Source of the DNA: Moniliella sp. 'wahieum'
Taxonomy: Eukaryota
Direction of reading: 5' to 3'
DNA length: 64,000 bases
Assembly: GCA_003971905.1 (NCBI GenBank)
Contig: RSEE01000036.1
Location: 372,001-436,000 of the forward strand
The notes beneath the pieces are model-generated. The model did not search any database, was not told where the DNA came from, and saw nothing but the letters and a program-made list of their open reading frames with translations. Shown piece by piece: positions 1 to 64,000 of the stretch. Numbering within the stretch: position 1 is the stretch's first letter; the number at the start of each line of letters is the position of its first letter. A program made the position numbers and the translations under genes.

Positions 1-33
1 GCTCCTTACCACCAACATCTTAGAGGGGCAGTC

Positions 34-1054
34 ATGCGTCCTTTCCGCCTCTCGTCCTCATTTTACTCGTTGTGGCCGCAACCGCTCTGGCCAAGAGCCA
101 ACAGGTTACTTCAATCCAGCACTAGAGAGGCAATAACATGGCTCACTGTGCGTTTTTTTCCCCTTGCTTTCGTCTGGCTTGTATGCGGACGCCATTTTAT
201 TATGAACAGCGTGTCCGAAGCATACGGACCGCGAGAATGACTTTTACTAACCTTGTTCTCTCTCTTCAGTTCCTTGGAGCCTCGTTCTCCTCGGCGAGCC
301 TCTCAACGTCATCATTTTCCGGCGATTCCAGCCCCGCTCCTGAATGTGACGGGGCTAATGCGATGGGCTGAGGACATGGGCTATGGACGTGAAGTACGTT
401 GACTCTCCCCCTCTTACCATGCATACCTGCATGAGCCGTATATTGATGCGCTCTTCCTCTCTTCTAGTGCTTTGGGTTACATGAGGGTATCAAGCAGCAA
501 GCCAACTGGGTGACGGGCGTGGATGGCAAGCTCAGGAGCTCGAACTTCGATGGTTGTATGGCAACTCCCGTATTGGGCGCTTGCGACGAAACGTTCCGGG
601 GCGGAAGCCACTTTCGTGCCTTTCAACAAGCAGGGACCAACGCCTGGTTCCTGTCTGTCTCCAATGAGATGAACATCTTTGCTCACCATCGTATCACGGT
701 ACGTTATCCTCTTTGAAAGAGAGTGTGGAGTTGCAGACACTGATTCTATGTCTGCTTTCGCGATTGTGTGTGATGTTTTACTTGTTAACACAGGCGGACG
801 GGTATATGCGTAAGTCGTCTCCTCGCATCTCCATTTGGCCTTCAAAGAACCCTTCATAATGCTGACCCATTTTTCGCCCAGTGGCCGCGACAAACTTGTG
901 GGCGAAGCCCAGCGACACCGGAAGTATAATGGGGGGAATACAACACGACCGTTCAGTACATCTCGGGCTGGCTCCCAACCGGTTCCGATAACATCCACCA
1001 TGATGTGTCAATTGTGGACGAACTGCGGTCTTGACCATCAAGGAACTCGTATAG
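34..1054 (+). CDS. Conserved basidiomycete secreted protein of unknown function (multi-exon, frameshifted)
   Basis: Stitched frames give GEPLNVII..GLMRWAEDMGYGRE|CFGLHEGIKQQAN(L)GDGRGW..LRWLYG..LGACDETFRGGSHFRAFQQ..AWFLSVSNEM..GRDKLVGEA..GRTAVLTIKELV*. This resembles a fungal secreted family I recall (EPLNxII / ANLGDG / GGNHFR). Donors gtgcgt ~148, gtacgt ~393 and ~699; TAG at 1052-1054. Confidence 0.6.
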
Positions 1055-1592
1055 CACCTCTTCAAGACATACCCCTCGTCCAGCCGTGCCTCGTCTGTTG
1101 GGGCGATGCCCCAATCACGCCATCCTGCGTGATAGTCATCACCCCTCTTATCCGCCGATATCCCGGGAAGCTTCCTCAGCTCCGCGGTACCCTCGTCTAT
1201 ATAAGGCCCTACCCTTCTCATAGCCTCCTGTACCTCTCCTCAGAACCACATCCTCCATTCCACTCCTCCTTCAGCATCGTCGACTCAATTTCACCGCCGT
1301 CCACTGACTGCCACCGGCGGACTTTCATTGGCAGAACCACGGCCTGCTAATACTGTTTTTCGTCTCTGCTCATCATCTTTTGCTGCCTACCGTTTTCCTC
1401 TCCCGGGATGTGGACTATGCTACAACCACCACCAAGCACCCTGTTAATACTCAACTGTCACACCTTCATTCATCGTTTCACCCCTATCCGTCCCTCAATA
1501 ACATGTAACACCCTCACATCTGCTCAGCCGATCTTGTTTCTTATTGCCCCACCGTTACATCTGGCGTAGCACTCGGTGGCTATAGGTGAGGG

Positions 1593-1611
1593 TGAGGCCT
1601 GAGGCCTGAGG
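1593..1611. repeat. Heptamer palindromic array (TGAGGCC)x2.7, core AGGCCT
   Basis: tgaggcctgaggcctgagg read directly; TGTGACATGTGA lies nearby at ~1675-1686. Confidence 0.8.
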
Positions 1612-2129
1612 ACGATCAGTGTCTGCTTGTCAAATGCGGCAAGGAAAAGGTCGACAAGTGGCATGTGATGCATGTGTGACATGTGATAAAGGACAGTATG
1701 TGACATTTGGGATACCAGGGTGAAAGGGTTCCAGCGTGGAACGGTGACTACGGTGGCGAAGGGGAACGGTGGCTAATAACGTGGGGACGCAGCTGCGTAC
1801 CGAGCCGGGGCGAAGCGCCAGCAGACCGGGCCGTAGACCCGGCGGTCTTCCTCGTCTGGGATATGGAACAACTAAAAGTTAAAAATGAGAAGATCAACTT
1901 CAGCGGGACAAACGGTGAAAATGGGGGACGGTAAGCTTTTGTCACATGTCATTGGAACCGGCGGGACGATAGAGTTTCATAACTATGACGTTGCTACACC
2001 CTTCCGACCCATTTGGCTCTGCCCCCCCTCCGATATTTTGGCATTGCTAGTATTGCCCGATGTCGATGAGATCTTGCAGATCATGAGAGGGAAATGAAGC
2101 GTGTATGTGAGATGGACTTGTGCCAGACG

Positions 2130-2172
2130 TGATGCATGATGTGCATGATGTGCATGATGTGCATGATGCATG
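2130..2172. repeat. ATGCAT-based array with 9-bp units (TGCATGATG)x~4
   Basis: tgatgcatgatgtgcatgatgtgcatgatgtgcatgatgcatg read directly. Confidence 0.85.
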
Positions 2173-2862
2173 GTGTAAGCAGAGGTTGCATAGGGAGGGG
2201 GGCATGCGAAATCCACACACCGGGTAACATCGCATGAGAGGGCTGTCGTGAGTTCGAAGAGACCAGGCCTCTTCCCCTCCGCGCGTATGAACATGGTACG
2301 GTGTATTATGAGCAGATTATCTGTGCGAAAATGGTTAATGGCCACGGACCTAAAGCTTAAAGAGGTAACCGCGTATGATTACGGCCGCAAAAATTATAGA
2401 ACGTGTCTAGACCCATAAGTCTCTTCATCAGTGCACGCGATTAACGAAGATGAACACTAATCTCTGTGCGTGGTCGGCACATGATATTGCAGGGAATAGA
2501 GATGTAAGCCAAGAATATAAAAAGGCGAGCTTGTGGTAGAATTAAGCACAGACTCTATTAGAGACCCTATAGGCCCTATGGCTGCTCCTACCCCTAAGCA
2601 GAACCCAATAAGCGGATCAGAGACATCGTCACCTGCGGGGTGGGGTGATCGATGATCACGGTGTCTGGCACAGCTGATGCGGACAAAGTGAATGTATCTC
2701 GTTGACACACAGTGGAACCGCCAACGAATGCTTAACGTTTTGCACACAGCGCAAACCCTTTTATCAAAAGGGGGCCGTCGGAAAACATGAAGCATCCACC
2801 TCCACCTGCACCGGTTACCTCTTTTCCCACCCTGCTGTTTCTGTCATCGTTACTTTCGGACG

Positions 2863-3915
2863 ATGGACGCGACGCAGGCTGCGGGTACGGTTCCCTTGCC
2901 GGTACGCGTCTGGGTGCAAGCGATCCCATATATCAACATCCGGCACATCGACGCTGAGCGGGTAGGTTTTATCCTCGAGGACTGTGATCTTTCCTATGCC
3001 AATTGGCTTCGCCATAACCATAAGAGGTGTTTTGCCTACTGCTGCCATTTATAATAAGGGTTGAGATCACTGGCGAGAACACTTCAGTAATACCAGATGA
3101 GTTTCTGGCTCATCGAATGGGCCTCATCCCTCTCATTTCGACGATACGGACAGTGTCCTGGTGAACGCGAGTGTGAAGAAGGATGCTGTGAGCGATGCAC
3201 GGCCGAATTGACGCTTCACGTGCGAGGTTCCCGTTCCCAGCGGGTTACACTCGATATGACACTGCCGACTTGATTCGATCCGCTTCGCTGGGTGAGCGGT
3301 ACCCGGGAGACCCAATGATGAACAGTGAAGGCCCCTTTCCTGCTAACCCCAACAAACACCCTGATTTTGGTAAGCCTACGTCCCAAGTACTAGGTATGGC
3401 GTAGCCTGCAGTGTTGATTGCCCGCATGGCTCCCGGTCAGGAGCTTAGGCTGCGTTGTTTGGCCCGCAAGGGCTTTGCCAAGGAATACGCAAAAAGGTCC
3501 CCCGTGTCGGCGTAGGGTTTGAGTACGATCCATGGAACAAGCTCCACCATACTTCCTACTGATGGTTCGAAACGTCGGCCGAAGAAGAATGGCCCTTGTC
3601 TCGCAATGCACAGTTTGAGAATCGACTCGACCCATATGTGCCGTTTGACTTCAATGTCGTATAGTCAATCGGTTTCACTTTAAGCTTAACGTGCAAACGA
3701 CCGGGAAGAAGTTGTCGAGACGGTATGTCCGCCCGGTCCCTTGTTCCCGTCACTGACCCTCCTGACTCGTTCTGCGTTTGTCCTACGCCATTCACAGGTA
3801 CTTATCATTCTCGAATCCCGCTCTTTCAAGGTAAGCGAGGGGCTGGGGGTGCAGGGGCCAAATATGGGCATGAACGGAAATGTTGGCCTCAACACACCGT
3901 ATGCGCCCACATGAT
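2863..3915 (+). pseudogene. RPB3: Degenerate copy of RNA polymerase II subunit 3 (RPB3)
   Basis: PYINIRHIDAERVGFILEDCDLSYANWLR; ENTSVIPDEFLAHRMGLIPL; ECEEGCCERCTAELTLHV; GQELRLRCLARKGFAKEYAKRSP; FEYDPWNKLHHTSY*WFE..EEWP. It has an in-frame TGA (~3560), loss of the conserved HAKW, apparent multi-codon deletions and an intron at ~3723-3797. Confidence 0.75.
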
Positions 3916-4643
3916 CCAGCCGAACGGATGCACGAACGGTCAAATGACTTATTATAGCGTTCGCTTGGATGGTTGACTTGGGCTCGCCGCTGCTGCTTCC
4001 GATCCTCCCCTTGTATCGGTAGTTCATATCTCAAAAATTATGCTTGTTGTGCAAGACAGCGCGGGCTGCTATATTGCAAATACGTTTTGAGAAGGAAGAG
4101 TGCATTTTAGGAGAGGGTGTGTCCGACAGGCGTAATGACACGCCGACCCATTGCATGTGCAAGCACACGCGGGCCAAGTGCAAAGTGATGCTTGGCGAGT
4201 ATGTTCTGGGCCACGCATGAAACTCACACCAGTAGGAAGGTGGTGACGAGCGATTAATGGGTCCTTTGGCTGTCCTGAGAGAAAGGAAGGCGGGAATTGG
4301 AAATAGGTTAGAAAGTTTAGCACCGCAAACATGCATTCCAATGCACGACTTGAGACTGGAAAAGAGCTGGCTGATGAGGTTGCTGGATGGCGAAGCCGAT
4401 GGTGGTGGTTGTCAAAAAAAGAAATGCCTCCTTCGCGAAGCTGGCACAAAAAGAACGAAACTGCAGCCTCCACTGGCGGAACCCAACGCGGAATCGCCCC
4501 ATCACGTGATATTATGTACAGCATTGATTGGATCCGGCATCCGCAACTCCGGCTGTGCCATTAGATTACCTGGCCACCTGGCCCATCTCCGCCGATAAAG
4601 ATCCACCCTCCATCAGGCGAAGCTTCGAGCTTCCTTGTCCGAC

Positions 4644-5731
4644 ATGGCGTCTGAAGCAACCATGCTGGTGTATGTTTCCCATATAAGAGCGTTCAGACCG
4701 CGTTGAGCTGACGAAGGCACCCAGGGTGGATAACAGCGAGTTTATGCGCAATGGCGACTACCCACCCACACGCTGGGAAGCGCAGGCCGACATGGTCGAT
4801 CTCCTCTTTCGCTCCAAGAGGGCGGCCCATTCAGAAAATCAAGTGGGTCTTATGACTCTTAGTGGAAGCCCTGAGGTACTGGTCACGCACACGGCCGATC
4901 ACGGAGAGTTCCTGGCTGGGGTGCATCGTATCCAACTCGCAGACTCTCCCCAAGTCCGGACTGCGTTCACCATCGCCTGCTCGCGCTAAAGCAAAGACGA
5001 AACAGACTCAGCGCCAGCGAATCGTCTTGATGAGTGGGTCGCCTCTGATGGAGACGGAAGAGGAGCTCCAACACCTTGGGAAGCTGTTACGCAAAAATAA
5101 TGTCGCTCTGGACGTGATTGCCATGGATGAGAGGAGAATGAGAGCAAATTGGCGGCCCTCATCACCGCGGTCAACATTTCCATATGTGCACCTTGCTCAA
5201 AATTCCTCCTGGTACAGGGGGTACTGTGTCTGCCATTCTACGAGACTCTCCTATCTTGGGCAACTCTACTGTGCCCCCAACTACTCCCCGGTGGAGGCGC
5301 CCTTGTCCAACTCTCCTCTGGATGATGATGCGGAATTGGCCATGGTACGTGCCCTCGCTGGATTATCCCCTATGTACTGACAAGACCGTTTTCAGGCCTT
5401 GCGACTTTCGCGGACAGAGCAGGCCCGCAACCGTGTTCGTGTTCATCGTGTCGTGGATCATACGGGCCTCTTGGGGAGGGAAGACGATGAGGTCGGGGAT
5501 TACCCCCCTACTGCGCCGGAACCCGCTCCATTGGCCGGCAAAGGCTCCATGGTCATGCCTGGCGCCGAGTCAATCTTGGGTGCCGGTTCAGCCGCTGTGG
5601 ACGACCGTGAGGCAGAGCTTGTGCGCCAAGCAAACGCTTTAGCTGCCCCGCTGCCTCAAACGGCCCAGGCACCATCTCCATCCCGGTCTTCACCCTCGGA
5701 TAATACACCTCCCCCCTCCACCTCAGATTAA
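4644..5731 (+). CDS. RPN10: 26S proteasome regulatory subunit RPN10-like (vWA domain + UIM), divergent
   Basis: MASEATMLV|VDNSEFMRNGDYPPTRWEAQ..ENQVGLMT..QRQRIVLMSGSP..LGKLLRKNNVALDVI; UIM DDDAELAM|ALRLS. Introns 4670-4724 and 5345-5395 with CTGAC branch points; several frameshifts. Confidence 0.85.
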
Positions 5732-6798
5732 GACCGGAAACAACAGACACTACTGCGCTCAACAGGGTGGGGCGGGCGACACAATGAGATTAATGACGGA
5801 TGTTACGGATATGCTGATGTTGTCGTCCCCACGAAAATGGGAGTACAAATACCCGCCGGTTAAAGTAGGCGCAGGCCTGGGCGAAGTTTAACCGGGAGAA
5901 CGCGTATTATATCCGCACCTATGGCTGCGTGGTGTGGCACAGCGACATCGCCTCCTCGAGAAGGCGAGCTATGAAAAGAAGCCCCAACTCCCAGAAACTC
6001 ATCCTAGATCCGTGTTAATATCTAGCCCCTGGCAATGCCCACGCGGGGTGCACTGCCGCGCCAAACTGCCAAAGAGATACCACAAAGAATTAGCCGCGAA
6101 GAGGCACATCAGGGAGATGGACAACACACGTTCCCGCCATAATGTTCATTCGCATCTCTCGCATCCCGCTGGCGCTACATCCCATTTGGAAAATGAGAGT
6201 GGCGAGACCCAGCAGAACGCCCTGACTTGCTGGCGACGCCATTGCAATGGCCTTCTATAATTGGTGTTTGCGAGCGTCATCAGGAACGCGGTGCGAGCTC
6301 GCAAAGCTGGTGGAGGAAGTTGCCACAAATGATGTTGATGTGGATCCTCAGCAGGGGGCCGCGTCAATTGGTTTGTGAAGCTGAGGAGCTCTGGCGCTCG
6401 GTCTGGGCGCCAGACCACAGAGGTTCAGCTGGTTGAGTAGTGCGGGGACGGTGCAAAGCGGTGATGTCATACAAGGTCCTACACTGCCCCCAGCCAGCAG
6501 TGTGGCCGGAGCGGGTTTAGCAGCGTTAGACCCGCTGTCTCCGCCCTTGCCTGGGGCCAGTGTCGGTATGAGCCCGATGTGGCTGGGGGATTTGTCAGAC
6601 CGAATGTAATCGGCCACCGGCAGAAATAGGCTGCGTGCCGTGGTCCGCCCCCCCCGCGAGTGGCCCCAGTGCTTCCGCCTGCTGCCCCCAGACCGACTGC
6701 GGAAAAGATCAGAACGATCGTGCCGCGGGTATACTTGCTACTTAAAGCTTAACCCCCACCCACCGCTGCAAACCCCCTCCGGTTCCCAACCACCTATC

Positions 6799-8304
6799 AT
6801 GACTCTCAAGTACGAAGAAGTTGCCAAGCATGCTGGGCGCGATTCGTGCTGGGTGATTGTCCATGACAAGGCTTACGATTTGACCGACTTTCTCCCGAGC
6901 ATCCGGGGGGCAGCAAGATTCTACTCAAGTACGCCGGGCACGATGCGACCAAGGCCTTCGATCCCATCCACCCCCCTGGTACGCTCGAGGAGAACCTGCC
7001 AGCAGACAAGTGCCTTGGACCTGTTGACCCCGCAACCCTCGAGGGTGGGTTGCGCTGATCGACAGTGAGAAGCCTGGAGCCAAGGAAAGTAAGAAGGCGG
7101 AGGCGGGCTCGCAGGACGCAGTGCCTCCCCTCGGACAGGTGCTGAACCTGTTTGACTTTGAGGTCATCGGCCAGCGTGTGCTCGACCCTTCTGCCTGGGC
7201 CTACTACTCGTCAGGCGCCGACGACGAGGTGACATTGCGTGAGAACTCTGCCGTATTTGGCCGGATCTGGTTCCGTCCGCGCATTTTGCGCGACGTGTCG
7301 CATGTTGACTTTTCGACCTCGATCCTGGGACATCGCACCTCGCTGCCTGTTTACGTGACGGCAACGGCGTTGGGGCGTCTGGGCCATCCCGACGGGGAGA
7401 AGAACCTGACCTGGGCCTGCGGCAAGGAGAATGTGATCCAAATGATCCCCACGCTGGCCAGCTGCAGCATGGACGAGCTGTGGAGGCCCGCACGCACGAA
7501 GACCAAGTCCAATTTTCCAGCTCTACGTCAATGCGAATCGGAAAGTGACAGAGCGTCGTTCGCAAAGCGGAAGAGCGAGGCATCAAGGCGTTGTTCATCA
7601 CGGTCGATGCCCCGCAACTCGGACGGCGGGAAAAGGATATGCGGCTCAAGTTTGACGATGTGGGCTCGCAAGTGCAGAATGACGAGAAAGAGGAAGTGGA
7701 CCGATCGCAGGGGCAGCTCGCGCCATTCCTCCTTCATCGACCCTTCGCTGAACTGGGATGACCTGCATTGGTTCAAGTCCATCACCCGTCTACCGCTCAT
7801 CCTCAAGGGTGTCCAGTGCTGGGAGGATGCAGTGTTGGCGGCCGAGGCTGGGTGCGCTGGCATTGTTATTTCCAACCATGGAGGCCGGCAACTCGACTTT
7901 GCTCGCTCCTCGATCGAGGTGTTGGCCGAGGTGGTGCCCAAGCTGAAGGAGCGCAACCTGTTCCCCTCGCCTTCATTCCAAATCTTTGTTGATGGTGGCT
8001 TCCGCCGTGCAACCGACGTGCTTAAGGCTGTTGCATTGGGCGCGACTGCAGTAGGGATTGGACGGCCATTCCTTTATGCCTACTCGGCATATGGTTCGGA
8101 TGGGGTGGCCCATGCTTTGGGTCTGCTCAAGGCTGAGATGGAGATGAACATGCGACTGTTGGGCGCGCGCACGCTGCGTGAGGTGACGCCCGACATGGTG
8201 GACACGCGCTCCCTCTACTCGCACATCAACCCCCCCCCTACTCGACTGGCTCCCAGATCTGGCAAGCACCCAGCCTGGCCGTAGCTAATTCCTCCAAGCT
8301 GTAA
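6799..8304 (+). CDS. CYB2: Flavocytochrome b2 / L-2-hydroxy-acid dehydrogenase (cytochrome b5 + FMN-dependent domain)
   Basis: [23 protein letters not shown](PE)[59 protein letters not shown]. After the C-run at ~8230 another frame ends ..AVANSSKL* (TAA 8302-8304). Confidence 0.92.
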
Positions 8305-9799
8305 AACCGACCACCGCAACTGCCCTCGTCCCTACCCCCGCAGCCTCCCCTCGCCGATGCGCACCTGCCTCTGTCGCCCACCACATGTAATGCTCCATTG
8401 TCTCCTTACTGCCACAACGTCCCTGAGGCCTGACTAATGACTCGCGCCCGATGGGGGGGTACGTATTACATCCATGTTCCCCAATCTTTTACGACGATAA
8501 TGCGAGGCGGGGGGCATGTGGTTGGGGCATGCCCCTATCCCATCGCCTGGGACAAGGACCGAAACTGTGATGAGGTGGATGAGGATAGTGGTAGTGTGCC
8601 CGAGTGAGATGGGCGTCATTGCGATGGAGACGGTGATGGTGCCTTGAGAGAGCAAGGTGTTGCAGTGAGATCGAGAGGTGAGTGTGCTGAGGGAAGGCGG
8701 ACACGAGTAGAGTGGTAAGGCCGGTAATCACCAACCCCCCCAGTACCGATTACCCGGTGCTAGTTGCTAGCTACCAGCTATCGGCCGCTGCGGCAAGCAC
8801 AACTGCCGTAGCAGGCCAGAGCTGGTATACTAGCGACGCCGACACGCCAGTCAAGTCCCAGGACGATGCACACTCTCTGTGCGCCGAGGGGGTTTGGGGG
8901 ACGCAGTAGCACGCAGTTGGCGCAGGTGGCGCACCCTCATCACGTGATGAACGATGCGACACTCCCCCTCTTCGGAAGAAAGGCCGCGTGGCGCAGCGGT
9001 GCAGGCTCCCTCCTCAGATCGCCAGTTGCGCGTGGCGGCGCACTGGGTCTGGCTGTGCCCCACTGCCTCTCCGGCACAGCCGAGCTCAAGACGGCCCATC
9101 CGGCATGCCGGGCCATCCGCACGCAGTAGAGCGTAGAACGGCGTAGTACGGCCTGGCGCATCCGGGCGCAGCAGTACACCGCCCCAGCTGTGGCGCCGTG
9201 CCCAAGGGCGACGATGGGCCAGCCGGCCAGCCGCGGCGGCCAGGAACAGGCACTGCGCCAGTCACATGTGAGACATGGGCGCCGCACCCCCCAATGGCTG
9301 GCGTTTTGATCCCTCGCGAGCACAAGGCACCGTCGGCACAGCGGCAGTGTCGCGTGCGACTGCGAGCACATACATATATCCACCTGCACACCGCCCCCCC
9401 GTTCTTGTCGGAGGGCCCTGGCTCTGCCGGGGGTGTTTTGGTGCGAGCTGGTCCGAGGTCTGTCCGGTCCAAGTGGGGACACAGCAAGCGCCATTCCCTC
9501 TCTCCGTACTCCTATGCCTTCCATAGCCTCTCCAACTAAAGCCAGGGGTGCTAGGGTTGGCGCCCTGTGCCTTCTTATGCCCTGCCCGCCCTTCCGAATC
9601 TGCCTGTTCCACCACCACCACCACCACCCTTCTGGCCCGCTCTGAGAGTAGCCCCCCCCCCCACCCTTCCATCCTCTCCGCCTACCCCCGTCCTGGTTGA
9701 CGTCTCTCCCCCCCTATCCCCTCTGCACCGATAATAGGAAAGCCCATCCAAAGCTCAACTGCAACACAAGTTTCTCCTCTTTCGTCTTCAACTCCAACA

Positions 9800-11041
9800 A
9801 TGAAATTCACCCTCTTCTTCCTCACCACCCTCCTTGCCCTGACTCAATCAGCGCAGGCGCTCCATCTCGGCCTTGCCTGGGCCGCCAACAACCAATGGGC
9901 CAATGAAATGGTCGGAAACCCATCCATCAACAGCTATCACCACTGGGAGGTGCGTTTTCTTTCTTTCTGTTTACTCTCTCCCTCACTAGCCGCTGACCGT
10001 AATCGATCATCCGTCGCACCGTAGATGGGCCACGTTCCCGAGTTGTCTCATGCTGGTCTCCAGTTTGTTCCCACTCGTTGGGGGTACAAGAAGAACCAAG
10101 ACTGGCCTCGTCTGCGTAGCCTGTTCCCCAAGTACCGCTACCCCTATCTTTTGGCCTACAACGAGCCCGATGTGTCGTCTCAGTCTGACTACTCGCCCCA
10201 GGACGCTGCGTCGGCTTTCCAAAGCGAGCTTGCTCCCTTGCGGCAGTACGGTACTCGGATCTCGTCGCCACAGATCTGCTGGAACGCCGACTGGCTTGAA
10301 CAGTTCACCCAGTCGCTCTCTAACCAAGGCGGATACTACGACTTTGTTGCTGCTCATTGTACGTCCTCTAATCCTCACGCTTCGTTTTATACATACCCAC
10401 GTCGGACTATTAACCTTTCTGTTTTCTTTCGCAGATTACGGAAGTTGGCAGTCGATTGACCAGCTTAAGAGCTATGTACAGGGCTCCACCAACGGTTTGG
10501 CAAGGACATTTGGATCACCGAATACGGTGTCACTTCCTCATCCAACCCGTCCACGGCCCAGGCCAAGCAATTCATGATTGACGCCACCAATTTCTTTGCC
10601 TCGACTGGCTATGTCAAGCGTGCCTACCCCTTTGGGATGTGGGCTACCCCTCCCGACAGCTTTGGCTCGGCACAGAACGCGGTCTTCTTCCAGGACGGTA
10701 GTCTGCGCTCGCTGGGCAAATATACCGTGCGTACTCGGCCTCGAAGCGTTCCCTTTCCGAGGCGGCGCCCCGTTCACGCGTCATGCGCAGGCACCATAGT
10801 CTCCTTGCCCGTCTTGCTCAACCCGACCCGAAGGATGGCGAGAACTGGGACAATGTGACAGTGACGAACCACTGCGATGAACAATGCCAAGGCCGTGCTC
10901 AATGGCTTGCCCACATCAAGGATGCTCCCGCTTTCAACGCATCGGCCGCGACCCGGCCCTGGACCGTGATTACAACCCACGGTGCCTATCGAGGCCTTTG
11001 TCGAGGAACCCATCCCCGAGTACGACGACAATGACTTTTAA
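9800..11041 (+). CDS. Secreted glycoside hydrolase family 128 (Asl1-like beta-1,3-glucanase)
   Basis: Signal peptide MKFTLFFLTTLLALTQSAQA; catalytic motifs LLAYNEPD and DIWITEYG; FVAAHYYG; YVKRAYPFG. Introns 9950-10024 and 10359-10434. The 3' end is uncertain because of frameshifts. Confidence 0.85.
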
Positions 11042-12323
11042 AGTCACTTGTCAGGATGCCCAATCCTTGGTTGCCATTTGCGCCTGTGTTACCTTTCAGT
11101 TTTACCCCGCCATGTCCCCCCTCTCATCTGCGCTTTCCCTCCTCCCCCCTCCCCTTTTTCTCTACCAGTTAGTTACGGTTCCACCTTCTGTTACGGGCCT
11201 TGTTATGGGTCACGCCCCCGTTCTCTTTTCTGTACCCGTTCTCTTTTTCTGTACCCGATCTTTCTTTCCTTGTTGTGCCGGTCCTCGTCCATTGTACCCC
11301 AACTGCGTTGGGCTGATGGGACGCAGGAGCGGAGCACGCCATGGCTCCTGGTGAGCCGGTGGACTTGGTGTGCTCCGTCACAAGCATCTCCCTCAATTAC
11401 ACTTCTTTCATGTTCCTTTGTCTTGTTGGGCTGTTAGTTACATCTCGTATCATGCGGGATAACTGCCTTTTGCGTTTTCGTCTTCTCCTGAGAGAAGTCT
11501 CCGAGGAAACCTGTCAGACCTGATGCAGAGATTGTGGCCCCTGCATGGTGTGTCTGCGCATTATTTTACTGTCTGCTCCTCTTGGCTTGGCTTGTTTCTG
11601 TTGCCGCGTTACTAGTTACTCTCCGTTTTTTGAATCTCGAAGGTCAGTCCGTCCAACCGTGGATCAGCAATCAGATCTTCATTGCGCCTTGATTACATTT
11701 AGTTAGTAATTGCTACAAACATCAGGATGTGCCCCTGTTATTCGTCAGGCTGAGAGGTCTGAAGAGGTGTCTGTGCACTCTACATGTACACCGATGCTCG
11801 TCTTTGCGTTCCATTTGTAACACAGCTGTGCTCACTTAGTTGAAGGTGGACGGCCCCGGTAACGGTGGATAAGGCTCCGACTGTTGAGAAATGTACTCGG
11901 TATATCCCTCTTCTTCGACCTGTCGTCCCGCACCTGGAACTGGATGCCTTGTGCATGGCGTGAGGCTAGTCAATGACTAATGATGGCAAACCGATTATTC
12001 ATTCAGGCCCCAGGATTGCCTGTGGTGGCGCTTGTTGGTGGGCGGGCGGGTAATTGCATCTGGATATTGATTCAGATGGGGTGAGCGGCGAGCGCACTGA
12101 GCAGTGATGCCGGGGATGGTGAACCCAGGGAGCAGGGCGGCAGAGATGGCAGAGAGGGGTGTCAATATTCAATCGATGACGTTGCATCAGATGCGGCCAC
12201 AATCTGAAAGGTGCAAACCCCCAGACTGGCGCCGTGCGGGGCGGCGGCTGCGGGTGCTAGGGTTGGCGTGCTGCGCATGCCTGATGGGCATCAAGGAGGC
12301 GGCTGCGTTGATGGCATCGATAG

Positions 12324-12348
12324 CTGAGATCTGAGATCAGAGATCTGA
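12324..12348. repeat. Heptamer palindromic array (CTGAGAT)x3.5, core AGATCT
   Basis: ctgagatctgagatcagagatctga, ~175 bp upstream of the bZIP ATG. Confidence 0.8.
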
Positions 12349-12523
12349 TAACCGATCCCCGGCAGCTCTGCTCCACGATGCGGCCAGCCAATGCCCATCC
12401 TCCGCCCGCGCCGGCCTCTTTGCCCGCCGCGTCGGCTGCGCCTTTGTCCGTCTCGCGTCGCCTCATCTCCTTTCTCCTCCCGCCGCCATCTTCCCCCCTC
12501 CGACGCCATGGCCCATCCCGCTC

Positions 12524-14136
12524 ATGACCTGGCCGCCCCCCGCCGCCCCCGCCCCTGTGGCGTATGCGCCCCCGCCCCCATCCGCCGTCTCTGCCCCGCC
12601 CCCGCGCCGAGGACGCCCCCCGCGGTCGGCATCAACAGCGTCCAAGACGACGACACGAGCCAAGCGCAAGCCCGCTTCGTCCCGCACCCCCCAAGCCACG
12701 GGCCTGCCCGCCCCCTTTCCCCCCGTGCCCATGCCTGTGGGCGAGGTACTGAATGCGTTGGCTGGCGCGGTCGCCATGACCGCATCCGTACTCACCCCCC
12801 CCCCAGCTGCGCCAGTTGTCTCCCCTCTGCCCGAACTGGACGAGGCGGGGGCGGAGGAGCTGACCCGCTCCAAGCCTGGCCGCAAACCACTGAACGATGT
12901 ACCGGCTACCCGACGCACCGCACAGAATCGTGCTTCGCAGCGCGCCTTTCGTGAACGCCGCCAAGCGCATCTTGCCGATCTAGAGGGGAAGGTGAAACGG
13001 TACGAAGCGGAACGTGGAGCGATTGCTTCGCAGCTTTCCATCCTAGCCCAGCGCGTGAGGGAGGAAACTCCACGGGTGTATGCGTTGGAAACGGCCCTTG
13101 TGGCTCGCGACCAAGAAATTTCGCATTGGCAAGCTCGGTGTACCGACTTGAGTCGGGCCTTGGATGCGGTTCAGGCGGCGGTACGCAACTCGATGCCAGA
13201 CAAGCCCCCGGCTGCCTCCAGCGAGACACCCAGGCCAGTCTCTCGGCCCTCGGCACCTCCGCGCCGCTCCCTCGAGACGGTCACCACCCCCACGGCTTCA
13301 TCCACCACCCTGTCCCCCTCGCCGCCTGGGCCGAAGCGACGGGAGACGGCGAGTAACATCATGCCAACGGCACTTACCATGCCCAATGGTGGAGTTGGTG
13401 TGTGGACCAGCTTGCCTCCGTTGGACGCGCCTGGCGCCACCGAGGACGGCAAGTGGTGTGGTGGGTGCGTCAAAGGCGGGGAATGTGCGTGTCGCGGGAT
13501 GGGATCATCGACTTCGATGCGGGTGCGCCGGTAGCCGTCGTCACTGGAACCGATGCCGTGCCACTTCGTCAGAAGCGCAGCAAGGCTTCCGACACAAAAC
13601 TGTGGTTGGTGCAGCCGTGCAGCGAAGAGACAACCGTCGCCCCTGCGAGCGAGGTGCCCCAGTGCTCGGGCGATCCCCGCACCTGTGGTGCCTGTGGTAC
13701 CGACCCGGGTCTGGCTGCGTTCTGCGAGGCGGTGAATGAGGAGGAACGAGGTGGAGATGTGCCCGTGGCAGCCCGACTTGCCCGCCCGCCTAGCCCTTCG
13801 GGCGTAGAGGAAGGCGAGCAGGAAGCGTCGGTACCCGAGGCGTGGCAGCAGCTCCGCTCCCACCCCCACTTTGCCTCCTTTACGCATGACGACCGCGCGG
13901 GGCTCAACTTGCTTGCCGACGTGGTGGCGGGCCGGCATGCGCTTCTTACTGTCCCAGACGCAGGAAGTGGGCGTGCGAGCTCGTCGGAGCCGCTGGCCCG
14001 TCGCAAGCGACGCCGGGTCCATGTGGATCGCGATGGAATCCGAAATGCGTTGGCGCTCTTGGACAGTGGCGCCTGGCCCGCAAGCCGTGCCACGACACCC
14101 CCTTCCCCTACTGCTGCCTCAACCAAGTCGTTGTGA
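12524..14136 (+). CDS. HapX/Yap-like bZIP transcription factor with cysteine-rich regions
   Basis: KPGRKP..RRTAQNRASQRAFRERRQAHLADLEGKV; CGGCVKGGECAC; CSGDPRTCGACGTDPGLAAFC; EAWQQLRSHPHF..LNLLADVVA. One frameshift near 13500 joins ORFs 12524-13534 and 13402-14136. Confidence 0.85.
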
Positions 14137-16027
14137 AAGCGAATGGACACGGAAGAACGATGTGGATGCTACTCTCTTGGTCCACTACTACTACTGCCAC
14201 ACTGGACACTGCGTGAAGACTCAAGTATTATGTCTACAAAAATCTTGTTTATCGATCTATCCGGAGCCCCTCCGGCCCCCATTCTGCTTCGACCAACTGT
14301 GGTTGGTCCCCAGAAGAGACCGGAAGCAGTGCACAGACAGGAAGAGTCAGATGGTACATAGATAGAGCCTTGGAGGCCTTGTTAGGTGGTGGATTAACCA
14401 CAGAGCCCGCCCACCACCCTCGCCGGCTCCCATCAGACACGAAGCATTCTCAGCTGTCGTTCGGGCTGTCGTCGTTGTCAATCCGATGGTCTACGAGTGG
14501 CGCCAGGCCTCTCCCCATCCGCTCCAGCCCGAGATCACCCTGTCCACCAGAACGGCTACCAGCAAGGAATTCGTGAATTGTCCTAGCCCGCTTGGGCGCC
14601 AAACGCACATTTCTTCCCTACCCATTCTGTCCACTGGAGAGGGCCGAGGCGAGAATTCAGGACAGAGCGGTAGCCCAAATGCTGCGACGCGCCATAGGAG
14701 GCTGGCTCGGGCACGCGTACACGAGGCAGCACGACGACAGGCAAGGGGAGGCCGAGCATGTCCCAGCTGCGCCTGGCCCACGTCTACGGGCCAAGCCTTC
14801 CTGAAACCGGCTTCTGTGCGCTCTACCCAATCTCATCCGCCTGCACCGTAACAGGAGTTGGGAGCGGCGAGTCGAAGAGAGAGCCAGATTGGCCGCGTTG
14901 GACGATGCTGCGCAGAGGAGAGAGGGAGCTTTGGGCCTGGACGGACCGCAGCTTCATACGCTACAGAGACGGTGACCGTGCGAATTGTCTCCACGTTGCT
15001 TGCTTTCGGTGTGGGCCCACCACAGGCCAGGGAGGATAAGTTGAATAAGAACGCGACAATGGGCGTGGGCGTGGGCGTGGGCGTGGCACACTACCCCAGG
15101 CCCAAGTCAGTAACAACGGGCCAACACGGGGTGCCTACCCGGGGTGCCGACGCTGCCCCCGCTGGTACCGACTTGCCGCTAGTCGAGCCAGGGACAGACG
15201 AGGCCTCTGTTTGTCGCGTACGTGCGGGCACTCGAGAAGTGAGTGTGCGCTGTGGTCTGGTTGCGGGTCGGGATCGAGGGCGGTGGGGCACAGGACCGGA
15301 GCAGGCGCCAGCCCAGCCCGTCCCCTCGGTCCAGCCTGGAGCTTGGCCTTGGCTCCATGCGACGCGGGGGGGGCAGCTAATGCGTCGGCGCGGCGTTGCG
15401 TAAACGTGAGTCTGCAACGTGGCCCACCAGGACACGACGACATCCCCTAGCGAGCAAGGTCTAGTCTAGCATGCCCTGCTCAACGTCAATCCCCCTCCCG
15501 GCAGCCTCGTCCCCGACACGCACCTGTGACGGGGACGAGGCTGCCACGGGCAAAAGCACCAAGGCACGGTCCTGATGCGAGGCACAGCCGCCCTGCTCGC
15601 CCTGTCGCCGCCACGGTTTGTCTCAAATTGCACGGCGATTGTGGCCTGGTGGGCCGTTCGTGTTCGTCCAGCCTCTGGACCCGTGGGCCCAGCAGGCAAG
15701 GCGGATGATGTGTGAATAAGTAATACGATGCGGGGGGTTCATGAGATTCCGGCCGGCGGAAGGGAGAACGAATGAAGATGGAAGACTGAGTGGGGACAAA
15801 GGAGGAAGGAGTGAGGAATGGGGAATGGAGAGTGGGGAATGGGGAATGGGGGGGAAGGGGAGATACTGGGAGCGCGCGGGGGGAAGGTGTGCAAAGATGG
15901 GGTGAATTGGTAAAAAAAAGGGAGCTCAATGCAAAGCGAGGGGAAAGGGGTGGGGTACTTTTGGTTGGATGCGGGGGGGGCAGCCGACAAGAAGAGCGAG
16001 GCGAGGCGGACGAGCGTCGGACTGAGC

Positions 16028-19000
16028 TCAGGCGTCCCAGCTAAACTGCGTGCTGGGTGACGAGAGGCTGTCGTCCGTTGTGCCCGAGGTGGGGTAGGAA
16101 CTGGGGTGGAGAGGGGCGTCAGCGTGCTGAGCACGCCCTCGAGGTGAAAGCCGATATGGACAAAAAGCGTGGCATGCGGCAACGGATTGAGATAGGCATC
16201 GTACAAGGGCAGGTGATGGTATCCCTCGGCCAAGGAACCAACGCTGGCCATGTGTGCTGCGGCTAAGACTCGTCCGGCCTCGCCGTCCTCGGACGAGGAC
16301 CGGTGCCGGAGCGGGGAGAGCAGCTTGGACTTCCGCAGCTCTTCTTCCGCATGGGACCAGACTTGGAACCGACAAAGGCGAGATCGAGCAGGCCGCCCGT
16401 CAAACTCCCGATGCTCCGATCTCCGGCCAGCGCCATGCCAGGCGCAAGCGGCACGTCCAACGGTACCGACAACTCTTCGTCCCAGCGCGGGTTGAAGCCG
16501 TTGCGGTGCACGACCTGAGTACTTTTTTCTCGACTCCCTCGCCACTTTCGCGTCGCTCAGCTTGGGCAGGGCGGGCGAGAGCGAACGTTGTTCGCCCCAT
16601 TGGGGCGGGGTATGCAACGCAAGCGACACGGACGGCGACAACAGCTCTTCCTCCACCCGGGGTAAAAGTTGGGCCGAGATGACATGAACCACGAGGCGAA
16701 TGCGTACCTTGGCCGCACTCTCGTACGGGTCGCGCAGCGCACGAGGTTTGAGCACGTACCCAGCCGCCGCGTTGCGCGCAAAGAGCGCATGGGACAGCTC
16801 CAAGCCCAAGTCGCTCGTTTGCCAATTGAGCGCCACCTGCTGGCACCCGGCCATCCAGAACGCCAATGGGTCTGGGTTGGCCGACGTGTGTTTGCCCCGG
16901 GCTACATTGCTCATGAGAGACGGGTAGATGCGCACGAGGTGCGTCCGAGCGTGGCCCAAGAGCTGGGGCAAATGTTTGCGCGCGCCAGCTTCGGAGAGAA
17001 ACTGATCATCTGTTCCGGCGGCGCCGGGGCAAAGCCACGAAACTTGACGCCGACCGTGTAGACCAAGAGCTCGGCAAGCCGCGGCGACAGGGCGCGTTTG
17101 GTCGAGCGCAATTTTCGTCCGAGACGTCGCAAGCTGTCGTCCGACGTCGACGCATCGTCCGACACACTGCATCCTTCGCTCGACGAGGTCAGCACCGGAG
17201 CCAGCGGCAACTCTTCCTCCCCGGCCGTCAAGGGCGAGGGACAAGGGGAGAGGGTGAACGAAGGCGAAGGCGATACGGTGCTGGGCGCATGCACAGAATG
17301 GGCTTGCACGTTCTTGGCCTTGATTAGAATCCGCCCTTGCAGTTCCCGCGCGAGGGGAGATTGGGCGCATGGGCCGAGTACTGCAGACGCTGGGTAAGCA
17401 AGGCGGGGCCCAACTCGGCGCGCAGGATGGAAGCAAGGCTGTCCTGTTGTTGCAGCGTGTTGTGCACCTCGAGGCAGAGATGAGAGGCCAAGGCGAAGCA
17501 GCAAACGCATAGCGTGCCACGGCCCGGAGCGCATCCCGGATTCCCAATCGCGTCGTCAACGTTCGGCCGTGAGTAACCAGGGTTCTCCATGAGGCCCATC
17601 CCAACAATCAATTTCGATCGATCGGGCGCCGGCCTGGAGCGCACGGACCAAGCCCTGGACCTCGCTTCCCCCGACTAATTGGCCGGACACGAGGTAGGTG
17701 TTGTGGCTGGCCGCAATAAAGTACTCGTTCAGGGGACGGTCCATATCATGGGCACAGGCATCCGCATGAACCGCCCGTTTGGAAGGGTCGGGAGCAGCGA
17801 GGGCCAAGAGCGCCTCGGGGGTATGCGCAGACAGCCGTTGAGCATCCAGATGGGACTGGGCTTGGATGCTGGGCAACGCCCAAGGTGCGTACCGATCGGC
17901 AATGGCACAATTGTCTGCGCTCAGCAAAAGTTGGTAAACCGTCCAGTGTCAACAAGCCGTTTCTGCATCAGCGAACCGGCGGAACAGCATGGACAGGGCA
18001 TCGTCTTTCAAGACCATCTGAGGGCAAGAAGGGTCAGTCAACCTCGTTTGGGGCAACATACGCCTATACATAGGTCGAACCGGGAAGGAAAACACAACCT
18101 TTTGTTCTTGCGCCAGAAAACACCCAAATTCATGCTGGTTCATCCCAGTGTTCGAACCAGACCAAGCACCATAGATGGCGTCGACCTCAGGGCGGTACGT
18201 TAGCAGGCGGACAAAGACTTGGAACTGGGCAAAGTCAAGTGTGCCAGCCGCATTGGTGTCGGCCTTGGCGAAGAGGGCAGCGAGGGTAGACTGGGGAGCA
18301 TGGATGCCGAGTTGGCGACAGAGGCGCGCAGTGGCTGCCAGCCCTAAGCGCTCGCCGGGGGCAGGGGGAGGGGCGAGGAGCGCAGCATGAGGCGGGACGG
18401 CTGCCTTGGGCAGACGCAAGAGCGCAGGGGGGGAGAGGGAGGTGGGCGCGGTCAGGGGCGGAGCTGGAGTAGAGCCGAGGAGAGCGTGCTTGGCGAGCAG
18501 GAGGAGCTGGAGCGCGCCGCCAGCAGGCAAAGCTCTCGTCCGACAAGGCAATGAGGTGGAGCTGCTTGTCAGCGGGCGGGTCGCCCGGCCGAGCAAAGGC
18601 CCGGTACGAGACAGTAATCCACCTGGGTTCATGGGCAGCCGAGATACTAAGGGCCTCGCGGTCTGCCGCCGCGCAGCGCCGGCACGAACAGACACGAGAG
18701 AGGCGAGGGTGACGCGGTTGGACTTTTTGCTGGCCCACGTCATCTCGCCGGCGACAGCGTCAAGCCGGAAGCGGAAAAAGCGTTGGCGGACCTTGCGCGT
18801 AGTGACTTTGAGCAGCATCTCCCCACTCTTTGGGGGGAGGGCGGCAGAGCGGGCGGTGTGAGAGGATGGGGCAGGGGTGGAGCGGAAGCTGGCAATGCGG
18901 GCATCCGAGGAGCGACGGCGGGCTAGTGGGATGAGTGGCGGGACGGCGGAGCCCGGGGGGCGGAGGAGGTGGCGGGGGTGAAGGCGACGGGCGAGGGACA

Positions 19001-19366
19001 TGGGGCTGTCGATGACAGGTAGCGTCGCTGCTCGGGCAGGGAAGTGGAGCCGGGGAGGGGGTTGAGGATGAGGATGAGGATGGGAATGAGGGGGAGGCTG
19101 AGGGGGAAGGTGCGGAGGAGGATGCGAGGGGACGAGAGAAGGCGAATGGGATGAAGGGCGAGGGCAGGCGTCGGCGTCGGCGTCGGGTGGAGGCGGGCGG
19201 CGCGGGGCCGCAGAGACGGCTGGGTGGAGGACATGGGCGCGGGGCCAAGGCTGGGCTCGGACTGGCGGCGGAGGATGGACGAAGACATGGCGAGGGACAA
19301 GGCGGCGCGAGTGCGGGGGGGGTGGAGGTCATGTGCGCCGGGTGGGGGGGGCGTGGGGCGGGACAT
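16028..19366 (-). CDS. PLC1: Phosphoinositide-specific phospholipase C (PH, EF-hand, X, Y, C2)
   Basis: [34 protein letters not shown]-box [34 protein letters not shown]-box [22 protein letters not shown]2 [17 protein letters not shown]. Intron ~18019-18099. Start (19288 or 19366) and stop are approximate. Confidence 0.92.
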
Positions 19367-20014
19367 GGGGGCCGGGGGAGAGGTGTGGGAGAGGTGGTGG
19401 GAAATGGGGTGGAAGAGGTGGCAGGAGAGAAGTGGCAGGAGAGAGGTGACTAGTGATAGCAGAAGAGTGGCAAAAAAAAGGCAGGCGGCGGCGCAGAGGA
19501 GAAGCAGCGATGGAGGCGGCTGGGCTGAGGGGTGGGGGTGGGAGTGCCGGTGCGGTGTCCTACGGCGACTGGGGACGGAGCGGCGAGTGCGGAGGGAGGG
19601 CTACGGAGAGCAGCACCGAGTGAGCAGACGGGATGAAAGAGGAAACGGGCAAGGATGAATGACGCAACCGCGTCTCCAACCCAGCGCCTGCCGCGAGAAG
19701 AGCGCTGCGCAACTCACGAGCGAGCCCAACGCTGGGCCGCAACCCTCCCGCCACAGGCGCAGGACCGCACACGCAGCCCAGGCGCCGCGGCGCCAATACG
19801 CGGCGCCCAGCCGCTGCTGCTCTCCAGCAGACGCCCCAGCGCTCTGGGCTGCTTCTGGGTTGTGAGTCAGATTCCGATTCGGATCTTCCAGCTCGCTTTT
19901 GTTTTTTTCTCTTTTCAAAAGCCGCGGGCACGCCGAGGCCCTGGGCACTCCACGGGGGTTACGTGGGAGTAGCGACTACCGACTACGGCGCTCCGCCCGC
20001 ACTGGCACCCTGTG

Positions 20015-20066
20015 GGCCTCAGCCTCAGCGCTCACGCTCAGCCTCAGAGCCTCAGCGCCTCAGCCA
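20015..20066. repeat. Degenerate (CCTCAGC/GCTCAGC)-type array
   Basis: gcctcagcctcagcgctcacgctcagcctcagagcctcagcgcctcagcc. Confidence 0.7.
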
Positions 20067-20337
20067 TGTTACGCGTTCCCTGTTGCCAGATACGCCGGCC
20101 CCGGCACCGCGCCACACCGCACGCGTCACCCGTCCGTCGCTGGCCGCGTCAACGACGCGAACTTTCTAACGTTCCCTGCCCAGCCTGCGTCATACATCGC
20201 GGCCCGCCTCCACACTCACACCAGACACTGCCCCCGCCGCCTGCTCCGAGCTCCGAAGCTCCTCTGCCGTGCCAGCCAACGCGCAGCGAAGGCGGCAAAC
20301 GCCTATTGCCGAAGGCCCATGGTATGTGGCCCAATGC

Positions 20338-20470
20338 ATAAGGCCCCACGCCTAACGCCTATAAGACCTACGGCCTAAGGCCCCTAAGGCTAAGGCCGGT
20401 ACTAGTAATCAAAGGCCTAAGATCTAAGACCAAAGGCCGATACAGGCAAGGCAAGGCCAAGGCACATAGG
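20338..20470. repeat. Degenerate (CCTAAGG/AAGGC) array
   Basis: taaggcc..cctaacgcctataagacctacggcctaaggcccctaaggctaaggcc..aaggcctaagatctaagacc.. Confidence 0.7.
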
Positions 20471-20582
20471 CTGGGCAAGCACACGGTAAGCGTGCGAGGC
20501 CGACTGGGCCTGTCGTCTCCACTCTCCCCGCGCCACAGCAGCCCAAGTCGGGCCGGACCAGCTCGAGGTGACCGGTGATGTG

Positions 20583-20602
20583 TGAGCGCTGAGCGCTGAG
20601 CG
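20583..20602. repeat. Heptamer palindromic array (TGAGCGC)x2.9, core AGCGCT
   Basis: tgagcgctgagcgctgagcg. Confidence 0.85.
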
Positions 20603-22722
20603 TAGAAAGACATGGTATGGCGCGTGGAACTGGCCGCCTGCCTTCCTCTCTTCATGATCATCAACATAATCAACAATCACACTGTCATGCATCCTGCATC
20701 AGCGGTCGCATGTTACATAGCAGACCAAAGCCTACGTATCGTATCGACAGGGATACAAAGACCCCATTCGCGTGCGATCAGTCGCTGATCGGCGCGCTCA
20801 GTCCCAGGCGCCTCTGCGCCTCTGCCTTCTCCACAAAGCAGTCGCTCCAATCGTGAATCATGAATCAACAAGAATCAACAATCCATAATCACCAAGCTTA
20901 TCCACCGCCCACAGCCATCGGACTCCGCCTCAGTCACCAGTGCACACATGTGGCGCCAGTGACGCTCACCGGCACTCCCCTCCCCTCCGGCTCTTCCCCT
21001 CCCTGCGCCGCACGCCGCTGGCCCATTCGTCTTATCGGTTAGCAAGATGGCCCGCTCTCTCTTGTCTTGTCTGTCCCCCGCCGCGCGCACACCACAGACC
21101 AACCCCACGCAACACAGCGCATGGACAGAGTCGCAACCTCCGCGCTGCGGCTCAGCGCCTCGCCTGCCCCCCCTCCCCACGGAGCCCTCGGATCTCACAA
21201 TCGCACCGTGCATTCGATCACGCTCCTCTGGCGTCAATGCAATCAATATATGCCCTGGCCTTCATCCCTCTCATTCATCGGTTTAACGTTTACGTTTGTG
21301 TGCACCATGCCCACGCACCATCTATCATGTCGTGAACGTCAAACGACGCGACGCAGTATAGACTGATGCACCGTAGCACCATCAGTTGCATCAGCGGGCA
21401 CTGGTCAGCTCCGACACATTGACCTGATGCCCTGATGAGTCAGCGTCAAAACGGCAACCAGAAAAAGCCGGCTTGCCAGTAGTTCCCAAGCTCGGTCAGT
21501 CACGAGGGGATAGGCAGGAGAAGGGGAAGAGGAGAACGCGAGAGGAGGGAAAAGAGTTAGTGGTGCTATTACTGCAGTGTCAGTGGTACCTTCTAGGTCT
21601 GGGCCTATGCCTAGCTGTTGTGCCTGTGTCATTGTGCCGTCTGCTAGTAGTATATATACGGAACTAGCATGCCACGTAGTGGACGAGCCCCGTCGAGGCA
21701 CTGTCGCCAGCCGGATTGGCACGCTGGCACACCACACCCAATTGGTTGTACAACTCGCTCCTAGCCGGTGAGCTCAAGCGCACGGTCGCAGCCAGGCACT
21801 GTCTCAAGCGGCTGTTCGAGGTGGTGGCGTTGCATGCGACGGACCAACGCCTCAAGAGTGCTGTGGCTTGTCACTTGAACACCAGCGGCCGTGTCCAGGG
21901 ATAGCGAGCAAAGTCGTCGACCATGACAGGCGCATCGCGTGCCCTCCCCGCCTGGACCGGGGATGTCGACGACAGCGAGGTGCAGGAGAGAGAAAGGGCG
22001 GCAGGTCCGCCCTCGGCCGGCCGTCGCTGGTTGGGGGGGCGCGCAGTGACTCGAGATAAGGCACAGGAAGCACAACCCATGACGACCGTACCAGGCCAAC
22101 GTCGCCAAGCGTGACGCGTTCCCCCACTGGCTCGTCCGACGTGAGCGCTGAGTGCGCGAAGTTGGTCGAGCGGCACATAGTGCCAGCGCGTGTGCGCATT
22201 CCGCACCTTGACCAGGGCTACATCGATCGTAGTGGGGTATAGGCGACTCTGGGGGTGGTGCAGGTAGGTGCGGGGGGGCGAGGAAAGGAATATGGTGTAG
22301 TGTCTCGGCAGCGAGACGCGTATATAGGTTCGCCTGCTCTTCATCTGAGGAAGACAGCTTGGCCGCCAGGAGTGATCCAGCTGCGGATGCCGGCGACCGA
22401 AAGATGACCTGGTCTGAAGAAATCTGTGGAGAACGAGGGACAGTAGAAGCTGTCTTCAGTTAAGAGGATGTGGATAGGGGGTCCAGGTTGTGTGGGGACA
22501 TAACAAGAGACGGTGCCAAAGCCCTCAGTGCCTGTGACCTGCCCCGTTTTCCACCGTGGCAGGCGCGCGGTGAGCACGAAGATGGATAACCACACTCTCG
22601 TCGTTATTGAATACGGATGGTTGGACACCTGAATCGTATCGCGCACACATAGGTTGTAGTTGGCTGAACGGACACCGTCTGGTCGAAATGCTGCAGGTCC
22701 AGAGAGATGGTGGGGATGGCAG

Positions 22723-23799
22723 CTACGGCATGTACCGACGAGGGCGTGTGAACTGACGTGAACGGACGGCGACGGGAGTTGCCGCGACGACGGCCAAGCC
22801 GCGCTGCCCGCGATGGGCTCCGTTTCCGCTCGCTGAGATGCGCACCGTGGTTATGGAGGGAGCAACAGTCGGGGGGGGAGGCAGACGTCGGCGTGCCGTG
22901 GCTCGATCGCCACAGGTAGCATTATCGAGCTCGCTTACAACCTTGCATAGAGATCGCTTTAGCCATTCTTGGTCTGTGACCCCCCCGCTCAGCATGGGCG
23001 CCAGCAGAGCTTTGTCCAGCTTAATCGTTGAGGTTAGCTCGGATTGCTGGACAGCCGTACAGTGGTGAACTCGTTTATAGGTACTGCCGACTGGATTTGG
23101 CACCCATGTCGAGGTGAATCACCTTCCTTAACAGATTATGCAGCTCCCGGTCTGAGACGGTGCCATACAAGTCACGCAGCACGTGAGAGTACGCGGAACC
23201 AAGAGCCGAGAATGGCCTGCGTAATGACTCATTGTCCATCGATGGGAGCAAGATGTTGGCCAGATGAGTGTCCAGACTCTTATTGTATCCCTTCAGGGCC
23301 CTATCTTGCTCTAAATGTTCACGCGCTGGATGATCCCAAGCCGGGGAACGAAAAGTGTAGTGCACATGCGAAACGAACCATTAACATGCAGTTGCTCGTG
23401 GTAGGAACCACAGGACGAGTGGCTACGCGGGTGAGCTTGTCAGGGGGGAGGTCCCAAGGGTTCTTATCGTGGCATCAAGTTGGCCTCGAGAGACAGGTGG
23501 CGGCTTCGCCAGCAAGCCTTGTAAAGATCTGCATCGTCGAGTCGATGGAAAACCCGTGTGAGGTACCAACTTGTTGGAATTGCTCCAGGGCGAGATGCCG
23601 ATATTGAAAAGAGGGAAACGGGGCGAAGGACAACGTCATTGGCAATACGGAAGATGTCAGCCAGGACCCCGCCCGTTCCCTGGGAAGCTGATTGCGACTT
23701 CGGGATGGTTGTCGGCGATGTCGTGTGTGATAGCGACGAGTTGTGTGCGGAGCCCTTGTCGGGGGCGGAGTGATTGAGGGGTAGGTATGGAGAAGTCAA
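22723..23799 (-). CDS. Hypothetical protein, possibly with an F-box-like motif (frameshifted)
   Basis: Three consecutive minus-strand ORFs (23464-23799, 23075-23365, 22723-23103) with protein-like composition. IP..LTRVFHRLDDADLYKAC..SRHL resembles F-box spacing (LP..L..IF..L...DL..C..SR). Confidence 0.35.
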
Positions 23800-24489
23800 G
23801 GCATTCTGGGTGAGTGGGAAGGCACACGGATTTCGATTGTAATTTTTGTTAGACAGAAGAAGTCAAGGTATTGGAGGGAGAACCTCTGGAGAAGTAGAAC
23901 AATGCAACCGCGACGATGGTGGTAGGTTGAAGTTGAGGTCTAAAGCTAAGGCTAAGACCCTCATGCCACACCCTGAGACAGGGAATCGAATACGCTAGGA
24001 GGGAGATACTGTAGGCTTCTCGGAAACCAAGTTAAGAAGGGGGCAAAGTGGGATAATCGATAAGGCGCCAAGTGTGGTCTGCGTACACAGGTTTCGACGG
24101 CATCAACACCTGGACTGTGATCTATACTGGCATTTTTTCCCCCGCGAGAACCACCTGCCGCACTAGTAGGCTCCTACGTTCCAACCTTAAGCCATCTCTA
24201 ACCGTTTGCAAGTGCTACCCTTTACTCTCTTGTGTTACGCTTGCCCACTTCCCTCCCTCGAGAGTAGTTATCAATCGACCTAGAAATGAAGTGTGAGAAG
24301 AGGTGAGCCGAATCAGATGCGCGAAACAAGAAACAAGCACAAGCAGGCGCCGACATGCGGGGCGCCAGCATCAACAACCGCGTTAGCTGAGAGGACGATA
24401 GCGACATAGCCTCTGACACAAAGGCATATCTTCGGCCGCCATCCTACCTGGTCCTAGCACCTTAGCCTTTACGCTCGCTTTGCACCTCC

Positions 24490-26051
24490 TTACGACGAAT
24501 GCGCGCCAACGTCAGGTGCGACGGCCGACAGTGGGGCTTGGTACAGCTCAACCGAGGTGTGCTCATGCACCCGGTTGCCCATGCGCCGGTGGAGGTACGC
24601 GTGATACGACTCGGGCCACGGCCCGGCATTGGCCACCGTGCACCAGCCGCCAGGAACGGCCGGGGGCCGTGTGCCAGCTTGCTGGAGCGGTGTGGTAGGT
24701 TGGGTGCCCGAGGGGACAAAGCTGGGTGCCGAGGCGGTCGTTGCAACAGAAGCGGTCGACTCGAGCGAGAGGGCGTCGAGGTGCTGGTCCAGCACGCGGC
24801 ACTTGCTGCCTTCTGCAGCTGAGGTCGGTCAGACGGGACGATACACTGTTCCCGCCTGTCTGGCTGTCCCCCGCTGGCGAGCCGCCGAGCTGGGTCGTCG
24901 GCGCATGGTCGGCGCACGTGCACGTTCCCCCCAAGTGAACCGGCAAGTTTTCAGCGGGAATGTATTCGAGCAAGATGGATTTGTAGTCGCCGCCCGAATA
25001 TCAATCTTCTCCGTGTTCCAGCTGGAAGCCATGCCTTGATGTAACCAAACATGGTGGCAAACACCCAAGGAGCATTGATGATCTGCACGCGACCCGACAG
25101 TTCGGGGAAGTTGTTGTCGAGAATACCAAGCAAGGCTTGGAGCTGCGCTTCATTGCCCAAAACGTGCCGAGCCCCAAGCCCTGGATATTGACAATCATCA
25201 AGTTGTCCGCGACCGGCCGCGGCACCTGCGTTGACGCGCACGCATACTGGTACCGTATGGCCGATTCGAGCGCGACGGAGAACTTGGTCACAATGTCAGC
25301 TGGGGTCACTTTGTTAAAGATGGCGGTTGTGTTGATACCAGCCAAGTCTTGGATAAACACGGGGCGACCCAGCTTGTCGGTCTTGTGAAAGTACATTCGC
25401 CAACCCAACTCACTCACCGCCCCCTCCTCAGGCCAGGACCAGCCCGAGGCCAACTTGTCCTCCAGCGCAAGTGGTGGCACGCCAGCGTACGACGCCTTGT
25501 CCAACGCCGCCTGCGCCGCCGCCCGCTCCGGACCCGACGCTGGCACCACCGGCGGCGCATCGTACTTCCACTGATGGGCGCGCACGTACATATCCACCGC
25601 CCGCCCCACATTCCACTCCCGCGCCCGTAGCCATCGCAGGAGGTGGACACGTTGCTGCACTACCACCGGCTGCGACCCCCCGAGCCTCCACCTCGGGGGC
25701 AGGAGGACCGTCATGGGGGGCCCCGGGAAGCTGGCCATTCACCAGGCCAGGCAAGGTTGGTCACCGCAGCTTGGCGCACCACGGCAGCGGGCACAACCGC
25801 ATCATAGGGTGTGGGGAAGGCGGAGCTGTTTCTTGTCGTACAGCGCATAACAAACTGGGCCAAGAGGGATTCTGTCGTGGGGTCAGGTTGCCCACGTGGC
25901 CCGAGGGGATGGTGAAGGCTTTGACATGGCGGTCGTTGGCGTACGGGTCAGGGGGGGGAAGAGAGAAGGAGCTAGGTGCCGGCGAGGACTTGGACGAAGC
26001 GGCACTGGATCCAGCTGTCAATGAAGATTTGGGAGACGGAAGAGTAGACAT
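24490..26051 (-). CDS. Sec14/CRAL-TRIO lipid-transfer protein
   Basis: GHVGNLTP.Q; LLRWLRAREWNV; YFHKTDKLGRPVFI; DNNFPELSGRVQIINAPWVF; LLEYIPAENLPVHLGGTCTC; CTVANAGPW. ATG at 26049-26051. Confidence 0.9.
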
Positions 26052-26339
26052 GTCTGTTGGGATGAGAGGGCGTGCGAGGGGTGGCGCGGCTGAGGCGAGA
26101 GGAGAAGAGAGGAGATGAATCAAGAAGGCCAAAACATGAGGGGGAATGAAAAGACCCGAGAGGAGAGGCGATGAAATGAGGTGCGAAGGAGATGGAGAGT
26201 GAATAGCGGGACGAGGGCGACTGGGCGAGTGGGCTGCAGGGGCGAGGAGAAGGAGGGGAAAGCAGAAGGCAGTGGCATGAAGACAACCAAGAGGGGATCC
26301 TCCCGTCAAGAGAAGAAAAGCGAACTGCAGCCATGCCGT

Positions 26340-26436
26340 ATCGATTATGGACGGTCGATTATCGATCAAGTTGTGGTGTGACATGTGACATGTGGCATGT
26401 CAAACGGAGGATGGGCGGTGTCGATGATCGATGATC
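26340..26436. repeat. Cluster of heptamer arrays: (TGTGACA)x3 core ACATGT and (TCGATGA)x2 core ATCGAT
   Basis: tgtgacatgtgacatgtggcatgtca at 26377-26402; tcgatgatcgatgatc at 26421-26436; tcgattatcgatca at ~26355. Confidence 0.8.
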
Positions 26437-27067
26437 TCTTCCGCGGCCAGAGCGCCACAGAGCCCACCCCGAGCGTCCGCGGATCCTCCATCATCGGTTA
26501 CTCAGTACTCCCGAACGGGAGCGAGTCAGTCCAGGTCGGAGCACGGTGTCAGTCCAGTCTGAGAACTCAGACTGCCCATGGGAGTCCGAATACAGAGACT
26601 CTGTGCTCGGTTGCCCAGCACCGGCAGGCTGCGTGGGGACTGCCCCCGTGGCTGCTCTGCCTGCGCTCGCACTTCGCATCTGTGTCTGGGCCATCGATGA
26701 CATGTGACACATGATGCATGACGCGGTTTACACTGCCGCACCACTGGTGTGCGAGAGGACAGCGTGCTTACGGCATGCGCTTGGCGTATGAGGACAGAGT
26801 TGCGTGGCCATCTATTCAATCACCTGAGCCTGTAGCCAGCTGGCTCCTCCAGACCCACCGTGCTGAATCGTCCCACTATCCCCGCCACGGGCCACCACCC
26901 TCCCACCCCCTGGCCAATCCGCCCTCGCGCATTCGCCCGCCATCACTTGATTGCTACCGGCTAGTCCCTCCTTCCCGCCGTATCACCTCACACCGAGCAG
27001 AGTAGCCTACAGCGCCTGGGGTTCATTTCGATAGAGTCAGGCCAGCGCCGAGCAGCACCGCTCGCGC

Positions 27068-28794
<1,727 letters not shown>

Positions 28795-29418
28795 GGTTGT
28801 CAGAGCCAGGCTGGTGGGGGGGTGGTTCGTAGCCAAGAAAGCCGTGGCGGCCAATGACGAGAAGAACGGCGCACGGCCGGGCGGCGGCGCACTGCCCGTC
28901 TGCCAGCGATGCAGGCCGGCCGCCGCCAGACTGGCCCCCCGCTGCGGTGGAGGCGGCCCCGTGCGGGCAGTGCTGGCAGGTGCTGGCAGGTGCTGGCAGG
29001 CCGCCGCCAGCCACTCGCAGCAACGGCGCAGCACCACACTGCCCCCCTGCCGCCCCAGCATGCGCCTTACGTGAGCAGTGGCTTAGAAATGGGCCGCAGG
29101 CACAGCGACGACGCCAGGGGCAAGCAACCCTACTGTGCGTCAGCAGCTGCGCTCCTGTTCGGTGCATCTGTCCGGCGCTTGCCCCCAGGAGTGTAGCCTG
29201 GTCGTCGCGGTCATCGCCGGTCGGCGGAGACGCTGCCGGGATCGGATCGATCAACAATCTGATCTAGCGCCGCTCCTGCTGGCAGCCCCGTCTCGCGTCT
29301 GGCATTCTACAATCGCAGCAGGCATGTGAGAGGCATCGTAACGCGTAACGCTTTTTTCTTCTTTTCTTTGTGGGGATGCTGGCTGCCGCGGGGAAGCCAG
29401 ACCAGACCAGATACATAC

Positions 29419-30841
29419 TCAGCCCATCAGATCGCCCAACGCATTCATCTCGGGTCCCCCCGATTCGCGCAAGCCCATCTCAAAGTACGAGTAGATCGTT
29501 GTCACAGCCATCAGGATGCCTGTGCCCGACCCAAACGCGCCAATCAGGTCGGCCGCGACCGAGAGCGCACCGATGGTCGCCCCGCCCCAAGCAGCAGCAG
29601 TAGGGATGATTTTCTTCAGCTCCTTGTACATCGATCCATCCCGGTGGCCGGCCATGACCATGCCATTGTCCTTCAACTGCTTGGCCACGTCCCGCGGGCC
29701 CGAGCCCGACACGTCAATCCACGCCTTGGAGATCAGAGCGCACATGACCAGGGTAAACGCGACATTGACCAGGGTGTGGATCGGATCCTTGGCCGCCTCA
29801 GAGAGAGACGTAGGGGGGGAGAGGTAGTAGGACAGGCCACCGATGGAGCTGGGGCGAGTCGTCCAGCGGCTCCCATACGCCGCAGACGCACCAGCAGATG
29901 CGAGGGGAAGCGGGAGGCGAGCATTTGCGAAATGATAAACACATTGCTCGTGAGTGCTGGTAAGCATAATGGGCATGTTGGATGTGTAGAAGAGCTTGAC
30001 GGGATAGCGACCCTGTTGGCCGCGGAAGCGGACCGACTTGATTGGATCTCAACCCGGAAACCTTGGAGGTAAATGACAGCAAGGAAGACAACAGCGTAGC
30101 CAGTAGGTTCATCACATTGGGCAGGCGCTCACGGAAAAAGGCCTCCTTCAGCGCACGCGTCTTGTCGTTCCAAGTAAAGAGCAGATGCACCAAGGCCACC
30201 AAGGCGCCTTCAAACTCGGGTCCGCGGCCTGTGTTCACTGTGGTGGGGCTGAATGCCTTCCAGACAATGCTTTCGCAAATGTTGGTGGCAATGAACAGAC
30301 TGATGCCGGAGCCCAGACCATAGCCTTTGACCAGGAGCTCGTCCAGCAGGATCACAATCAGTCCAGCCACAACAAGCTGGAGGATGAGCAGGAGGCACAC
30401 GCCCGCCCCAAGCTGTGAGGGGGGGCCATACAGACCCGACAGGACATACACCGTAGCCTGACCAAGCGAGATGAGAATGGCGAAGAGTTTCTGGGCACCG
30501 CCAAACAGGGCGCGGTCCTCCTTGAGGCTAAGTCGACTTCGATCAGGTTGGCGCCGGCGAGCAGCTGCATGATCATGCCCGAGGTAATAATCGGACTGAT
30601 GCCCAGTTCCATCAAGGTTCCGCGGTTGGAAGCGAGAATGACACGCATCCAGTAGAGGGTCGGAGCTGTCGGAAGACATGATGCCGTAGAGCGGGATCTG
30701 GGACGAAACGAGAAAGATGCCCAGTACAATCGCGGTCCACAGCACACGACTTTGGAAGGGGACCTTGCGTTCAGGGGCGGCCACCTCGGGTAGGACACCC
30801 ATAAAAGGACGCACGAGCGCCAAGAAGCGAAACGAACTCAT
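29419..30841 (-). CDS. SEC61: Sec61 translocon alpha subunit
   Basis: [90 protein letters not shown]. Confidence 0.98.
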
Positions 30842-30907
30842 CCTCTCCCCACGTTGAAATCAGAGGCCAGAGGTGGCGGAGATATGGGCAGGTGGTGGTG
30901 GTAGTCC

Positions 30908-30921
30908 AGTGACTAGTGACT
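30908..30921. repeat. Heptamer array (AGTGACT)x2, core ACTAGT
   Basis: agtgactagtgact, 67 bp upstream of the SEC61 ATG; a related cacgtgacatgcatgacatgtga lies at ~31025-31047. Confidence 0.65.
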
Positions 30922-31647
30922 TGTCTTCGCCATCCTCCTCGGGGCGGCCTTGGGCCCCGCGTACCACACCGCACCACGTGGCCGTTCTGGCATTCCAGCT
31001 CCGGCCCAACCCTACTGCAGATGGCACGTGACATGCATGACATGTGACCGCCACGGCTCCGTTCTTGCTCGATGGACAGGTGGTCAGTGACGATCACTGA
31101 CCAGGCCGGAGAAGGGCGGCAGGGAAGAAAAGCTCACGATGAAGAGGTCTGTTTTTATCCGTGACCAGGTACCTGTGGCACCTCACTAACAGCTTTAAGG
31201 GCTTTCGCGGAAACGCACCTGCAATAGATGGGCCACACACAGTGCCTAGTGCACAGCGATGCTTTGCAGTGTCTCTAATAGTGAGAGTGAGGACGTGGGA
31301 CGAGGATAGATGATGCAGGGTTGTACGGGACTATTATTCCACGAGAGGAGCCCACATATATATCGGGCGCAACAAGGATGTGGCAGGAGTCGGATAGAGA
31401 CAGCGTCGAAAGTGATGTGTAATAGGATCAGGTAGCTACATGCGTGAAGGGTACTAGCTTAACGAAAAGCGGGACTGGAAGGAGGCGGGATCTACAGGGG
31501 AAAAATAAACACAGTTGCCAACCACAGAGCTAGGCACCTACCACTCACAAATGGGCGGTAATCGCGTCGCAGGACCAAGCTTGCCCCGCTCTTCATCCCA
31601 CAGACCTTCACTGAGAAGCAAGCCATGAACATGCTCATCCGGGTCGG

Positions 31648-33112
31648 TTAGGAGAAACCCGATGGGGAGAAGGCAGCGCGAAGGTGGCTGGTGAGTACTT
31701 CAGGGACCTCCATGGCAGGAAAGTGGCCCCCCGTATCAGCTTGCGCAGCCCAGACCAAATTGCTTCGGGCCTGGATCGAGCCCAGACTGGGTCCCCCCTC
31801 TCTGGGGAAGCGACTAAAGCCAAGCGGTTGCTTCACATACAGTGCCGATCGTGCTAGCAGCGCAGCACTGTCGGGGTTGAGGCTGAATGGCAAAAAGCTG
31901 GTCCCGATGCAGCCGGTTTGCCAATAGAGCGTCATGGTAGACAAAAACTTGGTCAAGCTCAACTGTGAGCGACGAGGATCAGGGACAGTATCGAGTGCGT
32001 CAAGGCTCTCTTGGTCCGTCAACAAGGTTGGGTGACCGCGCTTGTGTACGACAAAAGGCCCGCAGGAGAGTCCAGCAGGGCATGCATCACCGCGCCCGGT
32101 CGGTACTTTTGGATATAGTAATGCGCCCATTTTGCCTGCTTCTTCTAACCACAGAATGGGGTCAGCAACAAGATTGGTTTGGTCTGAGAAAGTCGTATGC
32201 TCGAGAAGGGAAACCCCCGTACCTTTTGCTTTGCATTAGCCATTGCCTCCCTGCGTGCACCTGGAGTGGTGCTTGGCCCGCGTTCTGGGCATGTTCAGTT
32301 CGCCTCCTGGAAACGAACTGAGATGCACAGCTTTGACCGCGGTGCCAGGCAAATTGGCAAGGACGCAGGCATGCAAGGATCCCCAGTCGGTGCCATGCAC
32401 GGCATAGCCCAACCAACTGCTGCTGCTTCCGCCTTGCCCGTACCCAAGTCCATACATGAGTGCGTTGAGGATGCGTGCGTACCCAAACACGTCCCCTACG
32501 TAATGCTTGGTCGAAGGAGGAGGAGTGCTCCACACGAATCCAGGAAGAGAAGGAATGACCACATGGAACGCAGGGTCAGAAGGGTCGCCTGCCCTTGCAA
32601 CATCAGTTAGTATACGTGAACTCTTACTTTTTGACCATACTAACGGAGCGGAAAGGAGACATACGTGGGTTGGTCAATGGTTCAACCAAATCCCAAAATT
32701 CAAAGAAGGACGAGGGCCAACCATGGAGCAGAAGAAGGGGAATCGCATCCGGTCGGGGAGAGCGCCGATGGACAAAATGCAACTGGGAGCACCAGTCAAT
32801 GTCGGCGATGTAGTGTGGGTGCTGTTGCAAGCGCGCCTGCAAGGCGTCAAAGTCGAACGAATTGGACCAGTAGGCCAACTGGGCCCGCAACTTTGTAGGA
32901 TCAGGCGCTTGGCGCCGGTGTGGCATATCGCCCGGGAGGTGGTTCCACGGTAACGTCCCTTCTGCCCGATCCAGACGAGCAATGACAGGATTGAGCCGCA
33001 AGCGCAGGTCATCGACCATGCGCGAGCTGACCCGAGGTTCAAACGGCTTCAGCTTCCGCACAGCGGGAACAGGCTCTGAGAGTGCGTTTTCAGTAGTCCA
33101 CTGTTCAGCCAT
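31648..33112 (-). CDS. Microsomal-type epoxide hydrolase (EHN + alpha/beta hydrolase)
   Basis: LHFVHRRSPRPDAIPLLLLHGWPSSFFEF; PFHVVIPSLPGF; nucleophile elbow HGTDWGS; GGHFPAMEVPEVL. Introns ~32594-32664 and ~32148-32222. Confidence 0.9.
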
Positions 33113-33494
33113 GGGTGTGAGTGTGTGGGTGTAGGTGTGGTAGGGGCAAGGAAGAATGGGTCACAACCGTCGAGATTGGGTGGGCTGCTCTCCAATAATA
33201 TGCACAGCGCCGTTCCGGGGCGTTTGTCCTTTGCCCCTCCCCTGCGCGCAATAAAGCACCCCAGTACAGCAGGCGGCGCTCGTTCCCTGTACTCGTTACG
33301 TAAATGCTTGGTACCTGGGTAGTCAACGCCAGCCCAACAAAAAGGCCAGAGAGAGAAGCGTTTGGCCACCCACGCCCACCGCGGCCGCCAAATACCTTCC
33401 CACGACGGCTGGTCCGCGCATCCGCCGCGTGGGAACCTTGCGGGACGCGAGGGTCCCTTGGGCCCAAACTACTTCAAGCATCATGCATCAACCC

Positions 33495-33525
33495 TCAAGC
33501 TTCAAGCTTCAAGCTTCAAGCTTCA
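33495..33525. repeat. Heptamer palindromic array (TCAAGCT)x4.4, core AAGCTT
   Basis: tcaagcttcaagcttcaagcttcaagcttca: four AAGCTT at 7-bp spacing. Confidence 0.9.
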
Positions 33526-34039
33526 TACTTCGCACGTGATACTGTGATGCCATCTCTCAGCTGTGGACCCATTCATGGCTCTGGCTTCCTCCTGGCCGTA
33601 CTGAGTGTCGCCAGCGCATCCATTAATTTCCTTCACTTTACGGCCTTGACGTTGAAAGGAAAACAAACGCAACTGTAAACGGGATGGTACAAAAGAAGAG
33701 TACATTTTGATAGGTGTTTTTGATGGTAGGAGTTCCTTTGAGACCAAGGATAGTAGAATCAAGGATTCTAACAAGAAGCGGTCCCACCTGGCAATGCGGG
33801 ACCAGCGCACCTGCATGGGAAGGTGGTGAGAGGGGATGGGGTAACCGAGGGGTAATCGAAATGGAAGGATAGGCAGCAGAAGGAATGTAAAAGTAGAGAG
33901 TTGAGAACGTTGAGATAGTAGGTGTCGATCAAGTCGGAGCGAGCGAAACAGCGTACAGCCGCCATGGTCCGAGCACAATGAAAGGAAACAGTCGAGAAAA
34001 AAAATCGACGATCGGGACGCAACAAGGAAGGAGGATTAG

Positions 34040-36071
34040 GGGCTCTAGACCCAAGGATCGTTATATCCGAGCTCGGTTTCACCTCGAGCCCGTGGTGCAG
34101 TGTGGGGCATGTGTCCGCATCGGACTTCTCCAACTTGGACTCATAGGAAGTCATAACCAAGTCGGGGGCACGACGCAGAAGATTGGCACTGAGGTCCTGA
34201 GCTGCCAGCAGAGCCGCCGGCACTTCCTCGGCAGAGGGGGTGGTGACGCCGGTACCGTAGCCAGTAGCCAAGGGCGACTCGGCTGAAGCCGCAGAGGAAG
34301 GAAGGGGGGCTGATCTCCGTTTTCCCCAGCATACTCGTCTGCCAACGTACCACCCGATGAGGGTGCCGAGCCAGCAGTTGGGTCGCGCGATGCGTGTGGG
34401 CTGAAGTGGAGAGAGGCAAAAGCCATGGTCATACCCGATTCTTGGGCAAGAGCAGACCACTCGGCATGCATCTCCGCGCTTCGGCTTGGAATGCGGCAAT
34501 AAAGCCAGAGGGATCGGTGCTAAATTCAACCTCACCAAACGCGGAGAAGACGGGCGGTGGGTTGCTGAGCGCCGAACTTTCGTGGTACGCCGCAAGCCAG
34601 GGGTGCTGAAGCGGTCTTGGGCCGAAATTCGGTCAAGCGGATCCCACCGAAGACATTGACGGATCAGGTCGACGGCCAATGGGTCGCTATTAGGGAACTG
34701 GCCCTCAAGCGAAGGGGCGGGACGGGGGCCCAGGACAGAACTAGTCGCTGGGCCGACTGGAAGAAGAGTGGGCGAGCAGTCTGGGGACGGGCTGCCGATC
34801 AAGTTGTAGATCCGCGACAGTTGAGTCGACATAGTCCGTACCGGGAACAAGGGTTGTCAAGCAGGAGCTCAGCGAGGATGCATCCAACCGCCCACATGTC
34901 CATCTCGGGGCCATCATAGCCTTCGCGGAACTGAAGCAGGATCTCGGGTGAACGGTACCAGCGCGTGGCCACATGGCCTGACAACGGCTCGCCTGGATAG
35001 AAGAGGCGAGTGGGTTGGTCACTTGTGCGCACCCGCAACTTGCCTGGGTGCCATCCGGGCGGAGGACGGCGGAAACAGGACCTTGTCGGGATGGCCTCGA
35101 AATCGAGAAGAAAGATGCTGTACGCTGGCGGCGTGCTGCAGCGTTGGACTCGCCTTGGGCGAAGGGGAGGAGGTGTCGGACCAAGCGCGGGCCAGGCCAT
35201 AGTCGCAAATGCGCAGGGCGCAGTCAGCATTGACGAGCAGGTTGCTTGGCTTGAGATCGCGGTGAACAATGTGGGCCGCATGCATGTACCGTACCCCGCG
35301 CAACAATTGAACCGCAAAGTATTGCAGATGCGCATTGGTGAGAGATTGGCGTGAACGGATAATTTGTGATAGGTTCGCTTCCGACGGAGCCATAACCAAA
35401 TAAATCTCCCCCCACTCGACAAACGTAGCGTCAAAGTCGAGTAGAACGGTAGAGTTGTCGCACATGCTCAGGTGGCGCAAGATGGCAACTTCACGCAGAG
35501 CATGGCGAGCAATGCCGCCATTGGTGAAGATACGGTTCATCTTCTTGAGCGCAACCGTCACATCAAGGACCGAGTCGTGGGCAAGAGCGACACATCCGTA
35601 GGAGCCAACACCGAGTGCGCGCACAAAGTATAGCGCTGGTGTACATGGAAAGGCACGCCAAGGCAGTCGAACGTGTGGTAACCCATGGCTGTCAGAAGCT
35701 CAGGGGAAAATTGGGGTTCAACTGGAGAAGGGTCTGCAGCGGGCGCTTGTTTTTGCGTTGGCACATGGGCTTGAGGTGGTCGGGAGAAAGGGGCAGGATC
35801 CGACAAGCCACGCGCATGGCGGGCTGGACGACAGGGTTGGCGGGGGGGGCAGGAGACAAGGCGGTAGCGGCAGTAGCAGCGGTGGGAGCCGGAGCTGGAC
35901 GTTCAGAGGGAAGGCGAGGAAGAGGAGGTGCGTCGACGGCACAAAAGGGGGCGGCGGGTGCGACGGGCACAGGTGGGGGTGTGTGAACGAGGCGGCGAGT
36001 ACGACGCACACGGCGCTCTCGCCGAGGCAAGGGCGGAGTAGCGGCGGTGAGGAGCGGCGGGAGAGTGGCAT
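34040..36071 (-). CDS. Atypical MAP kinase (Slt2/Mpk1-related) with activation-loop insert and SGH replacing TxY
   Basis: [94 protein letters not shown]. Both termini approximate. Confidence 0.9.
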
Positions 36072-36711
36072 CGCGAGGGATGAGGTGGTGGTGGTGGTCG
36101 GGGAAGGGGGCGCGGAAGGTAGAAAAGGAAGAGGTGAGGAGGGGGGATGGAATGTGGTGGAGAGGGGTCGCGGTGGCCGGCACGTGCGTTTTTTTGTGCA
36201 GACAGGTGCCGAGTTCGGTTTGGGGGAGCGCAGTGGTCAACCGGGGTGCCAGGACGCAGTGTAGCTACAGGATGGGTGTGTGTTGGCTTCCTGGAGGGCA
36301 ACGCATTATGCGCCTATGTAGGTACTGAGGGTACTCATGCGCCCACGATGTGATGCCGCCTGTCCGCTGAACAGCATCGAAGGTATTGAACGTTGAACAA
36401 ATACTAGCGTGAAGCGTGCCATGTGACGTGTGAAGCGTGAACGTGGAAATGGAACGCCGTCGGCGCAAGTGCCAAGCAAGTCACTCGCTTAATCCCACAT
36501 TTACATTTCGGTGTTAGCGTTTTCGTGTTGAAAGCGCCCGGTCTGTCAGGAGCTAAGTATAGCCGAGCGGGGCTCAGCCTGAGCGCGCTCAGCAGAGCGC
36601 TCGCTCAGTTGCTCAGTCTGAGCCCACTTGGAGTTGATGCACCCCTAAGTTGGGAAATGGAGCCTGGCGCAATTTGTGTGTTATTGCACAAGAAATTACG
36701 AAGTATCTCAA

Positions 36712-36791
36712 GGACGGCTGGCCAATGGTAGCGCGTCTGACTACGACTGGTTGTAATCAGGAGGTTGCAGGTTCGACCCCTGCGTCGTTCG
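36712..36791 (+). tRNA. tRNA-Arg(ACG) with ~9-nt intron
   Basis: Acceptor stem GGACGGC/GTCGTTC; anticodon stem TCTGA/TCAGG with CT-ACG-A (anticodon 36743-36745); intron ~36747-36755; T-arm GCAGG-TTCGACC-CCTGC; T6 pol III terminator at ~36812. Confidence 0.9.
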
Positions 36792-37163
36792 ACCCGACAT
36801 GGGCGTCCTTCTTTTTTGCTTTTTACGCTTTTAACTGGATGAGCCTGCCATCTGTGATGGACATCCACCCTGCGATCGGTGTGACTTGCTCCATTATCTT
36901 CAGTCTCCTTTCCCTATCTAGAGAGACTGCCTAGCCGATCGGCAGGTGCTCTCCTAACTCGATCCCAAGTTGGTCATTTCAGGGTAACAACATGCTAACC
37001 CAGAAAGGATGCCAGCAACGCACTGCAAGCTCACAGCAGTCTCAATTGGATACCTGCTTGACAGAAGGACAGGTCTCTCCAGCGCCACCCTTATCAAGAC
37101 GCAACGAGGTAAGAGGCAACGAGGCAAAAACAGGCTCCATGTAACCCAACGGAGGGCCCGATC

Positions 37164-37783
37164 TTACGCTTGCTCCTCCTCTCCAATGTCCTCATTCCAA
37201 ATATCTGGGTGAGCTTGGATGAACTTTTTCATCAGGTCCTTGCACTGCTCGTTGTTGAGGTTGACCACCTCGACCCCGTGACGAACAGAGTACCCTCGGC
37301 GCCGAGAAACGTATCGTTCTCCCCTACCACGACCCGTTTGATCCCATACAGCAGCATTGCCCCCGTACACATGGAGCAAGGCGAGAGGTAGTGTACATGG
37401 TGGCGTTCTTATAAACGGTAGCCGGTTTGCGCTTCATATGTACCCCCAAAAGGGCGTCCCGGGGCGAGTCAGGATCACTAGCACTAGCAAGCAACAGGGT
37501 AGCCGGTAGAACCCAAAGAGGGGCAAAGTGAGCACAAAAGAGACGTACGCCAATGTTTTCGAGACAATCGGTTTCGCCATGCAAGGCGCTGCCCTTTTGC
37601 ACGCGTTGGTTGCATCCCACGCCAATCACGCTGCCGTCCTGAGCGACCAGGCGGCGCCAATCGGTACCCGCCCTGGGCAAAGCCAGTGGCAGCAGCTTGG
37701 ATCGCATGCTTCAGCCCAGCCACATCCGCCGCGCTGGGTGTGGCAGTAGGAGGCGTCTTGATCACATCGGTGCCGGTCAGCAT
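37164..37783 (-). CDS. FCY1: Cytosine deaminase
   Basis: GG(V)PIGA; NQRVQKGSALHGETDCLENIG|RK; TMYTT(LS)PCSMCTGAMLLYGIKRVVVGEN; WNEDIGE. Intron 37432-37548. Confidence 0.93.
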
Positions 37784-38075
37784 GCGGGGACGGGGATCGG
37801 GGCAGAGGGGTGGTGGGGCGGAGGATGTCGGTGTGATGAGGACGAGGCAGCTGGTTATCGTTTTTCGACGTTGCAACATGCTCACATGCATCCAAATATT
37901 CACATCCTTTAGGTTCCATATGCGAGGTTACCCATCAAAATCCGCCAACAACCCTACTGCTCCCCGGCGGCCTGAACCCTACTGCTCCCCGATCCGCACT
38001 TGACGGGGGGGGCTGGCTCGCCAATAATCGGGCATATGACAGAGTCGCGTCGACGCGTCCCTCCACCCACTTAAA

Positions 38076-38489
38076 ATGGGCCCTACCCGTACTCACCGCC
38101 GGTGCCCCCCTTGCGTCACCACCGACCACACTGCTTCAAGGTGCCCCCTCAATCCACGCCCACGGTTGTGCCCCCACTGCCGTCGACCTGGCCACAAGGC
38201 TGCCGCGGAGCGGTGGAGCAAGGAGGAGATGTGGAAAGCAATTGGGGTCTTTGCGACAAAAATAAGGTGGGGTGGGGGGCAAGGACAAGAAGAGGGGGGG
38301 GAGGACAAGAAGAGGGGGGGGAGACAAGAGGAGAGGGGGGGACAAAGGGAATTGGTGGAAGGATGGAGCAAGGATGATCGGTGGACCAGAGGTGGTGGGC
38401 TCGATCCATGTAACGTGAATTACGACGACCCTGTCGCAGGCGGGCCCTGCCAGGGGGCTCACTCAGGTTGGTGGGGTAGAGTCCCTTAG
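38076..38489 (+). CDS. Small CCHC zinc-knuckle protein or gag-like remnant
   Basis: CPPCVTTDHTASRC is an exact CX2CX4HX4C (38103-38144); a second partial knuckle CPHCRRPGH follows, then a Gly/Glu-rich tail. Confidence 0.5.
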   Translation: MGPTRTHRRCPPCVTTDHTASRCPLNPRPRLCPHCRRPGHKAAAERWSKEEMWKAIGVFATKIRWGGGQGQEEGGEDKKRGGRQEERGGQRELVEGWSKDDRWTRGGGLDPCNVNYDDPVAGGPCQGAHSGWWGRVP

Positions 38490-39969
38490 GTGAAAGACGA
38501 CTCACGGTAGTTTCGGGCTTGGTCTACTTGGTGGATCCGAGCGAGGAAGAGAAGCCTTTGCGCGTGATGCCGACGGCTGCACGCGTGGAAAGGCTGCGTA
38601 TACGCCGGCTGGAGGGTAGTAACGTGTCTGATAGACTCCGGGGCTGAGAGACGGGTAGATGCAGGGGAGCGGACAGACACTGCCAGGACTGAGGCATGGC
38701 AGTGGCTGTGAAAGGAATCCACGCGACATGCTGTGGTACAGAGAACCGACGCGGCTGACGGAAGGATTGCGTGACTGGGCAGATGGAAAGCTGGAGGACG
38801 AGGTTGGATGATGAAGATGATGCAGCTAAGTGGAGACGAGAGGTTGCCTGTATTACTGAATCAATTGGCTGGAAACGTTCAGGAGTTGGACAGGACGGAG
38901 GGTGGGATAAAGGATCCCCACCAATCAAGGATGCTGACTGTTGGTTGGCCCCTTTTTGGTAACCCCCTTCTGTCTAAGCCCCATCGCACTGGGATAGATG
39001 TTGACAGCGCGAAGCAGACGAAGCTGCTATAGAGAGCGAGTTCGGAGCACTCGCGATCCTATGGATCAGCTGCAATGCAGCCTTCAGACAAGGCGTGAAG
39101 GCAAAGTGGTGAGCCACAAGTCTTCAAGCAACATCTGAATTGAAGGGAAGGAGAGAGAGAGAGAGAAGGGAGATGAAGCGAGCAGGGCGCGCGCGCCCTG
39201 CGAGCGGAACTCTTCCGCCCGGTTAAGTGAGCGTCACCGATCCACGAGGGCCGTGCAAACGAGCCCCAGCACTACCCTCCAGCAGAAGCAAGCGAAGACT
39301 GCGAAGGCACTAAGAATGTCATCCGATAGCACTTCCTCGTCACATGTCACACCCTGTCACCCCATGTAAGAAAAGAAGTGGGGCGTGCTAGGGTTTTTCC
39401 AGGGTTGCTTATTTCGTCGCGACCTCAGAGGACCGAGATGTGGGCCCGCCTGAGAACTACACCTGTTTGTTCCCTGAAATTCCTTTCCCCTCCCTGTAGT
39501 ACTACTGTAATAGCAGGCTGAGCTTCTCCCAGCACCACAGAACAGACAGAAGTAGAAGAATGGAATAAGGCAGCATCTTCATTTAATAAGAGCACAGTCA
39601 ACGTGGTCAACGTACATTGTGGGGTCTGTCGGCGACAAAATTGCAAGCATTTTCAACTGCGAAGGGGGGGCCGACGCACAGTTCGCTTCACTGAGAGCCC
39701 ATCGGCTCCACACACGTTTTCATCACCAATAATGCAGCAGAGAATGGAGGGGGAGGGGGAGGGGTAAATTTTTATCAGACGGTAAGAAGGTCACGGGTGG
39801 GAGGATGAATCAAGATTTCCAAAGACCAACGAACTAGGGTGCAGCATGACAAGTGAAAGCAAAAAGTGGGCGGAAGAGGGCGAAACCACTCCACCAACGA
39901 GGGGAAAAGGGGGAAAGAGGGAAATGTAGAATAGAATGGTCCATTCAAGAGTGTGCAATGGTCCTATCC

Positions 39970-40975
39970 TCAGATCAACCGTTTAGGGCGTCTTGATAGC
40001 CGGGCCGTTGGTGACCGACGCATGGGCCCGGCAATTGGAGCTCGAGCCGGCAGGCTGGGCAGACGGGGTGGGGTTGACACCCTGGTACCAGGTGCTGCTG
40101 CCGTACCGCCAGGCGGGTGGCCCGACTCACCGTCGCATTGCTCAAAGTAGTTGCCGTACGCGGCGGGCTCGTTCCAGTAGCATCCCATCTCGTCGTAAAT
40201 GTGCGGGCACCAGCGACGCGCCTTGCCCGACTCGCCAAAGCAGGCGGAAGCAGTACTCAGTGTCCGAGATGAAGGATTGCCACTCGGGAAGACGCTCCCA
40301 GTTGCCCGTGCGGGTGCGGCTAAAGACCAGGCCACCAACGGGGTTGCCCGAACCAGTGGCGCCGTGAGGGTCGAGCTCACCACCCTCGTCACCACGTTGA
40401 AGGTTGACCTTGGTGAAGTCACCGTGGCCGGTCACCTGGACAAAGTCGGGCGTCTGGAGGAAGTGGGCGCCGTGGATGGTACCGTCAGGGATGAGACGCG
40501 TACCGTAGCCCGACTGGAGAAAAGTAAGGAAAGCAAGTTAGTACGGACACCCCTTGCACCGTGGTGGCTTGGAAGCATGGGGAGAGAGGTGAGCAGGTAC
40601 GAACCTTGGTGCAGTAGCTGATGAGGCTGCCCTCCTGGCTACCAATCGTGCCCTTCTCGCCGTCGAAGGCCTTGTGCGGGGCCCAGATGCAGAAGTCAAG
40701 AACACTGGGGAAAGGAAAGGGGGGTTAGCGAGATGCGGAGGGTGCTGGTGAGAGAAGAGGACGTACCTGTTGATGTATGCGTTCTGGCAGTGGCCGTTGG
40801 GGGTGAGGCGCCGTAGCGCTGGTGCAGTCGTTCCAGCCAAACTGGCCGCCCGAGGAGTCGACCTTGGCAGGGAGGTTGCCGGGTCCTGGTACTGGCCGCC
40901 GTACTGGTCCTGGGCCAGCGCGGGGACGGCAGCGGCGGTGGCAGCGAGGGTAGAGAGAAGTGCGCGCAGCTGCAT
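39970..40975 (-). CDS. Secreted MP88-like (mannoprotein / macrophage-activating glycoprotein family) protein
   Basis: Signal peptide MQLRALLSTLAATAAAVPALA; GQFGWNDC; CQNAYINSVLDFCIWAP; GTRLIPDGTIHGAHFLQTPDFVQVTG; DEGGELDPHGATGSGNPVGGLV; CPHIYDEMGCYWNEP. Introns 40705-40766 and 40514-40604. Confidence 0.85.
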
Positions 40976-42750
40976 GGCGGGGGTGGGGGAGGGGTGGATG
41001 GGCTGCGGGCGAGCGGGGCAGAGGGGGCGGGTTATAAGGCGCCCCGTGCGGGCCAAGCGTTGGTTCGCAGGGCTGGAGCGCAGCAGGCTGAGCACCTGGG
41101 CAGCGCAAGCTGGGCGCTGGGGCGTGCTGGGGGCCTGCCCCAGCCGCAGACGCTGTTGCCCCGATGCAGCGGGTCAGACACGCAGGCACGGCGCAGGTGT
41201 CGTGCATACCAGTCTACCTCGGCTCAGCCACCAGGCCGGTCACCGGTCATGCGCCCGGCCTCAGGCATCGGGTGCGTAGCGCCTGCGTCGTCTTGCCCCT
41301 GCCGCGCTGTCGGCATGGGGGGCAGGCCAGCAGTGTGCTCAGGCCCGCCGTGTGCTCCGGCTGAGCGCTGGGCGGGGCACAGTCTGCGCAGCCGGGCGCA
41401 GGCAGGTCCGCCGCGCTGGCCTACGACGCGCTAAGCCGTAGCGCTAAACGCCCAACTGGGCCGGTCCTGGGCTGGCCTGTGCCGGCCCTGCCGGTGCGTG
41501 CGCTGTGGCTGAGGCCAGGTCCCACGCTCCCACCACCACAAGTCCGATTATGCGGTTATGCAACAGCAGCTGACGCGCCCACGAGCCAAGAGGGGACGGC
41601 TGCGTACCTCTCTGACGCACTTATGCTTCCCAGTGGCCAGCCCAGGCCAGCCACTCCGAACCACCCCCCGCGCCGCGCAGGAGCAGCCAGCGAGCCTGGC
41701 CAGTTTCGGCGCACATCGGCGGGCGGCCGCGCGCGGTTGGATCTGGCAAGGCTCCCTGGGCGTACCTTGTCTCAGATCTCCCAGCCCAAATCGCAGGGCC
41801 GCAGCGTCAGCGCTCAGCCACAGCGCTCACGCTGAGCTGGAGGCCTCCTGTCGCACTGCTGCTATCCCACACCCCTGCGCAATCCTGCGCAGAACAATGG
41901 TTGGATGCTGCCTCTGCATCATCCATCATCATCATCCATCGTGCATCAGCATCACATACAGTCGATGATTGGGAGGGACTGGAGGATCGAAAGACCCCCA
42001 ACCCTCGCTGTCCCATCCGTTCCTGTTGCCATCTTAGGCGGGTGCGTCGAGCCAGGTCAGCCTGAGGCTCAGGGCGTCAAACTCAAGCTTCAAGCTTCAA
42101 GTCCTCCATGCTCACTTTCAAATGGAACGGTGGCCACCATCCACCGGAGCATCAGTTGGACATGTGATGTTCTTTCGCAGAACTGTCCCGTGGCCAGCTA
42201 GTAGTCGTCGATCATCGGGGCACCGCCGCCTCCTGCTGCCAGGCGTCTGTAGCACCCCTAGCTCCAGCTTCAGCTGAAGCGTCTGCATCGGGCGATCATC
42301 GATCATCACACACGCGCTTCGGGGCAACCTACAGTGGCGTCGGGCCAGGGTGGCCAGGGTGGCCAGGGTGGGCACGCCTGGATGAATGGTTTCAGCACAG
42401 AGCCAGTGTTGCCGTGGCAAAGGATCGACTTGTGTGGAGTCTCACCCCCGGCCTCATTCATCCTGCGCCACCAGCACGGTCTCTAGTACGACAGTGCGAG
42501 TGCGAGTCGACCAACACCAGCACAGCAACACTCCCCGCCACGTGGCGGCATGTGTTGGCCCCGCTGGCGAAGCAGCCCGCTAGCGCTTTTCAGTAGTCAA
42601 CTAGATACTGATGATCGACGCTCGTTTGCCATTGCAGAGAGGGGAAGTTTGAAGCTTTGAAGCTCTTGAAGGTGTATGTCGACTGGAGCGTTTCCGTCTC
42701 CCATGTCCCCACTAATCACGCGCACCTGACGTGTCGTGAAAGCGAGGCAA

Positions 42751-42845
42751 TGCTAACCGCTAAGCATAGCGCTTAAGCTAAGCGCTTAGGCTAAGCGCTA
42801 ACCCGCTACCCGCTAACCTTACCGGTCACCGGTCACCGGTCACCG
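42751..42845. repeat. Composite array: degenerate GCTAAGC/AGCGCT units followed by (ACCGGTC)x3.5
   Basis: gctaaccgctaagcatagcgcttaagctaagcgcttaggctaagcgcta..ttaccggtcaccggtcaccggtcaccg. Confidence 0.85.
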
Positions 42846-43282
42846 TGCCACCCAGCATACTTAGTTGAGTACGTTGCGTATATCCTACCCAGTCTGAGAT
42901 CTGAGTGGGTGAACTCAGTGCGGCCCTCGGGGAGGCTGCGTCCCACACGGAATTGGGTAACTTCCCCGGGGACTGAGTGACTCGTTGAGGCGTGTTTGGC
43001 TGTTTGGGCACTGTGTTGGCCCATCCTGCAAGGTTCGGGCGATGGAGTGAGACCAAGTACCAAGGGAAGCAAAAGATGCACGGGTAGAGGGAAGGAGAAC
43101 AGGATCGGCGAAGGGCAGTGTGCCTGATTAGTTAAGAGGGCCGTGACACATCCATCGCTATTGATTTGAACGTTTGGAATTGAATCCACAACTCTAGTTG
43201 GCGGTTTTCCGTCGACAGGTCCCAAGCCACGTCCATTTCATTGACAGAACTCCCAAGCCCATATGCACCACGTCATTTCGCA

Positions 43283-43385
43283 TTATGCATTAACTTAACG
43301 TTTAACACGTTTAACGTCTAACGTCTAACCCTGAGCGCCTGAGCGCGCCCTGAGCTCAGGCCTGAGTCTCAGGCCTCAGGCCGAT
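43283..43385. repeat. Composite array: TTAACG(T) units followed by CCTGAG/CTCAGG units
   Basis: ttaacttaacgtttaacacgtttaacgtctaacgtctaaccctgagcgcctgagcgcgccctgagctcaggcctgagtctcaggcctcaggcc. Confidence 0.8.
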
Positions 43386-43773
43386 GAGGTGAACGTAATA
43401 CCTGATTTGGTTTTCTCTGCTGTGTTCGTGTGAACGACGGCAGGCGACAGCTCGCAAAGCTCCACTAAGCGTGTTCATTGAGGTGCGACAGGAGGGTCAC
43501 ATGTAACAGTGGCGCCGCTAGGCCAAAAACCGGGTCCTTTCTCCCTGCATCACTTCCTATATCCCCTCCCTGTGGAAGAGTTCGCAGGAATAAATACTCG
43601 TTACTCGTCTCGACGGGGAGACGTTTTCTATCTGAGGAAGTTGAGCAAGTCAGACATTATACAGTTCTCACATCTCAAGCCCCCGCTCTGTCATGATGTC
43701 ATTTTGAACAACAAATGGAGGAACTACTAGTAGTGACTAGGTGGTTTGGCGGGATTGGCTCTTTGAATGTCGG

Positions 43774-43822
43774 TTGAACGTGTTGAGCGTTGAACGTTGA
43801 ACGTTGACATGGTTAGTTGACA
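43774..43822. repeat. Heptamer array (GTTGAAC)n, core AACGTT
   Basis: gttgaacgtgttgagcgttgaacgttgaacgttgacat. Confidence 0.8.
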
Positions 43823-45658
43823 TGGAGGCGGAGACCGTGGTGAGGCGGTGAGGCCTGCCAGGCCTGAGGCCGGCCAAAAGGCCCGAGGCTCTGTTGTCCG
43901 AGACCCGATGGCCGGAGGCGTGAGGTTGGTGAGAAAGGAGTGTGTGTAACGCGGTGAACACCCCCTGTGGGTCCGTGACGAACTGGGAGTACTCAGCACA
44001 CTCAGCGCGACTCAGCCTGAGCGCTCAGGCGCTGACGTCACTGTATACACACTCCGTTATTTTCTCTTTCCCTCGTTTTGCACTACCAGCATGATGCATG
44101 ATGCACATCATGATGTATGCCTCTAACATGTTTTCTCTTCAAGCTGGCTTGTAGCTTCCACTGACTCATACACGCATACTCGATGCGCATTCTCCATCTT
44201 CAGCATTTCACAGCTCCCACAGCAATTTCACTCCGCGCACACTCTTCAAGTCAGCTACTCTTCATACTCAGCCTGGATTCATCATATTCATCACTCGTAC
44301 GCCGTGGTCGGTACAGTTCCTAGGACACACATAGTACCAGGAGATACCGGACAAAACATTGGCGACGGTGGGCACGGGCCAGCATCGCTGTAGGGTGTCA
44401 AAAATAATCTTTGATCGTCGTTGGGGAAGGGTACTATACACGGCGATTACCGCGCAGATGACCGAACTGTCCTCAGCTTTCGGAGAAGTTTCTCGTCCTT
44501 CTGCCCCACCTTCTCCTCCATCCCGATCCCGTTTACCTTGGCAAGATTCCCTGCGTGTACAGCGATGGTGGGAATGGAAAAGACTGCAAAAAACCCTCTC
44601 GCCTTGAATGTCTCTCTACTATACAATCAGATAACAAAGCCAACTTTTTCAGAAAAGTCTCAGTGTACATCTCTGTACCAGACAACGGACCGAGCACACC
44701 AACCGGGACACTGAGAAACGCTGGCTATACGCGGACTGTTCAACATCCTAATCGACGGGCGAGCCCCGCCCCCCCTACTATACAAAAGGACATGACGACG
44801 GATTATGCCCTGTCCAGGCCGTATGACGCTAGGTAAGTGATAACCGCCCTTTGCTCACTCCCCACCTTCGGGCGAGTGGGGACGGGCCAAGAAGCGGGTA
44901 ACGAGGGAGAAGAAGAAAAATGGTATGGCCTCCAGTTATGTATAGGGGGGCTGTAGAAGGGAGATAATGGATGGAGGGAATAATTTTATGTTTGAATACT
45001 TGTGGGTGGGACGAACGATGGGGGGAGGAAGCGGTGAAGCTGTGAATAAGAGGAAAAGAGGGTAGGAGACGAAGAAGATGAGCAGGGCATTGGGGACCGA
45101 CGGGAGAATGGATCAAAAGAAGGAGGATGGTCGATCAGGAATGCACGCGCACGCGCGCCACACCGCTAAGTTGCTTGGGGGTGGTAGTGGCCCGACCAGC
45201 GGGACCGTATGCGCAGTGAATGACAGCAGAATTGAAAGGAAGGGGGAACCAGTGTGGGTGTTTTTGTTCTTGGGGGGGGGGGGGGGGGGCAGGGGGAAAA
45301 AAAAAAAAAGAAAAAGGGTGCCAGCACTGAGACCGAGGCTAGTAGTAAGGCACAGACGAAGGCCAAAGAAGGGATGTGGTCGGAAGCAAAAGAAGGCAAC
45401 CAAGGGCGTAAGGCAGCGTAAAAGAATATTCGTAGGGCCAAAGCAAGGTGGGTATGCATACTGGCAGCGCAAAGCGTCGACAAGGAACGAACGCAAGATC
45501 TCGCCAGGGGGACAAACAAGAAATTTATAAAAGTCTTCACGGGGCCAACAAGGGCTGGTAGAAGAAAGGTGGATCCAGGTACGGAGGGGTCATGGGTCTT
45601 TGAGAGAATTGCGTTGGCAGTTTGGGAAGAATGCTTGGCGAATGCAAAGGGGTAAGAG

Positions 45659-47365
45659 CTAGAGGCCACGAGGTTGGACGCTGACTGGCATACGGCTTCC
45701 GTGTATGGTCAGATGCTTGGTCAGCGCCCGTCCACGACTGAGAAGCGAAGACGGGGAGCAGGGGGATAGGCTCGACGACGGATGGGAGCGCGAAGTGAGC
45801 GGGGAGCTGGCTGGGCCCAGGCTACGTTTTCGCACGCGAGGCGAACGAGGAGAGGTGATGCTAGCACGTGGTCTTGGATCGGGCGTCTCGGCGCTGCACA
45901 AGCCCAAGGCAAGTGCGCCGGTACGCCTCCCTTCATCCACATCCGTACGGAGAGTGGGCGAATGGGTGCAGGAGGCGAAGTGCCCACGTCAACAGCCGGA
46001 GCGAGCTGCAACCGTTCACGTACTCGTGACGCCCCGTCGATCTCCTCGGCGCGGGGGGAAGGACTGCGACGGCGAGATATGGAGCGAGGAGCTCGTGTGG
46101 AGGAGCGGCCACGTCGTGACTCCAGATCTTCACCGGCCATAGAAGCGCGCGATCTCGAGGCCAAACGACGCTCCACATCATTGGAAGAGGTCGCGCGGCG
46201 AAGGGTGGCACGGTCGGCTGGCGCATCCGCCGTCCGAGAACGGCCACGCTCTTCCTCACCCTCCCATCGAGTTGAACTGGCATGTGGGCCGAGCGCACGC
46301 GGCCGTCTCGTCCTCCCCCTTCCCACTTCCGGCACCGCCGCTTCGGTCATGGTAGGGGGGCAACGAGGTGGGTCAATCGTAGCCATGTGCAGCGTATTCC
46401 GAAGTGCGACAAGAGAATCGCTCGGCAGCCGTCGATGAACCACAGGCGATCCCGATCGGACTGTGGCCATGGAAGGGGCCGGAGCAGCAGATAGTTGAGT
46501 GTGGCCAGAAACGAGATGATCACGAGCGGCAGGACCAAGGTCAAATCCCGATATAAACGACGCCGCATCCGAGTCGACATCGTCCTCGAGGATCGCATGA
46601 GGATGGGCCGGGTGATGTGATAACTGTGCGCGAGGGGGGACGAGAGGGGGGACGATGAGGGTGTTCCATTGCCATCCAGGGAGAAGCAGGAGTCGGACTG
46701 GCGGAGCTCCGCGGCCGGCGGGTGGAAGGGGCCAAGGCCGGACTGGCCAAGAAGACGGGGGCGGGCATGTTGGTCGCGTTGGGCTTGCGAACAAACGCAT
46801 GGCAGGGGACTTGATCAACGGGCGCATGTCTGGCCCTTGGGAGGCACAAATCCTTGGCGAGGTCGTCGTTGGGGGCTGATCCGATTCGCCTTCGCTCACG
46901 TTGGGTATTGCTCACCATACTAAAATGCTCAGAGGGCCGGGGGGCGCAGGTTGCAGCGGTGTACGCGGGTACACATGCGTAGTGGGGGGCCTCGACGCAG
47001 GGCTGTTGCCTCAAGAAAGGGTGAAGGAAGCGCGTTGAAGGTGCACCGTGAGGTAAGAGACGGGTGGATGGGCCAGAGCAGCGAGCACCGTCCCGGCGGC
47101 CCGGGAACTTGGTGAAGGTCGATAGCGGGAGGGAGGGGAAGCGGGTGGTGCTCCTGGTCACGGAGGCGGCATTGATCGCTGCAGAAGAGGCTTCCGGGGA
47201 GGACGGCCTCGCACACACGGTACATAGCTCGTCGGCCATCCACAAAGCGGAAGTGTCGTCGTCGTAGTTGGGGAGCGGTTTGGCGTTGGGACGCCGTCGG
47301 ATGCTTGCGGCTGCGGAGGGCATGGCACGGGTGGGAACCGAGGGGATGGGGGCGCCAACAGCCAT
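45659..47365 (-). CDS. Ecl1-family (lifespan regulator-like) Cys-motif protein with long Ser/Arg-rich tail
   Basis: DELCTVC(EA..)PGSLFCSDQCRLRD matches the CxxC..SLYCSxxCRxxD motif of Ecl1/2/3; overlapping long minus-strand ORFs 45721-46899 and 46541-47551. Confidence 0.6.
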
Positions 47366-47631
47366 AGGAGGGGGAGGGGGGGAGGGGAAGAAGGAGGAGG
47401 GAGGGGACGGGGAAGGGATATAATGGGGAGTTGGTGGTGCCTGTGGGTGTGGAGGTGGGTGGGCAGGTGGGTGGGCAGTGGGTGGGCATGTGGGGCGGTG
47501 GAGGCGGTGGTGGAGGTAAGTGGGTCGAGGGTAGCGGCAAAAAAAATGCAACCTGGAAAAATTGCGGAGCGCTGGCGACGGAATAAAGGTTGCTTCGTTA
47601 ATTTAATGGCGGGTGGGCAGTGGTTGCCAGG

Positions 47632-47720
47632 GTGACCGGTGACTAGCTAGTGACTGCCATCGGTCATGCATCATGCATCATGCATCATGCATCATGAACA
47701 TGGCCGTCGGATATCGATCG
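47632..47720. repeat. Composite array incl. (TCATGCA)x4.8 core ATGCAT, with GGTGACCGGTGAC and GACTAG..AGTGAC
   Basis: ggtgaccggtgactagctagtgac..tcatgcatcatgcatcatgcatcatgcatcatga (47664-47697), ~270-330 bp upstream of the Ecl1-like ATG. Confidence 0.9.
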
Positions 47721-47969
47721 ATCCACGTCGAATATCGGCCATCCACCGACGCAGGTACGAGTTCTATTAGCAGCTTCTTTTGCCGGCCTTATCGATATCG
47801 ATGTGCGTCATAGACTGCCGTTTGCGTATGCCACGCGCACATAACCGGTGACGGTGACCATGGCGGTGTCGTGGTTCATATGGAGACCACGGTCGGATAG
47901 GTGTCCTCCATGTCCTCCGGGATCGCCGCGGGGAACTGAAAGCTGTCGCCCCGTACCAACTCTCTGAAG

Positions 47970-48031
47970 AAAAAAAAAAAAAGCACCGATTGATTGATTG
48001 ATTACGCGTTACGCGTTACGCGCGTTACGCG
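47970..48031. repeat. A13 tract, (GATT)x4 and (TTACGCG)n array core ACGCGT
   Basis: aaaaaaaaaaaaa..gattgattgattgattacgcgttacgcgttacgcgcgttacgcg. Confidence 0.85.
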
Positions 48032-49338
48032 GTGTATGTTGACTGTGATCCTCCGGGTCCCAGTCGGTACACAGGTTCGCCTCGGTTCCATCGGCATCCA
48101 CGCTGCGGGTGTCCCAGCGTGTCACTGACCCTGTGCCCTCCATTTTCTCCTGTGTGACTCACTGCCCCTGTTTTTTTTGCCTAGTCCGGCCTCCTATAGA
48201 TGCCTCGATCTGTACCCCCAGACCCAACTGTGGCTCTAGTAATCCATCCCCTTCTCATCTTCTGCCTGTCCGGCTCCCTAGGCTAACAGTGTATGTAGCC
48301 GGGAGGCGCCCCGTCGTGTCTTTCCGAGCTTGCCATGTGGCAATGTGACGATGCGCAGGGAGCTTGCGCAGGCGTTCCCTTGAAGCTTGACTGTGGCCCA
48401 CGTTGTTGCGTGCATCGTGTTGGCAGCTACGATGCTGCGTGGGCAGCCTCTGCGATCGTCACGCGGCTCAATATTTTCCATCTGGCAGCGGAGAGGTAAC
48501 CGTACTGGTAGTACTCGGAGTACCCCGAGCCCATCGGGACCAAAGACGCACCAGGAGAGAGACGATGCTCGATCTGCGCTGACGCACGCTGACGTCGTAC
48601 TCAGTGATAAACAATGTGATGGTATGTTTTCGTGGCACTGCAACCTCTGCGAAGCACACAGCTATTAGGGCGCGGTGTGCGTGCGAGCTATTAATAGGAG
48701 GACGTGGGGTGGTTGCCACGCTGGATGCCGGCGTTCCGCGTGTAGCACACCCCCCACGGCTTGGCGGAAGGGAAAAAAAGAGGGATCCTACTGTGGTGCG
48801 GGCAGCCCCCAACTGCGTGTTGCCCCCTTCCACAAAAAGCAACAAACGCTGTATGATGGTGTGGCCGATATGCCGCAACGAAGTCTTCTAGTATACACCC
48901 AACAGCCTGTTTGTTCGAGCTCTTGTGGCTCACGCGCGCACCACAGCTCTCCTATTTCGCTCGCGCACCGCACAGCCACGAGTTTGGCGCACTTTCTTGC
49001 ACTGCCCCCCTCTTCTTTGGCCGCCCGATCCACACACGCATGCAAAACCTGCTACCTCATCACTAAAAGAGCACCCCAGACGGAGCAGCAAAAGCTCTCG
49101 AAGATGGAAAAGACCCCCAACAAACGCACACCTTTTCTCTCCACCCCGGGGATATACTAATCCGGTTGCATGTCAGCGCGTCAGCGCCTCTTGTGACCCT
49201 CTTTGTGCACCCTCGATATAAGCCTTACCTCTCTCCAAGATCTAAACGTTAAGCAGCTCCGGCTTGTTGTGCTTTCCCTTGAAGGAGGAGAGTCCGCTCA
49301 CGGGTTTTATCGAGCTTGAACACTGTTGATGAATCCGA

Positions 49339-49381
49339 ACGGAGCTAGAAACGAGGTGAGACGGAGCTAGAACGAGGTGAG
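49339..49381. repeat. Tandem direct repeat, ~22 bp x2
   Basis: acggagctagaaacgaggtgag followed by acggagctagaacgaggtgag. Confidence 0.8.
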
Positions 49382-51446
49382 GGCTCTCCATTGGGGCGTC
49401 ACCTCGCGTGACAAGGTTGCATATGCGCCGGGACGAGCAAGACTAGGCTGCCTGTAGATGCAGAACCTTGAAGGGTTGTTGGCTGGAAGTTTGACGCAGA
49501 CAACGACAGGGTCGGATAGGTCCTGTCACAGAACACTGAACTCTTGTTGGATCGCAGCGGCATCCGTACACGGAGACTGCAATCTGGAGGGAGATGGACG
49601 GCAAAGGATGCCTGGGCGGAGGGATTTGGCAATGTTGGGACCCGTGGTCCCGTACTTAGGCCAAGGTGCCTCATCACCCTTCACCCTGATTTGTCCTCCG
49701 AAGCCTCCACGTGTATACTCAGGCTTGTTTGAACCCCTGTCTCTAGGTGTGGCACAAGGCTTAGACCTTAACCACCACCATCGCGATTGCATTGCTCTAC
49801 ACTTCCAGAGGTTCTTCACCCAACCCCTTGGGTTCCTCCGGTCTTACAGGCAACCAAGAGATGGTCATTGAAGCAGGTCGGTGGGATTGTGCGTGAGCTA
49901 TATTCATATTAGGGAGTAACGCGGGTGTTGTCTGTGGTGGCTCAAGGACGGATATGTAAAAGGGGATGATTTTACAAATTGACCCGCTACTAGGGGAAGA
50001 AATAGAGAAGAAAGGCTATGCAGACACAGCGCTTTAACTGAAGTAACATACAGCGTGGAAAGAGGAAGGATTAAAGGCGAACGCGGCTCTCAAAGGAGCA
50101 CAAGCGTAGGGAAAGGTTCTCTAGCAACAGCAGTCCGTCTTTGCCCGTGACACAGTACGTTGAACCACTATGCGCCACACCACCGTCCCATTGCATACAT
50201 CTCCACAGAGGTTCTCCACTCGACGTTCAACTGAATCCTTCGGTTCCTCTCCTGTCTTACAACGCAAAATGATTAATGAGGCGTGTGGGTATTCCGCATG
50301 TAGTACGTACCCAGCAACGCGGCTCTCCGCGTCTCAGATCTCAGCTCCCTCACGTTTGAGACTCAGACCAGACCGCCATTAGCCGCGGCCGTCCACAATC
50401 CATCCCTCTCTACATCCGCCAACAGCGGACGAACCCCACTACCGCGCGCTTCTCAACGGTTTGGTCACAAATATATACAACGCTTCTTGGCACATGCGCT
50501 CATCCGTATCCATTCGCGCTGTACACTCGGTTTGGAAGCGAATGGCGGGGCCAGATGGTCCCGCCCTGTTGGCAACTCCACTGGTCTCACCTACTGGGGC
50601 GAGCATCATATGCAAGCAGCACGCGTTGGACGGTTGAGAGCGCGTGTGGATATAGTAGGCGTACTACTGCATTGACTTCGTCCCTCGCTGCAGCACGGGG
50701 AGGGCACTTGTATCGTTGTGGGGACTGGGAAGAACTGGCTGACGAAGAGGCGCAGGAAACACCGTTGTCTCTCTTTTGCTCTTTCCTTTCATCACCGTTG
50801 GTGGTTGGATCTCTCTCCCTAACACCTACCCCTCCCCTCGCGACCAGTGCCAGCGCAACGTTCACAAGCCCACGCGGGCGCGAGCGTCCGTCCCGCTCTC
50901 GGCCACTTGGTCACGTATCCCATCTACGTCCCATGCAGCATTTCCTGGAGCCACCAGGCCCGGGGGCGAGAGTTCACCGTTCACCAGCCCAAGTGTGTCG
51001 CCTTGATGTATACCCGCTCGGTACTCAGCCCAAGTGACACAGAGATCTTACTACGAGGGATGCCCCCTTTGGGGGCGATTGCGATTACAAGCCTGGGTAC
51101 TACATGGCTAATCGAAATTTCTGGTGCACAATCTTGTGGGCCTTGCCCACCTTGAATTTCGTACGTAGTCCTCACATATCTATTCGGAACCTTGTTACCG
51201 GCATTTTCGATTAGCTAGGTAGATGCACCAGTGTGGGGAGACGACGAATTCTCACGTTGGCTAGGAGAACTACGCGCCTCCCCCCTAACCCCCCCAGTCC
51301 CCTGCACACGACGTCGCATCCGTCTACGATGTGGTGCAGCAGCGCAGTCCAGAAGGAAGTGAGGGCATGCGAGAGGGGTGGATGGGCAAACGAGGCAAGA
51401 GAATATGATGGATTTTGTTCGTGCGCCCTAGAAGGGCGAGTTGGAA

Positions 51447-53013
51447 TCAGAACGAGAGATGTGCCAGCGTGACAGCCAGCAGCAAGGCTGGGATGACGGC
51501 TGTTGCCCCGGCGGGGTAAAGTGTGGCAGCTGCCCCCTTGTGGCCTTTGCCGCTGGAGCTTCCTGTGCTGCTGGAGGCAGCGGCGGGAGTGACCAGGGAC
51601 GAGGAGCAAGGCCAAACACCTTGTTGCAGAAGTTTGTTGCCCGCCTCAATAAAGTACGTGTCGGCATAGATCAACCCCGTGTCGGCGTTGCCACCACGGT
51701 TGTTGACAGTGCTGTGCATCAGCGCCGCCTCAAAACCGGTTGAATCGGTGGCGTTGGAGGAGGAGCTGATGGTCAAGTTGGCCCCAGCTGCTTTGGTCGA
51801 GGCAGAAGCAAAGGTAATCGGTTGCGCTAGGGCCAGCGAGTAGGCAGCGTGCAGCAGTTGCACAGCAGCGGTGGTGTAGTTGGAACGATTGTCAATCGTA
51901 CCCAACGTGGCCAGGCCAGAGCAGCCGCCATCGCTGCTGACACATCGCGTGGCGTAGTGGCATTGCGGGGCGCATCAAAGTCCCAGTACGGCAGGCCGTC
52001 GGAGGGCAAATGCGTGACCCAGTAATCGGCCACACGCTGGGCGGTAGCCAGGTACGTCTGGTTGCCGGTCAAGGTGTAAAGCTGAGTGAACCCATGCAAT
52101 GCCCATGCCTGGCCGCGGGACCAGGTCGAGTTGTCAGCAAAGCCTTGGGCTGTTCCGCATCGATACAGTTCACCGGTGGTGCCACTGTAGTCGCATAGGT
52201 GGAAGGTGGAGCCATCGGGACGAACGTGGTGCTGGATGAGCTTGGAAGCATGTGACTGGGCAATCGTATCCAGGGTCTGGTTGTGGGTGTAGTTCGCTGC
52301 ACTTTCCAGTAGCAGGGGCATGTTCATGACCGAGTCAATGATCACCAGCACCGAGTCCGGGTGGCTGCCCTGGTTGTCCCAGGTGCGGACGACACCAGCA
52401 GCTGGAACAAAGCGGTTGCCCAGCGTGGTGGACATGTTGCTGATCGTACTGTTCCAGCGTTGGGAGGAGGTGAGGCTGTCCTGGGCTTGGAATGGATACG
52501 CCATGAAGCCGAGGTCGTGGGTGTTGGTGGCGCTGTTGACAGCCAAGGTGGCGGTCCAGTTGCTGGCTTGCGCCGCCCAGTCGGGCAAGGAGGGCGCCCC
52601 AGACAGATTGCCTGCAGCGGCACAGTTGGTCAGGCGGTCGTACAGCCCCCAGAGCCCCGCGGAAAAGAAGCCGCTGGTCCACTGGGTGGGTCAAAGACGG
52701 TATAGGTGCCGACAGCGGCGGTGGGCGTGGGCGGGGTGTTGCCGTAGCCGCCAAAGGTGTACTGCGGGTGGCCGGCGGCCGGATCGCGGGTGGTGGCAAT
52801 GCGCCAGAAGCGGGCGGCGAGATTGGCGGTCTGGAGTAGCTCGTCGGTGGGCGGTAGGCCTGCGGGGTTGGCTGCGGTGGCGTTGGCGGTGGGCGGGGCG
52901 CCGTTGCCTGCCCATGTATTCTGCGGGGCAAAGGCGGCGTGGGCTGTGGCGACGGAGGCTGCGGCGGCAGAAAGCAGGCTGACGGCCAGCAAGCGCGAAG
53001 CAGCAGGCAGCAT
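51447..53013 (-). CDS. Secreted glycoside hydrolase family 88 (unsaturated glucuronyl hydrolase-like) with GPI-like C-terminus
   Basis: Signal peptide; QWTSGFF; NTHDLGFM; VLVIIDSVMN; HVRPDGSTFH; TAQGFADNSTWSRGQAWALHGF; WDFDAP; RDVSAA; GLIYADTYF. A Ser-rich linker precedes the hydrophobic tail VIPALLLAVTLAHLSF*. Confidence 0.9.
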
Positions 53014-53622
53014 CGGTGGCGTGGGGGTGGCAGGCGGTAAGCTGGAAGCGAATGCCGCCGAGACGGGCGGAGGCGCAGGGGGGGTTGAGGATGCAAGCGA
53101 GCGTTGGGCGCAGTGGTCGGCTGAGCTGAGTGGCTCTCAGCCTCGTGCTGTACTGGTCAGGATGCTCATCAGTTGAGTTGAGGCAGTCAGCCCAGTCACT
53201 AGCCAGGCCTCAGGGCCAGGGCCGCAGGATAATCGATGATCGCTATGTAATTTCATCCCAGTGTCAGGCCTGCCTGTCGGGTGCCGCGAGGCGCGAGGAG
53301 CGAGCATCTCAGGCGCTGGGCCTGCGTGCTGCTCCGCCAGTCGCTGCTGGTGCGTGCACCCAGCCACCACGCCAGTCTAGCCACCCCCTTCCGATGGCAC
53401 CAGCCGATCCATCGCGCCCCCACTGCTGCTGTGCTGGGCCCACTCGTGTCCTGACGGAGACGCGGGGACAGACAGCCCCCGCGCCCAGCTGTCATGTATG
53501 TCACAAGTCGCATGCAGCGGGGGTGGGGCCAGTGCCGTGCCTGGCATCCTGAGATCGGCTTGCCCGCATAGGGACAGTCATATGCCCAAGCTGCCCCTGT
53601 GCTGCATCTTGCTGCATATTGC

Positions 53623-53649
53623 TCACGCGTCACGCGCGTCACGCGTCAC
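53623..53649. repeat. Heptamer array (TCACGCG)n, core ACGCGT/ACGCGCGT
   Basis: tcacgcgtcacgcgcgtcacgcgtcac. Confidence 0.85.
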
Positions 53650-56600
53650 TGCAGGCCAACCCCGCCGCGTGCAACTTGAACGTTCAATTCAATCCGTCAC
53701 GTACACGTGACCAGCGTTACCCAGCCCGCTCCCAGTCGGGGTTCCGCCAGCCCTGATGCACCTGATGGAGCAGGCAATAGTACTTGCTTCAAGCTAGGCT
53801 TCGACAGCAGACGCGGGGGTCATTGCCACACTACCCCCCCAGCGCCAATATCCTCATCATGTATAGCCCGTCTTTGTCTGCGATGGATAGACCGTTGACG
53901 CTCCGTAAAACTGCGGGTCCATCAGCATGGACTGTGCATATCGCAGCATGGAATGATTTGATGGGCGCGGTGGATGGTGAAAAGCTATTAATGAAGATGG
54001 CCAGGGCAGGTGTTGGAAAGCTATCCAAAACGACGACAGGAAACCAAAGCCACAAAACAGGGCCTCTTGACAAGGCTGCTGTTTCTGCATTCTCGATATA
54101 CAATGACTAGTGCGATAGCAGAAATCATGACAATGCCTTCTCCTTGTCCAATATTCATTCCTGGAGAGTCAAGGGCAGGAATATTCTCTAGCCACTGTAC
54201 TTCATGGTTCAATGCAATACATCATCAACTGTTGGCTCTCTGGTCTTCTATAAACATATTAATTCCCTCTGTCCCCCTTCCTCTCTCCCGATTATTTGTG
54301 TGGCGTCTCCACCTTGTCACCAACGTTGCGTGTTTGGCCCCCAGGCCGCTCCAGCCGACGCCTCAGACAAAATGCACTAAAATACAAACTGCAACTGGTG
54401 TTTTCTTGTCCTGAAGATGATCTCCTGTTGCCGTCTGCACCCAGCCAGTATTGTTGTTCCACTACCACAGTCTCTTGAGTAGGGGGGGGGTAGCATAACC
54501 GGTAAAGCCGGTATTAATTAACGTCCAACTCTCTCTTCACCATCACGGGTTTGATGCCTTCCGGCTCAGGTGCCCGTCACACGGCATGATACGCGTTTTT
54601 TTCCAAAAGTCCTCTTGTCCGGAGGTGGAGAAGGCGATTGTGCAGACATCGAGCACAGCTACGCCGATCGCGCGGGGGGGGATGCAGCATTTGAATGGGG
54701 CCGAGAGTGACCAAGTTTCAAGGAAACTCATCTATTTTTAAAGTGGAGTGTCGTTTGCTTTATACCATCACGCATCAGTAACAGTATGGTAGAAGAGAGC
54801 GTGATGAATATTGGAATGGATCACATGTAGCGCTCTCTTCTGTTTTGGTGTGGCATCCACAGCTGTTTGTCCATCCATGCCTTGAGCTCGGTAAATGATA
54901 TGAGTACTGCACGGGATCTTCGATCAATTTTTGCGCTCATCATCACAGTCTTTCGCCCCGCGTGTGCTTTTGTTAGTCCAGTTGCTCTTCCCAACAATTC
55001 ACTCGGTATGCGGCCTGCCGAGAATAGGCGAGAGGAGGCTGTTCAGCGGCACAAAACAGGAGAAATGCGCACCTAGTAGGCAGCATTACTTCTTCGACAA
55101 GATATCCAGTACGGTGCGCGGCGATATCAAAGCTAAAAAGCTTCAAGTTTTACATCATGGCCACACAGCTGTGCATCCCAACTGTTGCTGTCACTGCTGA
55201 CTGTTTACCTTCTTGTAGCTTGGACACAGAGGAGAAAACACAATCCATTATTGCAATAAGAATACGTGCACCTGTGAGTGTGGTGTAGGGTAGCATGCGG
55301 AACGCTGAACGCAGTGACCGATGGATAGTGGCCCAGGTACTGGTGGCACTTGAACTGGGTCGAATAGGATATCATTCGTTGCCTAACATCTTCATTCGCT
55401 GGTATAACAACAACCGTCTTCTTCAGGCTGGTGACGTACCCAACAGCTTCCTCGACGCCGCCGCCCACATCACGTTCTGTCACACATCACATGATCTGGT
55501 CCCCTCCATCACATATCATCACACCTGCTGCCGGTTCGACTGGAGGCAGGGGGACACTGAGGGCTTGGAGCTGCGGTCGAGGGGGCAGGATACTGGCGCT
55601 GCGCCTGAAGAGGGGATTCGGATCGATCGCAGCCGATCGGCAGCACGCTCACGCTACGCAAGGGGGAGGGGAGGGGAGGAGACTGCCCCGCTGCTGTGAA
55701 CAAGCGGCTGTGGGTAGGGTTGCTGCAAACGTACGTATCCCATCCAGGACCATCGATCTCATCGTCGTGCCTATCCTCCCGTACACGTTTGTGACCAGAT
55801 GCGACGCCTCAGGCCCCAGGCTTCGGGCCTCAGAGGGCCTCACAGAAGAGGCCCTGGGAGGAGGACGCAGGCCGCACACAGTAGAGGAGTTGCGTTCTAG
55901 GACCCTCCCTCGCCGGCACAGAGGCATGTGTGCTCCCACAGGCAAAGAGCCCCGATTGAGTCCGCAGCAGGCCACACCGTCGTGCCACAGGCCAATACGC
56001 CAGCGGCGGCTCCCTCGATCCGATTCCCATTCCATCGCAGCCGCCGATTGCCTCATCCGGCGTCTGGTGGATAATGGATGCGTTGCTGCCTTGGCACACA
56101 CTATGATAGCTTGTGCGCTTTCTTTGCTACCCTAACCCCTGCCCTGTTGTCCGTCGACTACTGGGTGCTTCCAGCCTCTCCCCCGCCCCGCACCACCACC
56201 TCAGCCTCTCCTCTCCTCTCTCTCAGCTTCTTCTCTCCTCCCTCTCAACAGCTGCTCCCTCCCTTCATCCCCCCTGGCTCCTCTGCCACCCACCTCCGCC
56301 TCTTCCCCCCCTCCATTCTGTTGGGTGCCGTGGCGCTAATCCGCTGAGCCTCTTCCTCACCACCTGTGTGCGCGGCAGTTGCGCCCATCACCGCAACAAC
56401 ACCTTCTACAGGCGGTTCTTTTCCTACTTTATCCCCTAACAAAGAGGGCATGGCAACAGTCTAGCTTCTCTTCTTGACCGCCACTCAGCTCCCAGGCGCC
56501 TCACACCGCACTATTCTGCTCGTCTCTGCTCGTGGCTGGCCGTCTCCGTCTACCGTCGTTTTCTCCTCACACTCCTACTCCGTACTCCCACGTGCTTTCT

Positions 56601-57199
56601 TCGCAATTCGCGGCATTACCCCCTACCCTTTTGTGGTGAACAGCGCCTACCATCCTAGGCCACCCGTATTCCCCATCCCCAACATTACTCTCTTGTTTTT
56701 CACCCGTCCCAGCCCGAGTCTGGATCTACCTTGTGTGTGTGTCATCCGTTGATCTCACGCCCTGGGTTAGTTTCTTTGTGCAACACTTTTGTGGTTGTGC
56801 CTAATTTTGCTCTCCAAAACAACAATCCAACACTTGCATCCGGCTCGATTCCAAACCTGTTGACGCCCTCAATCTCAATCTCAATTGCTTGTTGTGCATT
56901 TCTCTCGCCTTGCCCCCATTTCTCCCCCTCATTCTTGGCTCCATTTCATGCATCTGACTTCGCTCAAAGAACCTGGGTTAAAGGCGGCCCTTCGGCTGTC
57001 AGAGCTGGAAGCCTGCTCCATGCCTCTTGCGCAACCAACGGGAACACCCCCGTTCACCTCTTCCCGGCCGAGATCTCTGTCTTGGTCTGTGTTTCTCTCC
57101 CAGCAACAGAGACAGAGACAGAGACAGAGCGTGACGGTCCCATCGACCTACTGTGCTCACCCCATCCGTCCGCGCGCCCAAGGCCCCACTTCCTCTTGC

Positions 57200-59330
57200 C
57201 CTGCCCTCTTCACGGGCCTCACTGTGTCACCCCCCTCGACTTGCCGGAACGGGTGGTTGGACAAACCACTAACAACCCTGTACCGAGCTCGTCCCACAAC
57301 AACGACGTGCTTTTCTCCCCCAGTGCCTCTTCGGGCGCTCCGTCACGGAGCCAGTCCATAACTCCCACTGCAACCCGTGGGGGTGCAAGCGAGACAAGCG
57401 AGACTAGCGAGTCGGATCCCGATGCTGGTAGCCCGCGGGGCGAGGAACGGGAGGGCGTTCGCGTGTCCTCCCACCCCTCCTCTTCCTCCTTCGCTTCCAC
57501 TCGTACCTCGGCCTCGGTCACCACCGCTCTCACCTCGGTCTATTCCGAATCGCCGCCGCCTGTGTACTGGGGCACCGCCTCTCTGGCCGGCTGGGACCCC
57601 TCGGAAGGCAAGAAAACGGCACCGTCCCATCTCGATAGGGCCGCCGCCGGACTGCAGATGCGGGGTGTAACTTCATTGGCTCCGCTATCGGCTACCAAAG
57701 CGGAGCCTAAGTCGGACGAGCGGGAGGGGTCGACCGATTCCCTGGTGGGCTCCAACTCGCCTTTGGGGTTGACCCGCTCCTTCTCGTATCCGATCGCTTC
57801 CCTCGCTTCGTCCGCGCGCACGCCTCCCGCCTCCTGGGACAAAGTCGATCGCCTCATCGTCCTCTCTGCCCTGTCGGGGTCCACCTCGCCGCCGGACCCA
57901 GACCGCTTCCCGCCCTTGCCCCCGTCCCTGCCCACACGGGCAGCCTCGAGCAAACCCAGCTCAACACGCACGCCCACCCCGACGCTCCCCCCGCACTCTT
58001 CGTCCCAGCCCGTGTCTACTGCCACGCGGAACGAGGTGGACGACACTCGCACAGAGCCAACCGCGGGCAAATCCGATGCTGGCTCGCCCCTTCGTCTCCC
58101 TGGCACCGGTTTGCCCGGTGGTGCGGCCGAGGTGCCCCCCGCGCTCATTCGGAGCCAAGGCGAGCCGTCGAGAGGCGGGGGTGGCAGCGTGGGCGCCGGC
58201 CCAGTCGCAGCACAGAATGCAACGCAGAGCCGCGGGGCTCGGGCTTGGGGCCGGGTACTGCTTCCACCGACTTAGCGGCAACGTTGACGCGGGGCGACCA
58301 AGTGGTCGCGCACGACCCCCATCCTGCGCGCTCCAGTACCCCGGACGATTTGATGGATGCCGTTTCGGCGGCTCGCTTGGCATATGCCTACCATCCACAT
58401 CAACTTGCCCTCCATCCGTACCCGTACCTCCATCCGCACCCGCACCATCCGCACCATTCCTTGGTGCTTGGCGCGCCCGAGCCCGAACCTGCACATGAGA
58501 CGGGTGGGCACAGGGAGCATAGGGCCAGCGCCCGGGCGCTCACGCAGAGGGAGACCGGGACGGGGACGGACCTCTATGATATGGAGATGGAGATGGAGAT
58601 GGGGCTAGCGGTGCCGATGGAGGTGGATATGGCTATGGACCTTGACCTCTACCGGGACGGTGAGGAAGGCGGGGACGAGACACTGCTGGGGCTGGACGAG
58701 CAGCCGCCATGGTGGTGGGAGGGCCGATTGCCTGTGCAAGCGTGGTCAGGGCCCACCTTGCGCATCGGACAAGCTCGTACCTCAGCTAACGCCACCGCCA
58801 CTGCCACCGCCACCACAACAGCCACCGATGCCGCCCTGTGGTTGGGCCATGGAATACGAGAAGAGCAGTACACTCTCCGTCTATGTCCGCTCTTGCCCGA
58901 ACCGGCGCCGACGCCTACCGAGTGGGTTCGGAACCTGGCGCGGGACCAAAACCAAGCGGCGGGACTCGGCTCCAACACCCCCGGCCTTCCTGTCCCGACG
59001 TGGGTGTCGATGGCCCGCTGGGCTCGCCAGGCCAGCGAAGATACTTTTCCTGTGGCCCGAGTGTGCTCCCGTTGCCCCAGCGCCCGCTCCTTGGGTGCCA
59101 GCCACGACGGACGGGCAGGAGGAGCCGTGGGACCCCACTGGTGTGGACGGAAGCGGGGATGGGCGGGAGAAGCTGTTGCCGGCGGTGGCCGGGCTGGAGC
59201 GGGCGTGGACCGAGTGGGATTGGAGTGGGGCGTGACGAGGGAACGATTAGCGATTGTCGAGATTGGCGGGGTGTTGGGAAGGGTGTGGATGTGGATGTGG
59301 CCGGCTGCGACTGGGAAAGAAATTCTATAG
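57200..59330 (+). CDS. Hypothetical protein, Ser/Pro-rich N-terminal part and Trp-rich C-terminal part
   Basis: Overlapping long + ORFs 56731-58275 and 58245-59330 joined by a probable frameshift; no family recognised; start uncertain. Confidence 0.5.
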
Positions 59331-59988
59331 CGGCTGCTTCTCTGTACAGCTTACATTGGCTTACGGGGGAGTTCAAGTTGAACGCTGCGTAGCACAGATC
59401 CACCTGCCATGCAGCCGAAGAAGAGGAAGCAGGGGCCGTATATACTCTACGCCGTCTGGGATCTGATCGGACCCTACGCTGCTTAGACTCGCTCGGCGGA
59501 GGGGCAGCACTTGGGCTGCCCCCGTGCTGCGCTCTGCTGCCCGGGGCTGCCCCACGCGGGCTGCTCCTTGCACCATGCCTGCCCGTGTGGCGCACGGGGA
59601 AGGCCGGCGCACGGGCAGTGTGCCTGCGACAGACAGGAGGGGGAGCGTACGCCGGACCAGGGCACAAGTGGCGCCGCCAGGGTGCAGCGCACGGCCCCGC
59701 AAGGGCCCAGTGTGCGACGCCTGGCTGCATGGCCGATAGCACGTAGCACACGCCCACTGTGCGTGCGCTCTTTGCTAGACCATACAACGGTGCAGGAGCG
59801 ACGATCAGCGATCAGACGTTGCGAGGGGGGAAATAGAACGCGCTCCACCGGCATCATCCACCGTCATCGATCATCACCCATCTCCACCGCCCCTCCAGCC
59901 CCTCCGCCATCGCCCTCGCCATTGCCCTCGCCCTCGCCTTCGCCATCGCCATCGCCATCGCCATCGCGCGCCCCCCTCCCCCCCGTTC

Positions 59989-62701
59989 ATGCCCTTCACC
60001 CCGCTGCGTCGCAGCCTGCTTGGCTCAGTGCACCCCCGCCCCACCTCGTCCTCCTCTGCCACCATGCCCAGCCTGCTCGCACCAGCCCCCGCCTCGGCTC
60101 CCACCCCCATCCCCGCCCCCGCCCCCCTCGCCGCCAAGCAGCCCCCGCTCCTTGTCCTCCGCGCACACACATCCTACCTCGCCCGCACTCCGCAGCAGCA
60201 GACCGTCCGCGCCGGCGACTTCTTCCACGTCCTCACCCCCCCCCCCACCCCGACTGGTACACCGTCTCCAACCCCATCACCGGCGCCCAAGGCTTAGCTC
60301 CCACCCATCTTTGACATTCTCACCCGCAGTGCTGCCTTCTCGCCTCCCCGTGCAGCTGCGGTAGCGTCCTCCACCTCTACCCCTACCCCTACCCTTACCC
60401 CCTCCGCCACCGCCGCCACCGCCGCCCTCCGCCCGCTTCATGCCCCCACCGGTTCGGCCAAGCTCACCCAGTTCCCTCCCCCTGCGCCCGGCCAGAGGGT
60501 GCCGTTCGTGCCGGGCCACGCAGCGGGTGCCGCGTCCGATGGATTGATTGACCCATGGACCACCCCCTCGCCTCCCGCCCTGTCGTCCTCGGTCCCTGCA
60601 GCGCCGGCGGTATCCACATCTGCTGTGCCAGTGGTACCCGATACGTTTTTGGGGATAGCCCTGTACGACTTTGTTGGGGAGCCGGACGAGTTGAGTGTGA
60701 AATCCGGGGTGTTGATCCGAGTGTATGCCTATGCCAATTCCGAGTGGCTCGTGGCCACCCGCTTGGACGCTACTTATACCGAGACTCGTCCGGGGCTGGT
60801 GCCGATGGCGTTTGTGGCGCTGATGGACCTGCGAACGGGCCGAATGTTGCCGCACAAACCGGCCGATCTCATTTCCGTTGGCGCCATCCCATCTGTCGCC
60901 ACGTGGCGCAAGCGACAGACAGCCTCCGCCAATCATCCTTCGCCCCCCCGGCTAAGGCCCAGGCACAACCAATACCCGAGCAAGCGAAGGCGTCGGCTCC
61001 CCCGTTTGGAACCAGTCCTTGGCAATGGCCGGCCTCGGTGGTTGATCCCAAAGCCCGTCCGCCCTCCGGCTCAATGGGGACCGCCAGCAAGCCCAAGGCA
61101 ACCCCAACGCATGGGGATAAGGCGGGGACCCCTTCCCATACCAAGGCAATCTCCATCTCGTTCGGCTATGGTCATCGCCACAAACCGGGATCGGCTCGGA
61201 ACGGATCCACAGCTACCTCCATCTCCTCCCCCATGTCCAACCCCACTCTTCGTGACGGTCCTGGATCGGTCCGCATGGTGGCTTCTTCGCCTCCACAAGG
61301 AAGCCTCAGTCCTCTGACCACTTGGTCTTCGTTGCCCGCCCCGGTTCCGGCCCCATTGGCTATACCGTCCTATGGCGTTGCCGACTTTGCCCCCGGTACG
61401 AGCCCCGGAGATGAGCCAGTGGAAACAATGCAGGGCCCTGCTGGATATGGCCTGGACCTTACCCCTGGTCCCGAAACTGGGGTGAGGACCGCGTTTGTCC
61501 CCTCCTTGGATGACGCGGAATCGGTAAGCACGGGACCGACGACGGGCGAGGCGGGGGAGTATGAATGCCAACCGCTCCCGCCCGGTCTTCCCAACTGGGC
61601 CGAGGTGGATGCGGTGCACACAGAGCAAGGCGATTACTGGTACCGTGTCCGTTGTCTCTGGAAGCCCGAGCCCAAGGGAAAAGAACGTCGCTCCCCTCCC
61701 CCGCTTCAGCGCTCTGATCCCTCGGACAACCTGAGCCAGTCCCCGGTGGAACTGGAGCTGTACCGTCTGTACGATGACTTTTACGATTTCCACGTGGCCC
61801 TCATGACCAGTTTCCCGCTCGAGGCTGGGCATGGCCCACCAGGATCGGGCCCCGCAATCATTCCTTCGCTTCCGCGTCCGCTGTCAAGCGGTGAGATGGC
61901 GAATGATGCAATGGCCGAACAACGACGGAGTGCGCTCGACACTACACGCGCAATATCGTTGCTCTTCCTCCCCATCCATCCCCGCTCGTCGGGGTGCAGC
62001 TCTTTTTTGACCCGCGCCCTGGCGACCGGGTGGTGCCCTACGCACCCACATCGCCCCCGCCTCAACCTTCGTCCTTACCCATGCCGTGGCCTGGGCACAC
62101 CAGCTCTCACCTCCCCGTCAGCTTCTCCGACCCGGCCGACCTGGCGGGCAAGCTGGACCACGTCCCCTCTCTTCGCACATCCATCAGGGCTCCCGCACCG
62201 ATTCGGGCAACAGCCATTCCGACCGGACCGGACCCAAAGTGGGGGCAGTGGGTTCGCCACGCTAGATACGGTTCGCCGCCCTTTTCGGCGCTACGGATGC
62301 CCACCACCACCGCGCTTCCACACCTCTACCACCGCCACCAACGCCCACCACGCCCTGCTCGGCCGCGTCGCGCAAACCGGGCTGGACCAAGATCAAGATC
62401 TTCCATTCGGCCACTGACGAGTTGGTCGCCGTGCGTGTCGATCCGGCTACCATCACTACGCCGACTTGTTGGCCAAAGCGCGCGAACGACTGGGCAGCCA
62501 AATTGTGTGCTGCGCTACCCCGAGTCGCTCGGTGCGGGCGATACCGCCGCCGCGGCCATCGCGGGCCGCCGAGGCGGCGTGCCCTACAACGCCAACTCGA
62601 CAGGACGCATGGTGATGGTGCGCTTGTTGGACGATGACGATCTGCGCGAATTGGCTCGAACATGGCGGGGTAAGGCAATGCTGTTTGCCGCGGCGCAGTA
62701 A
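59989..62701 (+). CDS. Bem1/Scd2-like polarity scaffold (SH3-SH3-PX-PB1), divergent
   Basis: SH3a LRAHTSYLAR..AGDFFHV..DWYTVSNPITGAQGLAP; SH3b IALYDFVGEPDELSV..SEWLVA..PGLVPMAFV; IPSVATWRK; PX LYRLYDDFYDFHVALMTSFPLEAG; PB1 KIKIFHSATDELVAVRV..LLDDDDL. Confidence 0.85.
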
Positions 62702-63631
62702 CTCCCCCCCCCCCCTTGCCCCTCCAAAGTCTCGAGAGCCCCGCTGCTGTGGCCTTTGAACCAACCTCGTTTTTCGCTTGACTAGGGGGTCCTTGATTGT
62801 GTGAACGCCGCGCTTAGCTCGGACCCCGTTTCGCTTTGCCGCTCTCGTTTGGCATGGACTTGACTGCTTTCTTGCCCTTTTTCTTATCTGCCGAGACGGA
62901 GGCGGGTTGCAGTGGGCTTAGAGGTATACGACCTGTCGGTCTGTCGGTCTGTGGTTCTGTCAGTTTGTATGTCGGTTTCTCTGTTGATCTGCATGCGGAG
63001 AGGACCTCTTGGCCGCTGTCCCTGCCTTTCCCCTCTCCCCTTCCCCCGCCTGGACGCACACCCCGAGAGACTTTCGTTCGTTGTATACTTGCATACCCTT
63101 CTATTAGCTCGAAGAATATTATAACGAAAGTACAAGCGGTCCAAACAGGGTTTGTTGTAGTGCGAGGGGTCGAAACCTCGACAGGGCTGCCTACACGCCA
63201 AACGGAGAGAGATGTAGGGCGGGTTTCAATCCAAGCGACTAAGGGACTTGGTCGTTGCCTCTTCCAGAGTGGATGTGCATATGCCCTGCCGAGAGGGAAG
63301 AGTCACTGACTGAACTTAGGCGACCCTCTCTGCCTGTGTAGTTATGCCGATTCAGGCAGTGGCTGCTGCTTCGACTATAATACCACAATCAGGGGAGGAG
63401 AGAACCAAAGGAAAACAAAAGAGAATAGACAAGAGTAACAGGCGATGTGGAGATGGCATGAATCAAGAGAGTTGAACCACCCGAACAACATGGTCGGCAG
63501 AGACAAAAGGTCATGTTTGTTGCGGGGAGAGAACGACGAGGAAGGATGGGCCGGCTCCCAAGTACTTCAATCCTTTTGCCGATCGAAACAAAAGGAACCC
63601 AAGGTCCGGCAGGGGGGGGCGGGGTGCACTT

Positions 63632-64000
63632 TTAGTAGGGGGGAGGGCTGTACGGCCGCTGCGCGTCGTCGGGCATGTTGCCTTCAGGAGGGAGGGAGAG
63701 GTGCAAGCCAAGGGCGCGGTTGAGGATCGAGTAGGCCACCAAACCGGTCCATCCGGTCTGGTGGGACGCGCCCAAACCGCGGCCCGTGTCCCCATCAAAG
63801 TACTCTGGCACCGAAACGAGGGGGGAAAAGTACGGGTTAAAGTCCAAGAGGTCGGTGCCGCCATTGAGCGGACGTCGGCCCTGGGCGTCAGGAGCAAACA
63901 GGCTTATCAGCCGCCGCTCCAACTCGGACGCTACCTCGGCGAGGGTAAGGTACTTGCCCGATCCGGTGGGCAACTCAATGGTAAAGGAAGAACCATAGTA
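63632..64000 (-). CDS. Glycoside hydrolase family 63 (YMR196W-like), 3' end only
   Basis: ELPTGSGKYLTLAEVASELERRLISLF..GRRP..EYFDGDTGRGLGASHQTGWTGLVA; runs off the window end; stop uncertain. Confidence 0.85.
   Translation of the reverse strand, partial: YYGSSFTIELPTGSGKYLTLAEVASELERRLISLFAPDAQGRRPLNGGTDLLDFNPYFSPLVSVPEYFDGDTGRGLGASHQTGWTGLVAYSILNRALGLHLSLPPEGNMPDDAQRPYSPPPY

Follow-up and report, generated by a model that had tools for sequence, protein, structure and literature searches.

Palindromic period-7 arrays in fungal DNA as probable products of a recurrent templated insertion at T-N-A sites

The 64-kb stretch of DNA analyzed here (the window) contains short period-7 arrays that differ in sequence and share one grammar, a 6-bp palindrome plus one base. 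They are the most conspicuous members of a set of 55 loci with a common core structure, and the elementary product is a 7-bp insertion in which TNAxy is copied directly and two flanking bases are copied in inverted orientation. We consider it likely that the loci stem from a recurrent, site-specific, templated +7 insertion that is mutational and merely tolerated. The fuller account, in which the arrays are the accumulated products of one stereotyped insertion mutation, made by a nuclease and a fold-back in DNA that tolerates it, has in our estimation an even chance of being correct. Our best reading is that the arrays are not a designed element, and we found no description of this mutational signature in the literature.

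Structure and specificity of the insertion product

Among the exact period-7 runs of at least 17 bp in the window, 10/12 consist of a 6-bp palindrome plus 1 base, against a composition null of 10.7%, and all ten palindromic units are of the A....T type; the arrays described in an earlier note are thus real, and the pattern is stronger than was first seen. This class makes up 21 of the 40 runs of at least 14 bp, with an A....T outer pair in 19 of the 21, and its share goes from 11/28 at 14 to 16 bp to 10/12 at 17 bp or more. All 11 cores that had been listed were recovered exactly or a few bases off, and AGTACT is indeed weak, being present as single hexamers only. In the window, the excess is absent at periods 6 and 8, and palindrome + N units of period 5 are not enriched (23/88 versus a null of 28.6%); the two period-9 cases of the form ACGCGCGT+N adjoin ACGCGT arrays. 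Identical A-N4-T hexamers one base apart occur at 14 positions, and pairs with C, G, or T as outer letters at 0 each. A....T hexamers number 252 versus 160 ± 12.5 in 40 shuffles, the other three outer-letter classes being at or below their own shuffles, and the lag-7 autocorrelation is 2.04 times expectation for T-N-A versus 1.24 for A-N-T, 1.09 for C-N-G, and 0.99 for G-N-C. As had been inferred, ordinary slippage fails to predict this grammar, which calls for a T-N-A-specific process with inverted copying.

In the window, 55 loci (67 positions) share a core, T-N-A x y y' x' T-N-A, in which N is identical in both copies (Table 1), compared with 1.8 such cores (maximum, 4) in 40 dinucleotide shuffles. 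Single events account for 47/55 loci; of 16 possible cores, 13 occur. Periodic identity continues for at least 2 nt beyond the core on exactly one side at 40/55 loci, on both sides at 7, and on neither at 8 (binomial, 1e-25), so that the elementary product is an asymmetric 12-mer, TNAxy·y'x'·TNAxy, of which 40 are observed versus 0.2 in dinucleotide shuffles. The boundaries are exactly (0,2) or (2,0) in 23/55 loci, where about 7% would be expected, and the target is symmetric, both orientations of these exact one-sided events being equally frequent (12 versus 11). Since N is the same in 67 positions and complemented in only 6 (another base is found in 6), T-N-A is copied directly. The product is made in one step, because half-products are not in excess: A....T hexamers flanked by T-N-A on a single side occur at chance frequency (32 and 36), and the whole hexamer excess sits in the class with the same N on both sides. 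One cause suggested earlier, fold-back or template switch at TNA breaks, therefore came close to the anatomy, TNAxy + rc(xy) + TNAxy, but not in its symmetric array, the unit being asymmetric, nor as pure fold-back, which would flip N. The choice of N follows supply (G or C in 48/62), and the flanks show slight symmetry (G at -1 in 28/62, C at x in 21/62).

The eight multi-copy arrays contain three T-N-A in six cases and five in two. Their units are 100% identical, indicating that the arrays are young. The boundaries of the arrays at 1593, 42083, and 47664 are exactly those of single events (0,2); three further arrays extend on one side only, (0,3), (0,4), and (3,0), and the remaining two have boundaries of (0,0) and (5,3).

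The product is highly specific. When 12-mers of the form W + rc(w4w5) + W are sorted by (w1,w3), (T,A) has 40 members and the 9 other classes listed have 17 together. A scan of the window with loop and copy lengths in 16 combinations singles out loop 1 with copy 2 alone (T/A in 78/115, both strands counted), copy lengths 1, 3, and 4 not being enriched. For T-N-A pairs at distances 4 to 12, palindromic linkers are in excess only at distance 7 (67/112), and the mirror product, whose P nucleotides would derive from the T-N-A side, does not exceed background in the window. Beyond T/A, distance 7, loop 1, and copy 2, no enrichment is seen for any closing pair, spacing, or copy length.

Table 1. Loci and arrays in the window. 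L and R, nucleotides of repeat continuation to the left and right of the T-N-A core locus.
Feature	Core	Position	Strand	L,R	Remark
single event	ACATGT	1499..1510	+	0,2	rightward extension only
array, 3 T-N-A	AGGCCT	1593..1611	+	0,2
single event	ACATGT	1675..1686	-	2,0
single event	ACATGT	1940..1951	-	2,0
single event, then period-9 array	ATGCAT	2130..2168	+		event 2130-2141 (L0,R2)
period-9 array, TGCATGATG x4		2133-2168			7-unit plus TG dinucleotide
single event	AAGCTT	2351..2362	+	0,2
single event	ATCGAT	2646..2657	+	0,2
single event	AAGCTT	6741..6752	-	2,0
single event	AGGCCT	8422..8433	-	2,0
10-mer core only	ACGCGT	10774..10783	.	0,0
single event	ACTAGT	11608..11620	+	1,2
single event	AATATT	12162..12173	+	0,2
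single event + degenerate third unit	AGATCT	12324..12338	+	1,4
10-mer core	ACTAGT	19446..19456	.	1,0
10-mer core	AGCGCT	20024..20034	.	1,0	within degenerate CTCAG cluster 20016-20064
single event	AGATCT	20417..20429	+	1,2	ends degenerate CTAAG cluster 20328-20430
single event	ACCGGT	20567..20578	-	2,0
array, 3 T-N-A	AGCGCT	20583..20602	+	0,3
single event	AACGTT	21281..21292	-	2,0
10-mer core	AGCGCT	22142..22152	.	0,1
single event	ATCGAT	24052..24063	-	2,0
array, about 2.6 units	ACATGT	26377..26394	.	2,6
event	ATCGAT	26421..26436	.	4,2
single event	ACATGT	26698..26709	+	0,2
single event	ATGCAT	26710..26721	-	2,0	abuts 26698..26709 event
event	ACGCGT	29337..29351	.	2,3	between Sec61 3' end and ATP synthase gene
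event	ACTAGT	30908..30921	.	2,2
10-mer core	ACATGT	31038..31048	.	0,1
single event	ATGCAT	33478..33490	-	3,0
array, 5 T-N-A	AAGCTT	33495..33525	.	0,0	in degenerate period-7 tract 33472-33531
single event	AACGTT	36386..36398	+	1,2
single event	ACATGT	39339..39351	+	1,2
event	ACCGGT	41236..41249	-	4,0
single event	AGCGCT	41807..41818	+	0,2
array, 3 T-N-A	AAGCTT	42083..42101	+	0,2
event	ATCGAT	42293..42307	.	3,2
single event	AGCGCT	42790..42801	-	2,0	within palindrome-rich tract 42752-42815
array, 3 T-N-A + TTA first unit at 42819	ACCGGT	42821..42845	.	5,3
single event	AGATCT	42893..42905	-	2,1
single event	ATGCAT	43280..43292	-	3,0
single event	AACGTT	43295..43306	+	0,2	opens degenerate tract 43295-43382
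event	AGGCCT	43368..43382	+	1,4	beside flipped-N perfect palindromes 43349-43376
array, 3 T-N-A	AACGTT	43788..43807	-	3,0
event	ATGCAT	44089..44105	.	3,4
single event	ACCGGT	47631..47643	-	2,1
array, 5 T-N-A	ATGCAT	47664..47696	+	0,2	longest exact array
array, 3 T-N-A	ACGCGT	48002..48031	+		array 48002-48022 (L0,R4)
period-9 variant, ACGCGCGT+T		up to 48031			continues ACGCGT array of 48002-48022
single event	AAGCTT	48379..48390	-	2,0
10-mer core	AACGTT	49243..49252	.	0,0
single event	ATTAAT	50268..50279	-	2,0
single event	AGATCT	50332..50344	-	2,1
two overlapping events	ACGCGT	53623..53649	.		linked by ACGCGCGT unit
10-mer core	ACCGGT	54496..54505	.	0,0
single event	ATCGAT	59864..59875	+	0,2

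Two side observations belong with Table 1. The event at 36386..36398 is followed by degenerate TGA-period-7 and CTSAG clusters up to 36623, and a 16-bp flipped-N palindrome, listed with the event at 44089..44105, lies at 44015-44030.

Candidate reaction and related processes

At 5'-T-N-A-x-y-3' (any N, x, and y; either strand), 7 bp would be added to yield T-N-A-x-y / y'-x' / T-N-A-x-y, the ancestral "empty" state of the loci being deduced from their present sequence. The change may be described as a direct duplication of T-N-A with the same N, the copies flanking a 4-bp palindrome built from the two flanking bases of one side, or, equivalently, as a 5-bp direct duplication with two "P-type" inverted nucleotides between the copies. 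Our working hypothesis, which we hold tentatively and at a little under even chances, combines a nuclease with a fold-back. The site would be broken by a nuclease or DDE-transposase-type activity, two-fold symmetric, directed to T-N-A, and either transposon-encoded or domesticated, and one of the two ends would become a covalent fold-back (hairpin) two bases past T-N-A. Opening of the fold-back 5' of T on the return strand would then give back exactly two inverted bases, and fill-in of the staggered break would duplicate T-N-A-x-y. Among eukaryotes, the one group targeting TNA that we found in the literature is the PIF/Harbinger (PHIS) superfamily, and a TNA-targeting DDE group is reported in basidiomycetes (PMC4482050). 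Several points count against this mechanism. At E ≤ 1e-5, a transposase domain is absent from all 241 ORFs of 110 aa or more in the window, where neither interspersed repeats nor TIR elements were found. Characterized PIF/Harbinger elements are described as excising precisely (109/110 events) and as leaving breaks that end in T-S-D 5' overhangs instead of hairpins (PMC2836001 and PMC4561436). NuwaII targets C|TNA|G, and the flanks of our loci lean to G..C. The known hairpin footprints of hAT and V(D)J are heterogeneous, whereas the 7-bp product is uniform. We found no short, fully conventional reaction path to the product, each one tried needing two transesterifications or an unexplained fixed 2-nt offset.

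Since each product has two new target copies, repeated rounds could build (TNAxy y'x')n TNAxy. A single strand of about three units or more would fold with a T-N-A triloop, and ordinary slippage should add to the expansion. T-N-A triloop hairpins are predicted for three long arrays (-7.3 to -8.2 kcal/mol; z of -1.3, -2.2, and -4.3), and no such hairpin for a single 12-mer (-2.3 kcal/mol; z of -0.2). The 9-bp variants may be slips of a CG or TG dinucleotide within the core, and the occurrence of stops in every frame would be a side effect, as would the arrays' resemblance to restriction sites.

A nuclease-free replication error appears unlikely to us, even though it is reasoned to give the exact product, one-sided and with N copied directly. 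A frayed nascent strand would snap back, its T pairing with A round a one-base turn, and copy two of its own bases before synthesis resumes on the template where fraying began, an event of the quasi-palindrome/template-switch type; arrays would expand by hairpin-assisted slippage, like CNG repeats. Hairpin-forming CNG repeats share the grammar (even palindrome + 1)n, the triloops predicted for the three long arrays are consistent with such growth, and this path needs no transposon, none being seen in the window. However, if base pairing were all that mattered, closure by A-N-T, C-N-G, or G-N-C should be no less effective, yet the (A,T) class of 12-mers has 1 member versus 40 for (T,A), and (C,G) and (G,C) are not among the classes listed. 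A one-nucleotide turn is sterically poor, and the model does not explain why fraying should always span 5 nt, products with copies of 1, 3, or 4 bases showing no enrichment. Moreover, replication is universal, yet in 80 other fungal loci (777 kb) palindrome + N units make up 13/122 period-7 arrays, which equals the null, and their density is about 20-fold lower; the palindromic period-7 signature is not a general property of fungi.

Classical excision footprints are in our view improbable. A family with a 3-bp TNA target site duplication (TSD; PHIS/NuwaII-like) or a 5-bp TSD (Transib-like) would have repeatedly inserted and then left, the residue being both duplications plus terminal transposon bases or P nucleotides. 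The product resembles Tc1/mariner-type footprints (TSD + 4-nt palindrome + TSD) as well as hairpin-type footprints (5-bp duplication with 2 P nucleotides), and the loci are clustered in spacers. Elements with a TNA TSD are reported in basidiomycetes (PMC4482050; background in PMC4561436). Nevertheless, the palindrome equals the local flank in 40/55 loci and takes 13 different forms, and hence is no transposon terminus, and a symmetric 5-bp target with T at 1 and A at 3 requires the mirror product, which is at background. The precision of PIF-type excision and the uniformity of the 7-bp product also speak against excision footprints. Finally, 55 visits in 64 kb would contrast with the absence of any element copy from the window.

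Genomic setting and assembly quality

As the earlier note had it, the loci avoid coding regions: 0/55 fall inside the 5,874 nt of Pfam-aligned coding sequence versus 5.05 expected. Selection would purge the insertions there. Together with the predominance of single events and the range of cores, this exclusion suggests that the loci are tolerated, not functional. The genes of the annotated stretch lie head to tail, and each spacer is therefore both 5' and 3' of a gene.

A cis-regulatory function, with a dimeric binder (e.g., bZIP, with TGA/TTA half-sites) or a DNA-shape reader selecting T-N-A dyads in promoters, would fit the intergenic location. Two loci lie upstream of start codons, the ACTAGT event at 30908..30921 at 67 bp from the Sec61 ATG (30841) and the AGATCT event at 12324..12338 at about 190 bp from the ATG of a bZIP ORF (12524), and TGAC, TTAC, and ATGA resemble bZIP half-sites. 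We nonetheless regard this function as very improbable, given that most loci are single 12-mers with arbitrary cores, that their boundaries fit an insertion event and not a binding site, that no protein can require arbitrary x and y to be mutually complementary, and that the multi-copy arrays are young. The other cause suggested earlier, a protein reading periodic half-sites, is thus unsupported.

Survivorship, in which any 7-bp duplication may arise and only hairpin-forming units expand and persist as microsatellites, has an equally slim chance: the hairpins predicted for the three long arrays are moderately stable and the palindrome share grows with array length, but the bias is already there at the first duplication and is limited to T/A closure, period 7, and the one-sided 5+2 structure, which is no tandem duplication of any ancestral 7-mer, and the period-5 class lacks enrichment.

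The conserved genes of the window carry many 1-nt indels. Comparison of Sec61 with a metatranscript contig and with two 99%-identical intact proteins shows about 6 frameshifts within 1.4 kb, which leaves the exact number of copies in the arrays and some of the irregular spacings in doubt. Least probable of all is that the 12-mers are systematic miscalls or polishing errors of an error-prone long-read assembly: we are not aware of any error mode that would insert precisely 7 nt as a direct plus inverted local copy, the insertions occur only at T-N-A and only outside coding DNA, random indels would destroy exact arrays, not create them, and in independent metagenome contigs of other basidiomycetes the T/A motif class is the commonest of 16 (26 versus 6-14 for the others), with 5 clean tandem cases.

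Palindromic arrays and their elementary 12-mer

Every array named in the earlier note was present, and its proposal that heptamers made of a palindrome plus one base (palindrome+N) are enriched was upheld: 10 of the 12 exact period-7 runs of at least 17 bp are built from such units, versus 10.7% for random units of the same composition. Among runs of at least 14 bp, 21 of 40 are of this kind, 19 of the 21 with a palindrome of the form A....T, and TRF together with exact-run scans showed exact head-to-tail copies of a short unit. At period 5, palindrome+N accounts for 23 of 88 runs versus a null of 28.6%, periods 6 and 8 gave nothing comparable, and the two cases at period 9, ACGCGCGT+N, adjoin ACGCGT arrays. 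The 7-bp spacing of T-N-A, which the note had singled out as the only invariant, was recovered as an autocorrelation of 2.04 times expectation at lag 7, with lags 9, 14, and 21 also raised; A-N-T, C-N-G, and G-N-C have no such autocorrelation. Since palindromes in general are only mildly in excess (even arms of at least 5, 85 versus 65.8; odd arms, 110 versus 74.5), the arrays constitute a specific class rather than a sign of a palindrome-rich genome.

The core T-N-A x y y' x' T-N-A, in which x' and y' are the complements of x and y and both triplets carry the same N, occupies 67 positions that form 55 separate loci; 40 dinucleotide shuffles yielded 1.8 on average and never more than 4. Forty-seven loci contain two T-N-A, six contain three, and two contain five, and 13 of the 16 possible A-N4-T cores are used. 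In 40 of the 55 loci, the 7-bp periodic identity reaches at least 2 bases beyond the core on exactly one side (binomial 1e-25); it does so on both sides in 7 loci and on neither side in 8. By chance, identity would end immediately at both edges in 56% of loci. If (L,R) denotes the nucleotides by which this identity runs past the core to the left and to the right, exact (0,2) and exact (2,0) account for 12 and 11 loci, respectively. These one-sided boundaries indicate that the elementary object is the 12-mer TNAxy-y'x'-TNAxy or its reverse complement, i.e., a 5-base word starting with T-N-A that occurs twice and is split by the reverse complement of its own last two bases. We infer that deleting 7 bases from this 12-mer leads to one ancestor only, pq-TNAxy-rs, in which no palindrome is present.

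The rule is specific in several respects. When + strand 12-mers composed of a word W, the reverse complement of its fourth and fifth bases, and W again were sorted by the first and third bases of W, 40 had T and A at these positions, the nine other classes listed totaled 17, and (A,T) had 1. With the turn length varied from 0 to 3 and the inverted-copy length from 1 to 4, a turn of 1 with a copy of 2 alone stood out (78 of 115 T/A, both strands). Likewise, for same-N T-N-A pairs at distances of 4 to 12, palindromic linkers are in excess at distance 7 alone (67 of 112), and in 78 of 99 cases at that distance (both strands) the linker reverse-complements the two bases that end the duplicated 5-mer. 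The second N is the same in 67 cases, flipped in 6, and other in 6, showing that N is copied and not complemented. A....T hexamers number 252 versus 160 ± 12.5, and the entire excess lies in those with T-N-A and the same N on both sides; half-products, with T-N-A on one side only, are at chance. The P length is almost exclusively 2 nt, and the mirror product, with inverted bases taken from the T-N-A side, is at background. The T and A of T-N-A are obligatory, both orientations are equally used, all x and y occur, and the use of N follows supply (G or C in 48 of 62 versus 73% of all T-N-A). The flank bias is mild and symmetric: the base before T is G in 28 and C in 14 of 62, x is C in 21 and G in 12, and the base after y is C in 30.

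The loci avoid coding DNA, as the note had judged by eye: none of the 55 falls in the 5,874 nt of Pfam-aligned sequence, where 5.05 were expected, and codon-periodicity scores at the loci are low. They cluster in the spacers 1499-2657, 20024-20602, 26377-26721, 42083-44105, and 47631-48031. Between 25 and 36 kb, all annotated genes share one orientation, so that each spacer there is both upstream and downstream of a gene. No interspersed repeat, terminal inverted repeat element, or transposase domain was found within the 64-kb window.

Perfect palindromes of 12 to 19 bp were also seen at 43349-43376, 44015-44030 (16 bp), 36572-36623, 42267-42280, and 42781-42799. They form irregularly spaced clusters beside the arrays and are made of the same CTSAG or CTWAG blocks, with N complemented; a fold-back variant of the process that made the arrays, or secondary rearrangement, may account for them.

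A probable templated insertion at T-N-A

We consider it probable that the 12-mers stem from templated +7 insertions that recur at specific sites, are mutational in nature, and are tolerated. Such insertions appear to dominate the small-insertion mutations of non-coding DNA here, with about one locus per kilobase of spacer. Because x and y are arbitrary yet always matched by their complements, they must be copied, as no protein could "recognize" them. The obligatory T and A, the free N, the equal orientations, and the mild symmetry of the flanks all point to an agent of two-fold symmetry that acts on T-N-A, and the fixed lengths of 3, 2, and 2 argue for enzyme geometry rather than variable end processing.

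Two duplex steps are new in the 12-mer product, y|y' and x'|T. The former would be what the covalent fold-back of an end leaves, by analogy with P nucleotides, and the latter amounts to the joining of a 3' end on the 5' side of the T in T-N-A, the position at which TNA-targeting PIF/Harbinger transposases cut and join (PMC4482050, PMC4561436). Taken together, these two steps make a T-N-A-directed reaction of a DDE-type nuclease or transposase the best reading. In such a scheme, a putative DDE-type nuclease or transposase would act at T-N-A, one broken end would fold back two bases past T-N-A, the fold-back would be reopened 5' of the T, and fill-in would duplicate T-N-A-x-y. The reaction paths consistent with the 12-mer require two transesterifications or an unexplained 2-nt offset, and none of those tried was short and conventional. 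We hold this nuclease-plus-fold-back mechanism tentatively, at slightly under an even chance; for a joint statement that blends it with the general +7 insertion, the case is evenly balanced. It is conceivable, although we lean against it, that a basidiomycete lineage, probably Ustilaginomycotina, has a hairpin-forming nuclease of its own that is specific for T-N-A and that this enzyme, in all likelihood a DDE transposase (domesticated or still mobile), keeps writing exact 7-bp "direct + inverted" insertions into non-coding DNA and leaves no element behind.

As each product would offer two new substrates, arrays that start with T-N-A and end with xy are expected, and five of them are listed in the table. 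Three long arrays fold into hairpins with T-N-A triloops and N.N mismatches (-7.3 to -8.2 kcal/mol; z of -1.3, -2.2, and -4.3), a fold that the single 12-mer does not form; slippage could thus gain or lose units from about three units upward. The 9-bp variants might derive from slips of CG or TG dinucleotides.

If real in reads, the insertions would represent a mutational process with single-base rules, namely, a T-N-A target, a gain of 7 bp, and two bases copied backwards. Stereotyped signatures usually trace to one enzyme, and Top1, Top2, RAG, and polymerase theta were each linked to their signature in that way. The process, if true, would constitute a new mutational signature and a new route for the de novo birth of microsatellites, which would be sequence diverse and would arise in a single step rather than out of proto-repeats formed by chance, and it would steadily supply promoters and untranslated regions with short palindromes and stop codons. 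As markers, the arrays are likely hypervariable, and they place such palindromes and stop codons beside genes; since each product recreates its substrate, the process would also provide a natural assay of break and hairpin processing in a basidiomycete.

Known systems, other fungi, and competing explanations

We place the 12-mers with two known kinds, footprint-like templated insertion and microsatellite birth, and each of the nearest concepts shares one feature with them and fails at least one tested feature. P nucleotides and hairpin footprints, as in V(D)J coding joints and in hAT, Transib, and Mutator-like elements, also have inverted end bases adjoining a direct duplication, and their palindromic nucleotides are complementary to the adjacent flank, as here. 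A hairpin nicked two bases from its tip usually yields two P nucleotides. However, the known footprints are heterogeneous scars with P nucleotides from either flank, duplications of 8, 5, or 9 bp, and symmetric target preferences, whereas the 12-mers always have 2 nt, on one side and away from T-N-A, and T-N-A sets the site. The direct duplication at our loci can be read as 5 bp (TNAxy) or 3 bp (TNA), and the 5-bp reading gives an asymmetric consensus that is not expected from a symmetric transpososome. PMC4561436 gives background to the concept of P nucleotides and hairpin footprints.

With PIF/Harbinger (PHIS) elements, the loci share a two-fold symmetric 3-bp T-N-A (or TWA) duplication. According to PMC4482050, PHIS elements, and especially NuwaII (target site duplication C|TNA|G), have two-fold symmetric T-N-A targets with any N and occur in two basidiomycetes; no other eukaryotic DDE group targeting T-N-A with any N was found in the literature searched. 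Their targets are extended palindromes (C|TNA|G for NuwaII, 9 to 15 bp for PIF/Harbinger), while the flanks here lean to G..C, and the characterized elements excise precisely (109 of 110 events; PMC2836001), in contrast to the 7-bp insertions at our loci. Tc1/mariner-type footprints, described in PMC4561436 as a target site duplication, terminal transposon bases from both ends, and the duplication again, have the same layout of duplication, short palindromic filler, and duplication, but their filler is a family-constant transposon terminus, whereas the filler here has 13 forms and agrees with the flank in 40 of 55 loci.

Among non-transposon processes, CNG triplets and other (palindrome + 1)n repeats follow the array grammar seen here, with N.N mismatches and a triloop, and snap-back insertions by SD-MMEJ/polymerase theta are templated by the immediate flank in inverted and direct sense, as here. 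Neither has the T-N-A rule or the fixed lengths, and period-5 analogues are not enriched in the window. Microsatellites made by slippage also show exact head-to-tail copies; their birth by tandem duplication of a free unit nevertheless differs from the 5 repeated and 2 inverted nucleotides found here, given that 40 of 55 loci are one-sided and that the T/A class alone is enriched. Full-text searches of the literature retrieved no account of the TNA +7 signature, nor any of arrays of palindromic heptamers in the nuclear DNA of fungi, and there is a fair chance that the 12-mers reflect a putative enzyme activity without prior description.

For comparison, we used 80 loci (777 kb) from metagenome contigs of other fungi that were scanned with the Sec61 fragment. 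There, palindrome+N makes up 13 of 122 period-7 arrays (10.7%), exactly the null, and the density of such arrays is about 20-fold lower than in the window. Still, the T/A class of 12-mers is the commonest of the 16 (26 versus 6 to 14 for the rest), and 14 of 32 distinct cores continue for at least 2 nt on one or both sides. Among these 14, five are clean tandem repeats of a palindromic 7-mer (GTTSAAC, CTTCAAG, and similar), centered on T-S-A (GTTGAAC x3, CTTCAAG x2, GTTCAAC x2), with identity that extends on both sides, unlike most loci of the window. The contigs that carry them have Sec61 proteins closest to those of Russulales, Boletales, or Cyphobasidiales. The T/A class and the tandem copies suggest that the process, or a cousin of it, may run at a low level in other basidiomycetes, and with the weaker traces in Russulales- and Boletales-like contigs, the T-N-A nuclease would become a trait of basidiomycetes more widely.

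Snap-back of a nascent strand, free of any nuclease, yields the observed product, yet it leaves unexplained the closure at T/A only, the constant 2-nt copy, and the null frequency of the class in the other fungal loci sampled, and we regard it as an improbable origin of the 12-mers. A sequencing or assembly artefact might be suspected in an assembly with many 1-nt indels but is unlikely, the T/A class in contigs of other basidiomycetes arguing against a cause private to this assembly. A 7-bp target duplication of a palindromic 7-mer may fit the five (2,2) cases in other fungi but needs the two-sided identity found in only 7 of the 55 loci. Classical insertion-excision footprints were set aside, since filler and flank are identical, the 5-bp reading lacks symmetry, and the scar is uniform; a function as a transcription factor binding-site array is considered improbable, since the cores are arbitrary, T-N-A alone being constant across the 55 loci, and the loci have the boundaries expected of an insertion event. 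Isolated y'x'TNAxy 7-mers as seeds (205 versus 177 ± 15), a 4-bp palindrome plus any 3 bases (5 of 19 non-palindromic arrays, by eye, at chance level), a Piggy-Bac-like hairpin opened 5', which predicts TNA y'x' TNA xy at distance 5 (3 of 30 fit, as by chance), and P nucleotides from both ends, whose predicted distance of 9 was not found, were all rejected. So were double Top1 cleavage, Top2/Spo11 fill-in, and concatenated excised TNA fragments, whose predicted products (flipped N, direct 2- to 4-bp duplications, or a linker equal to the left flank) are not enriched.

Gene content and quality of the window

Genes and arrays of the window, and palindromic 7-mer tandems on metagenome contigs of other basidiomycetes (L numbers); (L,R), nucleotides of periodic identity to the left and right of the core
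Feature	Sequence	Position	Strand	Remark
Cytochrome b2	window	6610-8281	+	gene
GH catalytic-core protein	window	10025-10855	+	gene
bZIP factor	window	12335-13531	+	gene
PI-PLC	window	15742-17948	-	gene
CRAL/TRIO protein	window	~25000	-	gene
F1 ATP synthase subunit	window	27071-28519	-	gene
Sec61 alpha	window	29422-30859	-	gene
Epoxide hydrolase	window	32627-33160	-	gene
Protein kinase	window	34802-35699	-	gene
Array starting T-N-A, ending xy	window	1593		(0,2)
Array starting T-N-A, ending xy	window	20583		(0,3)
Array starting T-N-A, ending xy	window	42083		(0,2)
Array starting T-N-A, ending xy	window	47664		(0,2)
Array starting T-N-A, ending xy	window	48002		(0,4)
Palindromic 7-mer tandem	L076	1098-1118		
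Palindromic 7-mer tandem	L076	9974-9987		
Palindromic 7-mer tandem	L080	3305-3320		
Palindromic 7-mer tandem	L025	7881-7894		
Palindromic 7-mer tandem	L010	1182-1195		
Palindromic 7-mer tandem	L063/L065/L070			one shared sequence

The genes carried by the window, whose G+C content is about 59%, are nuclear fungal genes. The best named relatives of its Sec61 belong to Ustilaginomycotina, namely those of Testicularia, Ustilago, and Kalmanozyma (92%) and of Jaminaea, Meira, and Malassezia (90%), and the Sec61 proteins of Puccinia and Tulasnella also reach 90%. The sole match of the bZIP protein is a Malassezia furfur protein with 32% identity. From these matches, the window is assigned to a basidiomycete, probably one of the Ustilaginomycotina. 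Pfam at E <= 1e-5 assigned no family to the 91 open reading frames of the last part of the window, and a tRNA scan of the whole window found none.

Conserved single-copy genes (Sec61, the FMN dehydrogenase at 7028-8281, and the ATP synthase) are broken by 1-nt indels and not by introns, with about six frame changes in the 1.4 kb of Sec61 when aligned to a metatranscript contig. Two Sec61 proteins from read assemblies, 99% identical over the 149-amino-acid query fragment, are intact (478 amino acids), which suggests an unpolished long-read assembly or, less likely, pseudogenes.

Strong local strand asymmetry was seen as a GC skew of +0.29 at 18000-20000, +0.22 at 46000-48000, and -0.29 at 56000-58000, regions that hold low-complexity repeats rich in purines or pyrimidines (GGAGGAGGATGA and CTCTCCTCCCT, for example). 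At 45272-45315, a run of 18 G is followed, after a short gap of a few bases, by one of about 19 A. The longest inverted repeat pair of the window (23856-23923 and 49771-49838) spans 68 nt with 78% complementarity, its arms lying 25.8 kb apart. Finally, TGAGAGACGGGTAGATGC is an exact 18-nt direct repeat at 16914-16931 and 38645-38662, 21.7 kb apart, with a third copy (83%) at 47054-47071.
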